UHGV virus genome: UHGV-0090882 | Strand: one strand, 5' to 3' | DNA: 40,500 nt | Source: a virus | Shown here: in pieces, positions 1 to 40,500 of the stretch | Layout of the letters: each line of letters starts with the position of its first letter | How positions within the stretch are numbered: the stretch's first letter is position 1 | Made by a program: the position numbers and the translations under genes | Notes under the pieces: generated by a model | What the model was told of the DNA's origin: nothing | The model's input: the letters and a program-made list of their open reading frames with translations, nothing else | The model's database searches: none

Positions 1-46
1 ATGATCTTAAATGTCTTATTTTTCGTAATGTGTACAACAAGGAATA

Positions 47-565
47 GTGATGAAATTTAAAAAATGTTTTCTGCCTGTGGCAATTTTAGCGTCATTCACC
101 CTGGCAGGATGCCAGTCAAATGCTGACGACCATGCCGCCGATGTCTATCAAACCGATCAACTGAATACAAAGCAAGAAACTAAAACCGTTAATATTATCT
201 CCATTCTTCCCGCAAAAGTTGCCGTAGATAACTCACAAAATAAACGGAATGCGCAAGCCTTTGGCGCACTTATTGGCGCTGTCGCAGGCGGCGTTATCGG
301 CCATAACGTTGGATCTGGTAGTAACTCCGGAACAACGGCTGGTGCAGTTGGTGGCGGAGCTGTAGGCGCGGCAGCGGGTACTATGGTGAATGATAAAACC
401 TTAGTGGAAGGTGTCTCTTTAACTTATAAGGAAGGCACCAAAGTGTACACCTCCACCCAGGTGGGTAAAGAATGCCAGTTCACAACGGGTTTAGCCGTTG
501 TTATTACCACCACTTATAACGAAACGCGTATTCAGCCAAATACAAAATGTCCTGAAAAGAGCTAA
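47..565 (+). CDS. Lipoprotein with glycine-zipper segment (SlyB/PCP-like); host flank or bor-like moron
   Basis: Signal peptide with lipobox (LAGC), Gly/Ala-rich zipper GALIGAVAGGVIG...GGGAVGAAAG. Family assignment from motif only. Confidence 0.5.
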   Translation: MMKFKKCFLPVAILASFTLAGCQSNADDHAADVYQTDQLNTKQETKTVNIISILPAKVAVDNSQNKRNAQAFGALIGAVAGGVIGHNVGSGSNSGTTAGAVGGGAVGAAAGTMVNDKTLVEGVSLTYKEGTKVYTSTQVGKECQFTTGLAVVITTTYNETRIQPNTKCPEKS

Positions 566-580
566 CTATCAGGAGGACTC

Positions 581-1123
581 ATGAAGAAAGTTTTTCTTTG
601 CGCCGCCATATTAGCTGCTGTTAGTAGCCCGGCTTTCGCCTCTTCATTACAGGATCAACTCTCTGCGGTCGCAGAAGCTGAACAGCAAGGCAAAAATGAA
701 GAACAAAGGCAGCATGACGAATGGGTTGCGGAGCGCAACAGGGAAATCCAGCAAGAGAAGCAACGGCGCGCAAACGCTCAGGCCGCAGCGAATAAAAGAG
801 CGGCAGCAGCAGCAGCGGATAAAAAAGCTCGCCAGGATAAACGGGACGCCGAATTCACTGCGGATAAAAAGCGCGATCAAAGTTATGAAGATGAGCTGCG
901 CAACTTAGAGATTCAGAAGCAAAAACTGGCGCTGGCAAAAGAAGAAGCGCGCGTTAAGCGTGAGAACGAATTTATCGATCAGGAACTGAAACACAAAGCA
1001 GCGCAAACCGATGTTGTACAATCTGAAGCTGACGCTAACAGGAATATGACTGAAGGTGGTCGTGATTTGATGAAAAGCGTGGGTAAAGCAGAAGAGAATA
1101 AATCAGACAGTTGGTTTAATTAA
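581..1123 (+). CDS. Secreted, highly charged coiled-coil protein of unknown function
   Basis: Signal peptide MKKVFLCAAILAAVSSPAFA followed by K/E/R/A/Q-rich sequence; RBS AGGAGG upstream; stop followed by hairpin terminator. Confidence 0.45.
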   Translation: MKKVFLCAAILAAVSSPAFASSLQDQLSAVAEAEQQGKNEEQRQHDEWVAERNREIQQEKQRRANAQAAANKRAAAAAADKKARQDKRDAEFTADKKRDQSYEDELRNLEIQKQKLALAKEEARVKRENEFIDQELKHKAAQTDVVQSEADANRNMTEGGRDLMKSVGKAEENKSDSWFN

Positions 1124-1185
1124 TCGTCTTTCCACTACCAGGCCTGTAATTCGTGAGGATTATGGGCTTTTTAATTGCATAAAAA

Positions 1186-1216
1186 ACCCTCCAGTGGATG
1201 AACAGAGGGTTTTGTT
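1186..1216 (+). terminator. Rho-independent terminator after the 581..1123 gene
   Basis: Stem ACCCTC / GAGGGT followed by TTTTG; A-run on the 5' side, so it may act in both directions. Confidence 0.45.
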
Positions 1217-1398
1217 ACCAAAATATGCTGAAGCCTCGTACGAATAGAAAACCTCAGCATTTAGTGTTCGGGTTTATTCCCACTCAATTATTTACGATAA
1301 CCATAACCAATTGAGTGATAACATTTTTCCAAATCTCAATTTTTCCCGTACCGTTTTATATACCGTCACCGGAAATCAGTACCATGAAAAATGCCATG

Positions 1399-1881
1399 CT
1401 ATCTGGTCAAAGTGTCGTACTGTTTTTCGCAGACTCTTCCGGCTTCGGCTGCCCGGTCAGCATACTCTGCCAGTTGTCTGTTTCTCTCGAGAGATTTGCT
1501 GAGCACGTCGGCAAGCAAAACTCCGGTGTCTGCGGCTGACGACCCAGCGCCGACAATGGCGTTATACTGCCTGAGCTGCTCACGGATGGCAAAGAGTTGT
1601 TGCTGCAACCGGCCAGCGCTAGCGGCAGCATCAAGAGCATCATTGCGCGCCTGGTCGATCCTCTGCTGAGCTTCACGTTCATTGGTCACTTTCTCCTGTT
1701 CGTAGTACTGACGAACTTTGTCTTCTTCGGCTTTGCGGTCTTCTTCCGCCTGAGCATACCCGGCATCGTACTGGCGACTGCCGTGTATATTCCAGGCAAC
1801 CACTCCTGATATGACCAGAACAGCAAGCACTGCCACGATAAGAAACTGTTTCCAGTATGCTTTTACGAATGCCCAGATCAT
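1399..1881 (-). CDS. i-spanin (Rz-like): N-terminal TM anchor plus coiled coil
   Basis: N-terminal hydrophobic segment, charged coiled-coil body, last gene of lysis cassette, 4-nt overlap with the endolysin stop. Confidence 0.7.
1407..1682 (-). CDS. o-spanin (Rz1-like lipoprotein) embedded out of frame in the i-spanin gene
   Basis: Fully embedded in an alternative frame of 1399..1881; signal peptide with lipobox LAGC, Pro/Ser-rich mature part. True start may be the internal MM at about 1643. Confidence 0.6.
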   Translation of the reverse strand: MNVKLSRGSTRRAMMLLMLPLALAGCSNNSLPSVSSSGSITPLSALGRQPQTPEFCLPTCSANLSRETDNWQSMLTGQPKPEESAKNSTTL

Positions 1882-2507
1882 ACCGCCAGCACCTTACTGG
1901 CAGTGATGTACCGCGCTCGCCGGTCGTCGATGCCGTTCCGGCCACCATTGATAATCAGAGTTACACGTGCAATATCGCCGGTATACTTCATGCATCCTTT
2001 GCTGGCGAAGAACCACGCCGCGCTACGAGCCGCATATCCGTCCTGCGCCAGCAGTTCAGGGCTCTCCAGCAGGTCAACCTTCAGACCGTTTCCGCAATCA
2101 CGATAGTTATTCAAACCGGTAATCTGGATAAGTCCGCGCCCTCGGTAATTCCAGCCATCACCAGGGGCATTGTTCCCCATGCGTTTGCTGTATACCAGAT
2201 TTGCGATCGCGCGCTGGCGCTCAAGTGGCAATGGTGGTTCACCAGCACGGCGCCCCAGTGCATTAGCCTGCCCCTGAGTGAGACGCCCAGCCCGAACGAA
2301 GTTAGCCAGTCCGCTGACACTGTAGTTGAAATTCTCCTGCAACCTGGTGAAGCCCCCAGACTCATGCCCGACTTGAGCAATAAACATTGCCTGATCTTCT
2401 GCTTTGCTGATACCAAACTCTTTCATCGCAGAAGTTATATGCGAGAACCAGCGTGCGGCCAGTGCCTCGCTGATACCAGCAGCTCGCTGGAATTGTTTAA
2501 TCTCCAT
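1878..2507 (-). CDS. Endolysin, GH19 chitinase-like lysozyme
   Basis: Motifs [10 protein letters not shown] and [11 protein letters not shown] typical of GH19 endolysins. Start trimmed to ATG at 2507 (MEIKQFQ...). Confidence 0.7.
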
Positions 2508-2805
2508 GTTTAGACCTCGATATTTTGAAAATCTGAACAACGTTACCGCGCGTTTTAATAACCGCAGCCAGCATGACAGCGTTGATAATGACCTCAGATA
2601 AATCCACAGCCATTGGCGTACGTAACCAGATTGCATAGGCGACTCGAACAGGAATACTGGCCGCAGCAACAATCAGGAAATAAGCAAGCCATCCTCCCCA
2701 CCTTCGATGTTGAGAGCCGTTACGCCGGAATGTGACAACGCGAATTGCTATGCCAGTGCAAATAACTGCATTGGTGATAAGCAAAAAAAACTCATGCGTT
2801 ACCAT
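2497..2805 (-). CDS. Small membrane protein, holin/antiholin candidate
   Basis: About 3 hydrophobic helices, immediately upstream of the endolysin. Confidence 0.45.
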
Positions 2806-3196
2806 CGTCTTTTCTCCCCGGAATTAACTCGCGTGGATTATCGGAACGGTGATAGAGCCATATACCAATACGCACAGCGACAATTGCTGACACGAATGCG
2901 CCTGCAGAGAAAACAATCCCTTTTTCAAAAGAGTCCTGCGTGATGGTAGGGATCAGGCTGGCTATGCCGATAAGAATTGATGCTGCTGGTTTGTAAAAGA
3001 GAAGGCCGCAAAGAAAGCTGAGCATCGACAGGAGCACCCGGCGACGGATGGGGTACTCTACTGCAGAGGTAACAAAAATTACCGCCCCAGCCAAAGCCCC
3101 TAAAGCAACCTCCGGAGGGACACCTGCAATAACCGCAGCAAGAGAACCAAAACTAAGCAACTGATTTAATTGCTCACTTGTTACTTGAGCAGACAT
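2792..3196 (-). CDS. Membrane protein, holin candidate
   Basis: Several predicted TM helices; first gene of the lysis cassette. Confidence 0.45.
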   Translation of the reverse strand: MSAQVTSEQLNQLLSFGSLAAVIAGVPPEVALGALAGAVIFVTSAVEYPIRRRVLLSMLSFLCGLLFYKPAASILIGIASLIPTITQDSFEKGIVFSAGAFVSAIVAVRIGIWLYHRSDNPRELIPGRKDDGNA

Positions 3197-3476
3197 ACTT
3201 TCTCCTGTTTACTATCTATAAGCCAGTCAATTATTGATGACTAACCCCGCATAGTAAACCATATATGAATCATTATTGTTCCATATCATATATCTCAATA
3301 AAAGTACTAATGATTTTACAGAACGAGCCAGCAGAGTGGGGGCAGTTGTACAGGAACCATAGACTTAATTTTGTATTTAATAATGCTATGGTGTAATAAA
3401 CCTGAACATGTATTTAAAATACGTACTGATTCATGATAGAATTCAAAGATAACTTTTCACAAACTCCGTTTTTGAT

Positions 3477-3504
3477 ACCCGCAAAATATTGCGGGCTTTT
3501 TTTT
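3477..3504 (+). terminator. Plus-strand rho-independent terminator abutting the tailspike stop
   Basis: Stem CCCGCAA / TTGCGGG followed by C and T8. On the minus strand the hairpin is not followed by a U-run, so it is not the tailspike terminator. Confidence 0.4.
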
Positions 3505-6500
3505 AACGTTCTTCCAGAGACTGAATCCGCTCTTTTATCTTATCCATTTCTCTGCGCTGCCATGCTGCCTCGATATAGAATAAGAGATCAGGTCTGACCC
3601 CCCATCTAGATCCTGCTGGCGTTATTTCAACGCGCTCAATGATGTCTTCCATTACCATCACTGGATTATCATCCTCATCAACAATGATGCTCCCGTCATT
3701 ATCAGTCAGCGGCATTTCCCTTTGGCCAGTAATGACGTCATCATATACTGCGGGATAATCGTCATAGCAAAGAAAGGCATAGCGGCATGTTGTGCTTTCT
3801 TCTTCCATGAGTCCGTGAGAAATAAGAACATCACGAAGTTGCTGCGCGATTACACCATGATGTATCCTCGCCCCTTCTTCCCCCTTTATAGCGACAGCGT
3901 TCAGCCATTTATAAGCGATATACCTGACGTCACCCCAGGCATCCAGCAATGCTTCGTCAGGAGAGACCGGCTCTGTCTTTAATGTTCCGTCACTGGTAAC
4001 CACAGGATTGGAGCCAAGATAAACTGTCGAGAACCTGTTTCCCGGACCACCAAGAGCATTTACATTATCAAGATAAGGTTTAACATCTCCGTTCTCAAAA
4101 AGATGTTCGAGTGCGTTATATACCGCGCGACGTGGAGTACTGCTTCCGGAACCATGCAACGTTATCATTGCACCATCTGCTGAAGACGTTGTTTCACCGC
4201 CGCTAACGATTAATCTCTGAGCGGTAACATCATCAGACGGTACTTTCTTCGCAATAATGGCGTAATTACCCTCAAGTTTGACTTCCGCGCGAACTTGTCC
4301 TGATGTACCTGCATGGACAGTCAGTGACTGGACGGCAACATCATCTGTGAAATCAACGGGTACAGGAACCGTCCTCACGCCTGACGTCGACATAAAAGTA
4401 GGAAGCGTTCTGTTAGGAGTGGCTCCGTAGACAAAATCCCTTGAAACAAATTCTTCCTGTTTAATTTTCACCCTGAAACAATACAAATCAGCCGGGTGAC
4501 CATCGTGAACATAAGGATATTTTCTGTTGTTATCCCCTATGCTCCATGGGTTTAGAAAGTCTTCCCCACCGAAAATGTAGTACAGCCAGTTGTCTTTGAT
4601 ACAAACTGAACCAACACCAACCGCAGAGTTAACTATTCCGCCCTGATAAATCTGATCAGTAACATTAACCCACTCTACATTATCCAGACTCCACTCATTG
4701 ACGTTAACTCTGGTCATAAATGTTCTTGGATAATTTCCTGCATAACGGTTATCAGGTTCTCCTCCTTCCCACTCACCAAATGCGCGCTCACTGCCAAAAA
4801 TAATCAGCTCATCGCCAACTTTGGCAAAAGGAAGGTTTGAGTGATGAACATTATTTGGGAAGCGAAGAGAATTCCATGATGTACCTAAATCAGAGCTTCT
4901 GTGCAATGAACTACCGGGTTGAGTACTTAATGTCCCCCTGGTCGTCAGATACAGAATGCCATCATAATATTTTACACATGGCTCAGATGCATTCGCCTCA
5001 TATTCTGCAGGTATGCGTCTGCGAACAAAGCTACCAGGAGAACCGAAAGCATCAGAGAAATAGAGTATCCCAAGCTCGCGTGGACCAATATCACCATTAT
5101 GGTAGCCAACAGCAAAACTGTTATCGCTAATCGTCGCAAAACTGTGAATCTCAGTAACAGGAGTGCTTCCGTCAACAAAAGAAGGAATAGTTCCAAGACT
5201 GGTTTTTCTCCATGGTGACGAGTGAAATGATGTACCAAAACTCCAGTATCTACCCTCGTTATTCTGATCCACATCCTGGGTATTTTGCGTCGTAACTGTA
5301 AAAGTATTTTTATCAATAACAGTAGTCACCGTCATATTCCCGGTAACACCTGTAACACCAGAGTTTGAGAAGTTGACAAAATCACCAGCAAATAATCCGT
5401 GATCAGTAATGCGAATATAAGCGACTTGCTGATTTGCTGCTTTCGTTATACCACCATAAACGCGAAGGCTGCGACTCATTGGGCGATCCCACAACTCTGC
5501 AACCTGCAGTTTATTTCCGCTCACGGTCCGCGTCTCAATTACAGCAAAAAGGCGATTTCTGACAACCCCCATACTCATGCAGTGATAGTTAACTGTGGGA
5601 TAGTTTTCATGTAAATCTGTAAGCCATTCCGGCGTTGTCCAGGTCTTCCCGTCATCTCCTGAGCGAACCCATGCAACATGGAGGTTATTTACACCATGGC
5701 GGTCTCCAGCCATAAAAGGCGCATAGATGACATTGTCATATACAAACGTTTTATCCTGCGTCCAGGCGTTGTACCACGGTGTATCTGTAATTTTAAATAA
5801 CTCTCCCTGGATAAAATCTTCAGAAGCATAAAAAAGAGGCTGGCCCGGTATTCTCTCAAATAAAAAACGAGCATTTTTAAATCGACTGACATCCGGAAGA
5901 GTTGATACTTTAAAAGTAAGCCCTAATCCGTCAATTTTATAACCTGGAGATGAGGCTTCAAGGCACGCGCTTATTGCAGTGGAATCGTCATTTATACCAT
6001 CACCAACAGCTCCAAAATCTTTGGGGCTAATAGCATCACGCATTTTATCTTGGAACGTTCGGTACACAGCCCCAGAACCATACTGAATAAACCAACCAAA
6101 ACCACCAACAACCCCGGCGATTGCAGCATCGACATAATTACGCATTGAGCGATTATTTACAGCATCCTGCTCAAGTGATGGATCTGCAAGGTTAGAAATT
6201 CTGTTTTGCTTTGCATCGTAATATTTTGCAAGCAGAGAGGGCTTCATCAATGCACGTCTGAACCACCCAAAACATTGCTGGATCAGCATCGTCAGGTAGT
6301 CAAAGGCATCTTCATGCACTTCGGGGAAAAATTTTCCCTGATTGCGAAGGTCTGTCTCCTGCACTACATCAAGCACACGATCTATCGTAATTCGCCATCC
6401 AGTAGCAAGCGGAGACGGAAGAACCACAGAACCGCCACTATAAGTGCCCGCCCCAGTTACCGTATAACCGGTATCCAGAACCAATTCTGTTACGTTTCCG

Positions 6501-6622
6501 TTCAGGTCAGACACCTGAACAACCAGGTCTGATTTTCTGAAAATTCGAAAAGTATACGGAAACGATGTCGTAACGCCGTTACCGGTGTATTCGTTGTGGT
6601 CAACTTCGGTTGAGACCGTCAT
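3503..6622 (-). CDS. Tailspike: putative endo-N-acetylneuraminidase (endosialidase) with C-terminal intramolecular chaperone domain
   Basis: 1039 aa. N-terminal virion-attachment domain; two sialidase Asp-boxes (SGDDGKTW, SSDLGTSW); C-terminal region ...ARIHHGVIAQQLRDVL... resembling the self-cleaving chaperone of endosialidases/T5 fibres. Confidence 0.65.
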   Translation of the reverse strand: MTVSTEVDHNEYTGNGVTTSFPYTFRIFRKSDLVVQVSDLNGNVTELVLDTGYTVTGAGTYSGGSVVLPSPLATGWRITIDRVLDVVQETDLRNQGKFFPEVHEDAFDYLTMLIQQCFGWFRRALMKPSLLAKYYDAKQNRISNLADPSLEQDAVNNRSMRNYVDAAIAGVVGGFGWFIQYGSGAVYRTFQDKMRDAISPKDFGAVGDGINDDSTAISACLEASSPGYKIDGLGLTFKVSTLPDVSRFKNARFLFERIPGQPLFYASEDFIQGELFKITDTPWYNAWTQDKTFVYDNVIYAPFMAGDRHGVNNLHVAWVRSGDDGKTWTTPEWLTDLHENYPTVNYHCMSMGVVRNRLFAVIETRTVSGNKLQVAELWDRPMSRSLRVYGGITKAANQQVAYIRITDHGLFAGDFVNFSNSGVTGVTGNMTVTTVIDKNTFTVTTQNTQDVDQNNEGRYWSFGTSFHSSPWRKTSLGTIPSFVDGSTPVTEIHSFATISDNSFAVGYHNGDIGPRELGILYFSDAFGSPGSFVRRRIPAEYEANASEPCVKYYDGILYLTTRGTLSTQPGSSLHRSSDLGTSWNSLRFPNNVHHSNLPFAKVGDELIIFGSERAFGEWEGGEPDNRYAGNYPRTFMTRVNVNEWSLDNVEWVNVTDQIYQGGIVNSAVGVGSVCIKDNWLYYIFGGEDFLNPWSIGDNNRKYPYVHDGHPADLYCFRVKIKQEEFVSRDFVYGATPNRTLPTFMSTSGVRTVPVPVDFTDDVAVQSLTVHAGTSGQVRAEVKLEGNYAIIAKKVPSDDVTAQRLIVSGGETTSSADGAMITLHGSGSSTPRRAVYNALEHLFENGDVKPYLDNVNALGGPGNRFSTVYLGSNPVVTSDGTLKTEPVSPDEALLDAWGDVRYIAYKWLNAVAIKGEEGARIHHGVIAQQLRDVLISHGLMEEESTTCRYAFLCYDDYPAVYDDVITGQREMPLTDNDGSIIVDEDDNPVMVMEDIIERVEITPAGSRWGVRPDLLFYIEAAWQRREMDKIKERIQSLEER

Positions 6623-6725
6623 GTTAAATCTCCAGATAGTCGCAGCACCCGTTGCGCCGCATATCTGGTTATTCTATTACCTGGAAAACCACATATGGAT
6701 AGAAAGGCTGTAAATACGAATAGAT

Positions 6726-6742
6726 ATTACCTTTCAGGTAAT
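6726..6742. promoter_or_regulatory. Operator-like 17-bp palindrome ATTACCTTTCAGGTAAT (site 1)
   Basis: Perfect inverted repeat TTACC-N5-GGTAA upstream of the antirepressor promoter. Confidence 0.5.
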
Positions 6743-6778
6743 TTGCAAAACGTGCTGGATAGCAAACAAATTATTTGC

Positions 6779-6798
6779 TACTGTATAAATATACAGTT
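6779..6798 (+). promoter_or_regulatory. LexA (SOS) box TACTGTATAAATATACAGTT
   Basis: Exact CTGT-N8-ACAG with AT-rich spacer, about 20 nt upstream of the start of 6818..7075. Confidence 0.7.
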
Positions 6799-6817
6799 AT
6801 TGCATGGAGAAGATAAG

Positions 6818-7075
6818 ATGCAGCAGTATCACTATCCACTGGAAGACGGATTTACCGAAAGGATTCACACGCCGGGAGGCGTCAGGTCACTGGTGGAGGG
6901 ATCGCACTTGATGAAATTACTCCGGGATCTCGATAAGGATGGATTTAATGTCGATGGCCCACTTGCCGAACTGACTGCACTGATTAACTACGTCACCAGC
7001 TCACAGATGTCTATGCAGGATCTGCAAACACATCTCGACTATTGTGCCGAACAATTACGAAAACAAACCAGATAA
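6818..7075 (+). CDS. Small SOS-controlled protein, antirepressor candidate
   Basis: 85 aa from ATG 6818 (GGAG 9 nt upstream). Residues LMKLLRDLDKDGFNVDGPLAELTALINYV...DLQTHLDYCAEQ are paralogous to the C-terminus of the Bro-N protein at 7391..8101. The track start at 6695 lies upstream of the LexA box. Confidence 0.55.
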   Translation: MQQYHYPLEDGFTERIHTPGGVRSLVEGSHLMKLLRDLDKDGFNVDGPLAELTALINYVTSSQMSMQDLQTHLDYCAEQLRKQTR

Positions 7076-7105
7076 GGTTTGCAATTACCAAATGGAGTGC
7101 TTATA

Positions 7106-7122
7106 TTTACCTTTGCGGTAAA
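7106..7122. promoter_or_regulatory. Operator-like palindrome TTTACCTTTGCGGTAAA (site 2)
   Basis: Inverted repeat inside a larger inverted repeat (GGAGTGC ... GCACTCC). Confidence 0.45.
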
Positions 7123-7212
7123 TTTACATCGCACTCCTCTTGTGCCATAGTAATCGGGCACTGGCAAAATCCAGTGCCGGGATTGGCGTCCCGAGTTACT
7201 AAGTGGCGCATA

Positions 7213-7234
7213 CCACGCCAGACGTGGTTTTTTT
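7213..7234 (+). terminator. Putative weak rho-independent terminator
   Basis: Stem CCACG / CGTGG followed by T7. Confidence 0.35.
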
Positions 7235-7390
7235 ATGCGTTAAGCACAGCTATATCCGAATTATGGTGGGCTGGGCAGGGGTCCGAAAGGACGCCGGTAC
7301 CACTTAGGCCGGTACGCCAACCTTGTCCAGTTCACCACCAGTAATTGGCGTTGCGGTGGTGATTAAAATCACTAAGTGGAGATAACCACC

Positions 7391-8101
7391 ATGGCTAATG
7401 CTCAAACTGCCATCTTCAAATTTGAATCTGTTAACCCTATCCGTTCCATCATTATCGATGGCCAACCATGGTTTGTAGCCCAAGACGTTTGTAGTGCGCT
7501 GCGTATCCAAAACGTCACCCAAGCACTTGAAAAACTGGATGATGATGAAAGGTCTATGTTCAACATAGGGCATGAACATCGTGCAATTTTTGACAGCCGA
7601 GTAAAAGAGATCAACATCATCTCCGAGTCAGGCCTCTACACACTGATCCTCCGCTGCCGCGATGCGGTGACACCAGGCACTACCCCCTACCGCTTTCGTA
7701 AATGGGTTACAGGTGAGGTTCTTCCTCAGATCCGCCGCACCGGAAGTTACATTAAAAACTCGCTCCCGCAGGAAGAACGCATAAAGATGGTTGCCGACCA
7801 GGTAGCCAGCGCCACAGCATCAGCAGTGATGCAGGCAATGAAGGTAGAGAACAAAACCTACAGCGCCCCACTGAAGCCCGGCTACCGCAGCCTGATTCAT
7901 TCGCCGTCTGGTGTTCTCGGCCTGACGGAGAACTCACTGCTGATGAATCTGCTGAACCAGTTACAGGAAGACGGGCACGACGTATCGGGCGCGGCGGCGG
8001 AACTGACCACCATGTTCTGCTACATCGTCGGTGTGAGTAAATGCCTGCGTGATATCCAGACCCACGCGGAATACATCAACGACAAGGCAGGGGTCTTCTG
8101 A
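7391..8101 (+). CDS. Antirepressor, Bro-N domain protein
   Basis: N-terminus FKFESVNPIRSIIIDGQPWFVAQDVCSAL...ISESGLYTLILR is Bro-N-like; C-terminal domain paralogous to 6818..7075. ATG at 7391. Confidence 0.6.
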   Translation: MANAQTAIFKFESVNPIRSIIIDGQPWFVAQDVCSALRIQNVTQALEKLDDDERSMFNIGHEHRAIFDSRVKEINIISESGLYTLILRCRDAVTPGTTPYRFRKWVTGEVLPQIRRTGSYIKNSLPQEERIKMVADQVASATASAVMQAMKVENKTYSAPLKPGYRSLIHSPSGVLGLTENSLLMNLLNQLQEDGHDVSGAAAELTTMFCYIVGVSKCLRDIQTHAEYINDKAGVF

Positions 8102-8172
8102 CGGGCGGCGGCACAGGGATGTGCCTTTAAATAATTCTGTACGATTGCAGACAGGGGGGTGAATAGAGTACT

Positions 8173-8189
8173 ATTACCTTACGGGTGAT
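8173..8189. promoter_or_regulatory. Operator-like palindrome ATTACCTTACGGGTGAT (site 3)
   Basis: One mismatch to the palindrome; left 14 nt identical to site 11. Confidence 0.4.
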
Positions 8190-8317
8190 CCATAGCGATT
8201 AGGCACCGATACAGGAGGAGCCCACATGAGAAAATTTGACGAGTACGAAGGCGTTTAACATTCGGATAGTTTAATGACGGGGCCATTAGGCCCCGTTTTC
8301 ATGTCTGGAGACAGTTT

Positions 8318-8857
8318 GTGTTAAGTGAAGAAATGCAATTTGCCATGGCTGTGGCTCAAATCGTAAGTGCAGTCGCGGTTTCGCTTGGCTTGTTCATAGC
8401 TATCGCTACTATTATTTATAATGTAAATACAGCGAGAAAAGTACACACTTCAGTATTCCTTGGTGAAAGCAGGTTTGATGTAGATTATAAGAAAGGCCTA
8501 TCTACTATGCGCCGCATTCACGAATCGAACAAATCATTCCGCTCTTATATGTATCCAAGCAATGGGCAGGCTGATCTTACGGATGAAGAAAAGATAGAGA
8601 AGAGAGAAATAATTTACTGTCTAGGTTTCTACGAACGCATGGCTGTGAGCGTGAAGCGGAAAACTTATGATGAGACCATGATTAAGGAAGTATTTTACAG
8701 CTCCGTTGTAAATAACTATCAGATTGCGCTACCTCTTATACAAGCTATTAGAGAAAAAGAAAACATAAACACATATTTTAAAGAATATGAATGGTTGGCC
8801 ACACGATGGAAGGATTGTCCATTGAAGGATAAATCCCCGTGGTACAAGTTTTGGTAA
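8318..8857 (+). CDS. AT-rich moron: membrane-anchored protein of unknown function (candidate superinfection-exclusion/abortive-infection effector)
   Basis: Opposite strand to flanking virion genes; one N-terminal TM helix then a ~140-aa soluble domain; own terminator; visibly lower GC than neighbours. ATG at 8333 may be the true start. Confidence 0.6.
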   Translation: MLSEEMQFAMAVAQIVSAVAVSLGLFIAIATIIYNVNTARKVHTSVFLGESRFDVDYKKGLSTMRRIHESNKSFRSYMYPSNGQADLTDEEKIEKREIIYCLGFYERMAVSVKRKTYDETMIKEVFYSSVVNNYQIALPLIQAIREKENINTYFKEYEWLATRWKDCPLKDKSPWYKFW

Positions 8858-8880
8858 GCCCGCGACGCGGGCTTTTTTGT
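8856..8880 (+). terminator. Rho-independent terminator of the moron gene
   Basis: Stem GCCCGC / GCGGGC followed by T6, directly after the stop. Confidence 0.6.
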
Positions 8881-8918
8881 GTCTGCGGATTCCCGCCCGG
8901 GTGGCGGTGGCATTCGTT

Positions 8919-8942
8919 AAAAACAAGGCCGCGAAAGCGGCC
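8919..8942 (-). terminator. Rho-independent terminator of the minus-strand virion operon
   Basis: Stem GGCCGC-gaaa-GCGGCC with an A-run on the plus strand 5' side (U-run in the minus transcript). Confidence 0.5.
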
Positions 8943-8943
8943 T

Positions 8944-8955
8944 GTGACATGTCAC
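8944..8955. repeat. 12-bp perfect palindrome GTGACATGTCAC (copy 1 of 3)
   Basis: Overlaps the stop of 8952..9248 and abuts a terminator; identical copies at 26506 and 28771. Confidence 0.5.
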
Positions 8956-9248
8956 GTTCCTTTTCTGAATGATAGCCGTTCGAAAAATGATGACATTCCA
9001 CCGCAGACAATAGCAAAGATGATCCCACCAAAGAAGAGAAGGCCAGCCTGCCACCACTCCCACCGCCATACATCCACAGCACCAACCATACCAACAATCG
9101 CTCCAACAAATGGAATATAGCTCACGATGAAAGCAATGGGGGCTGCAATTATCCAGTGCAATCCCCACCATGATTCAAGCCCAGCCATAATTGCTGCCAA
9201 CTGAAAAAGGCCAACGACGATATAAACAATGAATCCTATCGCTTGCAT
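8952..9248 (-). CDS. Small polytopic membrane protein of unknown function
   Basis: 98 aa, about 3 hydrophobic helices; last gene of the injection-protein operon. Confidence 0.45.
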   Translation of the reverse strand: MQAIGFIVYIVVGLFQLAAIMAGLESWWGLHWIIAAPIAFIVSYIPFVGAIVGMVGAVDVWRWEWWQAGLLFFGGIIFAIVCGGMSSFFERLSFRKGT

Positions 9249-9261
9249 GTAGTCACCTATT

Positions 9262-9431
9262 TACCCAGTAAAAATCAGAGGCCTCCCCTCAATAAGGCTT
9301 GCAACAAGAACTATTCCCTGCACAACAAAGATGAACCAGCAAATAGCTTGAGTCTGAGGGTTAAGAAAATATTTGTAGCGGTCAATAAATAACAACCCAC
9401 CAGAAATTATCACACTCAAAATAATTAAAAA
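9262..9431 (-). CDS. Possible very small membrane protein (about 56 aa, GTG start); not in ORF track
   Basis: Open frame found by reading the reverse strand between 9248 and 9444; almost entirely hydrophobic. Confidence 0.25.
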
Positions 9432-9443
9432 CACAACACTTCC

Positions 9444-11918
9444 TTATTGCGGAGTGACATCCTGAGGTCGCCACCAGTATGTCTGATTAAACTCTTTCTT
9501 CGAACGTTGCTCCATTTTACGCAAATAGCCTGGTGAAAAATACTCCTGCATCTGGTTAAAGATCATATGATCGAGAGCCGCCTTTAAGTACCAGAGATTC
9601 GCACCTGGCATCAAACCTTTCCCCAGCTTCACCAGATCACCACCAGTCTGCTCACTCTTCCCTTCCACAGCATTTAACGGTATGCCCTGAGCAATCTTCA
9701 CTACGTCATCAACCAGACCAGCTACCGGGCCAAGCATCGACGCCAGCGCGCCGCTTCCGTACCTAGTGTGATCTGACAATAAAAAGTCACCGTAAAGGCC
9801 AAGGCCACCACCTTTCAGTAGAGCACCAAGCCAGAATTTTGCGGCACCTTCTCCTGTCATCTCTCGAGGATTACGACCAGACGCAAGGTCGTTAAGTTGC
9901 TGCGACAAAGCGCCAAGAATGGTCGTACTGGCAATAAACGTCGCAATATATGCCGCACGCCCACCAGCAGACGGCATACCCATAGCGCGTGACCAGTGAC
10001 GCATAACAACCGAGATAGGGAACGATTTAAACAGGAAAACACTTCTCGTTAATTCACCTTTCCATGTTCCACGCTGAATACCAGAACCGGTTATCAGTTG
10101 CTCACGTGCTCCCGGTGTAATAACAGCCATATCAACTTCTTCAGTTACGGCACCGAGCAGTTTACGCATTGCCTCAAATTTCACTCGTTCAGGCTCACCA
10201 AGATGTTTAACTGCTGAATCAGGGATACGCATAATGCTTTCCGGTGTCAGCATCGTATTATTACCGTTCCCCCAGTCCTCCTGTTGCGCCAGCTTCCATA
10301 CGCTCCAGTCTGTGTCAGTAATCCCTTTGCTTTTCAGGATACGAAAATCAGAGTCATCGAGGCTACGAAGGTCTGGTGTCCGTGACACTACTTCTCCCAG
10401 GCTTCCCATCATGGTTACGCCATAGGCGCGCTTGTGCGCATCTGACCATGCTGTAAGCCCACTGGCACGCATTACGGCCGTTGCCGCCCAACGAGACACT
10501 GACGGCCCCATATTATCCATCGCCCAGCGGTTAACGCTGCCAAGTAGAGATTCCATCGCCAGACCAGCGCGGCGCGCCCGCGCAAGTTCTGTACGGTTCG
10601 TTGGGTCCATAGCTTCAAGCTGGTTGCGGAATAACTGGTTCATTGGAAGGTTGGTAACCTTCGCAGACAGATACATGGTTCCAAGATCAGAGAACGATGA
10701 CAGCAACGCGGATCCGAGTCTGCTGGCAACCAGCCAGTTGCGGATATTGTCAGACCATCGCGCGATGTGCGGATTCGCTACAGGCTGTGTCTTTCCAGAA
10801 ATAAAGTTGTACAGATTCTCTGTGTTGTTCGCCAGCCGCTCGACTTTACCGGTTTTACTCGGGTTAGCTGTTGCCGTTTCTGCCTTAACCTGATCAAGAA
10901 GGGAGCGGAAAACATGATCGGGGTTTGGGCCATATGTTTCCACCAGTGCAATATCTTTACTGATACCTTCCAGGTGACCGACCATGATTTCCCATAGAGA
11001 GCGATCGCCATAAAGTTGCTGATATTGCAGATAGGAATCTGCATCTTTGAAATGTATCTGTCGTGATGCATTACCACGGTTAGCACGTGCGCCGGAAATT
11101 CGCATTCCGGTATCAGTAAGCTTATTCAGCCCACCAGTAGCGATCGTGTTATAAGCCTCTCCAAGAAATGCAGACAACTCGGCATCGTTCATCAGTTGTC
11201 CATCGGCTCGGGTATAATATTTGCGATCCAGCTTACCTATAACATCGCTAACCCATTTATCTTTTGATACCGCCCCAACCTTTTCCATAGAATGATGTTG
11301 AGGGATCCCCCAGTTTTCGAGATAGCCAATGTCCCCACCAGCATCATTAAACCGGCGGCGGAGTAGATCTGTCACTTCTCTCCACGCCTTAGCACCTTTT
11401 CTTGCTTTAGCATTGCCAGTATTTTGCCCTCGCATTTCATATACCAGGTCACGCACGCCCGCTTCATCTTCAAACAGGCCAAAAAAGCGAGGATCAACTG
11501 CTTCGAATGCCTCCTGCAATTGACTCAATGCATAATCACGAGTGGCTTTTGTTCTGGACTCAACAGAGAGGAAATTCGATTTACCGTCTGCATTAAAAGC
11601 AATAGTACGGTTAAGAGCGCCAAGTTTCCCATCAGCCCCTTGATAGCTATTGATAAATTTATCCAATCTCTGACGTGCGGCTATAGTAAGAGCCACACGA
11701 CGTTTCTTTAATGCCGCTTCTCGCTGTAATTCTTCAGATGCCAATTGTGCTGCACGATACAGCCGCTCTGACTCGGAAAGTTGTCGCCACGACATAGGGT
11801 CATCACGAGCAATGGAGCGCATATTGCGATAAATGCGGTCTTCAATGTTCTGTATTTCTCGCGCCGTTAACGTGCGCTGCGCCGCCTGCTGGACCGCTTG
11901 TATACATTCCTGTCTCAT
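9444..11918 (-). CDS. Large internal virion / DNA-injection protein
   Basis: 824 aa in the block of large proteins between the tail tubular genes and the tailspike, matching the position of T7-type internal core proteins. Confidence 0.5.
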   Translation of the reverse strand: MRQECIQAVQQAAQRTLTAREIQNIEDRIYRNMRSIARDDPMSWRQLSESERLYRAAQLASEELQREAALKKRRVALTIAARQRLDKFINSYQGADGKLGALNRTIAFNADGKSNFLSVESRTKATRDYALSQLQEAFEAVDPRFFGLFEDEAGVRDLVYEMRGQNTGNAKARKGAKAWREVTDLLRRRFNDAGGDIGYLENWGIPQHHSMEKVGAVSKDKWVSDVIGKLDRKYYTRADGQLMNDAELSAFLGEAYNTIATGGLNKLTDTGMRISGARANRGNASRQIHFKDADSYLQYQQLYGDRSLWEIMVGHLEGISKDIALVETYGPNPDHVFRSLLDQVKAETATANPSKTGKVERLANNTENLYNFISGKTQPVANPHIARWSDNIRNWLVASRLGSALLSSFSDLGTMYLSAKVTNLPMNQLFRNQLEAMDPTNRTELARARRAGLAMESLLGSVNRWAMDNMGPSVSRWAATAVMRASGLTAWSDAHKRAYGVTMMGSLGEVVSRTPDLRSLDDSDFRILKSKGITDTDWSVWKLAQQEDWGNGNNTMLTPESIMRIPDSAVKHLGEPERVKFEAMRKLLGAVTEEVDMAVITPGAREQLITGSGIQRGTWKGELTRSVFLFKSFPISVVMRHWSRAMGMPSAGGRAAYIATFIASTTILGALSQQLNDLASGRNPREMTGEGAAKFWLGALLKGGGLGLYGDFLLSDHTRYGSGALASMLGPVAGLVDDVVKIAQGIPLNAVEGKSEQTGGDLVKLGKGLMPGANLWYLKAALDHMIFNQMQEYFSPGYLRKMEQRSKKEFNQTYWWRPQDVTPQ

Positions 11919-11923
11919 TTAAT

Positions 11924-13726
11924 TTAACCTCTCAAGAAACACGCCACAGCGACATCAAACAGGCTGGAATCCTGTATTGCCTGCTCACTTTCCCTGTTCG
12001 TTTCATCCAGTACTTCACGCGCACTGCGCGATTGTGGATTACCATCATCATCCAGCACGGTGATTATCATGTCAGGTGATTCAAGCAGCGAGTCTTCAGC
12101 TATGCGCAGATCAATATCTCCTGCCTGATCTGACATCATTTTTTGTTCTGTCTGTTGCAATATCTTACCGGGCTCAAAAGGAGCTACTTCGTCTGGCGTC
12201 CTGACCTCTGCTGTTTTATAGAATGAAACAGCCTGAGCATTAAGTTCACTTTCTGCCTGCTGTCGCCGTGCCAGTTCTGCTCGAGCTTCAAAAAACTGAC
12301 CGCCAGGCTCATGCGGTGCCAACGCGTTACGGGAAAATTCCAAGCGTTCTTGTGCCTGCCGGATTCGTTGGTCAATATCGCGAAGTCTGGCCTGTTTATC
12401 TGATCGAGCACGAGATAAAGCCTTACCGCTACCGGTTGGCTCTTCTGCAAGAATTTGTGCGCGCTGTTCAGTGAGATTTTCAATAATTCGTTGGCTATTA
12501 GCGATTTCAGACTGGTAAACCTGTCTATCGCCACGCGGCAAAAGCTGCGCGGCCTGTTCTTCAAGCAACCGATTTTCTATAGCGCGCGCCGTTACTCCAT
12601 CATCTACAGATGACAGAGCCTCATTAACTGCCTGAGACAGCAGACTCTTGCGCCCAGGAATTTCACTGAAAGATGCAGACTCAACAATGCTGGCAACGTC
12701 TACAGGTCTCCCCTGGCTAACATCAGACATGGCTTTTCGCAGAGCCTGAATGTGCGAATTACGCGAAAGCACGTTGATCGGAACGCCGGGAGCAATATCA
12801 ATTTCAGCATGATGAGCGGCATTCGCCGCCAGTGCAGCATCGATATCAACTGGTGCAAAATTTGGTGCGCTTGTAGACTCGCCGCGAGAGTTCATAAATC
12901 TGCCGACACCACCAAACGCCACCCCAAGAACAGCATCAATAGCAATTGCCTGTCGATCCAACACATCATACTGGTTAGCCATTTCGCTATAGCCACCATC
13001 ACGAAGCGTTTTTGCAGTAAGCCCACGCTGTGCCATACCGAACGCAATATTTGTACCTGCGGCATAGGCAATATCTGGCGTTGCACGTACTGCTGTTGCT
13101 GCGGCGCGTCGCACTGAACTTTCACCCGTCCGCGCAAGCTGGGCCGCCACACCTTCCGCCAGCGCACCACCAGCACGTAACCCGAGGCTCATAGGGATCA
13201 GTGTTCCGGCACCAGCAGTAATACCCTGCACTAATCCCGCTTCCTGCGCCGTCCTGAAATCAACACCCTGAGCGGACAGGCGCTCAAATTCAGAGAATCC
13301 CTGAAGAGAGGTAACTGCGGCTGCGCCACCAATCGGCCCTGCTAATGCTGAACCGACAACAGCCTGTCCGCCCATATCGAACAACCCATAAAGAACCTGC
13401 CCGGCGGTTCCGGTTGTCGCGGCATCAGGCGTCAACCGCTTAACCTGCTGCTCTGCTAGTTTTCTCTGCTCGGCAATGTATGAAACTGAAGTATCATTGA
13501 ACGAGGTGTTTTCGTTAACAAACTGAGCAATCGGGGATACGATTTTATCCATTCCTGCCCATAGCAACTGGTCTGGCTTTGCCACCAGCCCGGAGTACAA
13601 ACCAGACAATGCCGCTCCTACAGCATTGTCGAAAAAACCAACATCGCTGTTAAAGCCCGCTGGATTTGATGCTGCTTCGTCAAGCTGCTGATTCTGGTTT
13701 ACTGGATTAAGGCCAAAGTAACTCAT
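11924..13726 (-). CDS. Internal virion / injection protein
   Basis: 600 aa, Ala/Gly-rich N-terminus, coiled-coil segments; position in the core-protein block. Confidence 0.45.
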   Translation of the reverse strand: MSYFGLNPVNQNQQLDEAASNPAGFNSDVGFFDNAVGAALSGLYSGLVAKPDQLLWAGMDKIVSPIAQFVNENTSFNDTSVSYIAEQRKLAEQQVKRLTPDAATTGTAGQVLYGLFDMGGQAVVGSALAGPIGGAAAVTSLQGFSEFERLSAQGVDFRTAQEAGLVQGITAGAGTLIPMSLGLRAGGALAEGVAAQLARTGESSVRRAAATAVRATPDIAYAAGTNIAFGMAQRGLTAKTLRDGGYSEMANQYDVLDRQAIAIDAVLGVAFGGVGRFMNSRGESTSAPNFAPVDIDAALAANAAHHAEIDIAPGVPINVLSRNSHIQALRKAMSDVSQGRPVDVASIVESASFSEIPGRKSLLSQAVNEALSSVDDGVTARAIENRLLEEQAAQLLPRGDRQVYQSEIANSQRIIENLTEQRAQILAEEPTGSGKALSRARSDKQARLRDIDQRIRQAQERLEFSRNALAPHEPGGQFFEARAELARRQQAESELNAQAVSFYKTAEVRTPDEVAPFEPGKILQQTEQKMMSDQAGDIDLRIAEDSLLESPDMIITVLDDDGNPQSRSAREVLDETNRESEQAIQDSSLFDVAVACFLRG

Positions 13727-16236
13727 TGCGGAATATCTCCGGAGAATCTCTGACGCTTCTGTGTCAGATCAAGAACAACAGGAGAACCATCATCTTTCAG
13801 CAGATAACCAGTACCAAGTTTCACCAGATACTGACTATCGCCGTAACTTTGCAAACCATACTGACCAGGCGGTGTTTTTATCCCGGTGCCGACAACTTGT
13901 TCATTCCAAGCCTGATTAACCTGCTTATCGAATTGCTCTGCAGACATTCCCCACGGCAAAAGGACATTCCCCATTCCGTTATAGTCATGCACGCCACCTG
14001 TAGCTACGTTAACAGCCTGTTTCCAGATATCAGTGTCAATTTCACCTGATATCACGCCTTTTTTCGCCATCACACCAGCGTAATAGTCCTTTGCGATCTC
14101 GTATGCCATTGATGCCCCCTGAGCATCACCAGCAAATGCATCCTTCACCATGTCAGAAAACTCAAGGCGAAGATCAGCATCTTTAGGCATCGGAATACCT
14201 TTCGCATCATCAGTACCTTTACGAGCCGCCGCGCCAGCAAGAATTGTCTGCGCAGCGGTTTCAGGAGACACGGAAACATCCGGATTAAACCAGTTTTTTT
14301 CTGCCAAAATACCACCAGGCTTGTCCATCAGTATCCCGGCAACGGCAGCAGATGGAGCGTTGGCACTGATCTGCTGTAGTGCTGACATATACACCTGCCC
14401 ACCACCAGTGCTCTGCCTGATGGTATCGAGATATGCTGCCTGTTGGGAAACTGGAGCATCACGAAAGAAAACACCGATCTGATTGGCCTCGTCTTTGGAA
14501 AAGAACGTCAGTGGAGTGCCATATGACTTAGCAAGGTCACTGACCTGAGCGGCACGCAAGGCAACGCTCTGTCCAAAGTTATCCTTATTGCTCATGTCGA
14601 TAGGCTTTGTCTGTCCGGAGGCAAGAGAGAACTGCACAGGATCCGACTGCCGCTGCTTTATCACCTGATTTGCAGCCGAAACAACGTTGTCATAAAGAGC
14701 TGCGCGTGCCGCATACCCCTCCCCTGTTTCACCAGTATCCGGGCGTAATTGCTCAACATATGCTGTAATGCTGCTTGTCGGCATGTTGCGGAAAGAGCCT
14801 ATATACTGTCCGGCGATCTGCGTATTCTTAAACTCGGTATATCGCAGGTTTCCTTCTCTGACTCCATAAGCTGCAATAAAATCATCCTCACCAGGTGGGT
14901 TAGGAAATTCAACGCCACGCATATACGCAGCCGTCGCATCGCGAACCCGGCTGTCGAGCATCGTTTTATATTCAGCCTGCTGTTGTCTGGCTAGTGCATC
15001 AGTCTGTCGCAACACGCTGGCCTGATCTGATTCACTTAAAGCATCGAACCAGGCTACACCGGTATAACGTTTATTTTTTGTCGGTAGCTGAGAAAGCCCC
15101 AGCGCAGCACTAACACCTGCAGTTAACTGCTGATCACTGTATGGCTGGCTACCGTTTTCATGATGGATAATGGCTGCACAAAGCGCCTTCAGGGTATCAG
15201 GATTTGATGCATCGAGAGGCTCATCAGCAGAAACGCCAAGTTGTTCGCACACTGCTTTGATATACGACATAGTGTCATTTTTATCAGTAGGCGGTGCCCA
15301 GCGATTAATTATCTCGCTGACGGTATCAATACCCTGCCGCTGATACGACATCAGGTTCCGCCCTAATGCACGAATACCGTGTTCAGGGGTTTCGAATTTG
15401 GCAAAGCGACCATCATCACCAGTCTGCCCAACCCACGGATTAGTTTTGCTGTATTCAAGATTGCCGGGGTTATTGTTGCGTATACCGCGGGTACGATCGG
15501 AAGAGCCACTATCTGCTACAGCACGGCGAGATCCAGCAGCAGTATCGCTTAACTCGCCGTTTTGCTGTCTTACCTGAAGATAGTTTGCTCCAATAGCATT
15601 TTGAGCAGTTGCTTTTGCTGTTGCTTCTTTAAACTCGATTTTCTTGGCCTGGATTTGCTCGTCACTCCAGCCATGTGCAATGCCGTAATCCTCAATTTGC
15701 TGGAAAGTTTGCTTATTAGCCAATACGTATGCGGCGTTGTCGCCATACAATGCTGCGGCATTTTTACCATTGTTCAGCAGCGTAGCCTGAAACTGGCCTT
15801 CTTCGTAGGCATTTATTTGCCCTATCTCGTGCCGCCCTGCCTGCGTAGTGAACTGAATGCGCTGCTGCTGCGCCTGCTGCATGAAAGCATTACGAGCCTG
15901 TTCATCCGGCAGCGACATAGCCAGTTGTTCGACCTGAGCATCAAACTGCTGCGTATACTCCTGACCTTTTCCAATAGCATTTTTCCCTTTCAGGTTAAGC
16001 AATCCTGTTTCAGGATTATTCAGCAGATCACTGCTTATCTGACTGAGGTTAAGAGATGCCTCCTGAGCCAGAGCGATATTGGCACGCTGTTTTTCCTGAC
16101 CAAAAACATCAATTGCCTCTGTCCCTGCCCGAACAAAAGCATTACCAATACCTGGCTGAGAAAACGTCTGCAAGCCTGCTGACTGAACTCCACGGCTCTG
16201 AACCTGACGGCCGGATACTGTTGGTACGACTGGCAT
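13723..16236 (-). CDS. Internal virion protein, possibly with a cell-wall-degrading domain
   Basis: Start trimmed to ATG 16236 (GGAGG upstream, TAATG overlap with the preceding gene). Conserved-looking block RGIRNNNPGNLEYSKTNPWVGQ...; hydrolase function is inference. Confidence 0.45.
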   Translation of the reverse strand: MPVVPTVSGRQVQSRGVQSAGLQTFSQPGIGNAFVRAGTEAIDVFGQEKQRANIALAQEASLNLSQISSDLLNNPETGLLNLKGKNAIGKGQEYTQQFDAQVEQLAMSLPDEQARNAFMQQAQQQRIQFTTQAGRHEIGQINAYEEGQFQATLLNNGKNAAALYGDNAAYVLANKQTFQQIEDYGIAHGWSDEQIQAKKIEFKEATAKATAQNAIGANYLQVRQQNGELSDTAAGSRRAVADSGSSDRTRGIRNNNPGNLEYSKTNPWVGQTGDDGRFAKFETPEHGIRALGRNLMSYQRQGIDTVSEIINRWAPPTDKNDTMSYIKAVCEQLGVSADEPLDASNPDTLKALCAAIIHHENGSQPYSDQQLTAGVSAALGLSQLPTKNKRYTGVAWFDALSESDQASVLRQTDALARQQQAEYKTMLDSRVRDATAAYMRGVEFPNPPGEDDFIAAYGVREGNLRYTEFKNTQIAGQYIGSFRNMPTSSITAYVEQLRPDTGETGEGYAARAALYDNVVSAANQVIKQRQSDPVQFSLASGQTKPIDMSNKDNFGQSVALRAAQVSDLAKSYGTPLTFFSKDEANQIGVFFRDAPVSQQAAYLDTIRQSTGGGQVYMSALQQISANAPSAAVAGILMDKPGGILAEKNWFNPDVSVSPETAAQTILAGAAARKGTDDAKGIPMPKDADLRLEFSDMVKDAFAGDAQGASMAYEIAKDYYAGVMAKKGVISGEIDTDIWKQAVNVATGGVHDYNGMGNVLLPWGMSAEQFDKQVNQAWNEQVVGTGIKTPPGQYGLQSYGDSQYLVKLGTGYLLKDDGSPVVLDLTQKRQRFSGDIPQ

Positions 16237-16781
16237 TATAATCCTCCGGGTAATCTGGTTCCTGCTGCTGCCCCGATTGGCGCAGGGGTGCTTTGAGTAA
16301 ACGGACTCCACGTCCCACCAAACATCTGGTACGCACCGTATGCCTTCAGAGGCGCAGTGAGCAATGTTGTTGCTGCTCCCACATTCCCCTGTTTACGGGC
16401 TGAACTGGCTTCTGCTTTATAGTTGGCAGCCTGAACCTGATAACCGTAAGCCTCGCGTTGCGCGTTATTCACCGTCGTCAGAGAATCAAGAGCGCCAAAC
16501 TGGGCAGTGTCGCCAAATATATCCAGCGCGTTACCTGTAGATAAATCAGCGCCGGTAGCCCCCATTGTCGCCGCCTGTGTACCAAGCCGCTGTCGGGTCT
16601 CTCTGCGCCGTTGCTCAGCTTCAGCGTTACCTCTGTTTATTGCATCATTTGCCTGAGCTGTGGCTATATCTGCGTTCGCTTCTGCAACCTTCGAGGCATA
16701 CTTTCCCTGTTGGTACTGGGTGTATGCCTGAATGCTACTCATGGCGAGCATTGCGCCACCAGCAATAACCGGATCGCACAT
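16236..16781 (-). CDS. Internal virion protein (T7 gp14-like by position and size)
   Basis: 181 aa, Ala/Gln-rich. Confidence 0.4.
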   Translation of the reverse strand: MCDPVIAGGAMLAMSSIQAYTQYQQGKYASKVAEANADIATAQANDAINRGNAEAEQRRRETRQRLGTQAATMGATGADLSTGNALDIFGDTAQFGALDSLTTVNNAQREAYGYQVQAANYKAEASSARKQGNVGAATTLLTAPLKAYGAYQMFGGTWSPFTQSTPAPIGAAAGTRLPGGL

Positions 16782-17245
16782 TATTTTCTCTCCATGTGAA
16801 ATCTGTGGAAATTAAGACCAAGAGCACCATAAGGCGCGGCTTCTTCAAGCCTGAATCCAAGCCAGTGCAGCCATGCTTTGGCAACATGGTTTCGCTCGTC
16901 GACATAGTTTTCCAGGCGCGGATAAACTGCCAGCATCTGCTGCAATACAGGGCGGCAGTGGCGAAGAAATGTCTTCTGATATTTTTCGATACGGCTGGTT
17001 CCGACCAGCCAGGGCGTACCATTGCCACCGATCATTGACGCCGGAGATACGCCAAACATGGTTACCAGTTCTCCGTTCGCAAATCCTGACCAGGCCATAG
17101 TCGCAGTACGCAGACCAACACGCAGCGCATCTTCGGTAGTCATCAGTGATACCGCATACAGTTCGTCAATATCAGCCTGACGAACATCCGGCAAAATCAT
17201 CTGAAGATGCTCTTCGGTTGCGGGAATAATTTGAACATAGATCAT
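16781..17245 (-). CDS. Virion-associated protein (T7 gp13-like by position)
   Basis: 154 aa between the tail-tubular-B-like and gp14-like genes. Confidence 0.35.
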   Translation of the reverse strand: MIYVQIIPATEEHLQMILPDVRQADIDELYAVSLMTTEDALRVGLRTATMAWSGFANGELVTMFGVSPASMIGGNGTPWLVGTSRIEKYQKTFLRHCRPVLQQMLAVYPRLENYVDERNHVAKAWLHWLGFRLEEAAPYGALGLNFHRFHMERK

Positions 17246-19716
17246 CAGAATCCCCCAACAGTAAGGCGAGGAATAACGGCAAGAACAGACAGCGGCAACG
17301 GATCAAGCTGACGGATTTTTACACGTCCGTTTTTGCCCCAGTTACTGTCCAGTTTCACTTCTACTTTTCCGGTAGCATCATCAACAGGATCATCGTAGAA
17401 CTCGAATTCACGCTGTGGATATTCGTACCATTTACCGCCGGGCGTAGTCGCCCAGATGCCGCGACTGGCATTCACAACCAGAGTAACGGAGGGGATCACC
17501 TGTTTTTTGTCCAGCAGCGTTTCCTGTCCGTTAATGTTGATATCCAGTGTTTCGAATTCAGCAGTTATTGGCAGGCCGATGTGCACTACAGCCCCCGGAG
17601 ATTCCAGCGTGACGGCACCTCCGGAAACCACTTTCTGTGGTTCCACGTTCGCATCAGAGAGAATGTTTACGGTCTGGCCTTCAAGATGAGACAGGCCTCC
17701 AAATGTCCGGCGCGCCATCTGCCAGTTCGTGGTGGCCACATTCCTGAGGGATGGCGGGACGTTCCTGTTAGCACGAACCACTACAGCGGTATTGCTGGTT
17801 ACAGAAATAATGTCGCAACGTAATTCTTTTGACACCTCATCGCCAGTATCAGGATCAGTTCCGGTATAAGGGAACTGTAGTTGCGCGCCGACATCACTAC
17901 TGGTGAAGTACGCACCACCAGAAACACTGATTGTATATTCCGCGCGGTAATCCCATTCGCCAGAACCACCAGTGATGGTCATCGTTCTGTCAGACGTATT
18001 TCTTCCATCATAGCTAAGGCCAGAATCAACAAAGAAAGCATCTTCATCGCTGGTAAATAAACGGCTGGACAGTCGCTCGATGTATCTCACTGTTTGCCCG
18101 TTAACGGTTCGGTTAATGACGAAATACACCGCATCTTCATTGCCTTCGCTGATACTGCATGTGCTTTCATATTTTCCGGTACTGGACTGTGGTGCCCATG
18201 CAAAAACCTGTTGATCACGCAAATAGGTCATCACCAGTAATTTACCGTCATCACGAATGCAGAAGGCGCTGGAGTAAGGGACTATCGAGAAGCACCAGTC
18301 AACAATGCTGTGCTTCTGAAAAAGATGATTGGCAAGGATGGTCAGGTCGTTCCCCTGATAGCCGTCAACATCGAATGAGTAGGCCAGATCACGGACAACG
18401 CTGCCTTTCTCCTGGACGAACAGAGCAATATTCGCCACGGCAATTGGCGGGACGTTGCTTGAGCCATTTGATCCCTGAGAGCTGAATGCAAATGATGATG
18501 GGGTTAACACTTTGTTCTGGTCGCCGGTGATGACGTACTCACCTCCGGAAGTCAGCGCCACCAGAGAACCAACATCAATCAGGTGGCGGATCTCATTAAC
18601 CTGACGTCCGGCATAGGTGTAGATAATTCTGTCGTCATCCTGCGTAGGATTGCTTTTGCCAAAATCCTTATAATCCCCGGTACGGCTGGCCCAGATAGTC
18701 TGAGGAAACGCAGTCGATGCGGCGAAGTAAAGACGTTGTTGATAATAAACAACAGTGCCAGGATAACCATTAACACTGTTCCAGGCATATTTAGCCCATT
18801 TATAGCTGGCATTATCCTCGCCCACGACCTGCGAAGGGATATAGGAAATCACCTCGGCAGTTGCAGTAGTTCCATTTGCAGCAGTGATACGGGCAATGCC
18901 AAAACCACTGTGCAGATATTCCCACTCAATGCCAGTATCATCATCACCGGATCCGCCCCAGCCATCCCATGATGTGCCTTCTGTATGCGAAGGGCGCAAA
19001 GTACCTGTTTTGCCTGCTGTAACGGCGCGATAGTAGTTACTGTCTGCACGGCGAATATCGCCAATCGACGTACTCTTACTGGTTTCCCATACCGGCACAG
19101 AATCCACTGCAGGCTGTTCCAGATAGAACAATTTTCCTACCTGCTCCGCGCCAAAAATAGAGGCGCTTGCCGTTAGCGTAATTGTCCCGGTGCTGGCGCT
19201 GGCATAAACCGTCACTGACTCGTCAATATTGATATCTTCAAATGGCCCGTTCTTCGTTACCACATCAACCAGTTGCCAGTTGTCATGCGCATAGCGGCGC
19301 AACTCTTTCGGCGGGTATGCCGGATGAACCAGCGTAAGCACGTCTGCGCTTTGCGTGAATTTAATTCGGAACAGATCGGTTTCAGTATATGGCGTGGAAA
19401 TTTCATAAATAACATTGCTGCTGTTCAGCACCAACGCACCATCTTTGATAACGCGCATGTACTGGTGTCCGAACTCCAGAGCATAAGTCTGAACCGTCGA
19501 GAACTGGAACGGGATCAGGCGGCATTTCCGATTTGGGTATTTGGCGGCACCGACAAAACGCGTACCAGGTCGATTCTCAACTCCGCCATACTGCCGCACG
19601 ATAAAGTTATCGCACTTGCGCAATGCCACCTGGTACTTCGCCATGTCAATACGACCGTACAACGACGGTCCAATCTCACCACCGGCAAAGCTGGGCTGGA
19701 TCCAACTGATAGCCAT
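17245..19716 (-). CDS. Tail tubular protein B-like (nozzle)
   Basis: 823 aa directly after a 201-aa gene; sizes and order match T7 gp11/gp12. Confidence 0.5.
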   Translation of the reverse strand: MAISWIQPSFAGGEIGPSLYGRIDMAKYQVALRKCDNFIVRQYGGVENRPGTRFVGAAKYPNRKCRLIPFQFSTVQTYALEFGHQYMRVIKDGALVLNSSNVIYEISTPYTETDLFRIKFTQSADVLTLVHPAYPPKELRRYAHDNWQLVDVVTKNGPFEDINIDESVTVYASASTGTITLTASASIFGAEQVGKLFYLEQPAVDSVPVWETSKSTSIGDIRRADSNYYRAVTAGKTGTLRPSHTEGTSWDGWGGSGDDDTGIEWEYLHSGFGIARITAANGTTATAEVISYIPSQVVGEDNASYKWAKYAWNSVNGYPGTVVYYQQRLYFAASTAFPQTIWASRTGDYKDFGKSNPTQDDDRIIYTYAGRQVNEIRHLIDVGSLVALTSGGEYVITGDQNKVLTPSSFAFSSQGSNGSSNVPPIAVANIALFVQEKGSVVRDLAYSFDVDGYQGNDLTILANHLFQKHSIVDWCFSIVPYSSAFCIRDDGKLLVMTYLRDQQVFAWAPQSSTGKYESTCSISEGNEDAVYFVINRTVNGQTVRYIERLSSRLFTSDEDAFFVDSGLSYDGRNTSDRTMTITGGSGEWDYRAEYTISVSGGAYFTSSDVGAQLQFPYTGTDPDTGDEVSKELRCDIISVTSNTAVVVRANRNVPPSLRNVATTNWQMARRTFGGLSHLEGQTVNILSDANVEPQKVVSGGAVTLESPGAVVHIGLPITAEFETLDININGQETLLDKKQVIPSVTLVVNASRGIWATTPGGKWYEYPQREFEFYDDPVDDATGKVEVKLDSNWGKNGRVKIRQLDPLPLSVLAVIPRLTVGGF

Positions 19717-20321
19717 CAGGACAACCTCGCAATGGTAAACTCGTCAACCGGTGGCAGTGGTTCCTGTGATTCATTCTGGCTATGCGAGCCAGCACTAAGA
19801 ATCACGCGATTGTACATATTGAGGGCAAACGTACCGAGGTCTGCATTCCCAGTCAGCGCCATGTTAATAGCTGCCGCAAGACGCCAGGCCAACGCCTCCA
19901 TAAAAATGGCATCAAACATGTTCACATCTGAAACGCGAGAGACATACTTGAGCCATGCCTGCGGCTGGTCTGTGTAGATCAACTTTCCTGTTCCGTTGGT
20001 GTCTGCACCAACTTCGTACTGAACGCGCATTGCTGCTGTTGGATTGCGTACACCAGGAAGCATAATTTCAATAATGCGCAGACAATCGGACGGGTACTGA
20101 TACGCATATTCCCAGTCAGGCGGTGGATTGCTCGTATCTGCAAGCGCCACGCGTTTGGTAGCAAAGTTCCAGTCAAAATCAGAAAGCACAGCATCACGGC
20201 AGGCCTCAAAGTGCAGCGAACATTCCCCCGCTTCCTTGCTGGCTTCCGTCAGGCTGTTAATGCTGCGGCTATTGCCAATATTGGACAGCGCACGATTGCA
20301 GATCTCTACTACAGAGGCCAT
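19716..20321 (-). CDS. Tail tubular protein A-like / head-tail adaptor
   Basis: 201 aa immediately upstream of the 823-aa gene. Confidence 0.45.
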   Translation of the reverse strand: MASVVEICNRALSNIGNSRSINSLTEASKEAGECSLHFEACRDAVLSDFDWNFATKRVALADTSNPPPDWEYAYQYPSDCLRIIEIMLPGVRNPTAAMRVQYEVGADTNGTGKLIYTDQPQAWLKYVSRVSDVNMFDAIFMEALAWRLAAAINMALTGNADLGTFALNMYNRVILSAGSHSQNESQEPLPPVDEFTIARLS

Positions 20322-20650
20322 TACTCACCCCCATTGCCGTACAGGGTTTCAGCCGCTGATTTTTCTACATCCCCGGAAACAGGAGCGATCGCCATATCAG
20401 TGATCTGCAGATCGGCGCTGCGATTAACACCATCGTCAGTTTCTCTGGCAGACAGGCCTCGAATAACAGCTTTTGCAGTTATCATCACTTCTGTTCCGAC
20501 GCCCTGAGGTTGCGCCTTCAGCTTATTCAATGTGTCGTTATTAAGAGTGATGCACAGCCCCCACGGGTATTCATCGCGAGTTCTGGTTTCTCCGCTCTCA
20601 TCCTGGTAGCTGTCAGTGCCGGTTTTGAGGTTTACGAGTTCCATATACAC
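20321..20650 (-). CDS. Virion structural protein, unknown function
   Basis: 109 aa, 1-nt overlap with next gene. Confidence 0.35.
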   Translation of the reverse strand: MYMELVNLKTGTDSYQDESGETRTRDEYPWGLCITLNNDTLNKLKAQPQGVGTEVMITAKAVIRGLSARETDDGVNRSADLQITDMAIAPVSGDVEKSAAETLYGNGGE

Positions 20651-20694
20651 TCCTGCAATAAAGGGGCCGAAGCCCCTTGTCGGATTCGCGAGGC

Positions 20695-21039
20695 TTACAC
20701 GCCTAGTTCTTTACGCTTATCTGCGATCTTCTCGCGGAGCGTTTCGGCTTTAGCGTTATGGTGTGGCTTCTCGTTAAAGAGCAATTCGTACTCTTCACGG
20801 AGCTTATCCAGTTCACCATCATCTGACACATCGTTGATGATTTTGGTGCTGGTTGCTGCCATTGACACCTTTCCTGCAACTTTTGCTTTTGCCTGTCTGG
20901 CTGCATCGTTAACAGGTTCCAGTGCGCTACCAGGCTCACCTTCGTATTCGATTTCTGCCCCCTCCGGCCACAGAGTGTTATGGATATGAGAGAGGCGCAG
21001 AACGCGGTATCTTGGTTTCTCACCTGACATCGATATCAC
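20695..21039 (-). CDS. Hypothetical structural-region protein
   Basis: 114 aa, charged C-terminal half; a minus-strand hairpin plus U-run sits at about 20655-20690 just downstream. Confidence 0.35.
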   Translation of the reverse strand: MISMSGEKPRYRVLRLSHIHNTLWPEGAEIEYEGEPGSALEPVNDAARQAKAKVAGKVSMAATSTKIINDVSDDGELDKLREEYELLFNEKPHHNAKAETLREKIADKRKELGV

Positions 21040-21040
21040 C

Positions 21041-21478
21041 TTAACCAGTTACTTTTGAGCGGATCGGATACGGCGTATTGGCATCAACATCAAGACTGAT
21101 ACCAGCAGTGAATTCGCCAGCCGTAAGTGGGCCAGTTGCGACGGAGTAGTTAACACGCAGATATCGCTGAACACCGGCAGGCACCTTTGCAGAAACAACT
21201 CGTTTACCTGCTGTCAGGGCGGTCTTTGCCAGTGCGCCACTATCATAAATAGTGGTCCATGAGCTGTTATTCTCACTCGTCTGCAACTGGATGTTTACAG
21301 TTGCATCACCGCTTGCCGCGGCGGCTGTGTTAACCAGCGCCCAAAACTCAAGCGGATAACCCACGCCGATATCGCGACGGTTTCCATCAACTGGACCGAG
21401 ATCGATTACGTCAGTAGAAGCCGCGGTATTCGTAACCGCCTGAGCTTCGGAGAACATCAACAGTTTGTCGGTGATCAT
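21041..21478 (-). CDS. Putative capsid decoration/stabilising protein
   Basis: 145 aa, Ala/Thr/Val-rich, immediately downstream of the major capsid gene. Confidence 0.4.
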   Translation of the reverse strand: MITDKLLMFSEAQAVTNTAASTDVIDLGPVDGNRRDIGVGYPLEFWALVNTAAAASGDATVNIQLQTSENNSSWTTIYDSGALAKTALTAGKRVVSAKVPAGVQRYLRVNYSVATGPLTAGEFTAGISLDVDANTPYPIRSKVTG

Positions 21479-21529
21479 CTTCTTTCTCCATTAGTGGGCC
21501 TGTTACGACCCACTGGTTAATAACAGGCG

Positions 21530-22522
21530 TTACACCACACGGGCTTCTGTTTCCAGAAGCGCATCAGTTTCACGGATTGGTACACCACGGAATGAAGTCC
21601 ACCACTCGCCTTCTGTCTCTTTTACGCTGATCGCCAGAGATGTTTTCTCCAGAGATTGCAGATCAAGAGCCTGGCCTACAGTGCGGTTCATGTAGAACAC
21701 CGGGCGACCCATTCCACGGTTTGGAATGCGATGCAGTGCTTTAACCATCAACTTCGCAATATTTGCGGCAGAGGAAGGTTCTGAAAGATTGCTGACATCG
21801 ATGTTTGCAATGCGAACAACATAACGCCAGTCACGCAGAGCAAGTCCGTTGTCCCATTTGTAATGGGTGCGATAGCCTTCGTACTTGCCGCCATTAGCAT
21901 CTTCCAGTGTCACCTGGCCTTTATCTTCCATCTGGATGCCAGCCTTCTGCCCTTTCGGGAAGATGCCATGCACGGTGTTTTCGCCCCACACCACTAACCA
22001 GATTGAGGTGTTATCTGTACCCGTGCCACCAGCATCAATGATGTTCTGAGCATTACCCGCAGACAGGCTGGAATAGCGGGAGGACAGTCCCATAAACTGC
22101 TGAGGGTTAACGCTGGAATCACCATAAAACAGCGTCTGCGCCATCTGCTGATTCATCGCTTCAATAAATGCGCGGTCTTCAGACAGGCGGAATTCAGCGG
22201 TATTGCCGTTCAGATCAGCCAGTGACTTATCGACTTCAGCATAGGTTTCCAGCATGCCAACGGAATCGGTTACCTGCACTGTGGTTGATTTGCTTGGCTG
22301 TACGCCATAGTTCAGCAAACGCCAGGTAGCTGAAGGTAAACCAGAACGAATGGTGGTTCGGTGTCCGGTAGGAAGGTTCCCTTCGACAAAAGGCATATCC
22401 TGAAGGATCGGGTTAGTTTGACCGAGAAGCTCGATAATCTTATCGACTTTCCCGTTTGGATCGACGCGCTTACCCCAGTCAGCCAGCGTTAGCGCAGTTA
22501 AGCCTTTAACAGCCATTGTCAT
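21530..22522 (-). CDS. Major capsid protein
   Basis: 330 aa directly after a scaffold-like acidic protein and the portal. Confidence 0.65.
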   Translation of the reverse strand: MTMAVKGLTALTLADWGKRVDPNGKVDKIIELLGQTNPILQDMPFVEGNLPTGHRTTIRSGLPSATWRLLNYGVQPSKSTTVQVTDSVGMLETYAEVDKSLADLNGNTAEFRLSEDRAFIEAMNQQMAQTLFYGDSSVNPQQFMGLSSRYSSLSAGNAQNIIDAGGTGTDNTSIWLVVWGENTVHGIFPKGQKAGIQMEDKGQVTLEDANGGKYEGYRTHYKWDNGLALRDWRYVVRIANIDVSNLSEPSSAANIAKLMVKALHRIPNRGMGRPVFYMNRTVGQALDLQSLEKTSLAISVKETEGEWWTSFRGVPIRETDALLETEARVV

Positions 22523-22530
22523 TTCCTCTC

Positions 22531-23232
22531 TTATTTGCCATAGAGCACTTCGGCCGCACTACGCTGGCCTTCATTACCACCGGTGACCATGCCATCTTCA
22601 GACATCGCCTTTCCGATTTTCACGAACGTTTTGACCAGATCAGGGTGATTACCCAGCCCGGTGGTGTTCAGATATTCTTTGAGCTCAGGTGTCCCGAACT
22701 GGTCAAGCGCACGCTGTGCGGCGCTAAGGTTAGAAATCAACTTGTCGCCACCGATTTCTTTGTCAGCTTTTACATCCGCAGCCCACTGCTCGGTTGTTTT
22801 CTGCCAGGCTTCTGCCTGGCGCTGCTGAACACCTGCCAGAATCTTCGGATAAGCATCAACCAGCTTTTGCGCTTGCTCGTTGGTCAGGTTAAGTTCTCGC
22901 GCCACAGGCTCGAATTCCTTCAACGCTTCTGTATCCAGCTCTACGCCTTCGGCAGCCTGAAACTCGTACTTCTCAGGCGCACCCTCTGGTTTATCGCCGT
23001 CCTTTTTTTCATCCTGCTTATCGTTTTCAGGCTTTTTGTCATCAGCAGGTTTATCGCCATCAGCAACAGGTTGTGGCTTATCACCTTCCGATTGTGATGG
23101 ATCACCAACTGGAGCAGGGTTATCACCTGCAGGCGCTGACGGTTCTGACGCAGCCGGAGCTGCTCCACCATCGACTGGTTGCTCATTGCAAAGACGGCGA
23201 TACAGCAAACGCTCAAATAAATTCATGATCAC
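22531..23232 (-). CDS. Scaffolding protein
   Basis: 233 aa, highly acidic low-complexity N-terminus then helical region; between portal and capsid. Confidence 0.55.
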   Translation of the reverse strand: MIMNLFERLLYRRLCNEQPVDGGAAPAASEPSAPAGDNPAPVGDPSQSEGDKPQPVADGDKPADDKKPENDKQDEKKDGDKPEGAPEKYEFQAAEGVELDTEALKEFEPVARELNLTNEQAQKLVDAYPKILAGVQQRQAEAWQKTTEQWAADVKADKEIGGDKLISNLSAAQRALDQFGTPELKEYLNTTGLGNHPDLVKTFVKIGKAMSEDGMVTGGNEGQRSAAEVLYGK

Positions 23233-23525
23233 TCCTGTTCACTGGCCTCTTTGGCCATCTTCAAATACTGTTCAGGGCAATGCGCCATAACGCGCTGAAA
23301 CAGTTCCAGCGCCAGATTGCGTTGCCCCTCATTAAATGCCATAGCCATAGCGTCCATCGGTGAGATAGCGGAAAACACACGGCCTTTCTCCAGCACCGAC
23401 CAGACAACGCGACGCCCCTGTTCACTGCTCATGACAAAGCAAATGTCATCAATTTCACGCTGTGCCATGTCACGTTGCTTACGGGCGTTTTCTTCTTTCA
23501 GTTGATCGTCTTCGTAATCTGTCAT
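23229..23525 (-). CDS. Small phage protein between portal and scaffold
   Basis: 98 aa; 4-nt overlaps on both sides. Confidence 0.4.
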   Translation of the reverse strand: MTDYEDDQLKEENARKQRDMAQREIDDICFVMSSEQGRRVVWSVLEKGRVFSAISPMDAMAMAFNEGQRNLALELFQRVMAHCPEQYLKMAKEASEQE

Positions 23526-25201
23526 TGTGATTGCCCACCCTGACCACTAACTGCATTCGCCATAGCTGACAAAACACTCGGATCCGAAGTTTTAGCTTCG
23601 CTTAGCGTCTTGGCACCCTGTGCCGCCGCCATCCCCATCGCCATCATTTGTTGCTGCTGTTGTTGCTGTGCCCGTTGCTGGCGAGCCTGCTCAACCTGTT
23701 CCTGCGGAACAATGACGGTTGGAGACACTCCAGACATATCAGCGAATGCATCGATCGCCTGATCAACGTTGAGTTTGTCGAGAGCTTCTGGTTTCGCTTG
23801 CGCAAGTTGACCAATGAAGTTAACCGTGGACGCCAGACTGGACAGGCCGATAGACTTCTGCGCCTGAGCCATGACGGAAATGTATTCGACCTTCAGGGGC
23901 ATGCCTTCCATCGCGTCAGGCGGTGGCGGCAACATGTTTTTACGCACCATCATCGAGAAAGCGCGGTCAATGAGAGGATTAAGACATTCGTCGTTCAGAC
24001 GCTCCAGAACCGGCCCCAACATCAGAAGTTTTTCTTCTTTCATTTCGATCACCGCTTCAACAGGCATCGAGCGGGTATTGATGTTCTGCAACATCATGAA
24101 CAGATCGACAAAGTAGGCGCTGTTAATGATTTGACGAGTGTCCTGAATGTCTGCCACCAAATCTGCTGTACTGGGGTTAACCAGATAAGCAGGCCTGAAG
24201 CCATCCTGACCAGTAATCTGATCGATATACGTGATGTCGCCAGGAAGAAGGGAGGCGCGCTGATTCTTGAGGGAAGTCGGAGCAACCATCGGCGGATTGG
24301 TGGCTTTATCAATCAACTGCGACTTGCGCTTCTGGAGAAGCTGCAATGCCTTAACAGGTCCAAGCGCCAGCATACCCGGGCATGATGATCCATAAACATC
24401 TTCGCCGTTAACTTCCCAGCGCGGAGCCATAATTGGAAACTCATCGAATCCGGACTCACGCAACAACTTGTCGTTATCGCCACCAACCTCGTAATAAACC
24501 GATTTGAATGGCTTGTTCTTGCTATCCAGCTTCGATGTATCGCGGTCAATGTTCGGGTAAACCGAATGCATCACTTCAATCCACTTCTCGTAGGTGCCGC
24601 TTTCCCACATGCTTTTTACGGATTCGCTGACGTTATTTAGCCCGAACTCCTGAACAAGCTGACGAACAGTCATAGAGAACTTGCGAAAACAGGTGTCCAC
24701 ACTGCCACGAGGTGAGTTAGCCAGGTAGTAACTGCCTATCGGGAATGGCATTGTGCGAATGATGTCCTCGTCATCCTCCAGCACTGCCATTGCACCAGTG
24801 CTGTATGTGCCGAGGCTTCCGTATAACTGCGGCAGCGACTGATAGAGATTCGACTTATTGAACATATCGTTCATGCGGTTCTGCACCGCCTCAAGCCACA
24901 ACTTAACAGGGCCATAATCCATCATTTCAGGATCTGGCGTAGCCAGGCGAAACCACGGACGCGCGGGGCTTGTGATGCCTGACATCATGCCGCTGGCGAG
25001 AGTGCGCTCCGCCATAGTCCCGGTCGAATCAATAATGCGTGTATTGCGTCGATCGTTACGGTTGACCTCAGAAGTCAGAAAGCGGGAACCACGCGGGTTG
25101 ATGTAATCACTCAACTCGCGCCAGTGCGGTTCGAACGACTGACGCTCGCTTTCAAGTTGTGCGAACTGTTTGTTCAATCGCTCTTTAGTTGTTTCCGCCA
25201 T
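23522..25201 (-). CDS. Portal (head-to-tail connector) protein
   Basis: 559 aa with poly-Q/Ala-rich C-terminal tail; position between terminase and scaffold/capsid. Confidence 0.65.
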   Translation of the reverse strand: MAETTKERLNKQFAQLESERQSFEPHWRELSDYINPRGSRFLTSEVNRNDRRNTRIIDSTGTMAERTLASGMMSGITSPARPWFRLATPDPEMMDYGPVKLWLEAVQNRMNDMFNKSNLYQSLPQLYGSLGTYSTGAMAVLEDDEDIIRTMPFPIGSYYLANSPRGSVDTCFRKFSMTVRQLVQEFGLNNVSESVKSMWESGTYEKWIEVMHSVYPNIDRDTSKLDSKNKPFKSVYYEVGGDNDKLLRESGFDEFPIMAPRWEVNGEDVYGSSCPGMLALGPVKALQLLQKRKSQLIDKATNPPMVAPTSLKNQRASLLPGDITYIDQITGQDGFRPAYLVNPSTADLVADIQDTRQIINSAYFVDLFMMLQNINTRSMPVEAVIEMKEEKLLMLGPVLERLNDECLNPLIDRAFSMMVRKNMLPPPPDAMEGMPLKVEYISVMAQAQKSIGLSSLASTVNFIGQLAQAKPEALDKLNVDQAIDAFADMSGVSPTVIVPQEQVEQARQQRAQQQQQQQMMAMGMAAAQGAKTLSEAKTSDPSVLSAMANAVSGQGGQSQ

Positions 25202-25215
25202 TTCAATGACTCCGG

Positions 25216-25422
25216 TTACTGACCAAGCAGCGTTTTACCGCTGGTATTAGCGGTTGATGTGTCGCCCTGAGAACCGGTAAGCAGCGTAGAACTACGACCA
25301 GCAGCAGCGCGACGGCGACGAGTTTCTTCGTCGCGGGCATCAACAACGGCGGCATCCTGCTCCTGTGGTGCTGCCTGAACTTCTGGTGTTGCAGGCACTG
25401 ATGGTGAGCTACCCATGCACAT
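25216..25422 (-). CDS. Small protein upstream of portal
   Basis: Start trimmed to ATG 25422 (GGAG upstream); 68 aa, Ala/Arg-rich. Confidence 0.35.
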   Translation of the reverse strand: MCMGSSPSVPATPEVQAAPQEQDAAVVDARDEETRRRRAAAGRSSTLLTGSQGDTSTANTSGKTLLGQ

Positions 25423-25490
25423 ATCAATGACTCCGTACGCAATCAAATTATTACCAATTTAACCACATATGATTTATTTATCGTAGATAG

Positions 25491-25519
25491 TTGACATTTA
25501 ACGCACAAATTATTACCTT
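25491..25519 (+). promoter_or_regulatory. Putative plus-strand promoter (TTGACA -35) driving the non-coding region and tRNA
   Basis: TTGACA at 25491-25496 followed by an AT-rich -10 region (AATTATTACC) that overlaps operator site 4; same layout as the early-left promoter at 34973. Confidence 0.4.
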
Positions 25520-25528
25520 TCAGGTAAC
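25512..25528. promoter_or_regulatory. Operator-like palindrome ATTACCTTTCAGGTAAC (site 4)
   Basis: Core identical to site 1. Confidence 0.5.
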
Positions 25529-25548
25529 CAAAGAGTTCATTCCGGTTA

Positions 25549-25849
25549 CTAACCTGACTGGCTTGTCGTTAAATTGAACAGGTGGAGTGAGCTTTTATTT
25601 TGAGCAGTACGGCGTATGGCACATGCGCCGATAGCGGTCTGGATACGTTTAAGGGGCACCCTACCTTGCTCGGGCAAACGAACCAGGTAGCCGGAATGTG
25701 CAAGTCGAGCGGTTTTATTCCGCGCACGGGGATTCACCATCCCGGCGATTCGGTGTGACGCCTCGGAAGAGACGAGGGTGCAACGATGAGAGCATTTATG
25801 GAGCCGCGACAAAGTGTGGCGCCTTAACAGGCTAAGTGCTCTCAGCGTT
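25549..25849 (+). ncRNA. Candidate non-coding RNA / structured leader upstream of the tRNA
   Basis: About 300 nt with no plus-strand ORF of 60 aa or more, between a promoter-like element and the tRNA; several local inverted repeats. Confidence 0.3.
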
Positions 25850-25926
25850 GTGGCATTAGCTCAGTTGGACAGAGCAACCGCCTTCTAAGCGGTTGGTCGC
25901 AGGTTCGAATCCTGCATGCCACGCCA
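25850..25926 (+). tRNA. tRNA-Arg (anticodon UCU), phage-encoded
   Basis: Full cloverleaf readable by hand: acceptor GTGGCAT/ATGCCAC, D-stem GCTC/GAGC, anticodon stem ACCGC/GCGGT with loop CTTCTAA, T-arm GCAGG-TTCGAAT-CCTGC, 3' CCA encoded. Confidence 0.9.
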
Positions 25927-25969
25927 GAATCACGCCTAAGGACCGTGATGCCAGAAGTTCCAGGGGCTT

Positions 25970-26011
25970 GGCGGTGATGGTTTCCCTTGAAGGACTATCA
26001 CCGCCCTTTTT
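25970..26011 (+). terminator. Hairpin plus T-run downstream of the tRNA
   Basis: Stem GGCGGTGAT / ATCACCGCC (large loop) followed by CTTTTT. Confidence 0.45.
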
Positions 26012-26089
26012 ACAGCAGGACGCCATTGCGATGACTTCATGCTGTAAACCAGTACAGCCACGGAAGGCATAACTCATTGCTTCCAGTTC

Positions 26090-26113
26090 GCCCGGTTCGC
26101 CGGGCATTTTTTT
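26090..26113 (+). terminator. Rho-independent terminator
   Basis: Stem GCCCGG-ttcg-CCGGGC followed by A and T7; lies 17 nt before the RBS of the 26130 gene. Confidence 0.55.
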
Positions 26114-26129
26114 AAGGTGAGATTAGACT

Positions 26130-26501
26130 ATGAGTGACAAAGACATTGAATCTGAAATTCAGGCTAAAGGTTTAGCCGCGCCGCGCGTTACGCCAGACCA
26201 TATCGAGAGCATTATTGCTCAGGAGGCATATTTCACAGCAGAAGATGGTGTCTTTGGCGTAGCCATAAAAGCGAAACATACTGGCGGAGAGGTAAACTAC
26301 CAGCCGCACGAATCACTTTCTCTGCTGACGTTCTGCGTTCTGGTGCTGCGCAACGGCTTCACCGTCACCGGAGAGAGCGCCTGTGCAAGCCCGGAAAACT
26401 TTGATGCGGAAATTGGTCGGAAGATTGCCCGGCAGAATGCTGTAAACAAAATCTGGATGCTTGAAGGTTACTTGCTGAAGCAGAAGTTAAGCGAGCAATA
26501 A
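26130..26501 (+). CDS. Gp49-like phage protein (N4 gp49 / Sf6 gene 66 family), function unknown
   Basis: 123 aa; C-terminal block LRNGFTVTGESACASPENFDAEIGRKIARQNAVNKIW recalled as that family. RBS AGGTGA. Confidence 0.5.
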   Translation: MSDKDIESEIQAKGLAAPRVTPDHIESIIAQEAYFTAEDGVFGVAIKAKHTGGEVNYQPHESLSLLTFCVLVLRNGFTVTGESACASPENFDAEIGRKIARQNAVNKIWMLEGYLLKQKLSEQ

Positions 26502-26505
26502 CACC

Positions 26506-26517
26506 GTGACATGTCAC
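26506..26517. repeat. 12-bp palindrome GTGACATGTCAC (copy 2 of 3)
   Basis: Four nt after the stop of 26130..26501, immediately before a terminator hairpin. Confidence 0.5.
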
Positions 26518-26549
26518 AAACAGCCAGCCGATGAGCTGGCTTTGTTTTA
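26518..26549 (+). terminator. Rho-independent terminator after the gp49-like gene
   Basis: Stem AGCCAGC / GCTGGCT (loop cgatga) followed by TTGTTTT. Confidence 0.5.
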
Positions 26550-26591
26550 TCCTCACCAGAGGATATCTCCGTCATTATCCCCGCTAACGGA

Positions 26592-28067
26592 TTAAGCATA
26601 GGGATCGTAATCTGTAATGGCCTTGCCTTGCTGGTTCTGCTGCCCGGGAATTCGCAGACGCTTAGACACAGGGAACGCAAACGTCAGCAGTAGCGCATCG
26701 CCTTTACCCGGCGAACGCCCAAGCCGCTCCTTGATATCTTCCTTCGGTTCGATAACGATTTTACCGTCCACTCGAACTTTGTACTCTGCCGCCGACAGGT
26801 CGTCCGCTGTTTCCTGGTCATCCAGCATGCCGCCCAGCCTCAGCCATGTCTTGCATGAGTTGAACATCTCCCCACGCTTGTTGAGCATCTGCGGGTCAGT
26901 AGACGCGCCACCGAACGGAACAAGTTGCCATGTGCGCCCCCAACCGTCACCGATTGACTTCAGCCCGGTACCGTAACCGAAGTCGATGAACACCGCGTCA
27001 GCCTGATACTGGTCTTCAAAGTCAGCGATACGCTTTGCCATAATCAGATCGTCAGTGGTCTTGTTGCCGGTCCACAGCACCTTACTGTGCAGCCCCTGCC
27101 GCAGGTATATCACCGCGTCATCAACACCGGAGTATGCAGGGTCAACGCCGATTATCACCGGAGCATGTGCCACCTGCGCAGCAGTTACCACCCGTTTCAT
27201 TGCCTCGTCAGTAAGACCGGTAGGGATAAACTGCAATTCAGATGCATCAGGGAATATGCCGCGCACACGGATTTTAACGAAGTCGCTGTCTTCCCCGTAG
27301 TCATCAACCCATTTATGCAACTGCTGTTTGTTGGTGCCTTCCACCGTCCGGCTGTCAATCTGCGCAGTTTTCCAGCGGTGTTTATATTTGCGGAAACATT
27401 CGCGGAAACGTCCGGTATTACGCGTCGGGTTTCCGAACGCCACCCAGATAATCTCAGTGTCTTCGTCCGTTAGCGCACCCTCGGCAACTTCCCACACCAG
27501 ATCCGCAATGTTCGACGCTTCATCGAATACCACGATGATGCGTTTGCGCTCGTTGTGTAGTCCGGCGAATGCCTCAGTGTTGTGCTCAGACCAGGGTATT
27601 GCGTCAGCTCGCCACCGCTTGTCGTGTCCAGGATCATTGCTGTACATCGCAGTAGCGGTACAGGTAAACCAGTCTTTCGTGATAGCAAGGTTCGACCACT
27701 TGATAATTTCCGGCCAGGTCTTCGTTCGTAGCTGGTTGTCGGTGTTGGCGGTCACCACGACCTTACAATCCTCGCAAGTGGACATGCCCCAGTTGATCAG
27801 CATTGAGATGAATGCGGATTTACCAATACCGTGACCAGAAGCGCGTGCCAGCATAAGCGGCTGATAGCGCGTCTCTGGATTCTGCAGGTGATCACGTATC
27901 TCTCGGAACGCATCAGCCTGCCACTGACGTGGGCCAGTAGCATGTGCCAGTTCAGTCCCCTCTTCCCCCCACGGGAACGCATAGAGGGCATAACCAAGCG
28001 GATCGTGAGTAAACCCTGCAATATCCTCGATCAACTGCTCTTCAGGAGATAACACTGTATCTGTCAC
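26592..28067 (-). CDS. terL: Terminase large subunit
   Basis: 491 aa; Walker-A-like ARASGHGIGKS near the N-terminus; overlaps the small subunit stop; precedes the portal. Confidence 0.8.
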   Translation of the reverse strand: MTDTVLSPEEQLIEDIAGFTHDPLGYALYAFPWGEEGTELAHATGPRQWQADAFREIRDHLQNPETRYQPLMLARASGHGIGKSAFISMLINWGMSTCEDCKVVVTANTDNQLRTKTWPEIIKWSNLAITKDWFTCTATAMYSNDPGHDKRWRADAIPWSEHNTEAFAGLHNERKRIIVVFDEASNIADLVWEVAEGALTDEDTEIIWVAFGNPTRNTGRFRECFRKYKHRWKTAQIDSRTVEGTNKQQLHKWVDDYGEDSDFVKIRVRGIFPDASELQFIPTGLTDEAMKRVVTAAQVAHAPVIIGVDPAYSGVDDAVIYLRQGLHSKVLWTGNKTTDDLIMAKRIADFEDQYQADAVFIDFGYGTGLKSIGDGWGRTWQLVPFGGASTDPQMLNKRGEMFNSCKTWLRLGGMLDDQETADDLSAAEYKVRVDGKIVIEPKEDIKERLGRSPGKGDALLLTFAFPVSKRLRIPGQQNQQGKAITDYDPYA

Positions 28068-28660
28068 TGATTACCATCCTGACGTTCTTTGAGTCGCTTC
28101 CTGGCTGCTGCTATGCGATCAGCAATTGTCACATTCACATTAACATCCAGGCGTTCTTTGAATGCGTTGACGTCGACGTGCTTACCAATCAGTTCGAGGT
28201 TCTTCACCTTGTCAGGCCATTTAATTTTTTTGAGGATTGTCTCTATCGAATCCTCGTTCATGTTCATGATGGTCGATGACAGATCAAAGCCGCTAAGCGT
28301 AGTGCGCCAGATTTTCGGCCACTCGCGGATTGGCTTAAGGCTCCCATCGTCGTTGAGGATGTCTATCACGTCCATCTGGTCGATCTCCACCAGGCGCATG
28401 AGAACGTAATCAGCACTGACGCGCATTCGTTTGTTGCGCTCCTCCATCAACTCGGCAATCCGTTTTTGAATGCGTTCATCGCGCATCATGACACTGGCTT
28501 TAACTGCCGCTGTATTTGGGGAGAATCCTGCATTAATCGCTGCCTGAGTCTGGTTTTCAGGCGTTTTGATGTATGACTGGCAATAAGCCTCCTGCATTGC
28601 TGTTAGTGGCTTAAATTGCGTTGATTTGCGTTTATAGGCTTTAGGTTCAGCAGGCATCAT
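28064..28660 (-). CDS. terS: Terminase small subunit
   Basis: N-terminal LTAMQEAYCQSYIKTPENQTQAAINAGFS resembles small-subunit HTH regions. Start trimmed to ATG 28660 because the track's N-terminal extension reads through operator sites 5-6. Confidence 0.65.
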   Translation of the reverse strand: MMPAEPKAYKRKSTQFKPLTAMQEAYCQSYIKTPENQTQAAINAGFSPNTAAVKASVMMRDERIQKRIAELMEERNKRMRVSADYVLMRLVEIDQMDVIDILNDDGSLKPIREWPKIWRTTLSGFDLSSTIMNMNEDSIETILKKIKWPDKVKNLELIGKHVDVNAFKERLDVNVNVTIADRIAAARKRLKERQDGNQ

Positions 28661-28675
28661 AACCACCGTGGTAAT
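28659..28675. promoter_or_regulatory. Operator-like site ATAACCACCGTGGTAAT (site 5)
   Basis: One mismatch in the left arm; overlaps the terS start. Confidence 0.4.
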
Positions 28676-28676
28676 A

Positions 28677-28693
28677 GTTACCGTTGTGGTAAT
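28677..28693. promoter_or_regulatory. Operator-like palindrome GTTACCGTTGTGGTAAT (site 6)
   Basis: Tandem with site 5, centres 18 bp apart. Confidence 0.45.
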
Positions 28694-28710
28694 AGTATCA
28701 TGCAAAATAA

Positions 28711-28730
28711 AGCCGCCATAGTTGGCGGCA
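28711..28730 (-). terminator. Minus-strand rho-independent terminator between the nin-like block and terS
   Basis: Stem GCCGCC / GGCGGC with an A-rich run on the plus-strand 5' side (U-run in the minus transcript). Confidence 0.45.
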
Positions 28731-28770
28731 GTATTCAAACCCCATCAAATTCATCATGCATAATCTACTC

Positions 28771-28782
28771 GTGACATGTCAC
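28771..28782. repeat. 12-bp palindrome GTGACATGTCAC (copy 3 of 3)
   Basis: Overlaps the stop of 28779..29120 at the same register as copy 1. Confidence 0.5.
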
Positions 28783-29120
28783 ACTATTAATTTCGTTTCA
28801 TGCCAGCCTTTAGTCACCCAGCATTGCGAGTCACCATCACACGGGCATGAATTCACAGGAACTCTCTCGCCGCACTTACCGCAACGTTTTCTGCTGATCG
28901 ATTTTATACGCCCGTGCACGCGTGCATCATCCTGGCGGATCAGTAACGCTATATACTCACCAAATTCGTAAGGCGCACGCCCGGGGCGACGCGTGGCACA
29001 GTTACGCTCCAGCATTTCAATTTCCTGAGCATCAAGCACAATTTCCAGCTTACGCACACCAGATGCAGCTTGTCTGGCTCTCTGAGCGGCTTTGCGCTCT
29101 GCTGCTGATTTAGCCATCAA
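28779..29120 (-). CDS. Zinc-ribbon protein immediately upstream of terminase (late-regulator candidate)
   Basis: 113 aa, basic N-terminus, C-terminal CGKCG...CPCDG...C cysteine cluster. Confidence 0.4.
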   Translation of the reverse strand: MMAKSAAERKAAQRARQAASGVRKLEIVLDAQEIEMLERNCATRRPGRAPYEFGEYIALLIRQDDARVHGRIKSISRKRCGKCGERVPVNSCPCDGDSQCWVTKGWHETKLIV

Positions 29121-29391
29121 TATTCACCTTTATCGCGAACACCTTTACCGGTTTATCTCCGAAGTGCGGATGTGTGATTGTCTTGATTTCATACCCTTCA
29201 TACGGGACGTCTATTCTGCGACTGGAGTCGTCGCGCTTCGGATATCCCTTTGTGATAATCAGGCGGTCATATTCCCGGAACATGATTCGCTTATTCCAGT
29301 AGTCATTACACAAGCGATACTCTTCCGTTTTCTCCCCGCGAATCATGGCATCGAAGTATTCACCTTTGACGGCAAGTTGCAGGTTAGCCAC
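29110..29391 (-). CDS. Hypothetical phage protein
   Basis: 93 aa, ORF track only. Confidence 0.35.
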   Translation of the reverse strand: MANLQLAVKGEYFDAMIRGEKTEEYRLCNDYWNKRIMFREYDRLIITKGYPKRDDSSRRIDVPYEGYEIKTITHPHFGDKPVKVFAIKVNIDG

Positions 29392-29671
29392 GACCTTCCT
29401 CCTTTGGCTTGTGAATTTGTATCGTCATGCCGCTTTGAGTGGTGACTACAACGACAGAACCAGGCTGAAGACTGTTAAGATTGAATGCTTCGTAAAACGA
29501 AGCCAAGGCCAGCGCTTTTTTATTCTTTCGGTTCCACCAACGCCATCCATTGCTACAGGCTACACTGACAATCCACTGTCCACTCCTGTAAGCCATATAA
29601 AACCAGATGAGCAAAACCTGAATGAATGCTATCCAGTCAATAATCGTATATTTCGCGAAGGAGACCATCAA
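29384..29671 (-). CDS. Hypothetical small protein with hydrophobic N-terminal half
   Basis: 95 aa, ORF track only. Confidence 0.3.
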   Translation of the reverse strand: MMVSFAKYTIIDWIAFIQVLLIWFYMAYRSGQWIVSVACSNGWRWWNRKNKKALALASFYEAFNLNSLQPGSVVVVTTQSGMTIQIHKPKEEGRG

Positions 29672-30246
29672 TTAACCTCCTGCGGCGGTTCCGGTAGAGG
29701 CATCCAGTACAAGGCGTTCCCTAACCACGATAAAGTGCCGTCGCTCAACTCCACGTATTCCCCTTGTACCTGTCCTGCCATATACTCGCCGTGCTTTGAA
29801 TAAATTAAAATCCAATCATCTTGAGCGGGCATTCGCTCACTACAGCTTATCCAACCATCCGGAGTTACCGGATAGTTGCCCGACAGCTCGTTCAACTTGT
29901 AAGTTTGGCTTACAGGTTCGGCTTCCAGTTCTGCAATGCGCTTCTCTGCAGCTTCCAGCTCAACGCGCAGCTTCCCTACCGTTAGCGCAATTTCCTCGTT
30001 CTCCTGGTCGCGGCGTTTGATGTATTGCTGGTTTCTTTCCCGTTCATCCAGCAGCGCCAGGACGGTTTCTGGTCCGGTCAGAAATTTGAAGGCGTTGAGC
30101 GCATCAATATCCACACCGTAATCCTTAAGTTCCTGTTCACTTAACAAATCATCATCAACTGGCAACATTAACAGGCGTTCCATTGCCGGAATTGCACGTT
30201 CTGCCGCCTCACGCAGTGCCTGATAGTCAATTGTCATTCTCGCCAT
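29668..30246 (-). CDS. Ea22-like protein with C-terminal DUF551-like domain
   Basis: Coiled-coil N-terminal half and C-terminus ending ...LSWLGNALYWMPLPEPP, recalled as DUF551. Confidence 0.5.
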   Translation of the reverse strand: MARMTIDYQALREAAERAIPAMERLLMLPVDDDLLSEQELKDYGVDIDALNAFKFLTGPETVLALLDERERNQQYIKRRDQENEEIALTVGKLRVELEAAEKRIAELEAEPVSQTYKLNELSGNYPVTPDGWISCSERMPAQDDWILIYSKHGEYMAGQVQGEYVELSDGTLSWLGNALYWMPLPEPPQEVN

Positions 30247-30911
30247 CCTTCACAGTTGTAATCACTACAGCCTTCAAAATCATATGGGCTGTACTGCCAG
30301 GTGATTTTTCCGCAATGCGGACAATTCCAACGCACCTTCCCGCTTCGCGACTTCTTTCTTCTGTTCTGCTCTTTCAACCAGTCAGGCATGACCAAACCTG
30401 CGCCCTGAACCATTGTTCTGCGGTTAAAGTTATTGATATTGAACGTCCGGCGCTTTGCTGCATCGGCGATGGAAAATGGCAACCAAACTATTCCTGGTTC
30501 GTTTTTGTTGGCGACGCTAAAGATGGTCGCTTTACTGAAGTCATCTGTTGGCAATCCACCGTGTTGAAGCCAGTAAACATCGTTGCCGTTCCAGCTACCT
30601 TTTTTGTAGGCTACATACGCAGTGCAATCTGACTCAATCAGGCTTTCTGTAGGGATGTACTGGCAATCAACGTGCCACACAGCCATTGCATCCACACTAT
30701 CGGCACAAACAGGCTGATCGATATCTCGCCCACAATTCCAGGCTTTTAGGGCTTCTTCCAGCGTGTAAACATGAGCGCGATCGATATCAGAACTGTAACC
30801 ATTGCCGTTATGGCAATGGAATGAGGCGTTATTACCCACAGTTTCACGCAAACACATCATGTAAAAACGGTTGCTCACTGGTTGCCTCCTTTGCGAAGCT
30901 GTTCCGCCCAT
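30234..30911 (-). CDS. Hypothetical Cys-rich protein
   Basis: C-terminal CPHCG...C...C cluster; start ambiguous (ATG 30911 or ATGATG 30860). Confidence 0.4.
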   Translation of the reverse strand: MGGTASQRRQPVSNRFYMMCLRETVGNNASFHCHNGNGYSSDIDRAHVYTLEEALKAWNCGRDIDQPVCADSVDAMAVWHVDCQYIPTESLIESDCTAYVAYKKGSWNGNDVYWLQHGGLPTDDFSKATIFSVANKNEPGIVWLPFSIADAAKRRTFNINNFNRRTMVQGAGLVMPDWLKEQNRRKKSRSGKVRWNCPHCGKITWQYSPYDFEGCSDYNCEGWRE

Positions 30912-31177
30912 TCTTCAAGGGATTTCTCCGCATATTCACCGGACAGGCCATCAATCGGGTGCGGTTCATTAGCCAACTCTTCTTTCGCTGACAGAATCAT
31001 GCGTGTAACGTCGAAAACTTCACGTAAAGACTTATTGATAAATCCGTGGTTGAAAGCAGCAGCAAGACGGCTTGCGGTATAGTTAATCCCCTCGTTGCGA
31101 GCCTCCGCACGAATTTCAGCCAGAAAAGCATCGGTGGCTGGAGTTTCGCTGTGGTGCAGGGCATCGTTGATAATCAT
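30875..31177 (-). CDS. Hypothetical phage protein
   Basis: 100 aa, ORF track only. Confidence 0.35.
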   Translation of the reverse strand: MIINDALHHSETPATDAFLAEIRAEARNEGINYTASRLAAAFNHGFINKSLREVFDVTRMILSAKEELANEPHPIDGLSGEYAEKSLEEWAEQLRKGGNQ

Positions 31178-31186
31178 TGCAGCAAC

Positions 31187-31423
31187 TCAGGCCTGCCCTG
31201 CATCCGTGACCGACACATGCTCAAGAGTTACAGCCATTGCATGTTTCAGCCCAGCATTCTCCGCCGCCAGCGCATTAGCACGCACCAGTTGCACTTCCAG
31301 TTGCGTTGCCAAATCGCTGATCAGCTTTGCCACACTGCGCATATCAACGGCACCACATTCTGCTTTCAGTTCCGAAGCCATCTCATGCCCGGAGGAAACT
31401 AACCCTTTGATATTACTTTCCAT
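31187..31423 (-). CDS. Hypothetical phage protein
   Basis: 78 aa, ORF track only. Confidence 0.3.
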   Translation of the reverse strand: MESNIKGLVSSGHEMASELKAECGAVDMRSVAKLISDLATQLEVQLVRANALAAENAGLKHAMAVTLEHVSVTDAGQA

Positions 31424-31484
31424 CTTTACCCTCGCTTATCCACATAACTTATTGATTACATTGATAACTAAAAAGATCGTCGAT

Positions 31485-31829
31485 TCAGAACTCTTCGATA
31501 TTCCAGCCACCACCTGCTTTCTTTGGTTTAACCGTTACCCCGATGATTCGGAACGGATACTGATCTGCGGCGACTTTGGTTTTCACCCTGGCGTCGTCGG
31601 TCCAGAAACCTTTCACTTCGTGCAGTTCCATCTCTCCGGTGGCGAGCATCACAGCGAAATCGGGCGTATAAAACGTGTTATCAGCTAACCGCAGCTTGAT
31701 ACCCTCGAATCGATACCAGGCGATTTCCCCTGCACGTTTACGCTGCTCAAGGTGCTGGCAATACGCAGATTCTGTTTTGTTCATCTGTCCTGTTTTGAGT
31801 CGACCAAGAGCCTGTATCTGTTTTCTCAT
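31485..31829 (-). CDS. DUF1064-like phage protein (putative nuclease fold)
   Basis: 114 aa with ...YTPDFAV...HEVKGFWTDDARVK... pattern recalled for DUF1064; first gene after replication genes. Confidence 0.45.
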   Translation of the reverse strand: MRKQIQALGRLKTGQMNKTESAYCQHLEQRKRAGEIAWYRFEGIKLRLADNTFYTPDFAVMLATGEMELHEVKGFWTDDARVKTKVAADQYPFRIIGVTVKPKKAGGGWNIEEF

Positions 31830-31893
31830 GATTTACCCCTGAGGTAATTAAAAACCACATAAGACACGAAATCAATAGATCTAAGAATATTTT

Positions 31894-31910
31894 GTTACCT
31901 ATTGGGTAAC
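31894..31910. promoter_or_regulatory. Operator-like palindrome GTTACCTATTGGGTAAC (site 7)
   Basis: Perfect inverted repeat between the P-like gene and the nin-like block. Confidence 0.5.
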
Positions 31911-31946
31911 TATTGAGGCGTAAAAAAATGCGCTATCGCGCTGGTA

Positions 31947-32747
31947 TTACTTGATAAATCCTGCTGCCTTTCCTCGCCTGTATTCCTCCATCAGCCACTG
32001 CGCCGGTGTTATTCCCCCCAGGGTGGCGGCGTTAGGCATGCACCCGAAACTTCGCCCTGGTGGATGGTAAACGTCTCTCCCTGTGTCCGGAGGTGTACTC
32101 ATGGGTTCTGGCTTTGCCTGTATGCTGATCACCGGATCGGGTATCTGCTGTCCGGAAGCCACCTTTTTCGCCCAATCATCGAGCAGCCTGCGCGCGTGTT
32201 TCTCAACCTCAATCTCGCTAAGCTGGCGCTGATACATTGCACGGCGGGTATCACATACGACCCAGTACATAACCGGATGTCGCCACGGGAATCTTTCGGG
32301 ACCACCAGGATATAAACTTTTTTCCTTGCTGTACCGGTGAAACTCCGCCATCACATCGTCAATGGTGACGCCAAGAACCATCTTGCTGTCTTTACACCAC
32401 TTGATAAATTGCCCAGGCGACGGCCAGAACGGAGATTCACTGGCGCGGGCGTGGCGCATACCAGCAGAAACCTGTTCACGGGTTCGGATCCCCCCTTCGG
32501 CAAACGCAGCAATCCACTGCTGTTTTGCAGCAACTTCCTGCTCTGGCGTCTTCAGGTTGGTTACCACTGCCGCCGGAAACAGTTGTTTCAGCTGTTTGAA
32601 AAGGGCATCAACAAGCCTCTCTGCTGACATGTTCACCACGTTGTCATTGTTGGTGTACTGATGCTCATAACCTGACATGCGAGAAAGGGCTTCTCCGTCA
32701 CGGTTTTGTATCGCGGTAAAAACGTTGTTCACAAGAAATCCTCCCAT
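31947..32747 (-). CDS. Replication protein P-like (helicase loader)
   Basis: Block KQQWIAAFAEGGIRTREQVSAGMRHARASESPFWPSPGQFIKWCKD aligns by eye with lambda P (RRQWVLAFRENGITTMEQVNAGMRVARRQNRPFLPSPGQFVAWCRE); start overlaps the O-like gene. Confidence 0.75.
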   Translation of the reverse strand: MGGFLVNNVFTAIQNRDGEALSRMSGYEHQYTNNDNVVNMSAERLVDALFKQLKQLFPAAVVTNLKTPEQEVAAKQQWIAAFAEGGIRTREQVSAGMRHARASESPFWPSPGQFIKWCKDSKMVLGVTIDDVMAEFHRYSKEKSLYPGGPERFPWRHPVMYWVVCDTRRAMYQRQLSEIEVEKHARRLLDDWAKKVASGQQIPDPVISIQAKPEPMSTPPDTGRDVYHPPGRSFGCMPNAATLGGITPAQWLMEEYRRGKAAGFIK

Positions 32748-33544
32748 GCTTCAGGGCTGTTCCAGTGCGGAACGTTGTTATCAGGTAATGTTGATTGCTT
32801 CTGTCTGCTAATCTGCAGCCGCCTTGCCAGCTTCTGCTCCCACTGTGCCTGATGGTATGCCTTACCCTCAGCCATCCAGTAAATTCTGAACTCTGCAAGT
32901 TCCTGTGCCGTTGGCAGACTGTCCAGGTAGATCCCCTGCAATGAGCTTTTCCGAAGAAAATCATCTGATGGTTGCCATTGTTCATGCATGACAAATTTGC
33001 CTAATTGCCCTGGCCCACCAGGAGGAACAAAGTTATTCATCACGGCGTTGTTTGCGCCGGGGTCATGAGGCACAGAATCCCCGGTTTTTGTCCTGCTCTC
33101 CCTCTCTTGGTTAAATGACTGGTTATATGACTGGTTCTGGATCCCGTTTTTGGGATCATTCAACATCCCGTTTTTGGGATCATTCAACATCCCGTTTTTG
33201 GGTATATTCCCGTTTTCGGTAACATTACCGTTTTCGGGTTCATTACCCCCTTCCCGGTTGCCTTTAATGTTCCCGTTTTTGGTTATATTAAGAGAGAAAA
33301 CCCGCACTCTTTTCGTCGCTCCCTTTCTCTCTCCGGTATCTGAAATAAGCCCCATTTTCATGAGCGATATAAGCCCGGCCTGCACGGTTTTTTTATTCAG
33401 GCAAGTGTCTTTAACGAGGCGTTCTATGCTGGGGTAGCAGAGGTTATATTCATCGGCTCTGTCAGCCATCGAGAGCAGTATGAGCTTTAATGACGAGCTA
33501 CCTGGATCTGTCTCCCAGGCCCAATCTGTTGCATGTCTGCTCAT
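32729..33544 (-). CDS. Replication initiator O-like protein with iterons inside the gene
   Basis: N-terminal winged-helix-like region; the central coding sequence consists of the iteron repeats and encodes repetitive NG/KNG peptides. Confidence 0.7.
   Translation of the reverse strand: MSRHATDWAWETDPGSSSLKLILLSMADRADEYNLCYPSIERLVKDTCLNKKTVQAGLISLMKMGLISDTGERKGATKRVRVFSLNITKNGNIKGNREGGNEPENGNVTENGNIPKNGMLNDPKNGMLNDPKNGIQNQSYNQSFNQERESRTKTGDSVPHDPGANNAVMNNFVPPGGPGQLGKFVMHEQWQPSDDFLRKSSLQGIYLDSLPTAQELAEFRIYWMAEGKAYHQAQWEQKLARRLQISRQKQSTLPDNNVPHWNSPEAWEDFL
33141..33285. repeat. Origin iterons: about six copies of (A)TCCCGTTTTTGGGA-like inverted-repeat units
   Basis: Direct repeats at about 33143, 33167, 33191, 33209, 33227 and 33272; unit is the complement-equivalent of the lambda ori iteron TCCCTCAAAACGAGGGA. 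Confidence 0.7.
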
Positions 33545-33559
33545 GATTAATCTCCGCTA

Positions 33560-33760
33560 TCAGCTTGAATGTTGTGGGGTGGAATTAATCATGATCTGCT
33601 TAATCTCTGCCCTGATGCGACGGTTTGATTCCATGGTGCACTCAACACAGTGTCCGTTGTAAACCCAGCGTTCACTGTCATGTCCGTGCTTACATGGTTT
33701 TCCGGTGTAGTAGCGTTTAAGTCCGCGCTTTGCGGCATCAATACGTGTAATGATTTCCAT
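33560..33760 (-). CDS. Small Cys/His-rich (zinc-binding-like) protein between cro-like gene and replication genes
   Basis: ATG at 33760; 66 aa with ...CKHGH...NGHCVEC...; the longer track start adds a hydrophobic extension and is a TTG. Confidence 0.4.
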   Translation of the reverse strand: MEIITRIDAAKRGLKRYYTGKPCKHGHDSERWVYNGHCVECTMESNRRIRAEIKQIMINSTPQHSS

Positions 33761-33810
33761 GGTAAGCCCTGTTATTAGTATTGGGATTACGGTTATTTTG
33801 TGCTGACACA

Positions 33811-33840
33811 AAAAAAAAGATCAACCAGATTTGGTTTTTT
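33811..33840. terminator. Bidirectional intrinsic terminator between cro-like gene and replication genes
   Basis: A8 - AACCAGATTTGGTT hairpin - T6; a U-run follows the hairpin in either orientation. Confidence 0.45.
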
Positions 33841-33857
33841 ATTACCTTTGAGGTACG
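33841..33857. promoter_or_regulatory. Operator-like site ATTACCTTTGAGGTACG (site 8)
   Basis: Left arm and spacer resemble sites 1 and 4; right arm degenerate. Confidence 0.4.
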
Positions 33858-33911
33858 AATAGATATGAAAAGACCGCCGGGTGGCGGTCTACAGAGGGTT
33901 GTGGCTGGATA

Positions 33912-34142
33912 TCATGAGTAGAAGAAGTATGCCAGTTCTGCTTTTGAGCGCAGCCATTGTCTTGTTTTACAGGCTTTAAAAAGACCATTCATCAATACTT
34001 TACCTGGCATTTTGCGCTTACCTGTTAAGTGAGTCTGGATATAGTGACTCGTCGTTCCGGCTTCCTGTGCGAAGGCTTCACGCTCATCCGGAGTAAGTGC
34101 AAGCCAGTGCTTTTTGAAATCGAAATGTCCGTTATCGCTCAT
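33912..34142 (-). CDS. Cro-like small HTH regulator (YdaS/Cro type)
   Basis: 76 aa, divergent from the repressor gene, HTH-like segment, first gene of the replication-direction operon. Confidence 0.5.
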   Translation of the reverse strand: MSDNGHFDFKKHWLALTPDEREAFAQEAGTTSHYIQTHLTGKRKMPGKVLMNGLFKACKTRQWLRSKAELAYFFYS

Positions 34143-34209
34143 AGCTATTGCCTGATATTTATTTCAGATAATAAATATTCACCCATAAGGTAACAAAAAT
34201 CAAGGATAG

Positions 34210-34226
34210 TTACCTATGGGGTGCAT
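34210..34226. promoter_or_regulatory. Operator-like site GTTACCTATGGGGTGCA (site 9)
   Basis: Left 10 nt as in site 7; degenerate right arm; in the divergent cro/repressor interval. Confidence 0.35.
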
Positions 34227-34243
34227 TTACCTGTTGGGTAATA
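34227..34243. promoter_or_regulatory. Operator-like palindrome TTTACCTGTTGGGTAAT (site 10)
   Basis: Abuts site 9, giving a tandem pair in the divergent promoter region. Confidence 0.45.
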
Positions 34244-34296
34244 TTGCTTTAAATTGAATCATCTACTGATTCATATATGAGGCGATTTTCCAGAAA

Positions 34297-34881
34297 ATGA
34301 AAAGTATCCAGGACGTCCGCAGGCAAAATCTCAACGACTTGATCGACCGTGAATTCAATGGTGTTCAGACGCGGATGGCAGAAAAACTTGGAACTCAGGC
34401 AAATCTGGTAAACCGCTGGGCTCTTGGCAAGAAGGTTATCGGCGACCAGGTTGCGCGAAAAATTGAAGCTGCCGCCAATAAACCCCGTAACTGGCTTGAT
34501 ATCGATCGCTCGCTTTCTCAGGAAGGTTTTCAGCCTGTCGGCCCAAGCGACATTGGTCAGCTAGCGGCTCACAACCTGGAACGCTGGATGAGCGAAAGCC
34601 GCGACCTTTCAACACAGGGAAAACTTCACCGCGCATCCGGCGTCGCCCAGGTGACAATCAGCCGCCTGTTAAACAATGAGGTCAGCGTTTCCATTTCCAC
34701 CCTGGAGAATGTTGCATCTGCATTCGGGCGTCACGGATATGAACTACTGATTCACCCGCACGATCCTGCAACTATCAACTATGACCGCTCGCGCTACGCA
34801 TTGTTACCTGAAACCGAGAAAGCAAAGATCGAAAGTTACATTGAATTTGTCATCAACCAGAACGAAAAAAACAAACAATAA
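34297..34881 (+). CDS. Prophage repressor candidate: two HTH domains, no autocleavage (S24 peptidase) domain
   Basis: 194 aa; HTH-like segments near residues 20-60 and 110-150; no G-(D/S)-SM-P / Lys peptidase motif; own terminator downstream. Confidence 0.55.
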   Translation: MKSIQDVRRQNLNDLIDREFNGVQTRMAEKLGTQANLVNRWALGKKVIGDQVARKIEAAANKPRNWLDIDRSLSQEGFQPVGPSDIGQLAAHNLERWMSESRDLSTQGKLHRASGVAQVTISRLLNNEVSVSISTLENVASAFGRHGYELLIHPHDPATINYDRSRYALLPETEKAKIESYIEFVINQNEKNKQ

Positions 34882-34901
34882 AATCATATTTTTCAGTAAG
34901 T

Positions 34902-34926
34902 AAGCCGCCATTTGGCGGCTTTTTTA
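34902..34926 (+). terminator. Rho-independent terminator of the repressor gene
   Basis: Stem AAGCCGCC-attt-GGCGGCTT followed by T-run. Confidence 0.6.
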
Positions 34927-34937
34927 TTGTCTATTTA

Positions 34938-34954
34938 ATTACCTTACGGGTAAT
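34938..34954. promoter_or_regulatory. Operator-like palindrome ATTACCTTACGGGTAAT (site 11)
   Basis: Perfect; extends to a 19-bp palindrome AATTACC...GGTAATT; about 19 bp upstream of the -35. Confidence 0.5.
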
Positions 34955-34972
34955 TTTTTTAACTCATATCTA

Positions 34973-35001
34973 TTGACACCAAACCAAATACGCATAATTA
35001 T
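34973..35001 (+). promoter_or_regulatory. Early-left (pL-like) promoter
   Basis: TTGACA at 34973-34978 with -10 candidates in CATAATTAT 14-17 nt downstream; flanked by sites 11 and 12. Confidence 0.5.
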
Positions 35002-35016
35002 TACCTCAACGGTAAC
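35000..35016. promoter_or_regulatory. Operator-like palindrome ATTACCTCAACGGTAAC (site 12)
   Basis: Overlaps the -10/+1 of the early-left promoter; an extra GGTAAC half-site follows at 35024-35029. Confidence 0.5.
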
Positions 35017-35034
35017 AAGCCGAGGTAACAAGTT

Positions 35035-35187
35035 ATGCAGTGGAAAATCATCAACGGTTGGTACTGCGTTACTGCATGCGGATTCATGAGCTGGAAGTTC
35101 CGCACCTTACAGGAAGGCATTAAGTGGGCTTTCGTCAGCAAAGAAGCTCGCGATGTGGCCAACGATAACGAGATATGGGAGGGCTGA
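35035..35187 (+). CDS. Small ORF (50 aa), first gene of early-left operon; not in ORF track
   Basis: ATG 35035 to TGA 35185-35187, found by reading the sequence; stop adjoins the next ATG (TGATAATG). Confidence 0.3.
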   Translation: MQWKIINGWYCVTACGFMSWKFRTLQEGIKWAFVSKEARDVANDNEIWEG

Positions 35188-35189
35188 TA

Positions 35190-35489
35190 ATGAACGTTAA
35201 TCAGCAGAAAAATCTTCAAAAAATCATGCTGGCATTCGACAAGGACTACCGCCTGTCAGAACAGCTATATGACCGACAAGTTGAACTGATCGATAGCATC
35301 CGGCTTCATCAACTGGCCTCAACTTTTGACGCTGTAACAGGCAAAGGAGTTCGCCAGGAAGTACTGGAGGCTGCTAAAGACAGCCCTGAGTTCGAAGAAC
35401 TGATGGATGCCTACCGGCGAGAGGCAATGGCAATTATCGCCCGCTGGGATCTGGCGGATCGGATTGATGGGCAGAGGGAAGCGGCATGA
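35190..35489 (+). CDS. Hypothetical early protein
   Basis: ATG at 35190 (MNVNQQ...), 99 aa; 4-nt overlap with the nuclease gene. Confidence 0.4.
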   Translation: MNVNQQKNLQKIMLAFDKDYRLSEQLYDRQVELIDSIRLHQLASTFDAVTGKGVRQEVLEAAKDSPEFEELMDAYRREAMAIIARWDLADRIDGQREAA

Positions 35490-36307
35490 AACCGGGAATT
35501 TATTTCGACATCAGCAACGAAGACTACCACGCCGGGGACGGCGTGAGTAAGTCGCAACTGGACATGGTTGCCAAGAATCCGGCGCTTCTTAAATGGGTTC
35601 AGGCAGCACCAGAAGACGAAGAGAAAAAGTCTGCACTGGATATGGGAACCGCATTGCACTGTCTGCTTCTGGAGCCTGGAGAGTTCGACAAACGCTTCAT
35701 TGTTTCGCCGAAATTCGATCGTCGGACGAAACAAGGTAAAGCTGACGAAGATGCATTTCTTCGTGATGTGGCGGATATGGGGATTACGGTACTTGATGCC
35801 GAGCAGTGGCGGAAACTGGAGCTGATGCGTGATAGCGCAATGGCTCACCCGGCGGCACGCTGGATGTTGGAAGCACCTGGTTACTGCGAAGCATCAATGT
35901 ACTGGAACGATGAAGATACGGGTGAGTTGTGCCGAATTCGTCCAGACAAATGGCTGAACGAGCACAACGTGATCGTCGACGTGAAAAAGGTTGCAGATAT
36001 GGACCGTTTTGCACGCCACATCGAGGAATTCCGCTACCACGTGCAGGACGCAATGTACCGCGAAGGCGCAATGAGGGTTACTGGTCAGCCGCATGGTTTT
36101 TTCTTTCTTGCCGTGAGCGAAAGCATTGATTGTGGTCGGTATCCGGTACGCGTGTTCGAGCTGGATGCGCCGGATGTCGATGCCGGGCACGCTCTGTTCC
36201 GCCGGGATCTGAATACCTATCACGAATGCCGCATCAACGATGAATGGGGCGGAGTGGAAATTATTAAACGCCCTGACTGGGCACGTAAACAGGATATGTA
36301 CGTATGA
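35486..36307 (+). CDS. PD-(D/E)XK-type exonuclease (exodeoxyribonuclease VIII / YqaJ-like) partnering Bet
   Basis: 273 aa; N-terminal MKPGIYFDISNEDYHAGDGVSKSQLD... recalled from prophage exonuclease VIII-like proteins; translationally coupled to the annealing-protein gene. Confidence 0.6.
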   Translation: MKPGIYFDISNEDYHAGDGVSKSQLDMVAKNPALLKWVQAAPEDEEKKSALDMGTALHCLLLEPGEFDKRFIVSPKFDRRTKQGKADEDAFLRDVADMGITVLDAEQWRKLELMRDSAMAHPAARWMLEAPGYCEASMYWNDEDTGELCRIRPDKWLNEHNVIVDVKKVADMDRFARHIEEFRYHVQDAMYREGAMRVTGQPHGFFFLAVSESIDCGRYPVRVFELDAPDVDAGHALFRRDLNTYHECRINDEWGGVEIIKRPDWARKQDMYV

Positions 36308-37185
36308 GCAATGATATCGCAATCACATCACAACCAGGCGCAACTGTAGGCACTGCTGCGGCAATCTTCAGCCCCGAGGGCATGAATCAACTGGTGCGTT
36401 TCGCGGAGTTGATGTCACAAAGCAAAGCGACTGTACCGAAACATCTTGAAGGCAAACCTGCCGATTGCCTGGCGGTGACCATGCAGGCGGCACAGTGGGG
36501 AATGAACCCTTTCGCCGTGGCGCAGAAAACGCATGTGGTAAACGGAACGTTAGGCTACGAAGCACAGTTGGTAAACGCGGTCGTATCCTCTTCCAGCCTG
36601 CTGGCGACACGCCTGAATTATCGCTGGAGCGGTGACTGGTCGAATGTTAACGGCAAAACAGATAAATCACCGAATCTGACGGTAACTGTGTCAGCAGTTC
36701 TTAAAGGAGAAGCAGAACCCCGTGAGCTTACCATCAGTATGGCGCAAGCCGGAGTGCGTAACTCTCCATTGTGGGAACAGGATCCGCGCCAGCAGCTTGC
36801 CTATCTTTGCACGAAACGATGGGCTCGCCTGCACGCTCCTGATGTGCTTCTCGGTGTTTACACCCCTGACGAATTACAGGAAACGGCACCGCGCGTTGAG
36901 CGAGACATTACTCCACAAACGACTACTGCTGCGGGAATGAACAGTCTGATCAACGCTAAACCAGCGAAAAAGCATGATGAGCAAACGCGTAAAGCGGATA
37001 GCCGTGATCCAGAAGAAATGCTGATGGCCTTTACCAGCGCAGCGATGAATTACAGCACTGTCTCCGAACTGGATAAGGCTTACAAATACATTGCACAAAA
37101 ACTTTCAGATGATGACGAACTGCTGGCAAAAGCCACCGACGTTTACAGCGCTCGTCGGGAAGAATTAAACGAAACATCTATGTAA
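36304..37185 (+). CDS. Single-strand annealing recombinase, Bet/RecT (Red-beta) family
   Basis: 293 aa; YG(M)NPF and RDITP blocks align by eye with lambda Bet (GLNPW, RDITPV). Confidence 0.65.
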   Translation: MSNDIAITSQPGATVGTAAAIFSPEGMNQLVRFAELMSQSKATVPKHLEGKPADCLAVTMQAAQWGMNPFAVAQKTHVVNGTLGYEAQLVNAVVSSSSLLATRLNYRWSGDWSNVNGKTDKSPNLTVTVSAVLKGEAEPRELTISMAQAGVRNSPLWEQDPRQQLAYLCTKRWARLHAPDVLLGVYTPDELQETAPRVERDITPQTTTAAGMNSLINAKPAKKHDEQTRKADSRDPEEMLMAFTSAAMNYSTVSELDKAYKYIAQKLSDDDELLAKATDVYSARREELNETSM

Positions 37186-37234
37186 CCACCACCGCGGCGC
37201 CACGCGCGCCGCACTGCAACCAAGAGAGGTATTT

Positions 37235-37483
37235 ATGAAAGGTGCATTAGGTAAGAAGGAACTCCTGGCGGTGGTGCCACTGTCATGGAGCACTATCGAC
37301 CGTATGGAGCGCGCAGGGGAATTTCCTAAACGCTGGTATATCACTGACAAACGCTGCGCATGGAACCGTGATGAAGTTGAGCGTTGGCTTGATGAACGTC
37401 AGGCAGCAAGCCCGGCAGAGTTCCAGGGTAAAAAACCTCCTGTTCAGCAACGTGTATATCGTCCTGTGAGCAACGCGGCATGA
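37235..37483 (+). CDS. AlpA-family phage transcriptional regulator (HTH)
   Basis: 82 aa; ...LSWSTIDRMERAGEFPKRWYI...AWNRDEVERWLDER typical of AlpA/excisionase-like HTH proteins found with P4-type integrases. Confidence 0.6.
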   Translation: MKGALGKKELLAVVPLSWSTIDRMERAGEFPKRWYITDKRCAWNRDEVERWLDERQAASPAEFQGKKPPVQQRVYRPVSNAA

Positions 37484-37592
37484 GTGTGCTGCTAAGGCAC
37501 TGGAGCAAATGGTCAGGATGGTACTTATTCCTGGCCTCTGTTTCAGCATGGCTTTATCTGCTGGCATTAATTTTCAGAGAGGGTTGGATTAA

Positions 37593-37892
37593 GTGAGAAA
37601 GTTAAGCCGACTTGAAAAATATCACATGAACAAGGTTTCAATGCGCAGCCATTCAAAGGTTGTTGCCGTTACTCCTGCGGCGATAGAGATCGAAAAACGC
37701 GCGATTGAAAGAGAGAAAAAAGGGCAGTTCCGCATTGCCGCCCACCTTTGGCTTCAGTGTATGGATGTTGCTTCTGGTGATGTTGAGCGTGCAAGGATCG
37801 CGGTTCGCAGGGACCAATGTATCACAAAAGGTAACGGCCTTCGCCGTGGCGACTATAGCGGCATAGGATGTTGTGGGGTGGTTTATGACTAA
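37593..37892 (+). CDS. Hypothetical small regulator-like protein (possibly PerC-like; unverified)
   Basis: 99 aa basic protein; assignment from vague recall only; start may be the internal ATG (MNKVSM...). Confidence 0.3.
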   Translation: MRKLSRLEKYHMNKVSMRSHSKVVAVTPAAIEIEKRAIEREKKGQFRIAAHLWLQCMDVASGDVERARIAVRRDQCITKGNGLRRGDYSGIGCCGVVYD

Positions 37893-38535
37893 GAAATACA
37901 CACTAATCTATGCAGATCCACCCTGGGTATACCGGGACAAAGCCGCGGATGGTAATCGCGGTGCCGGTTTTAAATATCCGGTTATGAGTGTGCTGGATAT
38001 TTGCCGCCTTCCTGTGTGGGATTTGGCCGATGAAAACTGTCTGTTGGCCATGTGGTGGGTGCCAACACAACCACTCGAAGCACTAAAAGTTGTTGAAGCC
38101 TGGGGATTCCGTCTGATGACCATGAAGGGCTTCACGTGGATAAAATGTGGTAGTCGACAACCAGATAAACTGGTTATGGGTATGGGACACATGACTCGCG
38201 CCAATAGTGAAGATTGCCTGTTTGCAGTAAAGGGAAAACTACCTCCACGCATTAATGCAGGGATCGTTCAGTCATTTACCGCACCGCGGCTTGAGCATTC
38301 AAGAAAACCAGATGTCGTTCGTGAAAAACTTGTGCAATTGTTAGGCGATGTTTCTCGCATTGAACTGTTCGCCCGCCAGTCGTCTCATGGTTTCGATGTT
38401 TGGGGTAATCAGTGCGAAGACCCGGCAGTGCAACTACATCCTGGATACGCGTTGGATATTGGCGGATTAACAAATGCATTCAGCAATGCTCCGCTGTCAC
38501 CAACAGACAACCAGGGGCGGGAGCGTGCAGCATGA
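37885..38535 (+). CDS. DNA N6-adenine methyltransferase, MT-A70 family
   Basis: DPPW catalytic motif near the N-terminus ([10 protein letters not shown]); ATG at 37885. Confidence 0.7.
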
Positions 38536-39191
38536 ACCTATATCAACGCATCAATGGCGCTGACTGGTGCAATATCTTCGTCGTCGGAGATCTGCATGGG
38601 TGCTACACGCTGCTGATGAACGAACTCGACAAAGTTTCATTCGACCCGGCGCGCGATTTGCTTATTTCCGTTGGTGACCTTGTTGACCGCGGCGCTGAAA
38701 ACGTCGAATGCCTGGATTTGATTACTATGCCGTGGTTCCGAGCTGTTCGTGGCAACCATGAGCAGATGATGCTGGATGCACTGGTCAACGGCGGAAGTTT
38801 CGGACATTGGATGTCAAACGGCGGTGGATGGTGGCACCAACTTGATTCTGAGCAGGATGTGCAACTCAAATACCTTCTGCCAAAGGTTACCAACCTCCCG
38901 ATGATTATCGAACTGGTTACCGGCAATAAGAAGGTCGTCATCTGCCACGCAGACTACCCGCACAACGAATACGCATTCGATAAGCCAGTACCGGAAGAAA
39001 TGGTGATATGGAATCGTGAGCGGGTTAGCGACGCGCAGGACGGTATTGTCTCGGAGATAACCGGTGCCGATTTGTTCATCTTCGGTCATACGCCAGCACA
39101 TCACCCACTGGTGTATGCAAACCAAATGTACATCGACACCGGCGCAGTGTTCTGCGGAAATCTGACGCTTACCAAAGTCCAGGAAGGATAG
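38532..39191 (+). CDS. Ser/Thr protein phosphatase (lambda-PPase-like metallophosphatase)
   Basis: Metallophosphatase motifs GDLHG, GDLVDRG, GNHE; ATG at 38532 overlapping the methyltransferase stop (ATGA). Confidence 0.7.
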
Positions 39192-39193
39192 AA

Positions 39194-40450
39194 TTATTTA
39201 TTACTGTCTTCCATCCACTTCTCAAACTTCGACGGGGAGAACGGAATCAGATCCGTATGCTCCCCGTTAATCCAGGAATCAATCATATCGGCCCACTGCT
39301 GCAACATGTAGGCGCGCTGTCTGGCGTATTCCGCTTTGTTATATACGGCGCGCACACCTTTCTGCTCATGTGCCAGAGCCTTTTCAATCCAGTCTGAAGG
39401 ATAACCAGCCTCATGCAACAACGTACTGGCTGTACGGCGCATATCATGTACAGTGAAGTCCTGAATATGCTCACCATCTTCATTTATTATTTTCACCGTT
39501 CTGTCGATCAGAGAGTTCAGCGCGGCATTAGATAATGGCTTCCGGAAGTTGTAACGACCAGGAACCAGATATTCACTTCCACCAGCGCACATCTGCAACC
39601 CGACCAATATATCCTGTGCCTGTTTAGGCAGGTAAATAACGTGCGCCCGGCTTCCCTTCATGCGGTCTGAAGGAATTGTCCATGTCCATTTTTTAAAATC
39701 TATTTCGTCCCACGTTGCATTGGTGAATTCGCCTTTACGAACCATAGTGATAAGCACCAGCTTTAAAGCCATTTTCATAGTGCCCATAGCACCAATGGCA
39801 TCCAGCGTGCGGAAGAACAGGCCAATTTCTTCTGGTGTCAGTGTTCGCTCTCGTGGTTTAAATATGGCGATAGACGAAGGTTTAATGTCAGCCGCAGGAT
39901 TAAACAAACCATGACCACGGTCATTGGCGTGACGGTATACGCTGCTGATGATCTCCCTGGCCTGCACTGCTGTTGCCCGACCACCGCGTTCGACAATCCG
40001 GTCACACAAATCACGAACCATCGATGTGGTAATTTCAGCCATCATTTTGTTGCCAAGAACAGGAAGTATGTCACGGTCGATCACCGCCTGCTTCATTGCG
40101 CGGGTACTGTCAGCCAGGATGACGTGTTTCATATAACTGTCGGTATGTACCGCAAACGTCTCAGCACCACGAATCTTTTTGATACCGTCACGTTTAGCCG
40201 CAGCCGGTGACTGGCCTGCTTTAAGCAGCTTCTTTGCAGCAATCAGTTCTTCTCGCGCTTCTGCCAGACTGATACCGTCACGCCCATACTGCCCGATTAC
40301 CAGTGTTTCGCGGCGACCGTTGATACGGTAGTCATAGCGAAACGAGACCGTGCCTGACGTAAGCACAGCTACATACAGCCCGTCACGATCGGAGACCTTG
40401 TACAGTTTGTCCTGCGGCTTGAGGTTTTTTAATTTTGTATCGGTAAGCAC
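39194..40450 (-). CDS. int: Tyrosine integrase (P4-type, N-terminal DUF4102-like arm-binding domain)
   Basis: 418 aa; C-terminal catalytic region with ...HDMRRTAST...; terminal gene of the prophage, convergent with the phosphatase gene. Confidence 0.85.
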   Translation of the reverse strand: MLTDTKLKNLKPQDKLYKVSDRDGLYVAVLTSGTVSFRYDYRINGRRETLVIGQYGRDGISLAEAREELIAAKKLLKAGQSPAAAKRDGIKKIRGAETFAVHTDSYMKHVILADSTRAMKQAVIDRDILPVLGNKMMAEITTSMVRDLCDRIVERGGRATAVQAREIISSVYRHANDRGHGLFNPAADIKPSSIAIFKPRERTLTPEEIGLFFRTLDAIGAMGTMKMALKLVLITMVRKGEFTNATWDEIDFKKWTWTIPSDRMKGSRAHVIYLPKQAQDILVGLQMCAGGSEYLVPGRYNFRKPLSNAALNSLIDRTVKIINEDGEHIQDFTVHDMRRTASTLLHEAGYPSDWIEKALAHEQKGVRAVYNKAEYARQRAYMLQQWADMIDSWINGEHTDLIPFSPSKFEKWMEDSNK

Positions 40451-40500
40451 AATTCACCCGTATAGAAACCATTTTCATGACGGTATGAGAGTATACCTTT

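Follow-up and report, generated by a model that had tools for sequence, protein, structure and literature searches.

Tailspike Gene, Domain Layout, and Active Site

The stretch of DNA analyzed here (the window, 40,500 nt, UHGV virus genome UHGV-0090882) carries a complete tailspike gene. Its ORF is intact and exactly fills positions 3503–6622 of the minus strand; the original prediction gave this interval without a strand. The start codon is ATG, with GGAG read 7 nt upstream in the sequence, and no in-frame start was found ahead of this ATG. The precursor of 1039 aa has a computed mass of about 115.6 kDa. The gene and its domains are arranged as follows.

3503–6622 (−): whole tailspike gene, 1039 aa and stop codon (ORF list and translation)
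6011–6622 (−): N-terminal virion-binding adaptor, aa 1–204, of the Uetakevirus (epsilon15-like) tailspike type
5810–6010 (−): endosialidase N-terminal extension, aa 205–271 (Pfam PF12218, E 6e-32)
4460–5809 (−): six-bladed beta-propeller catalytic domain, aa 272–721 (Pfam PF12217, E 1.4e-233)
5228–5476 (−): beta-barrel inserted in the propeller, aa 383–465 (Pfam PF12195, E 3.2e-46)
3995–4459 (−): stalk (tailspike) domain, aa 722–876 (Pfam PF12219, E 8.4e-78)
3506–3994 (−): C-terminal intramolecular chaperone, aa 877–1039, about 18.7 kDa (PF13884 and 3GW6)

All four Pfam endosialidase domains are found together with Peptidase_S74, all five far above threshold, and the PF12217 match covers the full length of the Pfam model. 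In the PDB, endoNF (1V0E/3GVL) matches aa 205–876 with an E-value of 0. The best similarity is to endosialidases, not to another kind of depolymerase, as both the PF12217 and the 1V0E/3GVL matches indicate. Peptidase_S74 (PF13884) is matched at aa 877–937 (E 1.7e-10), C-terminally and directly after the stalk, and the solved endoNF chaperone (3GW6) matches aa 757–1038 (E 1.3e-93), in agreement with the proposal of a C-terminal chaperone of the endosialidase type.

Two canonical sialidase Asp-boxes had also been proposed. Both were found and counted as exact S-x-D-x-G-x-T-W (the second reads Ser at the Thr position), while about 0.01 such motif per protein of this size is expected by composition. 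The Asp-boxes and the residues aligned with the active site of K1F gp17 (endoNF) are located as follows.

5639–5662 (−): Asp-box 1, SGDDGKTW, aa 321–328 (motif search)
4874–4897 (−): Asp-box 2, SSDLGTSW, aa 576–583 (motif search)
5696–5698 (−): His309, corresponding to K1F His350 (alignment)
4982–4984 (−): Glu547, corresponding to the catalytic Glu581 of K1F (alignment)
4937–4939 (−): Arg562, corresponding to K1F Arg596 (alignment)
4784–4786 (−): Arg613, corresponding to K1F Arg647 (alignment)

The K1F residue numbers were verified on the K1F gp17 translation, and the active-site roles of endoNF Glu581, Arg596, Arg647, and His350 are those described in the endoNF literature. Asp-box 1 is invariant in an alignment of the tailspike, K1F, and SiaK1 of prophage CUS-3. 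In the stalk, the polysialic acid (polySia)-binding residues R837 and S848 of K1F are kept as R803 and S814, and Q853 is replaced by Met819, as is the case in CUS-3.

The cleavage dyad S877/K882 aligns with S911/K916 of K1F; the sequences around the cleavage site (slash) are NPVVT/SDGTLKTEP in the tailspike and NPIVT/SNGERKTEP in K1F. The chaperone domain is predicted to be released by a cut on the N-terminal side of Ser877, which would act together with Lys882, giving products of 97.0 and 18.7 kDa, and the stalk is predicted to become the C-terminus of a mature protein of aa 1–876 (about 97.0 kDa).

In endoNF (1V0E, 3GVL, 3GW6), the domains follow one another as in the tailspike, starting with the N-terminal extension and ending with the chaperone, at an identity of about 62% by tblastn or 64.7% over aa 234–1029 by alignment. 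All catalytic and cleavage residues and most of the polySia-binding residues of K1F gp17 are kept, but it lacks a 7-residue insertion of the tailspike, FVDGSTP (aa 482–488). Neither of the two outcomes named beforehand as refuting the prediction, a best match to a non-sialidase depolymerase or catalytic residues missing from the alignment, came about. With counterparts here to all K1F active-site residues, the Ser-Lys dyad, and the domains, the prediction of a K1 polysialic-acid endosialidase with a self-cleaving folding domain is supported at the level of sequence.

By analogy with the enzymes of K1F and CUS-3, the C-terminal domain would assist three tailspike chains in assembling, after which the Ser877-Lys882 dyad would remove this domain by cutting before Ser877. 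The mature trimer of about 97-kDa subunits would then bind alpha-2,8-polysialic acid, and Glu547, Arg562, and Arg613 would form the site cleaving it. Cleavage would allow the phage to tunnel across the K1 capsule to the cell surface, and the K1 capsule would therefore set the host range.

Mosaic Origin of the Gene

The N- and C-terminal parts of the tailspike have different relatives. Its adaptor is shared with Uetakevirus-type tailspikes: gene nt 1–582 is 99.3% identical at the nucleotide level to the “eliminase” gene of phage EC.W1-9, and aa 1–166 is 68–70% identical to the tailspike of the Uetakevirus SPC32H and to the “eliminase” of Salmonella virus PAT1. When HEMP4 is included, the adaptors of SPC32H, EC.W1-9, PAT1, and HEMP4 show 68–93% aa identity over aa 1–166/203. 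The Dpo31/Dpo36 tailspike in the PDB also matches the adaptor (aa 1–210, E 1.7e-35). The C-terminal parts of the SPC32H and PAT1 proteins are unlike that of the tailspike; the post-adaptor parts of this group differ from it and are annotated not as endosialidases but as “eliminase” in EC.W1-9 and PAT1 and simply as tailspike in SPC32H. Where related adaptors occur in E. coli prophages, the gene annotation is GH28-related or tail fiber.

Most of the remaining part is held in common with the P22-like prophage CUS-3 (Lederbergvirus).

3532–5924 (−): block common to CUS-3 siaK1, gene nt 699–3091, 99.6% nucleotide identity (CP000711)

This block contains 11–13 differences in 2393 nt. At the protein level, identity to CUS-3 rises from 48% at aa 205–233 to 99.1% at aa 234–1029; the point of crossover to the CUS-3 allele is aa 233/234, inside the N-terminal extension. 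The propeller is identical in 450 of 450 aa to that of CUS-3 and 70% identical to that of K1F. CUS-3 SiaK1 also has the same chaperone domain and cleavage dyad, while its last ~10 residues differ and its N-terminus is of the P22 gp9 head-binding type, about 25% identical to the tailspike over the aligned part. The CUS-3 record carries endo-alpha-sialidase activity with the evidence code IDA (direct assay; PMID 16689790); with an identical propeller, the tailspike is inferred to have the same activity.

Between the two parts, other Uetakevirus-type tail genes cease to match at nt ~615–648, and CUS-3-type genes begin to match at nt 699. In the E. coli records listed by spread sampling, the only matches to gene nt ~649–698 lie in full-length carriers (n = 72), and the source of aa ~217–233 was not found there. 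Judged from these matches, the tailspike gene is the product of recombination between a Uetakevirus adaptor and an endosialidase block also present in the P22-like prophage CUS-3.

Integration, Relatives, and Hosts

The window is collinear with phage vB_EcoP_ZX5, whose taxonomy line is Uetakevirus, with 96–99.9% identity over most of its length. ORF7 of ZX5 (QTH80017.1; MW722083) is the same 3120-nt gene with three aa differences (R141K, L150F, and S368R); nucleotide identity of the tailspike gene to ORF7 and to its copies in 72 complete E. coli genomes is 99.7%. The same three-domain layout has been described for ORF7 by Li et al. (2022; PMC9782041). The tailspike is therefore real but ordinary, a near-identical gene having been described already in ZX5 and in CUS-3. 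The neighbors of the tailspike gene, the lysis cassette, and the phage backbone of ZX5 are all as in the window, while some accessory segments differ: window positions 8127–8881, 29118–30885, 32478–33818, and 38539–39210 are without a ZX5 match. The DUF4760 gene at 8318–8857 has no counterpart in ZX5, and the accessory ORFs at 8318–8857, 8952–9248, and 6695–7075 gave no PADLOC match to anti-phage defense families.

The similarity to ZX5 begins at position 1276, where the prophage joins the chromosome.

1276–1288: prophage-chromosome junction, core ATTCCCACTCAAT; left, chromosome (yfgH, yfgI); right, prophage

The attP region of ZX5 reads ...AATCATTCCCACTCAATTATTT, and by direct reading the junction core has 13 nt in common with the ZX5 att. 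The att core published for ZX5 is the 17-nt sequence attgagtgggaatgatt (PMC9782041), which is absent from the window at up to two mismatches. From the collinearity and this junction, the element is a temperate epsilon15-like Uetakevirus prophage beside yfgI.

The four segments unmatched in ZX5, together with the end of the window before the second att site, may raise the thought that the intact tailspike gene sits in a defective prophage, never assembled into particles and kept as a fossil or for another use by the host. This is improbable: the genes for virion, lysis, and integrase have open reading frames throughout and keep the ZX5 order, only three residues separate the tailspike from the ZX5 protein, and ZX5 itself is viable, reaching about 10^7 PFU/mL by spontaneous release from its lysogens (PMC9782041). 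ZX5 forms plaques and was isolated on the host YO1, O87:H52:K1 (PMC9782041).

The original prediction tied the prophage to K1-capsulated enterobacteria. In E. coli this tie holds. The full-length tailspike gene has 72 carriers among the 5426 complete E. coli genomes, and neuS (polysialyltransferase) is present in 59 of the 60 carriers checked vs. roughly 6% of complete E. coli genomes (adding neuS to the query gave about 325 extra places across the 5426 genomes). The sole neuS-negative one among the 60 is GPEC128-620; APEC O1 has a complete kpsFEDUCS-neu-kpsTM cluster. The chromosome joined to the present copy, to which the tie may extend, is that of another species: an exact-protein look-up assigns the flank genes to Escherichia marmotae, not to E. 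coli, in which ZX5 has been studied. Contig 141 of run ERR3451000 is 100% identical to window positions 1–12622. A search of representative genomes with the PdeF fragment returned none above 91.5% DNA identity, the representatives of E. marmotae and E. fergusonii not being among those returned.

This host leaves some room for a substrate other than plain K1, such as a K92-type polymer with alternating alpha-2,8/2,9 linkages, an O-acetylated form, or another E. marmotae capsule, which would place the host range outside K1: in one survey, only one E. marmotae strain had the full K1 gene set (PMC10457355), and the prophage is without a neuO-type O-acetyltransferase repeat. Against this stand the propeller, 100% identical to that of the K1-specific phage CUS-3, the neuS-positive E. 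coli carriers, and the K1 strain on which ZX5 was isolated, so that such a substrate is improbable.

Identity between the copy in the E. marmotae chromosome and an E. coli copy is 99.95% over 11.3 kb, against only 89% for their chromosomal flanks. With somewhat better than even confidence, we suggest that a temperate K1-endosialidase Uetakevirus moves between E. marmotae and E. coli, its host range being set by the polysialic-acid capsule and not by the species. The enzyme biology has already been established for CUS-3, K1F, and ZX5, and the window therefore adds nothing new on the enzyme. Its modest contribution is the presence of the same phage in an E. marmotae chromosome, a hint at passage of K1-specific temperate phages from one Escherichia species to another. 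In E. coli of the neonatal-meningitis and avian-pathogenic types, the K1 capsule, the receptor, is a major virulence factor. Because the tailspike would fix the receptor as the K1 capsule, the prophage may serve as a K1-lineage marker and readily supply an enzyme that strips the capsule, and, if the cross-species reading is true, it would also mark K1-capsulated lineages of E. marmotae.

Virion Type and Gene Neighborhood

Other genes of the window agree with a Uetakevirus. The major capsid protein belongs to the epsilon15 GP7 family (Pfam PF20911, E 2e-149), an integrase is encoded at 39194–40450, and portal and tail proteins are also encoded. Repressor, antirepressor, and RecT/RecE genes are present, as assigned by collinearity with ZX5. 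Neither the large ORFs scanned nor the annotation of ZX5 include an RNA polymerase.

A T7-like virion had been proposed originally, and this part of the proposal is refuted. The echoes of T7 are two: the portal belongs to Pfam PF12236 (head-to-tail connecting protein), the family that includes the T7 gp8 connector, and the adaptor has a Phage_T7_tail (PF03906) match at aa 135–161 alone, with 18.2 bits and E 0.002, below the cut-off of 25.2. These echoes, and the catalytic and chaperone domains common to K1F gp17, might suggest a K1F-like phage of the T7 type (Autographiviridae), a reading that can be dismissed as next to impossible given its identity to ZX5, the GP7-family capsid, the integrase, repressor, RecT/RecE, and antirepressor genes, the lack of an RNA polymerase gene in the places scanned, and an adaptor whose identity to the N-terminus of K1F gp17 is just 21%. 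K1F, unlike the present prophage, is lytic and T7-like and has an adaptor of the T7 gp17 type.

A prophage of the CUS-3 type (P22-like, Lederbergvirus) was also considered and rejected: the N-termini are unrelated at their low identity, the virion genes are of the ZX5 type, and no AAGACTC repeat arrays are found in the window. CUS-3 has another virion type, integrates at argW, and carries neuO adjoining its tailspike gene, none of which applies here; a neuO-like phase-variable O-acetyltransferase was not found beside the tailspike. Very probably, then, the tailspike is a receptor-destroying GH58-type endosialidase with an S74 chaperone, belonging to a temperate epsilon15-like podovirus (Uetakevirus) and formed by recombination of a Uetakevirus adaptor with the CUS-3 block.

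Downstream of the tailspike gene on the same strand, a lysis cassette occupies 1399–3196 (−), its gene order matching that of ZX5 and APEC O1.

2792–3196 and 2497–2805 (−): two holin-family genes (Pfam)
about 1878–2507 (−): GH19 endolysin (Pfam)
1399–1881 (−): DUF2514 protein (Pfam)

The tailspike genes of SPC32H, EC.W1-9, PAT1, and HEMP4 likewise precede a lysis cassette. The spacer between the tailspike and the cassette (3197–3502, 306 nt) is AT-rich and non-coding, and contains one hairpin adjoining the stop codon.

The endosialidase tailspike

The tailspike gene lies on the minus strand (window 3503–6622) and is a single unbroken 1039-codon ORF in the ORF listing; its ATG is preceded by GGAG, and no in-frame start is found earlier, after the upstream stops. 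The two sialidase Asp-boxes of the original prediction are both exact, SGDDGKTW at aa 321–328 (window 5639–5662) and SSDLGTSW at aa 576–583 (window 4874–4897), against approximately 0.01 such motifs expected from the protein composition. Pfam finds the complete endosialidase domain set in the protein:

aa 205–271, End_N_terminal (E 6e-32)
aa 272–721, End_beta_propel (E 1.4e-233)
aa 383–465, End_beta_barrel, nested (E 3.2e-46)
aa 722–876, End_tail_spike (E 8.4e-78)
aa 877–937, Peptidase_S74 (E 1.7e-10)

Among solved structures, the best matches are K1F endoNF (1V0E and 3GVL, E = 0 over aa 205–876), 4HIZ from the endosialidase of phi92, and 3GW6, the C-terminal chaperone of endoNF, at aa 757–1038 (E 1.3e-93); the last of these also bears out the predicted C-terminal chaperone. 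The catalytic residues were checked in an alignment of the protein with K1F gp17 (endoNF) and the siaK1 product of prophage CUS-3, with the K1F numbering verified on the K1F translation; 6/6 compared positions are identical.

Positions identical in the alignment
K1F His350, window H309
K1F Glu581, window E547
K1F Arg596, window R562
K1F Arg647, window R613
K1F Ser911, window S877
K1F Lys916, window K882

We take the functional roles of these six K1F residues to be those of the endoNF literature. Polysialic acid-binding stalk residues R837 and S848 of K1F are kept as well, whereas Q853 is replaced by Met, as it is in CUS-3. Cleavage before Ser877 would produce a mature chain and a released domain with predicted sizes of 97.0 and 18.7 kDa, respectively.

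Both the enzyme and the type of phage that carries it are already known. The tail gene of the temperate Escherichia phage vB_EcoP_ZX5 (ZX5; MW722083) is 99.7% identical to the whole gene, and three substitutions separate the encoded proteins. ZX5 ORF7 has been described as beginning with a part that resembles the T7 tail fibre, continuing with an endosialidase region and ending in an endosialidase chaperone, and the isolation host, YO1, is O87:H52:K1 (PMC9782041). RefSeq names the E. coli copies [quoted passage not shown] The main interpretation of the original prediction, an endosialidase tailspike, is correct, except for its label of a T7-like virion (see below).

A 306-nt AT-rich non-coding spacer (window 3197–3502) separates the gene from the first holin gene, while the spacer at the same place in phage EC.W1-9 contains two small ORFs. 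The tailspike stop codon is abutted by a GC-rich hairpin (CCCGCAA...TTGCGGG, window 3478–3495), which is unlike a terminator for this gene because its T-run is on the plus strand.

Mosaic origin and possible exchange of the gene

From nt 699 to 3091, the gene is 99.6% identical to siaK1 of CUS-3, with 11–13 differences in 2393 nt; the proteins are identical at 450/450 positions of the propeller and 99.1% identical over aa 234–1029. Direct-assay evidence for endo-alpha-sialidase activity is annotated in the CUS-3 record. On the other side, nt 1–582 are 99.3% identical to the EC.W1-9 “eliminase” tail gene, and aa 1–166 share 68–70% identity with the Uetakevirus SPC32H tailspike and the PAT1 “eliminase,” whose parts after the N-terminal virion-binding adaptor are, unlike that of the window protein, not endosialidases. 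The crossover with the CUS-3 allele is at aa 233/234, within the endosialidase N-terminal extension. In a sample spread over the matches in E. coli, only the 72 genomes with the full-length gene cover nt ~649–698. Judging from these alignments, the tailspike gene is a mosaic of known parts. Such module exchange has been described in K1 phages (PMC5380687).

The genome of APEC O1 has two different, unrelated endosialidase prophages: a CUS-3-like one of the P22 type at argW, with an acetyltransferase alongside (L010 6697–9642), and one of the Uetakevirus type adjoining yfgI (L002 8001–11120). Their endosialidase modules are near-identical, and the 12–13 fixed differences kept in 2393 nt give no sign of ongoing conversion. 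Two matching places are also seen in many other carriers.

An identical 1039-aa tailspike and lysis cassette are found behind at least three upstream virion gene sets in comparison loci L016, L017, L019 and L020. These sets (locus positions 1–5800) encode proteins of 600 and 824 aa, as in the window, 1129 and 283 aa, or 849 and 186 aa. The yfgI flank is present at L016, L017 and L019, and L020 ends before reaching it. The association of one tailspike-lysis unit with several upstream sets suggests that this end is shared among phage backbones.

Chromosomal flank and K1 hosts

Window 1–1275, chromosomal flank
Window 50–565, yfgH
Window 581–1123, yfgI

The yfgH-yfgI segment is 91% identical to that of APEC O1. 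A Logan contig from ERR3451000, 100% identical to window 1–12622, extends the flank, and over 3.6 kb the extended flank (L014 11340–15120) shares 89.0% identity with E. coli. This flank allele is apparently absent from complete E. coli genomes, since the best match in 5114 records reaches only 90–95% identity. Of the species representatives returned, that of E. ruysiae is the nearest (91.5%), with those of E. marmotae and E. fergusonii outside the ones returned; in NCBI and UniRef, proteins exactly matching YfgI and YfgH bear the label Escherichia marmotae. By its sequence, the flank is that of E. marmotae, not E. coli. The same prophage, with 99.95% identity across 11.3 kb, is also found beside a flank typical of E. 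coli (L015). The kps/neu genes of the E. marmotae host fall outside the window; in one survey, only one E. marmotae strain had the K1 genes in full (PMC10457355). The E. marmotae host is the only mildly new point of our analysis.

In E. coli, 72/5426 complete genomes carry the full-length gene, some with O1:K1:H7, O7:K1 or APEC O18 in the strain name and one isolated from cerebrospinal fluid. In APEC O1, the K1 locus was located in full (kpsFEDUCS-neuS...neuB-kpsTM). When the carrier search was rerun with the polysialyltransferase gene neuS added to the query and extra matching places were counted, exactly one appeared in each of 59/60 listed carriers, compared with ~325 across all genomes (roughly 6% of genomes), indicating a very strong association and upholding, in E. 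coli, the predicted tie to K1 hosts. The sole exception among the 60, E. coli GPEC128-620 (NZ_CM160072.1), gave no extra neuS match; its K1 capsule may be missing or disrupted.

Prophage type and contents

ZX5, which is collinear with most of window 1276–40500 (96–99.9% identity, order conserved), is assigned to Uetakevirus, whose members are temperate podoviruses of the epsilon15 type. The window encodes epsilon15-type GP7 capsid, portal, protease and tail proteins, together with three large internal virion proteins, terminase and integrase, and an RNA polymerase was found neither among its large ORFs nor in the annotation of ZX5. On the collinearity with ZX5, the GP7 capsid, the integrase and this negative result, the T7-like label was rejected, and the prophage is epsilon15-like instead. 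Two features recall T7: the portal is assigned to PF12236, a family that includes the T7 gp8 connector, and the adaptor has a match, sub-threshold only, to Phage_T7_tail. Downstream of the tailspike, the lysis cassette consists of two holin-family genes, a GH19 endolysin and a DUF2514 protein. Other features are as follows:

Window 1276–1288, left prophage junction, 13 nt in common with the ZX5 att core
Window 7158–7234 and 7259–7342, plus strand, two Rfam RNA matches (isrK, C4 antisense)
Window 8318–8857, plus strand, DUF4760 ORF
Window 8952–9248, minus strand, small membrane-like ORF
Window 25850–25926, plus strand, tRNA-Arg (anticodon TCT), within the prophage

As estimated from ZX5 coordinates, the window stops ~140 nt before the other prophage junction. 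The accessory segment at 8127–9443 is mostly missing from ZX5, and other carriers have different genes there; its ORFs at 8318–8857 and 8952–9248 match no PADLOC defence family. The matches to the isrK Hfq-binding RNA (67 bits) and the C4 antisense RNA (66 bits), both above the gathering score, are directly upstream of a Bro-N antirepressor ORF (window 7376–8101), an arrangement that looks like P1/P7-style antisense control of the antirepressor. The tRNA-Arg gene sits between the portal and terminase genes, on the strand opposite to theirs.

Follow-up and report, generated by a model that had tools for sequence, protein, structure and literature searches.

A probable immI-like antirepressor region with two tandem modules in an epsilon15-like E. 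coli prophage

The DNA analyzed here, a stretch of 40,500 nt referred to below as the window, belongs to an epsilon15-like (Uetakevirus) temperate E. coli prophage, an integrating podovirus. Positions 6726-8101 lie in a gene order shared with phage SPC32H, in which the tailspike gene is followed by ant on the opposite strand and then by virion genes. An earlier note had described a module placed among late genes, and its position between tailspike and virion genes, as in SPC32H, bears this out. The locus and its immediate surroundings hold the following features.

6727-6741, no strand: Rep-type operator palindrome TTACCTTTCAGGTAA, between the tailspike start (6622, minus strand) and ant
6756-6784, plus strand: candidate ant promoter placed by conservation, TGGATA (6756-6761), a 17-nt spacer and TACTGT (6779-6784)
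6779-6798, plus strand: LexA (SOS) box TACTGTATAAATATACAGTT, a single copy in the window, conserved in six genomes
6818-7075, plus strand: ant, 85-aa small antirepressor, SPC32H Ant orthologue (tblastn, PDB 5D50_E, phrog_450)
7107-7121, no strand: second Rep-type operator TTACCTTTGCGGTAA, ending 1 nt 5' of the -35 hexamer of the isrK promoter-like site
7123-7151, plus strand: promoter-like site TTTACA-17-CATAGT with TG extension, predicted start near 7158, where the isrK model begins
7158-7234, plus strand: isrK-like leader RNA, two hairpins and then an intrinsic terminator (Rfam RF01394)
7259-7342, plus strand: C4-type antisense RNA (Rfam RF01695)
7345-7381, plus strand: C4 targets a2 UUGGCGU (7345-7351) and b2 CUAAGUGG (7372-7379), from complementarity
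7391-8101, plus strand: putative second antirepressor of 236 aa, with a Bro-N domain (residues 17-112) and an Ant-like C-terminal domain (residues 155-231) (Pfam, BLASTP, 5D50_E, PHROG)
8174-8188, no strand: operator-like site TTACCTTACGGGTGA with one mismatch, 3' of the Bro-N gene

The LexA box that the earlier note had seen about 20 nt upstream of the 85-aa gene is separated from the ant ATG by 19 nt. Of its 20 positions, 18 agree with the E. coli consensus TACTGTATATATATACAGTA; it is the sole site in the window with three or fewer mismatches, and it occurs once in the window and in none of 100 shuffles. The bare core CTGT-N8-ACAG is found twice (0.63 expected); the other copy, at 26042, was considered as a second LexA site and set aside, as it has a GC-containing spacer and looks like a chance occurrence. 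At the ant position the core is invariant in an alignment of six genomes (the window, phiV10, SPC32H, epsilon15, Tyrion and BUCT711), and the box aligns with that of SPC32H. Because a sigma-70 consensus scan 5' of ant returned no promoter-like site at threshold, the ant promoter was placed by conservation only: the hexamers TGGATA and TACTGT are invariant in the same alignment, and the -10 candidate falls within the LexA box. We infer from this that the box overlaps the true ant promoter.

The ant gene runs from an ATG at 6818 to a stop at 7075 and is preceded by a Shine-Dalgarno sequence, GGAG, at 6806-6809. Its product is 88% identical to SPC32H Ant (tblastn), whose gene is named ant in GenBank, and residues 2-84 match chain E of PDB entry 5D50, 'Anti-repressor protein', with E = 4e-47. 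No Pfam or NCBIfam model matches Ant, and neither PADLOC nor NCBIfam returned a match for Ant, the Bro-N protein or the DUF4760 protein; nearly all E. coli records label the small ant product 'hypothetical protein'. The proposed paralogy between the 85-aa protein and the C-terminal domain of the downstream Bro-N protein is sound, with 42% identity over 74 residues (BLASTP, E = 8e-16). The alignment joins residues 2-75 of Ant to residues 155-228 of the larger protein, so that the range first given, about 170-236, was slightly narrow.

The predicted target of Ant is encoded in the immunity region, where three further features matter.

34179-34241, no strand: operator cluster between rep and the divergent cro-like gene (33912-34142, minus strand), with sites at 34179 and 34227 and a degenerate middle site
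34297-34881, plus strand: rep, 194-aa two-domain repressor without a peptidase domain, the predicted Ant target (5D50_A, 5D4Z_A, Pfam)
34939-35015, no strand: pair of operators 62 bp apart, flanking the early-left promoter TTGACA-17-CATAAT

Residues 1-190 of Rep match chain A of 5D50 end to end (E = 4e-42), and its C-terminal domain, which is HTH_3-like and homologous to 5D4Z, matches 5D4Z_A; identity is 42% with SPC32H Rep and 100% with phiV10 Rep. Judged by these matches, it is the orthologue of SPC32H Rep. The earlier note had assigned this repressor two HTH domains and no autocleavage domain, and had made its reading depend on the lack of a peptidase S24 domain. We find HTH_3 at residues 106-147 above the Pfam cut-off. 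For the N-terminal HTH, Pfam gives a weak YdaS-like match (21 bits versus a cut-off of 30), but PHROG repressor families match residues 1-76 and support it. The Pfam search returned HTH families only, with no Peptidase_S24 match at E <= 0.01.

The operator-like site noticed beside the module turned out to be one of a family. Sites of the form TTACC-N5-GGTAA number 13 in the window against 0.65 expected, and the family is strongly over-represented in each of the five genomes searched (13-18 sites versus about 0.5 expected in the window and in four relatives). It also brackets the promoters of the immunity region: the cluster between rep and the cro-like gene consists of three aligned sites in five genomes, and the 62-bp spacing of the early-left pair recurs in phiV10, epsilon15, SPC32H and BUCT711. 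Since the half-sites TTACC and GGTAA are identical in all five genomes, there is no covariation between operator and repressor to draw on, and the operators are therefore attributed to Rep by position and by annotation: the epsilon15 RefSeq record labels the site equivalent to the one at 6727 'protein_bind: repressor'. At the 6727 operator the half-sites do not vary among six Uetakeviruses. This operator may serve ant, the tailspike gene or both of them, or may take part in looping. The operator at 7107 is wholly inverted in phiV10 (TTACCGCAAAGGTAA), with its half-sites retained. An AT-rich CTG-N10-CAG at 34152, 5' of the cro-like gene, came up as another candidate LexA site and is allele-specific.

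The second coding unit of the locus differs in build. The Bro-N domain (PF02498) of its 236-aa product scores 72.3 bits against a gathering score of 25.6 (E = 5e-20), residues 155-231 match 5D50_E (E = 1.2e-13), and the protein matches both phrog_130, 'anti-repressor Ant', and phrog_450. TL-2011b, Tyrion and a Klebsiella phage have kept this Bro-N::Ant-like architecture, with 56-84% identity. A counterpart with a reported phenotype is ORF4 of phage ZX5, with 79% identity overall and near-identity from residue 77 on; when it was overexpressed, the prophage count fell from 10^9 to 10^6 per mL, an approximately 1000-fold decrease in lysogeny (PMC9782041).

The 315-bp spacer 5' of the Bro-N gene holds the isrK-like leader and the C4 RNA behind their own operator and promoter-like site. 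The leader scores 67.2 bits with RF01394 (gathering score 50), which at the level of the Rfam family identifies it as an isrK Hfq-type leader RNA; the c4-a1b1 model RF03163 falls just short at 7145-7197 (44.3 bits versus a gathering score of 46.7), where it overlaps the isrK match that lies above its own. In the two hairpins the leader carries a1 UUGGCGU (7183-7189) and b1 CUAAGUGG (7199-7206), and its intrinsic terminator spans 7212-7234, with the terminator call of the sequence scan covering 7212-7228. The C4 RNA scores 66 bits with RF01695 of Rfam clan CL00128 (gathering score 45) and displays b' CCACUUAG in a hairpin loop (7300-7307), followed by a' ACGCCAA (7314-7320). The sets a1/a'/a2 and b1/b'/b2 are exact complements of 7 and 8 nt, and b2 overlaps the Shine-Dalgarno sequence of the Bro-N gene, GGAG at 7378-7381. 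Across six specificity types b1, b' and b2 covary three ways, and a1, a' and a2 covary in Tyrion; among the duplexes compared, the cognate one has the greatest stability with seven of the eight b2 targets (the exception being that of VT2-Sakai) and with all eight b1 targets. Translational coupling of the Gifsy-1 orf45 type was considered and rejected, because the only candidate reading frame has 14 codons (AUG 7263, UAG 7305-7307); it lies within C4, and the Bro-N ATG comes directly after b2.

The stretch 6726-8101 is accordingly not a single SOS unit. The earlier proposal of a single SOS-controlled module holds for ant with its LexA box and fails for the Bro-N gene, which has its own operator, promoter-like site, isrK-type terminator and C4 RNA. 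Because of the isrK leader, the C4 RNA, the pairing of the C4 loop with the Shine-Dalgarno region and the covariation, the Bro-N::Ant-like protein is not simply a member of the SOS unit; by analogy it is a second antirepressor under RNA control of the P1 immI and Gifsy-1 isrK type. At least one viable phage can do without this second module, since a 16-bp deletion in phiV10 destroys the Ant-like domain of the Bro-N gene, with the small ant intact.

The closest precedent for module 1 is the Rep/Ant lytic switch of SPC32H, reportedly described by Kim and Ryu in J Virol in 2013 and by Kim et al. in PNAS in 2016, with PDB entries 5D50 and 5D4Z. SPC32H resembles our phage in genus, in the tailspike-virion position of an Ant that is 88% identical, in a two-domain Rep without peptidase, in the placement of the LexA box and in its TTACC-N5-GGTAA operators. 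It differs in that its Rep is only 42% identical to that of the window and in that ant stands alone there, whereas here ant is followed by the isrK/C4 cassette, the Bro-N::Ant-like paralogue and the DUF4760 gene. The SPC32H authors are said to have found Ant structurally distinct from the LexA-controlled antirepressors of other phages. In its treatment of Salmonella prophages, a review (PMC7380047, citing Kim and Ryu 2013) has LexA self-cleavage leading to production of an Ant that inhibits the repressor, and a summary in PMC9638917 has Rep binding DNA as a tetramer and tetrameric Ant binding two Rep dimers. 186 Tum, the Gifsy/Fels antirepressors and N15 AntC are likewise small antirepressors under LexA repression, and each inactivates a repressor that is not cleavable (PMC7380047). 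These share the logic of the Ant described here, but no sequence family links them to it.

For module 2, the phage P1/P7 immI operon is the first comparison; it reportedly comprises the c4 antisense RNA, icd and ant, and is ascribed to Citron and Schuster, 1990. As here, the antirepressor gene is co-transcribed with a C4-family RNA (RF01695), the targets a1/b1 precede that RNA and a2/b2 follow it, b2 falls on a ribosome-binding site, an operator for the main repressor sits at the promoter, and phages with one and the same main repressor differ in their a/b alleles (P1 versus P7); PMC8201110 gives an outline of the P1 logic. Unlike immI, our locus has no icd-like upstream ORF, b2 masks the antirepressor's own Shine-Dalgarno sequence, the Bro-N::Ant-like protein is unrelated to P1 Ant1/2, and the main repressor is Rep rather than C1, in an integrating podovirus. 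In the Gifsy-1 isrK-orf45(STnc1160)-anrP locus, IsrK acting in trans allows translation to proceed and sets off induction of the prophage (Hershko-Shalev et al. 2016, PMC4825925). Our locus resembles it in its isrK-family leader, which likewise carries a terminator, in the predicted read-through into a downstream RNA that is processed, and in its antirepressor-like gene; the orf45 coupling ORF is absent here, where AUG 7263 opens 14 codons that stop inside the C4 loop, and there is no adjacent AntQ.

The immI region of P22 (mnt-arc-ant-sar) likewise places an antirepressor, with an antisense RNA layer, between virion/injection genes and the tailspike gene. P22 is alike as a temperate podovirus with its antirepressor region at the virion/tailspike boundary, but our phage has no Arc or Mnt homologues and its Ant is unrelated. 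The c2 repressor of P22 is RecA-cleavable, in contrast to Rep, which has no S24 domain; the lack of a C-terminal Peptidase_S24 equally sets Rep apart from RecA-cleavable (LexA/S24) repressors of the lambda type.

Taken with these precedents, we consider it highly probable (about 0.85) that the locus is an immI-like antirepressor region with two antirepressor modules in tandem, a joint figure for an SPC32H-type switch in module 1 and a P1 immI/Gifsy-1 isrK-type cassette in module 2. The orthologies and motifs of module 1 are observed directly, and the binding of LexA to its box and of Ant to Rep would follow by homology to SPC32H. In the lysogen, host LexA would occupy the box overlapping the ant promoter region; upon DNA damage LexA would cleave itself and the 85-aa Ant would be made, which would bind the C-terminal domain of the tetrameric, non-cleavable Rep and strip it from the TTACC-N5-GGTAA operators, allowing lytic promoters to fire. 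The earlier note's central idea, a LexA-derepressed antirepressor that inactivates a non-cleavable two-domain repressor, is in this way supported by the orthology of the locus to SPC32H Rep/Ant. In module 2 the RNA families, the complementarity and the covariation are likewise observed, and the direction of C4 control is modeled on P1 and Gifsy-1. The promoter adjoining the Rep operator would produce an isrK-like leader that is mostly terminated, and read-through transcripts would contain the C4 RNA and the Bro-N::Ant-like gene. Pairing of a'/b' with a2/b2 would mask the Shine-Dalgarno sequence, so that the second antirepressor would stay silent unless C4 is outcompeted or non-cognate. The SOS-antirepressor switch itself is already known; its tandem arrangement with an RNA-gated paralogue is undescribed.

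The strongest competing view, to which we give somewhat less than even odds, is that the isrK-C4-BroN::AntC cassette serves chiefly against immunity or in conflict between phages, in the manner of P1/P7 immI, and is not a part of SOS induction. Resident C4 would silence an incoming copy only where the b specificities match, and a superinfecting relative with the same Rep and another C4 allele would express its antirepressor and break immunity. The repressor of ZX5 is reported to be identical to that of phiV10 (PMC9782041), and this sister phage therefore has the same Rep as the window. The two also agree exactly in the operator, the LexA box, the ant gene and the isrK promoter-like site, yet their b1/b'/b2 alleles differ (CUAAAAGG in ZX5 versus CUAAGUGG in the window and in HEMP4) and were swapped together as a single mosaic block; the b specificities number at least six. 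The cassette may moreover be autonomous, since an inserted gene and a terminator separate it from ant in TL-2011b. A conflict role nevertheless does not exclude one in induction, and the homologous isrK locus of Gifsy-1 aids induction of its own resident prophage (PMC4825925).

The two roles could be joined in a two-stage cascade with P1/P7-style heteroimmunity, previously undescribed, which we put forward tentatively and regard as rather unlikely. SOS would remove LexA, and the small Ant would release Rep; the a1/b1 leader would then be made from the isrK promoter flanked by the Rep operator, and also from ant transcripts, which meet no terminator here before that of isrK. By titrating C4 the leader would unmask the Bro-N ribosome-binding site, and a second Rep-binding antirepressor would lock in induction. 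Swappable b alleles on an identical Rep would then amount to heteroimmunity of the P1/P7 style among E. coli Uetakeviruses.

A reading in which the true antirepressor is the Bro-N protein, modulated by an 85-aa product that is no more than a regulatory fragment or decoy and hetero-oligomerizes with it through the shared domain, is improbable. The two proteins do have a homologous domain, mixed oligomers are conceivable because Ant is described as a tetramer in the summary in PMC9638917, and the ZX5 Bro-N protein by itself gave an antirepressor phenotype (PMC9782041). Against this, SPC32H, epsilon15 and BUCT711 possess the small ant without a Bro-N paralogue or an isrK/C4 cassette, the small Ant of SPC32H alone is annotated and was crystallized as an antirepressor, and phiV10 has kept ant intact after losing the Ant-like domain of its Bro-N protein. 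That the LexA-like palindrome is due to chance or is a divergent tailspike signal, with induction taking some other path, for instance cleavage or turnover of Rep, fits its divergent intergenic setting and the scan that found no promoter 5' of ant, but is very improbable for a single-copy 18/20 match seen in 0 of 100 shuffles, invariant across six phages despite diverging flanks, 19 nt from the ant ATG versus about 160 nt from that of the tailspike gene, and accompanied by a Rep without S24 domain.

Under the preferred reading of two tandem antirepressor modules, this instance mainly corrects annotation as far as module 1 is concerned, because the path from LexA through Ant to a non-cleavable Rep is at textbook level for SPC32H. 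The 6600-8300 stretch has matches in 535 of 5426 complete E. coli genomes, the copy in E. coli F11 is 99.6% identical, and a study of the same locus in ZX5 makes no mention of the small ant (PMC9782041). What is added is that many relatives in E. coli, Enterobacter and Klebsiella would carry a second Rep-directed antirepressor, gated by C4 and isrK and exchangeable in its specificity. The locus may serve as a tractable system for how SOS- and RNA-based layers of immunity are combined, for the function of the a1b1/IsrK leader, and for whether prophages that share a repressor still break each other's immunity.

The region examined belongs to a temperate E. coli phage of the epsilon15 type (genus Uetakevirus). 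Its DNA at 6600-8300 is 98% identical to HEMP4, 91–95% identical, piecewise, to phiV10, TL-2011b, and vB_EcoP_ZX5, and 99.6% identical to an E. coli F11 prophage with an endosialidase tailspike; matches occur in 535 of 5426 complete E. coli genomes. The antirepressor locus lies between the tailspike gene and a large virion gene, on the strand opposite to both and, as the earlier note had it, among late genes. All that the note described could be confirmed; the features of the locus are as follows.

3503-6622, - strand: tailspike gene, one flank of the locus
6727-6741: operator palindrome beside ant, a member of the TTACC-N5-GGTAA family
6779-6798: LexA box
6818-7075, + strand: ant, 85 aa, with GGAG at 6806-6809 and its ATG 19 nt from the box
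7107-7121: second operator
7123-7151: promoter-like TTTACA-17-CATAGT with TG extension, beginning 1 nt after the second operator; predicted start at about position 1 of the isrK model
7158-7234: isrK (RF01394), Rfam 67.2 bits against a gathering score of 50
7212-7234: intrinsic terminator closing isrK
7259-7342: C4 antisense RNA (RF01695), Rfam 66 bits against a gathering score of 45
7391-8101: Bro-N::Ant-like gene, 236-aa product, Bro-N domain at residues 17-112
9444-11918, - strand: large virion gene, the other flank

The + strand island has an extra member, a DUF4760 (phrog_2284) gene of 179 aa at 8318-8857, which was not found at the equivalent position in SPC32H or phiV10, has no match in PADLOC or NCBIfam, and may be a moron. 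Just downstream of an operator-like site at 8174-8188, the stretch 8213-8299 holds a 10-codon ORF (8226-8258, MRKFDEYEGV) with a strong Shine–Dalgarno sequence, AGGAGGA, followed by an intrinsic terminator at 8278-8299.

The LexA box, TACTGTATAAATATACAGTT, agrees with the E. coli LexA consensus at 18 of 20 positions; it occurs once in the window, in none of 100 shuffles, and is the window's sole site with at most three mismatches to the consensus. Ant is 88% identical to its counterpart in Salmonella phages SPC32H and SPC32N, where the gene is annotated ant and, in SPC32H, fills the same slot between tailspike and virion genes; in the PDB, Ant matches chain E of 5D50 ("Anti-repressor protein", E = 4e-47). 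An alignment of the tailspike–ant intergenic regions of the window, phiV10, SPC32H, epsilon15, Tyrion, and BUCT711 shows drifting sequence around three invariant elements: CTGT-N8-ACAG, the half-sites of the operator, and a TGGATA...TACTGT pair. Two further palindromes were seen elsewhere. A second CTGT-N8-ACAG, CTGTAAACCAGTACAG, at 26042-26057, between a tRNA (25850-25923) and ORF 26130-26501, is probably due to chance, since its spacer contains G and C. The AT-rich CTG-N10-CAG palindrome CTGATATTTATTTCAG (34152-34167) ends 10 bp upstream of the start of a cro-like gene (34142, - strand). Tyrion's allele has it too, SPC32H and epsilon15 lack it, and it may represent either a weak LexA-like site or a coincidence.

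The 194-aa repressor Rep (34297-34881) has an HTH_3 domain at residues 106-147 and a weaker N-terminal HTH; a domain search found no peptidase S24 domain. Residues 1-190 align with 5D50 chain A ("Repressor", E = 4e-42), Rep also matches 5D4Z, a crystal structure of the C-terminal domain, and it is 42% identical to SPC32H Rep and 100% identical to phiV10 Rep. In SPC32H, Rep reportedly stays uncleaved upon SOS induction and ant is said to be repressed by LexA, one base change in the LexA box making SPC32N constitutively lytic; tetrameric Ant reportedly binds to the C-terminal domains of Rep and takes apart the tetramer that Rep forms on DNA. The mechanism is summarized likewise in PMC7380047, PMC9638917, and bioRxiv 2025.11.27.690993. 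The earlier note had proposed, from the box, the small gene, and a two-HTH repressor devoid of an autocleavage domain, that a LexA-derepressed antirepressor drives induction. Given the orthology of Ant and Rep, the shared slot, the conserved LexA box, and the SPC32H literature, this is correct and already established for the orthologue. The evidence supports the ant locus as an unannotated instance of the SPC32H kind, with its mechanism known from that phage: LexA cleavage would lead to synthesis of Ant, which would inactivate Rep (probability about 0.85).

The operator-like site that the earlier note saw beside ant belongs to a family with 13 members in the window against 0.65 expected. Some of these sites sit in the gap between rep and the divergently transcribed cro-like gene; others, spaced by 62 bp, flank the early-left promoter TTGACA-17-CATAAT. 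SPC32H, epsilon15, phiV10, and BUCT711 have the same family with an identical half-site and the same 62-bp pairs, and pairs exactly 62 bp apart flank early promoters in every genome checked (31833/31895 and 34939/35001 in the window; in three relatives, 31953/32015 and 35070/35132 in L005, 32555/32617 and 35907/35969 in L004, and 33604/33666 and 35972/36034 in L003). One Rep tetramer bridging two operators would fit this spacing. From their position and an NLVNRW helix conserved in the Rep alignments, which we take to be the DNA-recognition helix, we infer that these sites belong to Rep; covariation of operator and Rep is not a usable criterion, because the half-site never varies. In the epsilon15 RefSeq record, operator sites, including one upstream of the ant homologue, are annotated as repressor-binding. 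The site at 6727 may act on ant, on the tailspike gene, or through a loop to 7107. The stretch 25491-25527 has TTGACA and, after it, an operator of the same sequence as the one beside ant (TTACCTTTCAGGTAA). It faces the tRNA gene and may hold a promoter through which Rep controls the tRNA and ORF 26130-26501.

The stretch of 315 bp that separates ant from the Bro-N gene is not a spacer: it holds RNA elements that the earlier note had missed. In addition to isrK and C4, a c4-a1b1 motif at 7145-7197 scores just under the Rfam threshold. At 7300-7307, the loop of the C4 hairpin reads CCACUUAG and is exactly complementary to CUAAGUGG; the latter is present at 7199-7206 within isrK and again at 7372-7379, where it overlaps the GGAG (7378-7381) serving the Bro-N ATG at 7391. 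Likewise, ACGCCAA in C4 (7314-7320) complements UUGGCGU at 7183-7189 and 7345-7351. The same layout of upstream targets (a1/b1), C4 words (a'/b'), and targets before the coding gene (a2/b2) is found in the immI operon of P1 and P7. Over 250 phage records, most of them from Stx phages, contain the isrK–C4 DNA, and spurious public CDSs ("Ash family protein", "orf34") lie over these RNAs in ZX5 (L013, 1373-1486), yong2 (L012, 1288-1971), and VT2-Sakai (L010, 1563-1736). An Rfam int-alpA RNA (RF02996) in Enterobacter phage Tyrion (L006, 2605-2669, - strand) is unrelated to the antirepressor locus.

Homologous cassettes differ in their b sequences: CUAAAAGG in phiV10, TL-2011b, and ZX5, CUACAAAGG in Tyrion, CUAAACGG in a Klebsiella phage, GUUAUCGG in Salmonella phage 118970_sal3, and UCGCAAGAG in Hafnia phage yong2. 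Within each cassette b1, b', and b2 change together, at times via G-U pairs, and in Tyrion a1, a', and a2 also change in concert. Duplex energies were calculated for each C4 loop with each target; the cognate loop came out best for all eight b1 targets and for seven of the eight b2 targets. Strong comparative evidence thus argues for pairing of C4 with the Bro-N ribosome-binding site. P1 and P7 are heteroimmune through the same main repressor combined with different C4 specificity. The window and ZX5 match that pattern: the ZX5 repressor is reported to be identical to that of phiV10 (PMC9782041), as is the window's, so the two share the same Rep. They are identical from 6700 to about 7196, and from b1 via C4 and b2 into the first ~75 Bro-N codons ZX5 carries the other allele. 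The mosaic block (window 7197-7616 against ZX5, L013, and phiV10, L001) is sharp, with identity up to a1, then the other allele, then near-identity again; C4 specificity and the Bro-N N-terminus were exchanged together.

Ant aligns with residues 155-228 of the 236-aa protein at 42% identity (E = 8e-16), confirming the paralogy noticed earlier, and PHROGs places the larger protein in antirepressor families and in the Ant family phrog_450. The Bro-N::Ant-like architecture is kept at 56–84% identity in TL-2011b, Tyrion, and a Klebsiella phage. ORF4 of ZX5 is 79% identical overall and near-identical from residue 77 on; when it was overexpressed, prophage counts fell from 10^9 to 10^6 per mL (PMC9782041). 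That study mentions neither LexA nor SPC32H, and neither the RNAs nor the small ant. The isrK/C4/Bro-N cassette is thus an accessory, autonomous unit: it is absent from SPC32H, epsilon15, and BUCT711, broken in phiV10, and separated from ant in TL-2011b. In phiV10 (L001), a deletion of 16 bp (window 7947-7962) puts the Ant-like C-terminal domain out of frame, hence the annotation as a 194-aa and a 29-aa ORF; in TL-2011b (L008, 666-1394, - strand), a 242-aa Cys-rich opposite-strand ORF and a bidirectional terminator lie between ant and the cassette.

If it acts as in P1, C4 would prevent translation of the Bro-N::Ant-like protein. On the Gifsy-1 model (PMC4825925), an excess of the short isrK leader would relieve this block and promote induction; the coupling ORF of Gifsy-1, orf45, is absent from the window cassette. 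A scan of the window between the ant stop and isrK found no terminator, so SOS transcripts should also supply a1/b1 leader RNA, and the isrK promoter should become accessible once Rep is released. A putative feed-forward cascade from the LexA-controlled ant to the Bro-N cassette is plausible. The tandem paralogue, with its putative RNA gate, is an undescribed variant.

Follow-up and report, generated by a model that had tools for sequence, protein, structure and literature searches.

The palindrome that recurs across this viral sequence (UHGV-0090882; the window, i.e., the whole 40,500-nucleotide stretch analysed) is the operator of the epsilon15/phiV10-type repressor Rep, and it truly recurs, much more often than chance predicts. 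A phiV10/epsilon15-like (Uetakevirus) prophage, inserted beside host yfgH-yfgI, makes up the window; genes for AlpA-like and PerC-like proteins are among its contents. Its 14 motif-like sites very probably serve as operators for Rep. This confirms a known system and nothing in the motif is new: the palindrome is already labelled as repressor-binding in the epsilon15 GenBank record.

Exact matches to TTACCNNNNNGGTAA (TTACC-N5-GGTAA) number nine in the window, against a mean of 0.03 and a maximum of 1 in shuffled sequence, and 13 positions match with at most one mismatch (shuffle mean 0.65). All 12 sites listed by the first-pass annotation are motif-like, its coordinates marking a 17-bp start one base ahead of the 15-bp core used here; it overlooked an exact copy at 31833 and a one-mismatch copy at 34179, and the corrected total is 14 sites across nine intergenic intervals. 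Eight of its 12 are exact (6727, 7107, 25513, 28678, 31895, 34227, 34939 and 35001), three carry one mismatch (8174, 28660 and 33842) and one carries two (34210). Among three pairs said to share identical cores, only the first and fourth sites do, the third and eleventh being one base apart and the seventh and ninth different at three positions. All 14 sites are non-coding, in a window of which 9.75% is non-coding; this holds with the terS start at ATG 28657, as in epsilon15, SPC32H and Tyrion, but not with that of the phiV10 record, where terS runs from an upstream TTG and would enclose 28660 and 28678.

The top 14 positions of a position-weight-matrix (PWM) scan of the window are likewise all non-coding, the next best (10.4 bits, at 5091) being coding, although this ranking is partly circular because 13 of the 14 sites trained the matrix. 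The exact-match count and an unbiased enumeration of all 5+5 inverted repeats are non-circular: TTACC/N5 has nine copies in the window, where the runner-up has three, and is the commonest such repeat in all four genomes enumerated (window 9, phiV10 8, epsilon15 11, SPC32H 10). Sites with at most one mismatch number 15 in Tyrion and 13 in Klebsiella phage BUCT711, with approximately 0.5 expected. In 50 kb of E. coli K-12 there is no exact copy. The same 50 kb hold five one-mismatch matches, more than the 0.75 predicted from shuffles, and four PWM hits scoring 12 bits or more (maximum 13.8). Because E. coli hits reach that score, the weakest window sites, 34210 (12.7 bits) and 28660 (13.1 bits), rest only on adjoining strong sites and on conservation in relatives.

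Table 1. Features of the proposed Rep regulatory network in the window (positions in nucleotides).
Feature	Position	Strand	Evidence and context
Rep-type operator ATTACCTTTCAGGTAAT	6727..6741	.	Exact; divergent endosialidase-tailspike/ant interval; 54 bp 5' of LexA box
LexA box CTGTATAAATATACAG	6781..6796	+	Perfect; over presumed ant promoter; conserved in phiV10, epsilon15, SPC32H
Ant, small antirepressor of Rep	6818..7075	+	E 4e-47 to SPC32H anti-repressor (PDB 5D50 chain E)
Promoter TTGCAA-17-TATATT with operator 7107-7121	7079..7121	+	Promoter scan; exact motif
isrK-like sRNA	7158-7234	+	Rfam 67.2 bits (gathering score 50)
C4 antisense RNA	7259-7342	+	Rfam 66.0 bits (gathering score 45)
Bro-N family putative antirepressor	7376..8101	+	Pfam Bro-N E 5.6e-20; 73% identical to phiV10 p23
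Operator TTACCTTACGGGTGA	8174..8188	.	1 mismatch; after TTGCAG-18-TACTAT; ahead of DUF4760 gene 8318..8857 (Pfam)
Operator	25513..25527	.	Exact; divergent interval, tRNA-Arg/p03 (+) vs p06-portal (-)
Operator pair, 18 bp apart	28660..28692	.	28678 exact, 28660 1 mismatch; motif scan, alignment
p45/nin-like unit promoter	31833..31909	-	Both operators exact; layout invariant in six genomes
Operator	33842..33856	.	1 mismatch; just past cro terminator; 32 bp before TTGATC-18-CAAAAT
cro-like 76-aa protein	33912..34142	-	Possible second binder of the 34179-34241 cluster, by position only; 100% identical to phiV10 p41
Three-site operator cluster	34179..34241	.	34179 (1 mismatch), 34210 (2 mismatches), 34227 (exact); between cro-like gene and rep; conserved in six genomes
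Rep, repressor proposed to bind motif	34297..34881	+	100% identical to phiV10 p40
p39-recE/T-AlpA-PerC-methylase unit promoter	34939..35015	+	Both operators exact

Alignments reveal a fixed layout of terminator, upstream operator, -35, 17 bp, -10 and downstream operator. Across five alignments the operators, -35 and -10 are unchanged while neighbouring sequence drifts; upstream and downstream operators lie 62 bp apart in 11 of 12 cases and 63 bp apart in the other (six genomes), and the downstream operator begins on the final -10 base. Other sites are paired 17-18 bp apart. The first-pass annotation had noted a TTGACA (34973-34978) between two sites, and the p39-unit promoter does read operator 34939, -35 TTGACA, 17 bp, -10 AATTAT (34996-35001) and operator 35001, with CTATTGAC and ATTATTACC invariant in the six-genome alignment. 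On the minus strand, the p45/nin-like promoter reads operator 31909..31895, -35 TTGATT, 17 bp, -10 TTTAAT and operator 31847..31833; the spacer of this last operator contains a Shine-Dalgarno sequence, and an ATG lies 3 nt past its 15-bp core. The 62-bp spacing (11/12 cases) spans phages of E. coli, Salmonella, Enterobacter and Klebsiella.

The remaining intervals vary in arrangement. Site 6727 has an epsilon15 orthologue (19895-19911) annotated 'repressor', and its spacing to the LexA box is kept in epsilon15, SPC32H and phiV10. At 7107-7121, the operator likewise begins on the final -10 base, and this operator-controlled promoter would drive the isrK-like sRNA and C4 RNA; the Bro-N gene lies 3' of the C4 RNA, in a module resembling P1 immI. 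An antirepressor preceded by a site had been claimed, and there are two such cases: the Rep-specific Ant follows 6727, and the Bro-N 'antirepressor', part of this second module, follows 7107. Operator 25513 overlaps a candidate -10 (TACCTT) placed 17 bp from a TTGACA at 25491; neither TTGAC nor the site varies across six aligned genomes, and the epsilon15 counterpart (2931-2947) is annotated 'repressor', while a generic promoter scan of 25380-26200 found none. The 28660/28678 pair separates an extended -10, TGATACTAT (minus strand), from the terS ATG, 28660 spanning the ribosome-binding site, and epsilon15 12-27 is again annotated 'repressor'. Upstream of the p42-DnaT-P replication unit, 33842 has weaker orthologues in Tyrion (35365) and BUCT711 (6032). 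The motif is indeed concentrated in the cro/repressor interval, with three sites rather than the two first counted; 34179 falls within the spacer of the cro promoter TTGATT, a hexamer also conserved in six genomes. The promoters of ant, portal and rep are tentative candidates. The operator reading itself is supported: in most of the nine intervals the motif keeps a constant offset from sigma-70-like promoters, and orthologous epsilon15 sites are annotated as repressor-binding. A single regulator governing early, replication, late and accessory units would be consistent too, and the layout recurs in all six Uetakevirus genomes examined.

As to that regulator, Rep and SPC32H Rep align from end to end (PDB 5D50_A; phmmer E 4e-42, residues 1-190 to 2-197), a seven-protein alignment agrees, and a Pfam search returned only HTH families (HTH_3 and related) and no Peptidase_S24 domain. 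The window carries the hallmarks of the Uetakevirus Rep system, i.e., a Rep homologous throughout its N-terminal DNA-binding, middle dimerisation and C-terminal tetramerisation/Ant-binding domains, a small Ant gene between tail genes and tailspike, an ant promoter with a LexA box, a repressor lacking S24 autocleavage machinery, and ATTACC-N5-GGTAAT operators at orthologous intergenic positions. Two papers describe SPC32H Rep as having an N-terminal DNA-binding domain and binding palindromic sites as a tetramer, and relay second-hand its release by Ant (PMC9638917, PMC9986798); for the window allele both are predicted by analogy. One of these papers, from 2023, notes that how SPC32H Rep represses at the structural level 'has not been extensively characterized' (PMC9986798). 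In vB_EcoP_ZX5, whose Rep is identical, Rep overexpression left no free phage and lowered endolysin and holin transcripts by >99.9% (PMC9782041).

Evidence from outside the genus bears on the choice of binder. The cI of Pseudomonas phage PseuP_224 has only the Rep N-terminal domain in common (39% identity), and TTACC-N4-GGTAA occurs there four times, flanking cI only; the cI of Psychrobacter phage pOW20-A (40% identity in that domain) has at least five flanking TACC-N5-GGTA sites. No such motif was found in the cI regions of H-19B and a Burkholderia phage (approximately 34-42% N-terminal-domain identity). A link between this domain and the motif is only suggestive, because the recognition helix of pOW20-A cI is unlike that of Rep. 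Were the cro-like protein, and not Rep, the main occupant of the dispersed sites, it would switch units off, or set their timing, in lytic growth. Its gene does adjoin the three-site cluster, and repressor and Cro of one phage often use common operators, as established for lambda and 434. We nonetheless consider this unlikely: the cro-like protein matched no Pfam family and lacks a recognisable DNA-binding one, the motif follows the Rep domain in two unrelated phages, and the epsilon15 record gives the sites to the repressor. Rep and the cro-like protein may nevertheless both bind the sites, the latter possibly as a second binder of the 34179-34241 cluster.

Other mechanisms would account for the sites without promoter occlusion by Rep. 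Some, especially upstream operators behind terminators, could act chiefly as roadblocks against read-through like L5/Bxb1 stoperators, and 34939, 31895, 33842 and 28678 each lie approximately 5-25 bp past a rho-independent terminator. Palindromy, however, makes orientation bias impossible, the sites stand a constant 34 bp from the -35 hexamer (32 bp at 33842), and every 62-bp pair has a partner at -7 to +8; the last two features indicate promoter control and leave roadblocks very unlikely. Action through another phage factor (AlpA-like or PerC-like, both encoded here), a host factor, or an RNA hairpin serving as a processing or termination signal is hardly credible. The palindromes can fold as small hairpins, but weakly (-1.1 to -6.1 kcal/mol), and their stem bases do not covary: the half-sites are TTACC/GGTAA in ~56 exact sites of six genomes and deviations break pairing, a signature of protein-DNA recognition. 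The densest cluster, moreover, is at rep/cro, and no exact copy occurs in 50 kb of host-type DNA.

The motif, its confinement to non-coding DNA, its conserved geometry, the homologies and the epsilon15 labels are observations; Rep occupancy of individual sites, the promoters and looping are inferred, and for repression by Rep we propose the following sequence of events. Terminators would partition the genome into transcription units, most of them headed by a sigma-70-type promoter bearing a palindrome that starts at the last -10 base (about -7 to +8), covers the -10 or lies in the -35/-10 spacer. A non-cleavable Rep with an N-terminal HTH, homologous to SPC32H and epsilon15 Rep, would bind each palindrome and block RNA polymerase. 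The promoters at 34939/35001 and 31895/31833, which are conserved best, have a second operator exactly 62 bp upstream; this arrangement, like the 17-18-bp pairs, would fit a tetramer gripping two palindromes by looping or side by side. Induction would be indirect: upon DNA damage, LexA would leave the box over the ant promoter, Ant would be made and would strip Rep from DNA, and all units would be freed together. A fuller, tentative scheme, which we hold possible rather than probable, combines a 62-bp Rep-tetramer loop, direct repression of all lytic units and a LexA box replacing an ant operator. One tetramer would bracket each early promoter (operators at ~-62 and ~+1); the terS promoter (extended -10, without a -35) and every other lytic unit would be repressed directly; and at ant the LexA box would occupy the +1 operator position, with the upstream Rep operator at a conserved distance. 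If so, the lytic programme of the genus would run without a lambda-type antitermination or late-activator cascade.

The closest precedent is epsilon15, whose record (AY150271.2; Kropinski et al. 2007, Virology 369:234) labels seven copies protein_bind 'repressor / lysogeny': before terS, before the portal unit, at ant/tailspike, three after rep and before the nin-like unit. These labels may have been predicted, not derived from experiment, and 4-5 further epsilon15 sites are unannotated. Both genomes share the palindrome ATTACC-N5-GGTAAT (15-17 bp), orthologous intergenic positions and the 62-bp and 17-bp spacings, whereas the window Rep is only 42% identical overall (54% in the N-terminal domain), the operator spacers in the window are less A/T-rich, and the window has extra sites before the C4/Bro-N module and the DUF4760 gene while lacking the pre-lysis-cassette site (24704) and third post-rep site of epsilon15. 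The SPC32H Rep-Ant-LexA switch is said to be described in Kim and Ryu 2013 J Virol and Kim et al. 2016 PNAS (PDB 5D4Z, 5D50). With SPC32H the window shares a full-length Rep homologue, a near-identical Ant, a LexA box at ant, the lack of an autocleavage domain and the motif (10 exact copies there); it differs in its Rep allele (~42% identity), for which binding, tetramer and Ant action are presumed by analogy, and in its added P1 immI-like module.

The likeness to P1 C1 drawn by the first-pass annotation is no more than an analogy and does not amount to membership. In both, one repressor has many dispersed operators over separate units (nine intervals here), and one unit comprises C4 antisense RNA (66 bits) and an antirepressor, between operator 7107 and the Bro-N gene. 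The repressors are unrelated, however, and inactivation here would pass through Ant under LexA control. P1 operators are asymmetric 17-mers, whereas the window sites are two-fold symmetric TTACC/GGTAA; Rep matches HTH_3 and related families (Pfam) and SPC32H Rep (PDB), with no C1-type match. L5 gp71 and Bxb1 gp69 stoperators are, similarly, many repressor sites in short intergenic regions genome-wide. Mycobacteriophage stoperators are asymmetric and orientation-dependent, lie within transcribed stretches distant from promoters and act on elongation; the window sites are palindromic, at promoters and at fixed offsets from -35/-10 hexamers, and do not fit that class. Neither is this a lambda-type switch, with operators confined to OL/OR and RecA-stimulated autocleavage: nine intervals carry sites, among them replication, nin-like, late and accessory units, Rep has no S24 domain and is tetrameric in its homologue, and no N/Q-type antitermination cascade is evident in the window. 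The three sites in the divergent repressor/cro interval nevertheless recall the tripartite OR and OL of lambda CI/Cro, as do sites past the repressor gene that would control the leftward recombination unit.

The palindrome TTACC-N5-GGTAA occurs in nine exact copies in the window, against 0.03 expected from shuffles, and in 13 copies when one mismatch is allowed (0.65 expected). An assumption-free enumeration of every 5+5 inverted repeat with spacers of 0-12 bp likewise returned TTACC/N5 nine times, the runner-up reaching three. When a palindromic weight matrix of 21 bp, with 13 of the 14 top-ranked sites as its training set, was run over the whole window, the top 14 positions were all non-coding, non-coding sequence being 9.75% of the window; rank 15, at 10.4 bits, fell in coding sequence. 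The 12 sites named in the first-pass annotation are all real, 34210 with two mismatches; an exact copy at 31833 and a one-mismatch copy at 34179 had been overlooked, and the claim that every site is intergenic holds for 28660 and 28678 only with a terS start at ATG 28657. The host-genome scan suggested there as a check, run on 50 kb of E. coli K-12, gave no exact copy, five one-mismatch copies, and four matrix scores of 12-13.8 bits. Given this K-12 background, support for the two weakest sites, 34210 and 28660, comes from conservation and from a strong site lying 17-18 bp away rather than from score. An alignment that includes epsilon15, SPC32H, and Tyrion supports ATG 28657 (-), immediately past the operator pair, as the terS start, and the annotated starts in all three phages match it; with terS beginning here, 28660 and 28678 are non-coding. 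The phiV10 record draws terS from an upstream TTG (window 28657-28738, -), a start that is herein corrected.

By every feature that could be tested, the system in the window belongs to the epsilon15/SPC32H Rep-Ant type. Both the motif and its attribution to the repressor already stand in the epsilon15 record (AY150271.2), so the finding is not new and our analysis mainly confirms an established system. Seven protein_bind features labelled "repressor / lysogeny", with sequences ATTACC-N5-GGTAAT, are annotated in that record before terS, before the portal unit, in the ant/tailspike interval, after the repressor gene (three), and before the nin-like unit (one), i.e., in the same places as the window sites. 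A full-text literature search for the motif string or for Uetakevirus repressor binding sites returned nothing relevant. By inverted-repeat enumeration, exact copies number 11 in epsilon15, 10 in SPC32H, and eight in phiV10; with at most one mismatch, Enterobacter phage Tyrion has 15 and Klebsiella phage BUCT711 has 13, against ~0.5 expected in each. The gene tables put the exact copies in these relatives between genes, with two exceptions: a Tyrion ORF of doubtful standing contains two copies, and the other exception is the phiV10 terS extension. The 5-bp operator spacers are A/T-rich in the epsilon15/SPC32H/BUCT711 group (e.g., AAAAC, ATTTT, TAAAA), and those of the phiV10/Tyrion/window group are of more mixed composition (e.g., TTACG, TCAAC, CCTGA), a split that parallels two Rep clades.

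Rep (194 aa, 34297..34881) matches the Rep of Salmonella phage SPC32H (PDB 5D50, E 4e-42) from end to end and contains no S24 peptidase domain. In published descriptions, SPC32H Rep binds DNA through its N-terminal domain, dimerises through a middle domain, and uses its C-terminal domain both to tetramerise and to bind Ant; it is described as forming a tetramer on palindromic sites, with DNA-binding pairs drawn from different dimers (PMC9638917, PMC9986798). The antirepressor Ant is encoded at 6818..7075 (E 4e-47 to 5D50 chain E), just downstream of a perfect LexA box, CTGTATAAATATACAG, at 6781-6796. In phage vB_EcoP_ZX5, which has an identical Rep, overexpression abolished free phage and lowered endolysin and holin mRNA by >99.9% (PMC9782041). 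An IMG/VR scan with the Rep alignment found Rep to be 100% identical in the best 80 of 361 relatives, which makes these loci uninformative about covariation. Other repressors provide a supportive hint that the Rep N-terminal domain may read the half-site. The cI of Pseudomonas siphophage PseuP_224 has only this domain in common with Rep (39% identity), and its four TTACC-N4-GGTAA sites sit close to cI, two upstream and two downstream, with none elsewhere in 31.7 kb. In Psychrobacter phage pOW20-A (40% identity in the N-terminal domain, with a recognition helix unlike that of Rep), at least five TACC-N5-GGTA sites flank cI. Among remoter relatives of the domain, Moraxella phage Mcat9 has a single weak site only, and no TACC-type palindromes were found near cI in H-19B or Burkholderia phage PhiBt-E264.1.

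In most of the nine intervals, the operators stand at constant offsets from predicted sigma-70-like promoters. Six genomes were aligned over two regions, one following rep and the other preceding the nin-like unit, and in both the order is rho-independent terminator, upstream operator, 19 bp, -35, 17 bp, -10, and downstream operator. The -35 element CTATTGAC is invariant, the -10 is AATTAT or TTTAAT, and the downstream operator shares its first T with the end of the -10 hexamer; this operator thus spans about -7 to +8, with its upstream partner centred ~62 bp further up. Measured from start to start, 11 of the 12 pairs are 62 bp apart and one is 63 bp apart, although the sequence between the paired operators has drifted (53% mean column identity after rep). 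A -10 ending on the first T of an operator recurs at 7107, 8174, and the terS pair, where the second operator also covers the ribosome-binding site. Before the nin-like unit, the Shine-Dalgarno lies inside the operator spacer, with the ATG 3 nt past the 15-bp core. Operator 25513 overlies the -10 of an invariant TTGACA directed toward tRNA-Arg and p03; in the cro/rep interval, an invariant TTGATT marks the cro promoter, which carries site 34179 in its spacer, and 34210 and 34227 are spaced by 17 bp. At ant, 54 bp separate the Rep site from the LexA box downstream of it, a spacing kept in epsilon15, SPC32H, and phiV10; the ant promoter hexamers could not be fixed. The generic promoter scan detected no promoter for the portal unit or rep, and manual inspection left both unassigned.

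From this geometry, we infer that Rep would act at each unit by promoter occlusion, reinforced by cooperative two-site binding of the tetramer, either through a 62-bp loop or by adjacent binding where sites are 17-18 bp apart. Inactivation of LexA would then allow Ant synthesis and, in turn, release of Rep. Of this arrangement, the fixed 62-bp bracket, direct control of the late promoter, and the LexA box standing in for a downstream operator are possibly new. Those operators that follow terminators could also act as roadblocks, a possible but secondary role, and the cro-like protein may share the operator sites, but it has no recognisable domain. That the motif would instead function in RNA as a hairpin is unlikely, and we rejected this reading given the weak predicted energies (-1.1 to -6.1 kcal/mol), the invariant stems, and arms that never covary. 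Recognition by a host factor is similarly unlikely, as the motif clusters at rep/cro and has no exact copies in the 50 kb of host-type DNA. The 62-bp operator pairs offer a testable geometry for whole-genome silencing by a tetrameric, non-cleavable repressor. No new question is opened by the finding. The phiV10-type prophages, found very commonly in E. coli, are seen to share the distributed-operator design of epsilon15 and SPC32H, and a precise operator and promoter map becomes available for a phage that serves as an O157 reporter.

The first-pass annotation had likened a single genome-wide regulator to P1 C1. The likeness stands insofar as a single repressor serves operators dispersed across many units in both systems; membership in the P1 C1 family was rejected in view of the unrelated repressor and the symmetry of the sites. 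One of these units, the module at window 7079-8101, resembles P1 immI: it comprises an operator-controlled promoter, an isrK-like Hfq-binding sRNA (7158-7234), a C4 antisense RNA (7259-7342; both RNAs by Rfam), and a Bro-N antirepressor-like gene. Two unlike antirepressor modules thereby adjoin, namely this Bro-N/C4 module and the LexA-controlled SPC32H-type Ant.

Window positions 33500-36500 are 96-98% identical to E. coli phages phiV10, PAS61, and phiv142-3, which are epsilon15-like podophages of the genus Uetakevirus; the gene map was obtained by mapping phiV10 proteins onto the window. Host yfgH-yfgI, neighbours of guaA in E. coli K-12, occupies bases 1 to ~1291, making the window a prophage at the known guaA-proximal attachment site. 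Thousands of E. coli genomes match this flank at only ~90% identity, and the host probably belongs to a divergent Escherichia lineage, not to typical E. coli.

Predicted promoters and genes of the prophage, with gene positions from phiV10 protein mapping
Feature	Coordinates	Strand	Details
Promoter at 7107			TTGCAA-17-TATATT
Promoter at 8174			TTGCAG-18-TACTAT
terS-pair promoter			extended -10 TGATACTAT in window, TGTTACTAT in epsilon15; no -35
Structural genes	terS (~28657) down to 9447	-	
nin-like block	from 31829	-	
Replication genes	33760..31950	-	
cro-like gene	34142..33915	-	
Repressor	34297..34878	+	100% identical to phiV10 p40
Recombination unit	from 35035	+	
Integrase	40450..39212	-	

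The recombination genes form two ORFs (35486..36307 and 36304..37185, +) where phiV10 annotates a single RecE-RecT fusion, to which the RecT-like half is only 73% identical. A calcineurin-like metallophosphoesterase ORF (259 aa, 38412-39191, +) lies between the adenine methylase and integrase genes, in the place of a DUF1382 gene in phiV10. The tailspike (3503-6622, -) is an endosialidase with beta-propeller, tail-spike, beta-barrel, and S74 chaperone domains (E 1e-233), its likeness to the phiV10 tail fibre being confined to the first 162 residues; its sequence suggests specificity for polysialic-acid (K1-type) capsule. A tRNA-Arg (anticodon TCT, 25850-25923, +; Rfam 73 bits, ARAGORN agreeing), annotated in SPC32H, is on the strand opposite to p04 of the phiV10 annotation, and this ORF is therefore probably spurious.

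A second, unrelated perfect palindrome, GTGACATGTCAC, occurs at 8944-8955, 26506-26517, and 28771-28782, each copy 0-30 nt before a rho-independent terminator at a transcription-unit end (the tail operon, the tRNA-p03/terL convergence, and the nin-like block before terS). It is absent from the 50 kb of E. coli and carries no annotation in the epsilon15 record; it is kept in phiV10, epsilon15, SPC32H, Tyrion, and BUCT711, and the ends of the Tyrion record fall within one copy.

What the first reader, a model, noticed from the sequence alone, without database searches (positions are those of the whole stretch)
8944..28782. 12-bp perfect palindrome GTGACATGTCAC present three times, always beside a terminator hairpin
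Identical copies at 8944, 26506 and 28771. Two overlap the stop codon of a minus-strand gene in exactly the same register, and all three lie within about 60 nt of an intrinsic terminator at a transcription-unit boundary. The chance of three exact 12-mers in 40 kb is negligible. Possible roles are a regulator or processing site, a methylation/restriction-related site, or a recombination hotspot delimiting exchangeable modules.
Basis: seen in the sequence. Interest (0 to 1): 0.55.

Follow-up and report, generated by a model that had tools for sequence, protein, structure and literature searches.

The report
Phage regulator's matS-like binding sites
The three identical 12-base palindromes are most likely the docking sites of a small, unstudied DNA-binding protein that this prophage encodes (its gene ends inside one copy); the same gene-plus-site pair recurs in several unrelated phage groups, and the site is the host's chromosome-organising matS site with one central base missing.

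Summary
GTGACATGTCAC occurs exactly three times (8944, 26506, 28771; none in 100 shuffles). Two copies overlap a minus-strand TGA stop in the same register. Each lies 0-41 nt upstream of a strong intrinsic terminator.

The window is an epsilon15/phiV10-like (Uetakevirus) prophage. The 12-mer is a fully conserved island at the same three places in seven divergent relatives whose flanks are unalignable.

The motif travels with one gene, the 112-aa protein ending inside copy A (28779-29117, PHROG 536, no Pfam). Homologues in ZF40, N15/phiKO2, Yersinia P2-like phages and Vibrio phage K308 each come with GTGAC-N2-GTCAC. There are usually about three copies per genome, and in most lineages one lies at or beside the gene's own stop codon. 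I counted 35 sites against 0.5 expected.

The protein models as ribbon-helix-helix-like, plus a Cys-rich domain weakly resembling TraR/DksA. The arms equal those of host matS (GTGAC-N3-GTCAC), but the spacing is strictly N2.

Best reading: these are cognate sites of this phage protein, acting here at transcription-unit ends. The direction of the effect is unknown. Restriction/methylation, RNA-processing and recombination readings are not supported. I found nothing on this pair in the searchable literature.

The parts
28771..28782 (.). Palindrome copy A. It overlaps the TGA stop of the gp49-family gene and lies 41 nt upstream (late strand) of terminator A and 111 nt upstream of the probable TerS start.
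26506..26517 (.). Palindrome copy B, between the large terminase gene (minus strand) and a convergent accessory gene (plus strand). It lies 4 nt after that gene's TAA and 4 nt before hairpin B.
8944..8955 (.). Palindrome copy C. It overlaps the TGA stop of the last gene of the structural operon and directly abuts terminator C.
28779..29117 (-). Gene for the 112-aa gp49 / PhiV10p55 / N15 gp46-family protein (PHROG 536, no Pfam). This is the proposed binder of the palindrome and the last gene of the early-right operon.
28712..28729 (-). Terminator A hairpin (GCCGCCAACTATGGCGGC followed by TTTATTTT), at the end of the early-right operon.
26522..26541 (+). Terminator B hairpin. It is strong in the plus direction (end of the accessory gene) and has a weak T tract, GTTTGTG, that runs into the palindrome in the late direction.
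8926..8943 (-). Terminator C hairpin (AGGCCGCTTTCGCGGCCT followed by TGTTTTT), at the end of the structural operon.
8952..9248 (-). 98-aa ORF (PHROG 3075, unknown function), the last gene of the structural operon. Its stop codon lies inside copy C.
26130..26501 (+). Sf6 gp66 / N4 gp49-like accessory gene (PF13876), convergent with the terminase genes.
26592..28067 (-). Large terminase subunit gene.
28064..28660 (-). Small terminase subunit gene (PF03592). The ATG at 28660 is inferred from the 597-nt epsilon15 gene; the mechanical ORF runs on to 28738.
28678..28700 (-). Repressor-operator-like TTACC-N5-GGTAA (28678-28692) abutting a conserved extended -10 TGnTACTAT (28692-28700). This is a probable CI-repressed promoter of the terminase block, immediately after terminator A.
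   Evidence: the promoter is an inference

Best explanation
GTGACATGTCAC is one form of a site with consensus GTGAC-N2-GTCAC. It is the cognate double-stranded DNA site of a dimeric, phage-encoded DNA-binding protein, the 112-aa product of 28779-29117 (gp49 of epsilon15, p55 of phiV10, gp46 of N15). This protein is made as the last product of the early-right operon during lytic growth and then occupies three sites on the phage genome. In this phage group each site sits 0-41 nt upstream of the intrinsic terminator that closes a transcription unit: the early-right operon, the accessory gene convergent with terminase, and the structural operon. I therefore propose that the bound protein modulates what RNA polymerase does at these unit boundaries, either termination versus read-through or a roadblock/insulator effect, possibly through its Cys-rich TraR/DksA-like C-terminal half.

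Shown: the motif is real, it is selected, and it is genetically linked to this gene family.

Inferred: that the protein binds the motif, that it acts on transcription, and that it contacts RNA polymerase.

Not known: the direction of the effect.
For: (1) Selection. The 12-mer is invariant at three syntenic places in window, phiV10, epsilon15, Tyrion, PAT1, BUCT554, BUCT711 and SPN1S. The flanks are unalignable or carry different genes, and the neighbouring hairpin stems change by compensation.

(2) Gene linkage across unrelated phages. ZF40 is a myovirus with its own Q; it has a 66% identical homologue and TGTGACATGTCACA three times, one copy 2 nt after the homologue's stop. N15 and phiKO2 have GTGACTGGTCAC three times, one overlapping the gene 46 / gp45 stop in the same register. 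In 48 N15-like loci, all have a site at the gene end. In 53 Yersinia P2-like loci, 47 have it exactly on the stop codon. Vibrio phage K308 has three copies. Two further distant lineages have one within 15 nt of the gene.

(3) Counts. There are 35 sites in 13 genomes against 0.53 expected, and none in lambda or P22. Spacing is strictly N2: 330 sites, against 0-3 for N0, N1 and N3-N6 in 2.9 Mb.

(4) Invariant arms with a free centre are the pattern of a dimeric dsDNA binder.

(6) Terminator adjacency at 3 of 3 sites has P about 1e-5. It is kept in relatives at sites B and C, and at site A in the four compared relatives that keep terminator A there (epsilon15, Tyrion, PAT1, SPN1S), with variable spacing.
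Confidence: 0.55

Rival explanations
1. MatP-like architecture. The sites are matS look-alikes. Either host MatP binds them, or the phage protein acts as a MatP analogue that bridges the three sites, organises or anchors phage DNA, or keeps SMC complexes such as MukBEF off it. It would have no primary role in transcription.
Against: Spacing is strictly N2, never N3 (330 against 2). This shifts the half-sites by one base pair and should not fit a rigid MatP dimer. The sites track the phage gene, not the host. Prophages are reported to avoid matS. No sequence homology to MatP was detectable (hhalign P 0.27; no PF17414 among the family's 25 most frequent weak Pfam hits, of 51 found). The protein lacks MatP's four-helix bundle. 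The non-random placement before terminators is not explained.
Confidence: 0.15
2. Ordinary operator. The protein is a plain repressor or activator of promoters that overlap the palindrome, whose half GTGACA is a 5/6 match to the -35 consensus. Examples would be a promoter at copy A reading toward terminase, and a promoter of the anti-repressor operon in N15.
For: There is a promoter-like GTGACA-18-CATGAT at copy A and GTGACA-18-AATGAT at copy C. GTGACA-17-TAAATT is conserved at copy A in epsilon15, Tyrion and PAT1 (read). In N15 and phiKO2 the palindrome sits 4 nt upstream of a conserved TAAAAT, upstream of the anti-repressor operon. In BUCT711 and BUCT554 copy A lies 6 nt upstream of a strong LexA-box promoter. 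The P22 RHH repressors Arc and Mnt work this way (annotation).
Against: Promoter-like matches are no more frequent than in shuffles. No conserved -10 follows copies B or C in either direction. Many sites in other phages lie inside genes or between tightly packed genes.
Confidence: 0.15
3. RNA element. GUGACAUGUCAC in the 3' untranslated end of three transcripts is a protein-binding or processing signal, for mRNA stability or RNA-level antitermination.
For: All three copies are transcribed just before a terminator, so three transcripts end with the same 12-mer plus hairpin. The protein has an arginine-rich N-terminal helix.
Against: The hairpin is marginal at -1.2 kcal/mol, with z about 0. The arms are invariant with no compensatory change across deep divergence, while the centre varies. 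Perfect two-fold symmetry and a strict N2 spacing are not needed for an RNA hairpin. No Rfam search was run, so known RNA families were not formally excluded.
Confidence: 0.06
4. Recombination or module-exchange signal, or a restriction/methylation target.
For: Homology between relatives breaks within a few bases of copies B and C and just after copy A. The phage encodes RecET-type recombination genes and a methylase (for phiV10).
Against: Three identical palindromes in one genome would promote deletions and inversions. The motif follows the gp49-family gene, not methylases or recombinases, across phages. A 12-bp site with a free centre fits no ordinary restriction-modification specificity. 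Junction positions are expected for any operon-end signal.
Confidence: 0.05

Closest known systems
MatP / matS of E. coli (Ter macrodomain organiser)
   Same: The half-sites GTGAC(A) / (T)GTCAC are identical. The site is palindromic and there are a handful of dispersed copies. The proposed binder has an RHH-type fold preceded by a basic helix and followed by a long helix. The host range is similar.
   Different: The centre is 2 nt, not 3 (12 bp against 13 bp), without exception in 330 sites. The binder is phage-encoded, 112 aa, lacks the four-helix bundle, and carries a Cys-rich C-terminal domain instead of MatP's coiled-coil tail. No significant sequence similarity was found. The sites lie on phage DNA, beside terminators.
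P22 Arc and Mnt (phage ribbon-helix-helix repressors with operators in immI)
   Same: Small phage RHH-type proteins that recognise short symmetric DNA sites. The N15 copy lies in front of an anti-repressor operon, as Arc and Mnt operators do.
   Different: Arc and Mnt operators overlap one promoter next to their genes' 5' ends. Here there are about three dispersed sites, one at the gene's own 3' end, mostly not at promoters. There is an extra Cys-rich domain and no sequence similarity.
Lambda Q / qut (late antiterminator)
   Same: The gene is the last of the early-right operon. Its DNA site lies immediately after the gene, followed within tens of bases by a terminator and then the late genes.
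   Different: There is no homology to any Q family. Q needs a promoter and a sigma-dependent pause and acts from one site; here there are three sites, two of them at operon ends. ZF40 and N15 carry both a Q gene and a family member, so the family is not a Q substitute in general.
TraR / DksA / YbiI C4 zinc-finger proteins (RNA polymerase secondary-channel binders)
   Same: The C-terminal half aligns over about 56-60 residues, including a long helix followed by CxxCGxx[IL]P...G...C.
   Different: The fourth Cys is replaced (T102). The acidic tip is absent. A DNA-binding domain is fused N-terminally. The Pfam model does not hit and fold searches did not recover TraR.
Dispersed centromere sites of N15/phiKO2 SopB
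   Same: A precedent for a phage DNA-binding protein with three or four identical palindromes scattered through regulatory regions of the same genomes.
   Different: The sequence is different (GTGCGACCACGGTCGCAC), as are the protein family (ParB) and the positions.

Membership tests
matS (MatP binding site) | 13-bp consensus GTGAC[AG]N[TC]GTCAC | tested here: not met
   All window copies and 330 related sites have a 2-nt centre (12 bp). Only 2 N3 sites occur in 2.9 Mb. The consensus is taken from PMC3603311 and PMC8669397.
matS (MatP binding site) | Bound by host MatP | not testable with these tools
   Needs EMSA or ChIP. The one-base-pair shift of the half-sites makes binding doubtful (inference).
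matS (MatP binding site) | Confined to the chromosomal Ter macrodomain | tested here: not met
   The sites are on phage genomes of several types. Prophages are reported to lack matS.
Ribbon-helix-helix (Arc/MetJ/CopG) DNA-binding proteins | Strand-helix-helix fold that dimerises | tested here: inconclusive
Ribbon-helix-helix (Arc/MetJ/CopG) DNA-binding proteins | Match to an RHH sequence family at its curated threshold | tested here: not met
   There are only sub-threshold hits: RHH_5, RHH_1 and RepB-RCR_reg in 1-2 of 63 members, and YbfE at E 0.004-0.05. hhalign against Arc and CopG is not significant.
DksA/TraR C4 zinc finger (PF01258) | CxxC-N17-CxxC knuckle after a long helix | tested here: inconclusive
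   C79-x2-C82, then 16 residues, then C99-x2-T102; the last Cys is missing and a further Cys is common near position 91. The profile hits TraR and YbiI at E 0.04-0.05. hhalign gives 63% probability, P 7e-5. There is no Pfam hit and no fold hit.
DksA/TraR C4 zinc finger (PF01258) | Binds the RNA polymerase secondary channel | not testable with these tools
   Needs pull-down, cross-linking or cryo-EM.
Lambda-type Q antiterminators | Homology to a Q family; a Q-binding element inside a late promoter with a promoter-proximal pause | tested here: not met
   There is no Pfam, NCBIfam or PDB similarity to Q. Promoter-like matches at the sites are at chance level. ZF40 and N15 carry separate Q genes.
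Intrinsic (Rho-independent) terminators, for the neighbouring hairpins | G+C-rich hairpin followed by a T tract | tested here: met
   Scans and folds give 8943-8926 (-), 26522-26541 (+) and 28729-28712 (-). phiV10 and epsilon15 annotate terminators at the homologous places. Function was not measured.
Restriction-modification target | Short (4-8 bp) or bipartite specificity matched to a cognate methylase or nuclease | tested here: not met
   The site is 12 bp with 10 fixed bases. Its occurrence follows the gp49-family gene and not any methylase.

The most novel reading that the evidence does not exclude
The protein is a DNA-site-tethered RNA polymerase factor. An RHH-type head would park it on GTGAC-N2-GTCAC. 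A TraR/DksA-like helix plus zinc knuckle would engage the polymerase that transcribes through the site, a few tens of bases before a terminator, and change whether that polymerase stops. That would be a site-specific, terminator-proximal control of termination, unlike N, Q, put RNA or RfaH. The recognition head would be borrowed from, or convergent with, the host MatP/matS system. A second unexcluded novel reading is a phage MatP mimic that organises phage DNA or evicts SMC complexes.
Probability: 0.15. Interest if true: 0.85.

Novelty: new variant of a known kind. Interest (0 to 1): 0.62.

Why it matters
This pairs an unannotated, Pfam-less phage protein family (about 200 clusters at 50% identity, found in podo-, myo- and siphoviruses and P2-like phages of enterobacteria and vibrios) with a precise DNA motif. 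Both become directly testable.

It gives a handle on how epsilon15-like phages, which have no known late regulator, separate or join their early, terminase and structural transcription units.

It also shows that phages carry a one-base-shortened version of the host matS site together with their own reader. This is interesting because true matS is reported to be avoided by prophages. It raises the question of cross-talk with MatP and chromosome organisation.

Practically, the motif GTGAC-N2-GTCAC next to a roughly 110-aa gene is a simple annotation rule for many prophages.

Tried and rejected
- **First structure attempt.** A shallow alignment (48 sequences at >=71% identity) gave pLDDT 62 and meaningless Foldseek hits. 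A diverse alignment was needed.
- **Sequence comparisons.** A single-sequence PDB search found nothing. hhalign of the family against Arc, CopG and MatP was not significant. The last protein search, with MatP, returned only >=97% identical MatPs apart from one at 69%, so no MatP profile could be built.
- **Family libraries.** Pfam gave no family for the protein.
- **Literature.** Full-text searches for the 12-mer and its variants found only unrelated primers. The epsilon15 genome paper is not held. The ZX5 paper concerns the repressor, anti-repressor and integrase only.
- **Promoter idea.** Consensus matches are at chance level and not conserved at copies B and C.
- **Terminator adjacency as a family-wide rule.** Rejected after scanning ZF40 and K308.
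- **CRP, FNR, LexA or repressor operator identity.** The spacing or sequence does not fit (my own knowledge). The phage repressor operator is a different motif, TTACC-N5-GGTAA.
- **Homing or HNH nuclease idea for the Cys-rich tail.** No conserved His or Asn.
- **Toxin-antitoxin idea.** There is no conserved partner gene.
Full report
**1. The observation**

GTGACATGTCAC occurs exactly three times in the 40.5-kb window, at 8944, 26506 and 28771. None of 100 dinucleotide-preserving shuffles gave a single copy. Allowing two mismatches adds only GTGCCATGTCAC at 23462 inside an ORF, which is within chance.

The copies at 28771 and 8944 overlap the TGA stops of minus-strand ORFs 28779..29120 and 8952..9248 in the same register, G-TGA-C. 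The copy at 26506 lies 4 nt after the TAA of a plus-strand gene.

Terminator-like hairpins with T tracts lie 0, 4 and 41 nt from the copies. In each case the palindrome is upstream of the hairpin in the direction of the unit that ends there. With 21 such hairpins in the window, a random position lies <=45 nt upstream of one 2.4% of the time, so 3 of 3 has P about 1.4e-5.

**2. Context**

The window is an integrated epsilon15/phiV10-like podovirus (genus Uetakevirus). It is 95-98% identical to phiv142-3, PAS61, ZX5 and phiV10 and about 77-80% identical to epsilon15 and Tyrion. The phage's conventional plus strand is the window's minus strand.

- Copy A ends the early-right operon. Its last gene (28779-29117) is the homologue of epsilon15 gp49 / phiV10 p55. 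The copy precedes a terminator and the small and large terminase genes.
- Copy B lies between the large terminase gene and a convergent Sf6 gp66-like accessory gene.
- Copy C ends the long structural operon and faces a convergent accessory-gene cluster on the plus strand (a DUF4760 gene here; anti-repressor/Bro-N genes in relatives).

**3. Conservation**

The same 12-mer sits at the same three places in epsilon15, Tyrion, PAT1, BUCT554, BUCT711 and SPN1S, and at two of them in phiV10, whose copy A has one mismatch.

Alignments of +/-60 nt show the 12-mer as an island of identity.
- At copy C the upstream 60 nt are different genes in different phages.
- At copy B the downstream gene differs and the hairpin stems change by compensation.
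- At copy A the downstream spacer varies from 22 to 41 nt, or is replaced by a LexA-box promoter and an inserted gene.

The only variation inside the motif is in the central two bases: GTGACAGGTCAC in BUCT554 copy A and PAT1 copy B. Among 80 close prophage relatives, 75 keep copy A exactly, four have one mismatch and one record is truncated.

**4. Linkage to one gene family**

A tblastn search with the 112-aa protein finds homologues in quite different phages. Each comes with the motif.

| Phage or lineage | Homologue | Sites |
|---|---|---|
| Pectobacterium myovirus ZF40 (lambdoid early region, own Q) | gp22, 66% identity | TGTGACATGTCACA x3; one copy 2 nt after gp22's stop |
| N15 and phiKO2 (linear-plasmid siphoviruses) | 36-38% identity | GTGACTGGTCAC x3 at syntenic places: on the stop of gene 46 / gp45 (same register), inside repA, and upstream of the anti-repressor operon. 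Distinct from the SopB centromere sites. |
| 48 N15-like viral contigs | | Every one has a site at the gene end |
| 53 Yersinia P2-like contigs | | 47 have GTGACGCGTCAC exactly on the stop codon, 4 have it 10 nt later |
| Vibrio siphovirus K308 | 32% identity | Three N2 sites, one 19 nt before the small terminase gene |
| P0249 and P0265 lineages | about 32% identity | A site within 15 nt of the gene |
| P0300 lineage | | Two N1 sites nearby |
| Aeromonas phage, P0225 and P0282 lineages | | None |

Over 13 genomes there are 35 sites against 0.53 expected from composition; lambda and P22 have none. In 2.9 Mb of family-linked DNA the spacing GTGAC-Nk-GTCAC is 330 for k=2 and 0-3 for every other k from 0 to 6.

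The consensus is therefore GTGAC-N2-GTCAC, with invariant arms and a free centre. That is what a dimeric double-strand DNA binder produces, not an RNA hairpin. The 12-mer folds at only -1.2 kcal/mol, like its shuffles.

**5. The protein**

It has no Pfam or NCBIfam family and is only PHROG 536, 'transcriptional regulator'. The family comprises about 198 clusters at 50% identity.

Nearly invariant positions are R8, R13, E54, L59, C79, C82, P87, G95 and C99. The pattern is RKxxQRxR, then an extended segment, a helix, RRPGRxPY, EYIxLLIRxD within a long helix, and CxxCGxxLP...G...C.

With the diverse alignment AlphaFold gives pLDDT 93.3: helix 5-19, extended 22-28, helix 30-42, helix 52-75, a Cys knuckle, and helix 100-108.

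The C-terminal half aligns to the DksA/TraR zinc-finger proteins TraR and YbiI (E 0.04-0.05 against all PDB sequences; hhalign 63% probability, P 7e-5). Fold searches did not recover TraR.

I treat 'RHH-like head' as likely and 'TraR-like tail' as tentative.

**6. Relation to matS**

The host MatP site is GTGAC[AG]N[TC]GTCAC, with E. coli consensus GTGACATTGTCAC (PMC3603311, PMC8669397). MatP reads it with a central RHH domain (PMC12756933).

The phage palindrome is that consensus with the middle base removed. Prophages of Escherichia and Salmonella are reported to contain no matS at all. The phage motif is never N3 in this phage group, and no sequence homology to MatP is detectable.

So the site is not a member of matS. 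It is the closest known thing, and either common ancestry of the reading head or convergence on the same half-site is possible.

**7. How it probably works**

*Shown:* the motif is selected and it is inherited together with the gene, in most lineages touching or lying within about 15 nt of it.

*Inferred:* the protein binds it as a dimer.

For this phage group, the conserved arrangement of palindrome, then 0-41 nt, then a strong terminator, at the 3' ends of three units, points to an action on RNA polymerase at unit boundaries. So do the gene's Q-like position and the possible polymerase-binding tail. That action could be read-through control or a roadblock/insulator.

The sign is unknown. Each late block also carries a repressor-operator-like TTACC-N5-GGTAA (nine in the window). 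The terminase block has a conserved extended -10, TGnTACTAT, right after terminator A. Late genes may therefore not depend on read-through.

In ZF40, N15 and K308 the sites are not next to terminators. The family-level activity is therefore simply site-specific DNA binding, with context-dependent consequences.

My confidence:
- About 0.8 that the palindrome is the cognate site of this protein.
- About 0.4 that its role here is control at transcription-unit ends.

**8. Rivals**

- MatP-like bridging or organisation, or MatP binding: 0.15.
- An ordinary promoter operator: 0.15. This is supported best by the N15 copy, which lies 4 nt before a conserved TAAAAT in front of the anti-repressor operon, and by GTGACA-17-TAAATT at copy A of epsilon15-type phages.
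- An RNA element: 0.06.
- A recombination or restriction-modification signal: 0.05.

The copies do lie at mosaic junctions, but that follows from being operon-end signals beside accessory genes.

**9. Novelty**

Neither the motif nor any function for this protein family turned up in the searchable literature. In kind it is a phage DNA-binding protein with dispersed cognate sites, which is familiar. Three features are unusual:
- the site on the gene's own stop codon across deep divergence;
- the matS half-sites at N2 spacing;
- the possible fusion to a TraR-like module.

I rate it a new variant of a known kind, with interest about 0.6.

Noticed in passing
window 6727, 7107, 25513, 28678, 31833, 31895, 34227, 34939, 35001: A second dispersed motif, TTACC-N5-GGTAA, occurs nine times. 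It is the motif annotated as the 'repressor' binding site in epsilon15. Copies lie in the cI/cro region and also upstream of the terminase block, the portal block and the tailspike gene. This suggests the prophage repressor shuts each late block directly.
   Followed up: partly
window 28692-28700 (minus strand): A conserved extended -10 element TGnTACTAT lies immediately after terminator A and abuts the operator at 28678-28692. It is present in the window and in epsilon15, Tyrion, PAT1 and SPN1S. It is a probable repressor-controlled promoter of the terminase genes that lacks a -35.
   Followed up: partly
L091 (BUCT711) and L092 (BUCT554), just after the gp49 homologue: In these relatives copy A is followed by TTGACT-17-TATACT overlapping a LexA box (TACTGTTTAAATATACAGTA) and a small inserted gene starting MGFPSPA (UmuD/LexA-like N-terminus), instead of the terminator. 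BUCT711 and BUCT554 also carry extra palindrome copies inside structural or holin genes.
   Followed up: no
L001 (phiV10) record ends; L010, L012, L044, L055: The phiV10 reference and a few prophages have a one-base-degraded copy A (GTGACATGTTAC or GTGAAATGTCAC). The deposited phiV10, epsilon15 and Tyrion records are all linearised at or within about 60 nt of this palindrome.
   Followed up: partly
L088 (Vibrio phage K308) 19491-19503: One perfect host-type matS consensus (GTGACACCGTCAC, N3) overlaps the TGA stop of a small gene and is followed by a hairpin. It occurs in a phage that also has three N2 sites.
   Followed up: no
L089 (Aeromonas phage 14AhydR10PP) 25963, 29348, 29628: This phage has a 30% identical family member but no GTGAC-N2-GTCAC. 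It carries the 10-bp palindrome GGTGATCACC three times, which may or may not be a diverged site.
   Followed up: no
L212 (contig carrying P0300) 9090 and 9121: Two GTGAC-N1-GTCAC sites 31 bp apart lie about 350 nt upstream of a distant family member. This may be a lineage with altered spacing preference.
   Followed up: no
L204 (SPN1S) 38348-38656: The SPN1S homologue has a replaced N-terminus (MATTTTRRQN... instead of the RKxxQRxR helix) yet keeps all three palindromes. The long basic helix may therefore not be essential for recognition.
   Followed up: no
window 1276 and about 40450: Similarity to free phage genomes begins near 1276, and the integrase-like ORF 39194..40450 (minus) lies at the right end of the window. 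The close relative ZX5 is reported to integrate at the 3' end of guaA (PMC9782041). The attachment sites were not mapped.
   Followed up: no
window 23462-23473: There is a one-mismatch copy GTGCCATGTCAC inside ORF 23229..23525 (minus). Its count is consistent with chance and it was not examined in relatives.
   Followed up: no
L202 (lambda) 9747 and 19010: Lambda has two GTGAC-N1-GTCAC sites, inside genes G and lom, against about 0.05 expected. This is probably chance.
   Followed up: no

Follow-up and report, generated by a model that had tools for sequence, protein, structure and literature searches.

A pseudoknotted non-coding RNA family of temperate enteric phages and its possible role as an antiterminator

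The window analysed here, a stretch of 40,500 nucleotides from the viral genome UHGV-0090882, carries between positions 25491 and 26501 an early region in which a promoter overlapped by an operator is followed by a long non-coding interval, a tRNA gene, two terminators and a small protein-coding gene. The features are as follows.

25491..25519, plus strand: early promoter, read from the sequence, with a predicted start near 25526-25528
25512..25528, no strand assigned: repressor operator ATTACCTTTCAGGTAAC, overlapping the -10 and +1 positions
25533..25594, plus strand: long 5' hairpin (GAGUUCAUUCC / GGAGUGAGCUU) before the core, from the centroid fold
25600..25791, plus strand: core of a new RNA family, about 190 nt and pseudoknotted, described by covariance model R1
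25781..25850, plus strand: M3, a long 3' hairpin (CAACGAUGAGAGCA...UGCUCUCAGCGUUG), with a covarying stem that a single-sequence fold also recovers
25850..25926, plus strand: tRNA-Arg, anticodon UCU, with encoded CCA (ARAGORN; Rfam tRNA)
25929..25949, plus strand: small hairpin AUCACG-CCUAAGGAC-CGUGAU 3' of the tRNA, read from the sequences
25970..26011, plus strand: intrinsic terminator T1, a 14-bp stem then CUUUUU (terminator scan)
26012..26089, plus strand: inter-terminator spacer with hairpins UUUACAGCA...UGCUGUAAA and GGAAG...CUUCC (fold z = -2.8)
26090..26113, plus strand: intrinsic terminator T2, GCCCGG-UUCG-CCGGGC then AUUUUUUU (terminator scan)
26130..26501, plus strand: gene for a 123-aa protein of the N4 Gp49 / Sf6 gp66 family (PF13876, E = 2.4e-35)

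The promoter, as read from the sequence, combines the -35 hexamer TTGACA (25491-25496), a 17-nt spacer and a weak -10 hexamer, TACCTT (25514-25519); it escapes a strict consensus scan (0 promoter-like sites), and sequence comparison finds the same arrangement of -35, spacer, -10 and operator in epsilon15 and other relatives. The operator is one mismatch away from the palindrome ATTACC-N5-GGTAAT, present at 16 sites in the window against 1.1 expected, and its epsilon15 counterpart is an annotated repressor-binding site. Since the operator lies over the promoter, the transcript would belong to the lytic phase rather than being expressed in the lysogen, the RNA being made on derepression of the prophage, and we infer that the core and tRNA-Arg(UCU) are transcribed together from this promoter. 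An earlier note on this DNA, made from the letters alone, had described the operator-overlapped TTGACA promoter, about 300 nt devoid of plus-strand ORFs leading into tRNA-Arg, and two hairpin terminators enclosing an inverted repeat, and each of these features is confirmed. The interval from promoter to tRNA measures about 320 nt and holds no credible ORF, the only plus-strand frames (28, 52 and 45 aa) having no Pfam or PHROG match. The tRNA called by ARAGORN belongs to the Rfam tRNA family (RF00005, 73.3 bits against a gathering score of 29).

Downstream of the tRNA, the scan places the stem of T1 at 25970-26005, with a T tract reaching about 26011, and that of T2 at 26090-26105, with a T tract to 26113; it returns four terminator-like sites in the region against 1.7 expected. 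A RyhB-like match at 26059-26113 is weak (18 bits versus 55) and is simply T2. Between the terminators, the inverted repeat ACAGCA (26012-26017) / TGCTGT (26040-26045) folds as a hairpin (z = -2.8 for the segment). The sequence is conserved within the Uetakeviruses, and because the stem hardly varies among these relatives, covariation speaks neither for nor against the hairpin. The earlier proposal of a second, separate RNA element here is not upheld, what lies behind it being sequence conservation within the Uetakeviruses only, and 26012..26089 reads better as a spacer or leader between tandem terminators ahead of gene 26130-26501. The ribosome-binding site of this gene begins 2 nt past T2, so transcription must cross T2 to reach it, and the sequence beyond T2 offers no space for a promoter of its own.

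The non-coding interval matches no family of Rfam 15: only tRNA, isrK and C4 pass the gathering score in the window, a permissive scan of 25527-25849 gives nothing better than E = 2, and no match covers the element in ten related loci; literature searches by sequence string and by topic returned no description of it. The interval does contain a single copy of the RNA modelled by R1 (152.5 bits, E = 3e-42 in the window), with a core in which five helices surround a junction, a single pseudoknot joins a loop to that junction, and the long junction strands do not vary; by another count, the fold comprises eight helices plus the pseudoknot over about 190 nt. Its pairings, all on the plus strand, are listed below.

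25610-18/25622-30, plus strand: helix P1
25635-42/25683-86 plus 25690-93, plus strand: helix P2, with the bulge GUA at 25687-89
25697-701/25778-82, plus strand: helix P3
25704-06/25744-46, plus strand: helix P3a
25709-12/25720-23, plus strand: helix P3b, a variable hairpin
25729-32/25740-43, plus strand: helix P4
25735-38/25752-55, plus strand: pseudoknot, loop to junction
25761-65/25773-77, plus strand: helix P5, with the loop GAAGAGA

The pairing was evaluated at 38 pairs in 41 non-redundant homologues, with 500 shuffles and slid partners as controls. Standard pairs fill 94.4% of the cells against 88.0% in the shuffled alignments and 29-43% with slid partners, and double-sided changes occur at 11 of the 38 pairs, spread over P1, P2, P4, P5 and the pseudoknot, with 94 doubly changed cells compared with 24.1 in the shuffles; for both measures, none of the 500 shuffles reaches the observed value. 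A pair of the pseudoknot is CG in 36 of the homologues and AU in the other 5. At three positions of the core the pair is almost always U·G or G·U, which identifies the plus strand as the functional one. Judged against these controls, comparative sequence evidence marks the element as a structured non-coding RNA of the plus strand.

This pattern bears directly on two readings that do not involve an RNA. The first is a protein-coding or decayed gene, the latter being an option of the earlier note: an 87-aa minus-strand frame (25549-25812) is open in the window, a hypothetical protein (mEp460_037) is annotated at the equivalent place in phage mEp460, and there is a single, weak PHROG match in the non-coding stretch (E = 0.0014 over 21 aa), beyond which no protein family, Pfam included, is matched. 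However, only 15 of the 154 indel runs in homologues relative to the window are multiples of 3, so that the conserved blocks shift frame from one homologue to another, the substitutions track base pairing with G·U pairs that demand the plus strand, and most records have no annotation at the element; a coding or decayed gene is thereby refuted and retains practically no probability. The second holds that the DNA itself is conserved, for instance as a protein-binding array or as a sequence that serves recombination or marks a module boundary, and not on account of an RNA. Such an element would fit its location at the joins of exchangeable phage modules and its spread among unrelated phages, but compensatory Watson-Crick and G·U changes on one strand, pseudoknot included, are unexpected for a DNA site, and the orientation is always co-directional with the early promoter, which leaves this reading very improbable.

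The element is carried by Uetakeviruses, several lambdoid types including Stx2a and Stx2c phages, P1-like phages and O157 phages of the phiV10 type, and R1 finds 101 matches (116-174 bits) in 100 IMG/VR loci, one per locus except for two in L022. Of 5426 complete E. coli genomes, 1840 contain the element, with 554 of the E. coli matches on plasmids, P1-type prophage plasmids among them, and none of the records examined annotates it; a sequence present in about a third of the complete genomes of so well studied a host thus has no Rfam family. Phylogenetic reach was assessed by scanning one genome per species for an exact 19-mer, which occurred in Enterobacterales only, apart from three chance matches and a short contig of doubtful origin binned to a Bacillota metagenome assembly. 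A 'Stenotrophomonas' phage copy was dismissed as a sign of deeper reach, being nearly identical to enterobacterial copies. On these sequence matches, the family is widespread among temperate phages of enteric bacteria, including phiV10, P1 and Shiga-toxin phages. The structured leader or processed small RNA accompanying the tRNA that the earlier note envisaged was right in direction, as a covariation-supported structured RNA does abut the 5' end of the tRNA; what does not stand is a plain leader, the region representing a widespread RNA family common to P1, lambdoid and Stx phages.

The genomic contexts of the family have an order in common: behind the element usually comes a tRNA or, in its place, an unannotated RNA resembling one, and after it come terminators and early genes. 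In the lambdoid phages mEp460, cdtI, mEp390, BUCT708 and Stx2a_1447, it is encoded just past cI, on the cI strand, right after OL/PL and ahead of the whole early-left operon to xis and int. The PL/operator region of loci L038 and L151 is homologous to that of HK022 as far as the transcription start, beyond which HK022 has putL and these two loci have the element instead. In Uetakeviruses, it follows the operator-bearing promoter. Phage P1 carries it in the C1-controlled ban operon, directly before ban. Terminators, sought with a scan tool and by direct reading in representative loci, separate the element from the next gene in the window, L134 and L155 (scan) and in mEp460 and Stx2a_1447 (read from the sequence).

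Our leading interpretation, to which we give a probability of roughly 0.4, is that the element is a cis-acting antiterminator RNA of a new structural class, analogous to put. The put RNAs (putL and putR of HK022 and HK639) are cis-acting antiterminators that bind the zinc-binding domain of the RNA polymerase beta' subunit. They provide the precedent for antitermination by RNA alone (PMC9378689). By analogy, the nascent core would fold and bind the polymerase that made it, as HK022 put RNAs do, and the polymerase so bound would become resistant to the terminators that follow, which would be T1 and T2 before gene 26130-26501 in the window and those at the head of the PL operon in lambdoid carriers; the tRNAs, tRNA-like modules and long hairpins at the flanks would probably be processing signals for RNase P and RNase III. 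The position of the element argues for such a role, right after early repressor-controlled promoters, in L038 and L151 in the very place of putL, with terminators coming next and, in the window, a gene that has no room for its own promoter behind them. The PL operons examined carry no annotation of an N-type antiterminator, nor does a PHROGs search of their first ORFs reveal one. Several observations weigh against antitermination. In phage P1, the element is 2.4 kb from Pban and no terminator is called nearby. In epsilon15, most of the core is gone, along with the tRNA and T1, yet T2 and the gene behind it remain, so read-through of T2 may not need the core. Uetakeviruses have one small gene only downstream. 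The element is single-copy in each phage, and R1 detects no PR-side copy either in L002, L003 and L038, whose sequences include PR and only about 1.6-5 kb of the operon past it, or in the other loci to which it was applied.

Homology to put is not detectable either, which counts against the antiterminator reading and confines put to the role of a functional analogy. The element resembles put in its place downstream of a repressor-controlled early promoter and upstream of terminators, phage P1 excepted, in the lack of a recognisable N protein in its carriers, and in its compact fold and conserved sequence, and the base of its P1 hairpin (ACGGCG...CGUCG, then AGCG) is like the base of put stem I; the sequence common to both, ACGGCG...CAUGCGUCG..AGCG, is confined to the base of that one hairpin. 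Membership of the put family was considered and rejected, as R1 matches neither HK022 putL or putR nor HK639 putL at E values up to 10, similarity by eye to the conserved put sequence (GAACGGC..., and stem II CGGCGGG-UCAGGA-GA...CAAUG) goes no further than the base of helix P1, and the essential G35 of put is not conserved. It is, moreover, about 190-250 nt long with a multi-helix junction and a pseudoknot, whereas put RNAs are about 70 nt with two stem-loops (PMC9378689), and it is present in one copy per phage, flanked by tRNA or tRNA-like modules, and found in non-lambdoids (P1, Uetakevirus) as well. The promoter-proximal signals of lambda N/nut and rrn boxA, which likewise give a terminator-resistant RNA polymerase, differ in that no N gene is recognised in carriers of the element. 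The 3' strand of M3 reads UGCUCUUU in many homologues and is boxA-like; as a boxA (NusB/E) site it was rejected, since the strand is base-paired and covaries with its partner, so that the resemblance is probably a structural coincidence. Should the element be an antiterminator, the RNAs that reprogram RNA polymerase without protein factors would include a second class, unrelated to put in structure and much more widespread, and the element would explain how lambdoid and Stx phages devoid of N and put pass their early terminators, a step that lies upstream of prophage induction and toxin release.

The modules around the core suggest a different role. The hairpin M3 abuts tRNA-Arg, its final base doubling as the first base of the tRNA, and its stem covaries over 46 stem types, for example GAUGAGAGCA/UGCUCUCAGC versus AGGUAAGAGCA/UGCUCUUUCC versus AGCAAAGCGCA/UGCGCUCUGC. 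The long 5' hairpin at 25533..25594, with a 3' strand like that of M3 and compensatory differences from epsilon15 that can be read off the sequences, is a candidate processing site; its epsilon15 equivalent bears the GenBank label 'RNaseIII', on the opposite strand. The small hairpin at 25929..25949 is kept after the tRNA or tRNA-like module in other carriers. The tRNA-like 'D-module', which like the core is undescribed, has a 10-bp closing stem and kissing loops that replace the D/T elbow, and no Rfam match covers the tRNA-like module in the ten related loci.

Processing-type modules bracket the core in at least four arrangements: a tRNA-Ile upstream and no tRNA downstream in phage P1, a tRNA-like module on each side in L133, the long hairpin upstream with M3 and tRNA-Arg downstream in the window, and M3 with a tRNA-like module downstream in lambdoids. 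Such varied bracketing counts against cis antitermination to the extent that it suggests selection for cutting out a discrete RNA, for which an antiterminator acting in cis has no obvious need. The main rival, which we hold to be possible yet somewhat less probable, is accordingly a discrete trans-acting early RNA cut from the primary transcript by tRNA-processing enzymes. RNase P would cleave where the following tRNA or tRNA-like module starts, RNase III would act on the long hairpins, and a tRNA lying upstream would be separated from the core by tRNA 3' processing. The compact fold of the excised RNA might act on a host or phage protein in host take-over or in neutralising tRNA-directed or other defence. 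Put more specifically, and with the same reserve, the core could be an early phage RNA excised from a string of tRNAs and tRNA mimics which, with the D-module as its partner, acts in trans on a host machine, examples being a tRNA-targeting defence nuclease, RNase P, the ribosome or RNA polymerase. Consistent with excision, GUUGUGG ends the element in 89 of 114 unique loci and continues into the acceptor stem of the module behind it, the RNA modules have a terminator after them, as a self-contained RNA gene would, and epsilon15 indicates that core and tRNA can be lost as one unit. The core has few long single-stranded stretches, resembling a protein- or ligand-binding fold and not a base-pairing sRNA. 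A trans-acting RNA leaves unexplained, however, the consistent place at the start of early operons, the exact putL position included, gives no account of how PL transcription passes through the terminator in lambdoids without a recognisable N or put, and has no partner protein co-occurring across the carriers. A processed RNA acting in trans would be a new player in early host take-over, and if the reading with two RNAs is true, a system without a described counterpart is present in P1, in Stx phages and in a third of complete E. coli genomes. Either way, the question is testable, the sequences, the fold, the targets for compensatory mutations and model phages (P1, mEp460 and phiV10) being in hand.

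Two further roles would tie the element to its 3' neighbours. It might work as a structured 5' leader for the tRNA or tRNA-like module, guiding RNase P, stabilising the precursor or chaperoning its folding, with no function of its own; the element abuts the 5' end of tRNA-Arg here and tRNA-like modules elsewhere, and M3 shares a base with the acceptor stem. We consider such a leader improbable, given that the phage P1 element stands after a tRNA with none downstream, that in the L029, L061 and L081 types the core is directly followed by neither M3 nor a tRNA-like module, and that the pseudoknotted core of about 190 nt has junction strands invariant across unrelated phages; we know of no bacterial tRNA leader that is nearly as elaborate. 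The other role, a riboswitch-like sensor, receives slightly less credence still. In it, the core would bind a metabolite or ion, and a choice between P3 (UGUGC/GYRCA) and an extended M3 would set termination or processing. The junction and pseudoknot with their invariant unpaired nucleotides do resemble an aptamer, and GYRCA(AC) is able to pair with either UGUGC (P3) or GUUGUG (extended M3, CRCAAC/GUUGUG), one-sided changes in GYRCA(AC) fitting both partners equally. Against a sensor, no terminator or ribosome-binding site overlaps the 3' end of the core, the nearest terminator, T1, is about 180 nt away and past a whole tRNA, the 3' modules are interchangeable or absent, and no Rfam riboswitch matches. 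A T-box-like pairing between the UCU anticodon and the P5 loop, GAAGAGA with AGA inside it, was also rejected: it would be in poor register, and carriers that have no tRNA-Arg retain the loop, yet the L038 type has it altered.

Among known phage RNAs, GOLLD and ROOL are large structured non-coding RNAs, both with Rfam families, that often lie in prophages beside tRNA genes, and to our knowledge neither has a known function. The element is similarly phage- or prophage-borne, adjoins tRNAs and has a covariation-supported structure with variable inserted domains. It is much smaller, however, and has no sequence or structure match in Rfam 15, and while GOLLD and ROOL are found mainly in Firmicutes and relatives, the element belongs to Enterobacterales and is tied to the repressor-controlled start of early operons. 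The C4 RNA of P1 and P7 and the CI RNA of P4 are small regulatory RNAs of phages that RNase P matures from longer precursors. The element is comparable in being embedded in a longer transcript and in probably owing its ends to enzymes that process tRNAs. It differs from these 77-87-nt antisense RNAs, which pair with immunity-operon mRNAs, in having no long single-stranded seed, in being two to three times larger and in occupying a different operon. Rfam scans place C4 itself in P1, mEp460, cdtI and the window prophage, all of which carry the element, and in the window a C4/isrK pair lies at 7158-7342.

The region is 99% identical to phiV10 and the O157 typing phages 9 and 10 (genus Uetakevirus, epsilon15-like), and it is flanked by minus-strand genes: the portal gene together with a small gene at one end, and the gene for the large terminase at the other. 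The finding is a short plus-strand unit, antisense within the late region. The promoter, operator, ORF-free gap, tRNA, two terminators and inverted repeat described in the earlier note are all present, and are set out here with the RNA element and the following gene:

25491-25496, plus strand: -35 box TTGACA, then a 17-nt spacer and a weak -10 TACCTT (sequence reading)
25512-25528: operator copy overlapping the -10 and the start site (motif scan)
25600-25791, plus strand: core of the RNA element
25781-25850: M3, a long 3' hairpin
25850-25926, plus strand: tRNA-Arg(UCU) (tRNA calls)
25970-26011: terminator T1 (terminator scan)
26012-26017 and 26040-26045: inverted repeat ACAGCA/TGCTGT (sequence reading)
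26090-26113: terminator T2 (terminator scan)
26130-26501: gene of the N4 Gp49/Sf6 gp66 family, its RBS beginning 2 nt past T2

The promoter was not called by a strict promoter scan of the region; its -35/spacer/-10 arrangement is also kept in epsilon15 and other relatives. Allowing up to two mismatches, there are 16 copies of the operator, ATTACC-N5-GGTAAT, in the window against 1.1 expected, and the epsilon15 counterpart of the one at the promoter is annotated as a repressor-binding site. As that copy overlaps both the -10 and the start of transcription, the plus-strand transcript is expected upon derepression and not in the lysogen.

The gap contains an undescribed, widespread structured RNA family that heads early operons of temperate enterobacterial phages. 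Rfam 15 gave no match to the element in the window at gathering or permissive thresholds, ten related loci were likewise blank, and text searches, including with the sequence itself, found no description in the literature. The suggestion of a structured or processed RNA was right in kind, the fold being supported by covariation, while that of a decayed gene is refuted: indel runs among homologues are divisible by three in just 15 of 154 cases, and the plus-strand ORFs of the gap, all of 52 aa or less, have no family matches. For the gap as a whole, Pfam gave nothing and PHROG one weak match, to a family whose ORFs are probably spurious.

The core structure, derived from RNAalifold and inspection, was tested on 41 sequences with mutual identity of at most 95-96%. 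Standard pairs fill 94.4% of 1556 cells, compared with 88.0% in shuffles (0 of 500 as high) and 29-43% when partners are slid, and two-sided changes affect 11 of 38 pairs in 94 cells, against 24 cells in shuffles. Doubly changed pairs are found in helix P1 (GC in 22, AU in 18), inner P2 (CG in 30, UA in 11), P4 (three pairs) and P5 (three pairs), and the pseudoknot joining the P4 loop to the junction alternates between CACC/GGUG and AACC/GGUU (CG in 36, AU in 5). The least certain helix is the long-range P3, perfect in phage P1 (GCGCA), because its changes are one-sided and wobble-compatible only and its 3' strand could instead lengthen M3. Three pairs are near-fixed as U·G or G·U, so the fold is possible on the plus strand alone; single-sequence folding gives z = -2.6. 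The stem of M3 covaries extensively, and its tip is very variable, from 49 to about 300 nt. In L158 (4690-4790), L010 and L031, homologous loci, this tip contains a pair of T-loop-like hairpins, GGUUCAAUUCC and GGUCCGUUCGAUUCGGAC, a type of motif with which RNase P and T-box RNAs contact the elbow of tRNA.

M3 ends in GUUGUGG in 89 of 114 distinct loci, leading into tRNA-Arg(UCU) or, more commonly, into an unannotated tRNA-like D-module of 66-205 nt. Its closing stem is GUUGUGGUGA/UCACCACAAC, and its two hairpins have complementary loops, GGCUGAU/AUCAGCA, replaced in L077 by the compensatory pair GGCUAAU/AUUAGCA, the remaining variants being wobble-compatible. With no Rfam match and no ARAGORN call, the D-module is a second unannotated, tRNA-like RNA family with at least four subtypes, carried by L002 (2738-2875), L003, L133, L158 (4797-4932) and many IMG/VR loci; the window lacks it and has tRNA-Arg in its place.

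The block at about 25609-25853 is 82-84% identical to non-coding DNA of the unrelated lambdoids cdtI, mEp460, 2H10 and Stx2c/Stx2k phages, and about 79% identical to a stretch in phages P1, P7, D6 and SJ46. The element was matched in 1840 of 5426 complete E. coli genomes, 554 of these matches being on plasmids, P1-type prophage plasmids among them, and the annotation beneath was 'none' or merely an adjoining tRNA. A pattern scan of IMG/VR found at least 120 loci, the matches listed comprising 113 distinct sequences that fall into 40 k-mer clusters. With one genome per species, an exact 19-mer scan was positive in 22 Enterobacterales contigs (Escherichia, Citrobacter, Klebsiella, Enterobacter, Kosakonia, Kluyvera, Phytobacter, Buttiauxella, Erwinia and others); beyond this order it gave three chance matches and a single short contig from a metagenome bin assigned to Bacillota. 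This 1.75-kb contig (L151, JAIIAN010000430.1) has the complete element together with a PL of HK022 type, and most likely comes from an enterobacterial phage and was binned wrongly. A covariance model of the core (R1) hits the window once (25600-25791, 152.5 bits) and 100 IMG/VR loci 101 times (116-174 bits); the sole locus with more than one copy is L022, a single viral contig with tandem cores at 3986-4162 and 4793-4967 on the minus strand, about 630 nt apart. A variant core in HK022-immunity phages (L038, 7150-7250; L046, L055, L109) has an extra hairpin, AGCCCAGACGAUAUCUGAGUGGCU, ahead of P5, a P5 loop of UGGAAUC where others have GAAGAGA, and lower R1 scores (120-123 bits).

In mEp460, cdtI, mEp390, BUCT708 and Stx2a_1447, the element lies just downstream of cI on the same strand, preceded by the terminator of cI and by a promoter with two operator-like palindromes, and followed by the entire leftward early operon to xis and int. 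This slot is held in lambda by nutL and N; no N-type protein is annotated there or was recognized among the first ORFs of the PL operons examined. The PL/operator region of L038 and L151 is homologous to that of HK022 up to the transcription start, after which HK022 has the antiterminator RNA putL, whereas these loci have the element about 28 nt downstream. A TTGACA promoter lies within a few nt of the P1 hairpin in Kosakonia prophages, and phage P1 has the element in its ban operon, under C1 control, flanked by trnI and ban. From these contexts, which give the chief clue to function, the RNA appears to belong to a repressor-controlled early transcript in every backbone. Directly 5' of the core are a tRNA in phage P1, a D-module in L133 and a long hairpin in Uetakeviruses. 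In epsilon15 (L005 1522-1600 compared with 25600-26020 of the window), all that is left of the core is hairpin P1 and the first part of P2 (36 bits); about 380 nt, with the other core sequence, tRNA-Arg and T1, have been deleted. In its GenBank record, the 5' hairpin and the beginning of P1 are overlain by an 'RNaseIII' processing site annotated on the other strand.

With the family, its fold, strand, distribution and contexts established, we tentatively propose, at a probability of about 0.4, that the element is a put-like cis-acting antiterminator of a new structural class, by analogy with put RNAs, where the RNA alone suffices for antitermination (PMC9378689). The core RNA would promote antitermination in cis past the downstream terminators, which would account for its promoter-proximal site, for its standing in for putL, for the missing N and for the terminators found after it. 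Between the RNA modules and the next gene stand one or two intrinsic terminators. In the window, only 17 nt, RBS included, separate the end of T2 from the start codon of gene 26130, leaving no possible promoter of its own, so this gene would be transcribed only by read-through of T2, and of T1 too if transcription starts at 25491. Against antitermination stand the lack of homology to put, the unsuited phage P1 context, and epsilon15, in which T2 and the gene persist although the tRNA, T1 and the bulk of the core are gone. A discrete trans-acting RNA freed by RNase P and RNase III also fits, and would explain why the core has such varied, processing-type flanks and why a terminator lies 3' of the RNA modules; it leaves the positional pattern unaccounted for and is given a somewhat lower probability. 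A tRNA leader, a riboswitch, a DNA element and a gene rank below both the cis and the trans readings.

The segment between the terminators (26012-26089), also raised as a possible RNA element, does contain the inverted repeat, is conserved among Uetakevirus relatives and folds as two hairpins; its stems are nearly invariant and thus give no evidence of a separate RNA, and we read it as a spacer between the tandem terminators.

Elsewhere in the window, isrK (7158-7234, 67 bits) and C4 antisense RNA (7259-7342, 66 bits) lie in tandem on the plus strand, preceded by a perfect operator, ATTACCTTTCAGGTAAT, at 6726-6742. The arrangement is that of an immI module for antirepressor control of the P1 type, here carried by a Uetakevirus prophage. 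The isrK and C4 pair is also present in mEp460 and cdtI, lambdoids that have the new RNA as well.

Follow-up and report, generated by a model that had tools for sequence, protein, structure and literature searches.

The closest described system is the Rep–Ant switch of the Uetakevirus SPC32H (PDB 5D50 and 5D4Z; Kim & Ryu 2013, Kim et al. 2016). PMC9638917 outlines how a Rep tetramer of SPC32H occupies palindromic sites and is taken apart by Ant, itself a tetramer. SOS-induced Ant is reported to be common among Salmonella prophages (PMC7380047), and in phage ZX5, overexpression of the repressor is reported to have abolished free phage and to have lowered holin/endolysin mRNA by more than 99.9% (PMC9782041). 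The window, that is, the whole 40,500-nucleotide stretch of virus DNA analyzed here (UHGV-0090882), is, judged from its sequence, a phiV10/epsilon15-type (Uetakevirus) prophage. The DNA of its immunity region is 98% identical to that of Escherichia coli phage phiV10 (NC_007804), whose sequence is virtually the same and whose record annotates the same two terminators; the Rep of ZX5 is identical to the one encoded here. Set against the published outline of the SPC32H switch, the homology of Rep extends over the whole protein, and Ant is approximately 90% identical. As in SPC32H, ant adjoins a tail-fibre gene behind a LexA box, and the genome layout and the operator half-sites are the same. By contrast, SPC32H Rep is only 42–43% identical to Rep of the window, with the divergence mostly in the C-terminal domain and the linker, and the second, Bro-N antirepressor with an IsrK/C4 leader found here is absent from the SPC32H annotation. 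The immunity switch is thus of an already known kind, ordinary and largely described before. We take the segment 33841–35016 to be, in all likelihood, the region that decides between lysis and lysogeny in a phiV10-type Uetakevirus prophage, with an SPC32H-type Rep/Ant switch in which Rep would silence the genome unit by unit; for both parts together, we give a probability of roughly 0.7.

The operator motif is TTACC-N5-GGTAA (15 bp), and 13 sites match it in the window at no more than one mismatch. All 13 are intergenic, whereas only 7.7% of the window is intergenic (p ~3e-15), and they stand at most transcription-unit boundaries. Exact copies number nine in 40.5 kb against approximately 0.04 expected (4^-10 x 40.5 kb), and at up to two mismatches 39 sites were observed compared with 11.4 ± 3.5 in shuffled sequences. 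In each of the five genomes compared, TTACC ranks first among the 5-N5-5 palindromes, with 9–11 exact copies, whereas any other such palindrome has two at most. The sites occupy homologous junctions with the same layout in four related phages, and their spacing is fixed in the five phages (62 bp for flanking pairs and 17–18 bp for tandem pairs). Promoter-like hexamers also stand at a fixed geometry relative to the operators: at PL, at terS, and at the post-replication and c4-ant promoters, the −10 hexamer and the operator share one T, which ends the former and begins the latter. Seven of these sites are marked in the RefSeq record of epsilon15 (NC_004775) as 'protein_bind: repressor'; in this record, the sequence ATTACC-N5-GGTAAT carries the label 'repressor' at OL, terS, ant/tail fibre, the post-replication junction, and the portal operon, while the OR sites and the second site of each pair are left unmarked. 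Terminator passage is addressed in neither the phiV10 nor the epsilon15 record.

The repressor gene (34297–34881, plus strand) encodes a protein of 194 amino acids that is 100% identical to phiV10 p40. A phmmer search against PDB identified SPC32H Rep (5D50_A) as a full-length homologue (E = 4e-42, residues 1–190), and PDB 5D4Z, which covers residues 92–198 of SPC32H Rep, was also matched (E = 4e-20). Pfam placed HTH_3 at residues 106–147 (E = 1.2e-9) and a weaker HTH-type match, YdaS_toxin, at residues 21–61, and no Peptidase_S24 domain was found in Rep with Pfam, NCBIfam, or PHROGs. These matches bear out the first-pass annotation, which had described a non-cleavable repressor with two HTH motifs, and suggest that Rep does not undergo RecA-stimulated self-cleavage. 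The N-terminal HTH is probably the DNA-binding domain, which would read TTACC-N5-GGTAA, and the C-terminal HTH-like domain would serve for oligomerization and Ant binding. Within the N-terminal domain, the segment NLVNRW is invariant in five Reps although these are only 43% identical, and the same operator half-site is kept with all five Reps, down to 42% identity. The gene was said to have its own terminator, and it is indeed followed on the plus strand by an intrinsic terminator at 34902–34921 with a T-run to 34927. This hairpin has an 8-bp stem with six G-C pairs and a fold of −16 kcal/mol (z = −4.6; 0 of 200 shuffles fold as well) next to its U-tract, and the phiV10 record annotates the same terminator after the repressor gene.

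Beyond this terminator, the proposed order of operator, TTGACA promoter, and operator was recovered in full. Two exact palindromes, OL2 (TTACCTTACGGGTAA, 34939–34953) and OL1 (TTACCTCAACGGTAA, 35001–35015), bracket a PL-like promoter, TTGACA-17-AATTAT (34973–35001, plus strand; 10/12 match). OL1 begins with the T that ends the −10 hexamer and would therefore cover the PL transcription start; OL2 is centred at approximately −62 from that start, and the 62-bp centre-to-centre distance between the two operators is conserved in five phages. The promoter reads into small ORFs and then genes for a DUF3799 exonuclease, RecT, AlpA, a PerC-like protein, a methylase, and a phosphatase. On the other side of the repressor gene, a PR-like promoter, TTGTTA-17-TATTAT (34168–34196, minus strand; 9/12 match), is predicted for a cro-like gene (33912–34142, minus strand) and is conserved in epsilon15 and Tyrion. 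The cro-like product has 76 amino acids and matches phrog_35 'transcriptional repressor' (E = 5.6e-13), with no match in a PDB sequence search even at E ≤ 10. Three OR sites lie here: one with a single mismatch overlapping the PR −35 and spacer (34179–34193), one with two mismatches (34210–34224), and one exact (34227–34241). The cluster (34179–34241) has the same 17/48-bp layout in the relatives.

Only 21 nt after the stop codon of the cro-like gene stands a hairpin terminator (33871–33890, minus strand), the equivalent of lambda tR1, with an 8-bp stem and six G-C pairs. It folds at −15 kcal/mol (z = −4.5), but its tail is only UUUUCAUAU, a short U-tract of four U. The hairpin is kept in five phages, whereas of these only the phage described here and Tyrion have a U-tract, which epsilon15, SPC32H, and BUCT711 lack. 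The phiV10 record annotates a terminator at the equivalent position, which the first-pass annotation had missed. Just downstream of the hairpin is a degenerate operator with one mismatch (TTACCTTTGAGGTAC, 33842–33856), whose GGTAAT half does not vary among the five phages, all of which also retain the ..ACC half. It is followed by a promoter-like block, TTGATC-18-CAAAAT (33795–33824, minus strand), that contains GATC and in which GGTTGATCTTTTT and AAAAT are invariant in five phages with spacers of 16–18. This block may be the promoter of the replication unit, whose first gene encodes a 66-amino-acid Cys/His protein (33560–33760, minus strand), although it matches at only 8/12 positions. The operator is centred near −61 from this proposed promoter, which is not a classical repressing position.

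Comparable arrangements were found at other unit boundaries. The post-replication boundary (31833–31935, minus strand) comprises a short terminator (31916–31935, minus strand; 4-bp stem, −7.4 kcal/mol, z = −1.1), an operator (31895–31909), a promoter-like TTGATT-17-TTTAAT called from sequence (31875–31847, minus strand), and, at a 62-bp spacing from the first, a second operator (31833–31847) before the DUF1064 gene, which comes next. The terS boundary (28660–28729, minus strand) consists of a terminator (28712–28729, minus strand; −14.5 kcal/mol), a predicted extended −10, TGaTACTAT (28700–28692, minus strand), conserved as TGnTACTAT in epsilon15 and Tyrion, and tandem operators (28678–28692 and 28660–28674) ahead of the terS ATG at 28649. 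Further operators lie between the portal operon (minus strand) and the tRNA-Arg/gp49_66 moron (plus strand) at 25513–25527 and between the divergent tail-fibre gene and ant at 6727–6741; the latter is exact, and its epsilon15 equivalent is annotated as repressor-binding. Upstream of the lysis genes (3196–3503), where epsilon15 has an operator, none was recognizable in this window. The late units (portal, tail fibre, and lysis) have no −35 elements and share a different motif, CATATGTGGTT-N7-TAATAA, and they may therefore depend on an activator, in which case Rep by itself does not account for when they are expressed.

The antirepressor genes lie in the ant/tail-fibre region. A perfect LexA (SOS) box of the form CTGT-N8-ACAG (CTGTATAAATATACAG, 6781–6796, plus strand) is situated 22 bp before the ATG of a gene for a small antirepressor, Ant (6818–7075, plus strand; 85 amino acids), and ant is predicted to be under SOS control through this box. 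Ant aligns over residues 2–84 with the SPC32H anti-repressor in PDB 5D50_E (E = 4e-47, ~90% identity). The presence of this cognate, presumably LexA-controlled Ant 27 kb away, which the first-pass annotation had not noticed, would explain how Rep can be non-cleavable. A second antirepressor unit follows (7079–8101, plus strand), with a predicted promoter, TTGCAA-17-TATATT, an operator (7107–7121), an RNA leader, and a Bro-N Ant gene (7391–8101, plus strand; phrog_130 Ant) whose product is 42% identical at its C-terminus to the small Ant. In the leader, Rfam identified c4-a1b1/isrK (7145–7234, plus strand) and C4 RNA (7259–7342, plus strand; 66 bits, gathering 45); isrK (7158–7234) scored 67 bits (gathering 50), and c4-a1b1 scored 44.3 bits, just under its gathering score of 46.7. 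The unit has the build of a P1/P7 immI (c4-ant) module, namely, a C4 RNA with an upstream a1/b1 target region and then an antirepressor gene.

The following mechanism would account for this organization. The repressor gene would be transcribed on the plus strand and stop at its own terminator, and Rep would shut PR through the three overlapping operators and PL through the two bracketing operators 62 bp apart, a distance that fits a tetramer clamping both, possibly with looping of the DNA. The rest of the genome would consist of terminator-delimited units, most having their own promoter with an abutting or flanking operator, namely, the replication unit, the post-replication unit, terS, the portal operon, the tail-fibre/ant region, and c4-ant. 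Since Rep would silence these units directly, no N- or Q-type antiterminator would be needed. Upon DNA damage, LexA would leave the box upstream of the 85-amino-acid Ant, and Ant would bind Rep and release it from all operators at once; the second, Bro-N Ant would be gated by the IsrK/C4 leader. The sequences show the homologies and the sites, with their positions and their conservation; promoters other than PL are predictions from sequence, and we infer promoter activity, occupancy of each site by Rep, and DNA looping.

The first-pass annotation had offered a choice between an unrecognized antitermination factor and a separate operator-controlled promoter for each unit. It had seen no N-like or Q-like antiterminator, and our searches agree: no early gene matched an N or Q family in Pfam, PHROGs, or NCBIfam, and the first genes of the PL operon, where an N-like protein would be placed, matched no N family but belong to phrog_898 and phrog_856, two families of unknown function. 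Neither a nut nor a put equivalent was found. BoxA-like matches were at chance level (14 compared with 16.4 expected, and 0 at 33–36 kb), and no put-type structured RNA was matched in the immunity region by Rfam at E ≤ 1, the Rfam matches in the window being tRNA, isrK, and C4 only. With 5' leaders of just 20–27 nt or so, the PL and PR transcripts have no room for a put-like RNA. Taken with the operators at unit boundaries, the fixed geometry of the hexamers, and the layout conserved in four relatives, these results favour unit-specific promoters under the control of Rep.

An alternative, which we regard as somewhat unlikely, is that the terminators are leaky, so that transcription from PR reads through them often enough to be of use and the downstream operators serve as roadblocks in the lysogen, like stoperators, rather than as promoter operators. 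The hairpin after the cro-like gene has its four U here but no U-tract in epsilon15, SPC32H, and BUCT711, the terminator at 31916 is weak, and the operator at 33842 sits 15 nt past the hairpin rather than at a classical promoter-blocking position, all of which would suit this view. However, promoter-like hexamers with 16–18-bp spacers are conserved after each terminator, and the −10 hexamers that abut operators at four junctions indicate that initiation, not elongation, is what is controlled. Two of the terminators, those at 34902 and 28712, are also strong, and the operators are symmetric, unlike the orientation-dependent stoperators.

We consider it unlikely that an unrecognized factor controls terminator passage. 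The best candidate for such a factor is the 112-amino-acid regulator-like protein encoded by the last gene before terS (28779–29117, minus strand; phiV10 p55/epsilon15 gp49 family), acting at a 12-bp palindrome, GTGACATGTCAC (GTGAC-NN-GTCAC), at three operon ends; it could either let transcription pass by antitermination into the late genes and terS or act as a roadblock that reinforces termination, and it would be compatible with unit-specific promoters. The protein is probably a DNA-binding regulator, and PHROGs labels its family (phrog_536) 'transcriptional regulator'. The palindrome occurs in three exact copies in the window (8944, 26506, and 28771) compared with approximately 0.002 expected, at the same three positions in epsilon15 and Tyrion, and with copies also in SPC32H and BUCT711; at every copy, the order is stop codon, palindrome, and intrinsic terminator. 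The pair of gene and palindrome is also found in unrelated backbones (ZF40 gp22, Chlobot, N15 gp46, and Klebsiella 020009), the site being GTGACTGGTCAC in N15 gp46 and Klebsiella 020009. In addition, the gene lies directly upstream of terS with a terminator between them, a position like that of Q and tR' in lambda. This Q-like order of gene, terminator, and late genes comes without homology: the protein had no match in Pfam and, searched as a family by sequence against PDB, none even at E ≤ 10, it shows no similarity to any antiterminator, and its AF2 model is of low confidence (pLDDT 63) and unreliable. A search for relatives of the family returned only relatives of 96–100% identity, too close for a study of co-variation, and matches in phage records were used for the comparison across backbones. 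Moreover, a conserved extended −10 promoter for terS itself lies beyond the terminator, the copy at 26506 would act on a moron transcript antisense to terL, and homologues in Yersinia and Aeromonas have no palindrome nearby. The palindrome is absent from the terminators at 33871 and 34902 in the immunity region and at 31916, and this factor therefore cannot explain the junction after the cro-like gene. Alternatively, the palindromes could delimit modules at boundaries used for recombination. We also considered GTGACA of the palindrome as a −35 for a late promoter of the Q type and rejected this, because the spacing fits the terS copy only and not the other two. The first-pass annotation had also put forward the 66-amino-acid protein (33560–33760) as an antitermination factor; its confident model is that of a small Zn module, also found joined to homing endonucleases, which resembles no solved antiterminator, and a PDB sequence search with it was empty at E ≤ 10.

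The protein–palindrome pair is common to Uetakeviruses, N15-like phages, ZF40, and others. We put forward, very tentatively and as a rather improbable reading, that the p55/gp49-family protein and GTGAC-NN-GTCAC form an undescribed regulatory module at operon ends, between stop codon and terminator; a termination/antitermination device dependent on the DNA site, or a late switch, is one possibility. If true, this would make the earlier candidate at 28779..29120 right in spirit.

It is highly improbable that 33811–33840 is a genuine bidirectional intrinsic terminator, for although a short inverted repeat there (AACCA/TGGTT) lies between runs of A9 and T6, the stem has 5 bp with two G-C pairs and a fold indistinguishable from shuffles (lytic strand, −4.0 kcal/mol, z = −0.8, equalled by 39 of 200 shuffles; plus strand, −5.8 kcal/mol, z = −1.75), the lytic-strand U-run is offset from the stem by 4 nt (GAUC), the relatives have no compensatory changes in the stem but keep TTGATC and AAAAT invariant, and no terminator is annotated at this place in the record of phiV10 or in that of epsilon15. 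A terminator scan did not find it, and the weak hairpin lies within the conserved promoter-like block; the strong hairpin between the cro-like and replication genes is the one at 33871–33890. An IHF site was also considered for this stretch, and its consensus was not matched on inspection. The first-pass annotation therefore stands in its observation of a repressor, a repressor terminator, an operator–promoter–operator array, and no N or Q, as well as in its interpretation of an immunity region with a two-domain HTH repressor that has no protease domain, a terminator of its own, and an operator-flanked PL-like promoter; what falls in both is the terminator at 33811–33840.

The switch mainly confirms antirepressor-driven lysogeny, with repressor sites genome-wide, in the phiV10/epsilon15/SPC32H group. 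It should help to annotate the numerous E. coli and Salmonella prophages of this kind, which are predictable as SOS-inducible despite a non-cleavable repressor.

Compared with lambda, the order is the same on both sides: the repressor, its own terminator, OL/PL, and recombination genes on one, and OR/PR, cro, a terminator, and replication genes, here with a homologue of lambda P, on the other. Unlike lambda, the window has no N, nut, Q, or qut, its repressor is without a RecA-cleavable domain, operators are repeated at downstream units, and its integrase gene and PL operon are transcribed towards each other. Phages P1 and P7 likewise have one repressor, C1, with many operators scattered over the genome and, at immI, an antirepressor behind a C4 antisense RNA with a1/b1 targets. 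However, Rep is unrelated to P1/P7 C1, no icd was identified here, and the P1/P7 operators are asymmetric 17-mers, whereas those of the window are symmetric 15-mers. The gp71 stoperators of mycobacteriophage L5 are also repressor sites that occur genome-wide, beyond the main switch, but they lack symmetry, are located within transcribed regions, and stop elongation in a single orientation; the operators described here are symmetric, intergenic, and tied to promoter hexamers. Finally, the LexA-controlled antirepressors of the Gifsy/Fels prophages and Tum of phage 186 (Lemire et al. 2011, PMC3121763) offer a further likeness, a non-cleavable repressor inactivated by a small SOS-induced protein; the protein families differ from those of the window, for which structural homologues of both partners have been solved.

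The region at 33500-35200 was 98% identical to Escherichia phage phiV10 by sequence comparison and 97 to 98.5% identical to approximately 15 other E. coli Uetakeviruses, and its repressor protein is 100% identical in phiV10, ZX5, and others. The window begins with host DNA and lysis genes, extends to an integrase gene at its right (39194-40450), and is an entire phiV10-type prophage. The host DNA at the left end (1-1300) carries two lipoprotein-like ORFs at 47-1123, which places the prophage junction near 1140-1400; phages of this type are reported to integrate at the 3' end of guaA (PMC9782041). Within the DnaT/HTH_36 replication-initiator gene, iteron-like tandem repeats at 33108-33247 (a 24-bp unit, ATCCCGTTTTTGGGATCATTCAAC, repeated 2.6 times, plus 18-bp and 12-bp arrays) are probably the origin of replication.

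The first-pass annotation had described a two-HTH, non-cleavable repressor, a description that our searches fit. Pfam placed an HTH_3 domain at residues 106-147 of the 194-aa repressor (34297-34881) and, less strongly, an HTH-type match at 21-61, and found no protease domain in it. Rep of Salmonella phage SPC32H (PDB 5D50_A), a Uetakevirus with the gene order seen in the window, aligned with the repressor over its full length (E = 4e-42), and the C-terminal half also matched PDB 5D4Z. The "second HTH" corresponds to the C-terminal oligomerization and antirepressor (Ant)-binding domain in the SPC32H Rep structure. According to work citing the SPC32H study, Rep is a tetramer on palindromic DNA, each site is occupied by DNA-binding domains from two different dimers, and a tetrameric antirepressor dismantles Rep (PMC9638917). 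In ZX5, whose Rep is identical, repressor overexpression abolished free phage and lysis-gene mRNA (PMC9782041). The proposed terminator of the repressor gene is also genuine: an 8-bp stem with six G-C pairs followed by a T-run (34902-34921; −16 kcal/mol, z = −4.6).

The palindrome TTACC-N5-GGTAA occurs in the window as nine exact copies and four with one mismatch, and all 13 are intergenic, although intergenic DNA makes up only 7.7% of the window on our own ORF map. OR holds two of them (34179 and 34227) and a two-mismatch copy at 34210, and OL another two (34939 and 35001). One follows the cro terminator (33842), a pair (31895 and 31833) flanks a promoter-like site after the replication genes, and a second pair (28678 and 28660) separates a terminator from terS. 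Single sites separate the portal operon from a tRNA/gp49_66 moron (25513) and the tail-fibre gene from ant (6727), and the remaining two are at the c4-ant promoter (7107) and ahead of a tiny ORF (8174). The stretch 8174-8300 (+) contains, in order, this operator-like site (one mismatch), a 10-codon ORF, and a terminator; it precedes the gene of a 179-aa protein (8318-8857; phrog_2284) and may be a leader or an attenuator. In epsilon15, Tyrion, SPC32H, and Klebsiella phage BUCT711, no other 5-N5-5 palindrome comes close in frequency to that formed by the TTACC half-site, which occupies homologous junctions there, and the epsilon15 RefSeq record marks seven of the sites as "protein_bind: repressor, lysogeny." Although only 42 to 45% identical, the Reps all keep the segment NLVNRW of the N-terminal HTH unchanged, which fits the half-site common to these phages.

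The spacing of these sites is also conserved. Flanking operator pairs, at OL and at the junction after the replication genes, are 62 bp apart from centre to centre in the five phages, with a single exception of 63 bp, and tandem pairs are spaced by 17 to 18 bp. The operator-promoter-operator arrangement claimed for OL holds, the exact palindromes at 34939 and 35001 bracketing TTGACA-17-AATTAT. At PL and at the predicted post-replication (TTGATT-17-TTTAAT), c4-ant (TTGCAA-17-TATATT), and terS promoters (an extended −10, TGaTACTAT, shared with epsilon15 and Tyrion), the final T of the −10 hexamer doubles as the operator's first T. This repeated geometry is the strongest argument for our inference that initiation at these sites is operator-controlled. 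Between the two explanations offered previously, an unrecognized antitermination factor or an operator-controlled promoter for each unit, the latter is favoured on sequence and comparative grounds only. The late units share a different motif: CATAT(G/A)TGGTT-N7-TAATAA/TAATAG/TATGAT precedes the portal, tail-fibre, and lysis operons of all five phages (here with CATAT(G/A)TGGTT at 25461-25471, 6687-6697, and 3257-3267, all (−)), which hints at an activator-dependent promoter class; a related copy lies at 31853-31863 (−).

The junction after the cro-like gene had been assigned a bidirectional terminator at 33811-33840, and this assignment failed. Its 5-bp stem has two G-C pairs, shuffled sequences equalled its folding energies (−4.0 kcal/mol for the lytic strand, −5.8 for the + strand), and it was absent from the terminator-scan output. 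A strong hairpin lies 30 bp to the right (33871-33890; −15 kcal/mol, z = −4.5), where the phiV10 record annotates a terminator. It is followed by a degenerate operator (33842-33856) and then by a conserved block with GGTAAT, CCA.AT..GGTTGATCTTTTT, and AAAAT invariant in five phages. This block, which covers 33811-33840, can be read as TTGATC (−35), a 16- to 18-bp spacer, and cAAAAT (−10); on that reading it is a candidate weak promoter driving the gene of the 66-aa protein along with the replication genes. The invariant TTGATC (33819-33824) includes a GATC (Dam) site that all five phages share. The hairpin is conserved across the phages (−11 to −16 kcal/mol); a U-tract accompanies it in this phage and in Tyrion but not in epsilon15, SPC32H, or BUCT711, so some passive read-through is also plausible.

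No early gene matched an N, Q, or other antiterminator family in Pfam, PHROGs, or NCBIfam, in line with the first-pass annotation, which had noted no N- or Q-like antiterminator. BoxA-like strings occurred at chance level and none within the early region, put-like RNAs would not fit into the short PL and PR leaders, and Rfam reported nothing further than tRNA, isrK, and C4 matches. Of the two proteins proposed as candidates, the 66-aa Cys/His protein (33560-33760, (−)) gave a confident model (pLDDT 91) predicting a zinc knuckle and a long helix, with no solved counterpart found. The same small zinc module occurs joined to homing endonucleases in viral proteins; its partners in viral structure predictions are GIY-YIG, HNH, and endonuclease VII proteins. 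The 112-aa protein (28779-29117) is labelled "transcriptional regulator" in PHROGs; Pfam and PDB searches with it matched nothing, and its structure model was poor. Its gene ends at a 12-bp palindrome, GTGACATGTCAC (28771-28782), with other exact copies at 26506-26517 and 8944-8955. In all three cases a stop codon precedes the palindrome and an intrinsic terminator follows it, and the three positions are kept in epsilon15 and Tyrion. The pairing of a p55/gp49-family gene with the palindrome recurs in the unrelated ZF40, Chlobot, and N15-like phages, the last with the form GTGACTGGTCAC. This suggests that the palindrome is a cognate binding site and has some function at the ends of operons. It has no bearing on the immunity-region terminators, which lack it. 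Further copies lie outside the window in sequences designated L002 (2142, 19517, and 39612), L006 (2785), L007 (2767), and L092 (1789). The moron at 25491-26541 (+), between terL and the portal operon, comprises TTGACA with an operator, tRNA-Arg(tct) (25850-25926), a second CTGT-N8-ACAG (26042), a gp49_66-family ORF (26130-26501), the palindrome, and a terminator.

Two adjacent antirepressor genes lie at the left of the prophage. The small one (6818-7075; 85 aa), the predicted partner of the repressor, is homologous to SPC32H Ant (5D50_E; E = 4e-47, approximately 90% identity), and a perfect predicted SOS box, CTGTATAAATATACAG, lies 22 bp upstream (6781-6796); SOS-induced antirepressors are described as the usual induction route of Salmonella prophages in another paper citing the SPC32H work (PMC7380047). 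Directly after it is a Bro-N Ant (7391-8101; phrog_130), whose C-terminal domain is homologous to the small Ant (last 80 residues; 42% identity over 74 aa) and whose overexpression in ZX5 reduced lysogeny (PMC9782041). A promoter-like element with an operator at its start precedes this gene, and its leader (7145-7342, (+)) matched c4-a1b1, isrK (67 bits), and C4 antisense RNA (66 bits), the latter two above the Rfam gathering thresholds. This arrangement resembles that of P1/P7 immI, and on sequence the leader is a predicted immI-like RNA gate within a Uetakevirus. The immunity region itself, correctly recognized in the first-pass annotation, is a known one, given its essentially phiV10 sequence, the solved homologues of its repressor and antirepressor, and the scattered repressor sites annotated in epsilon15.
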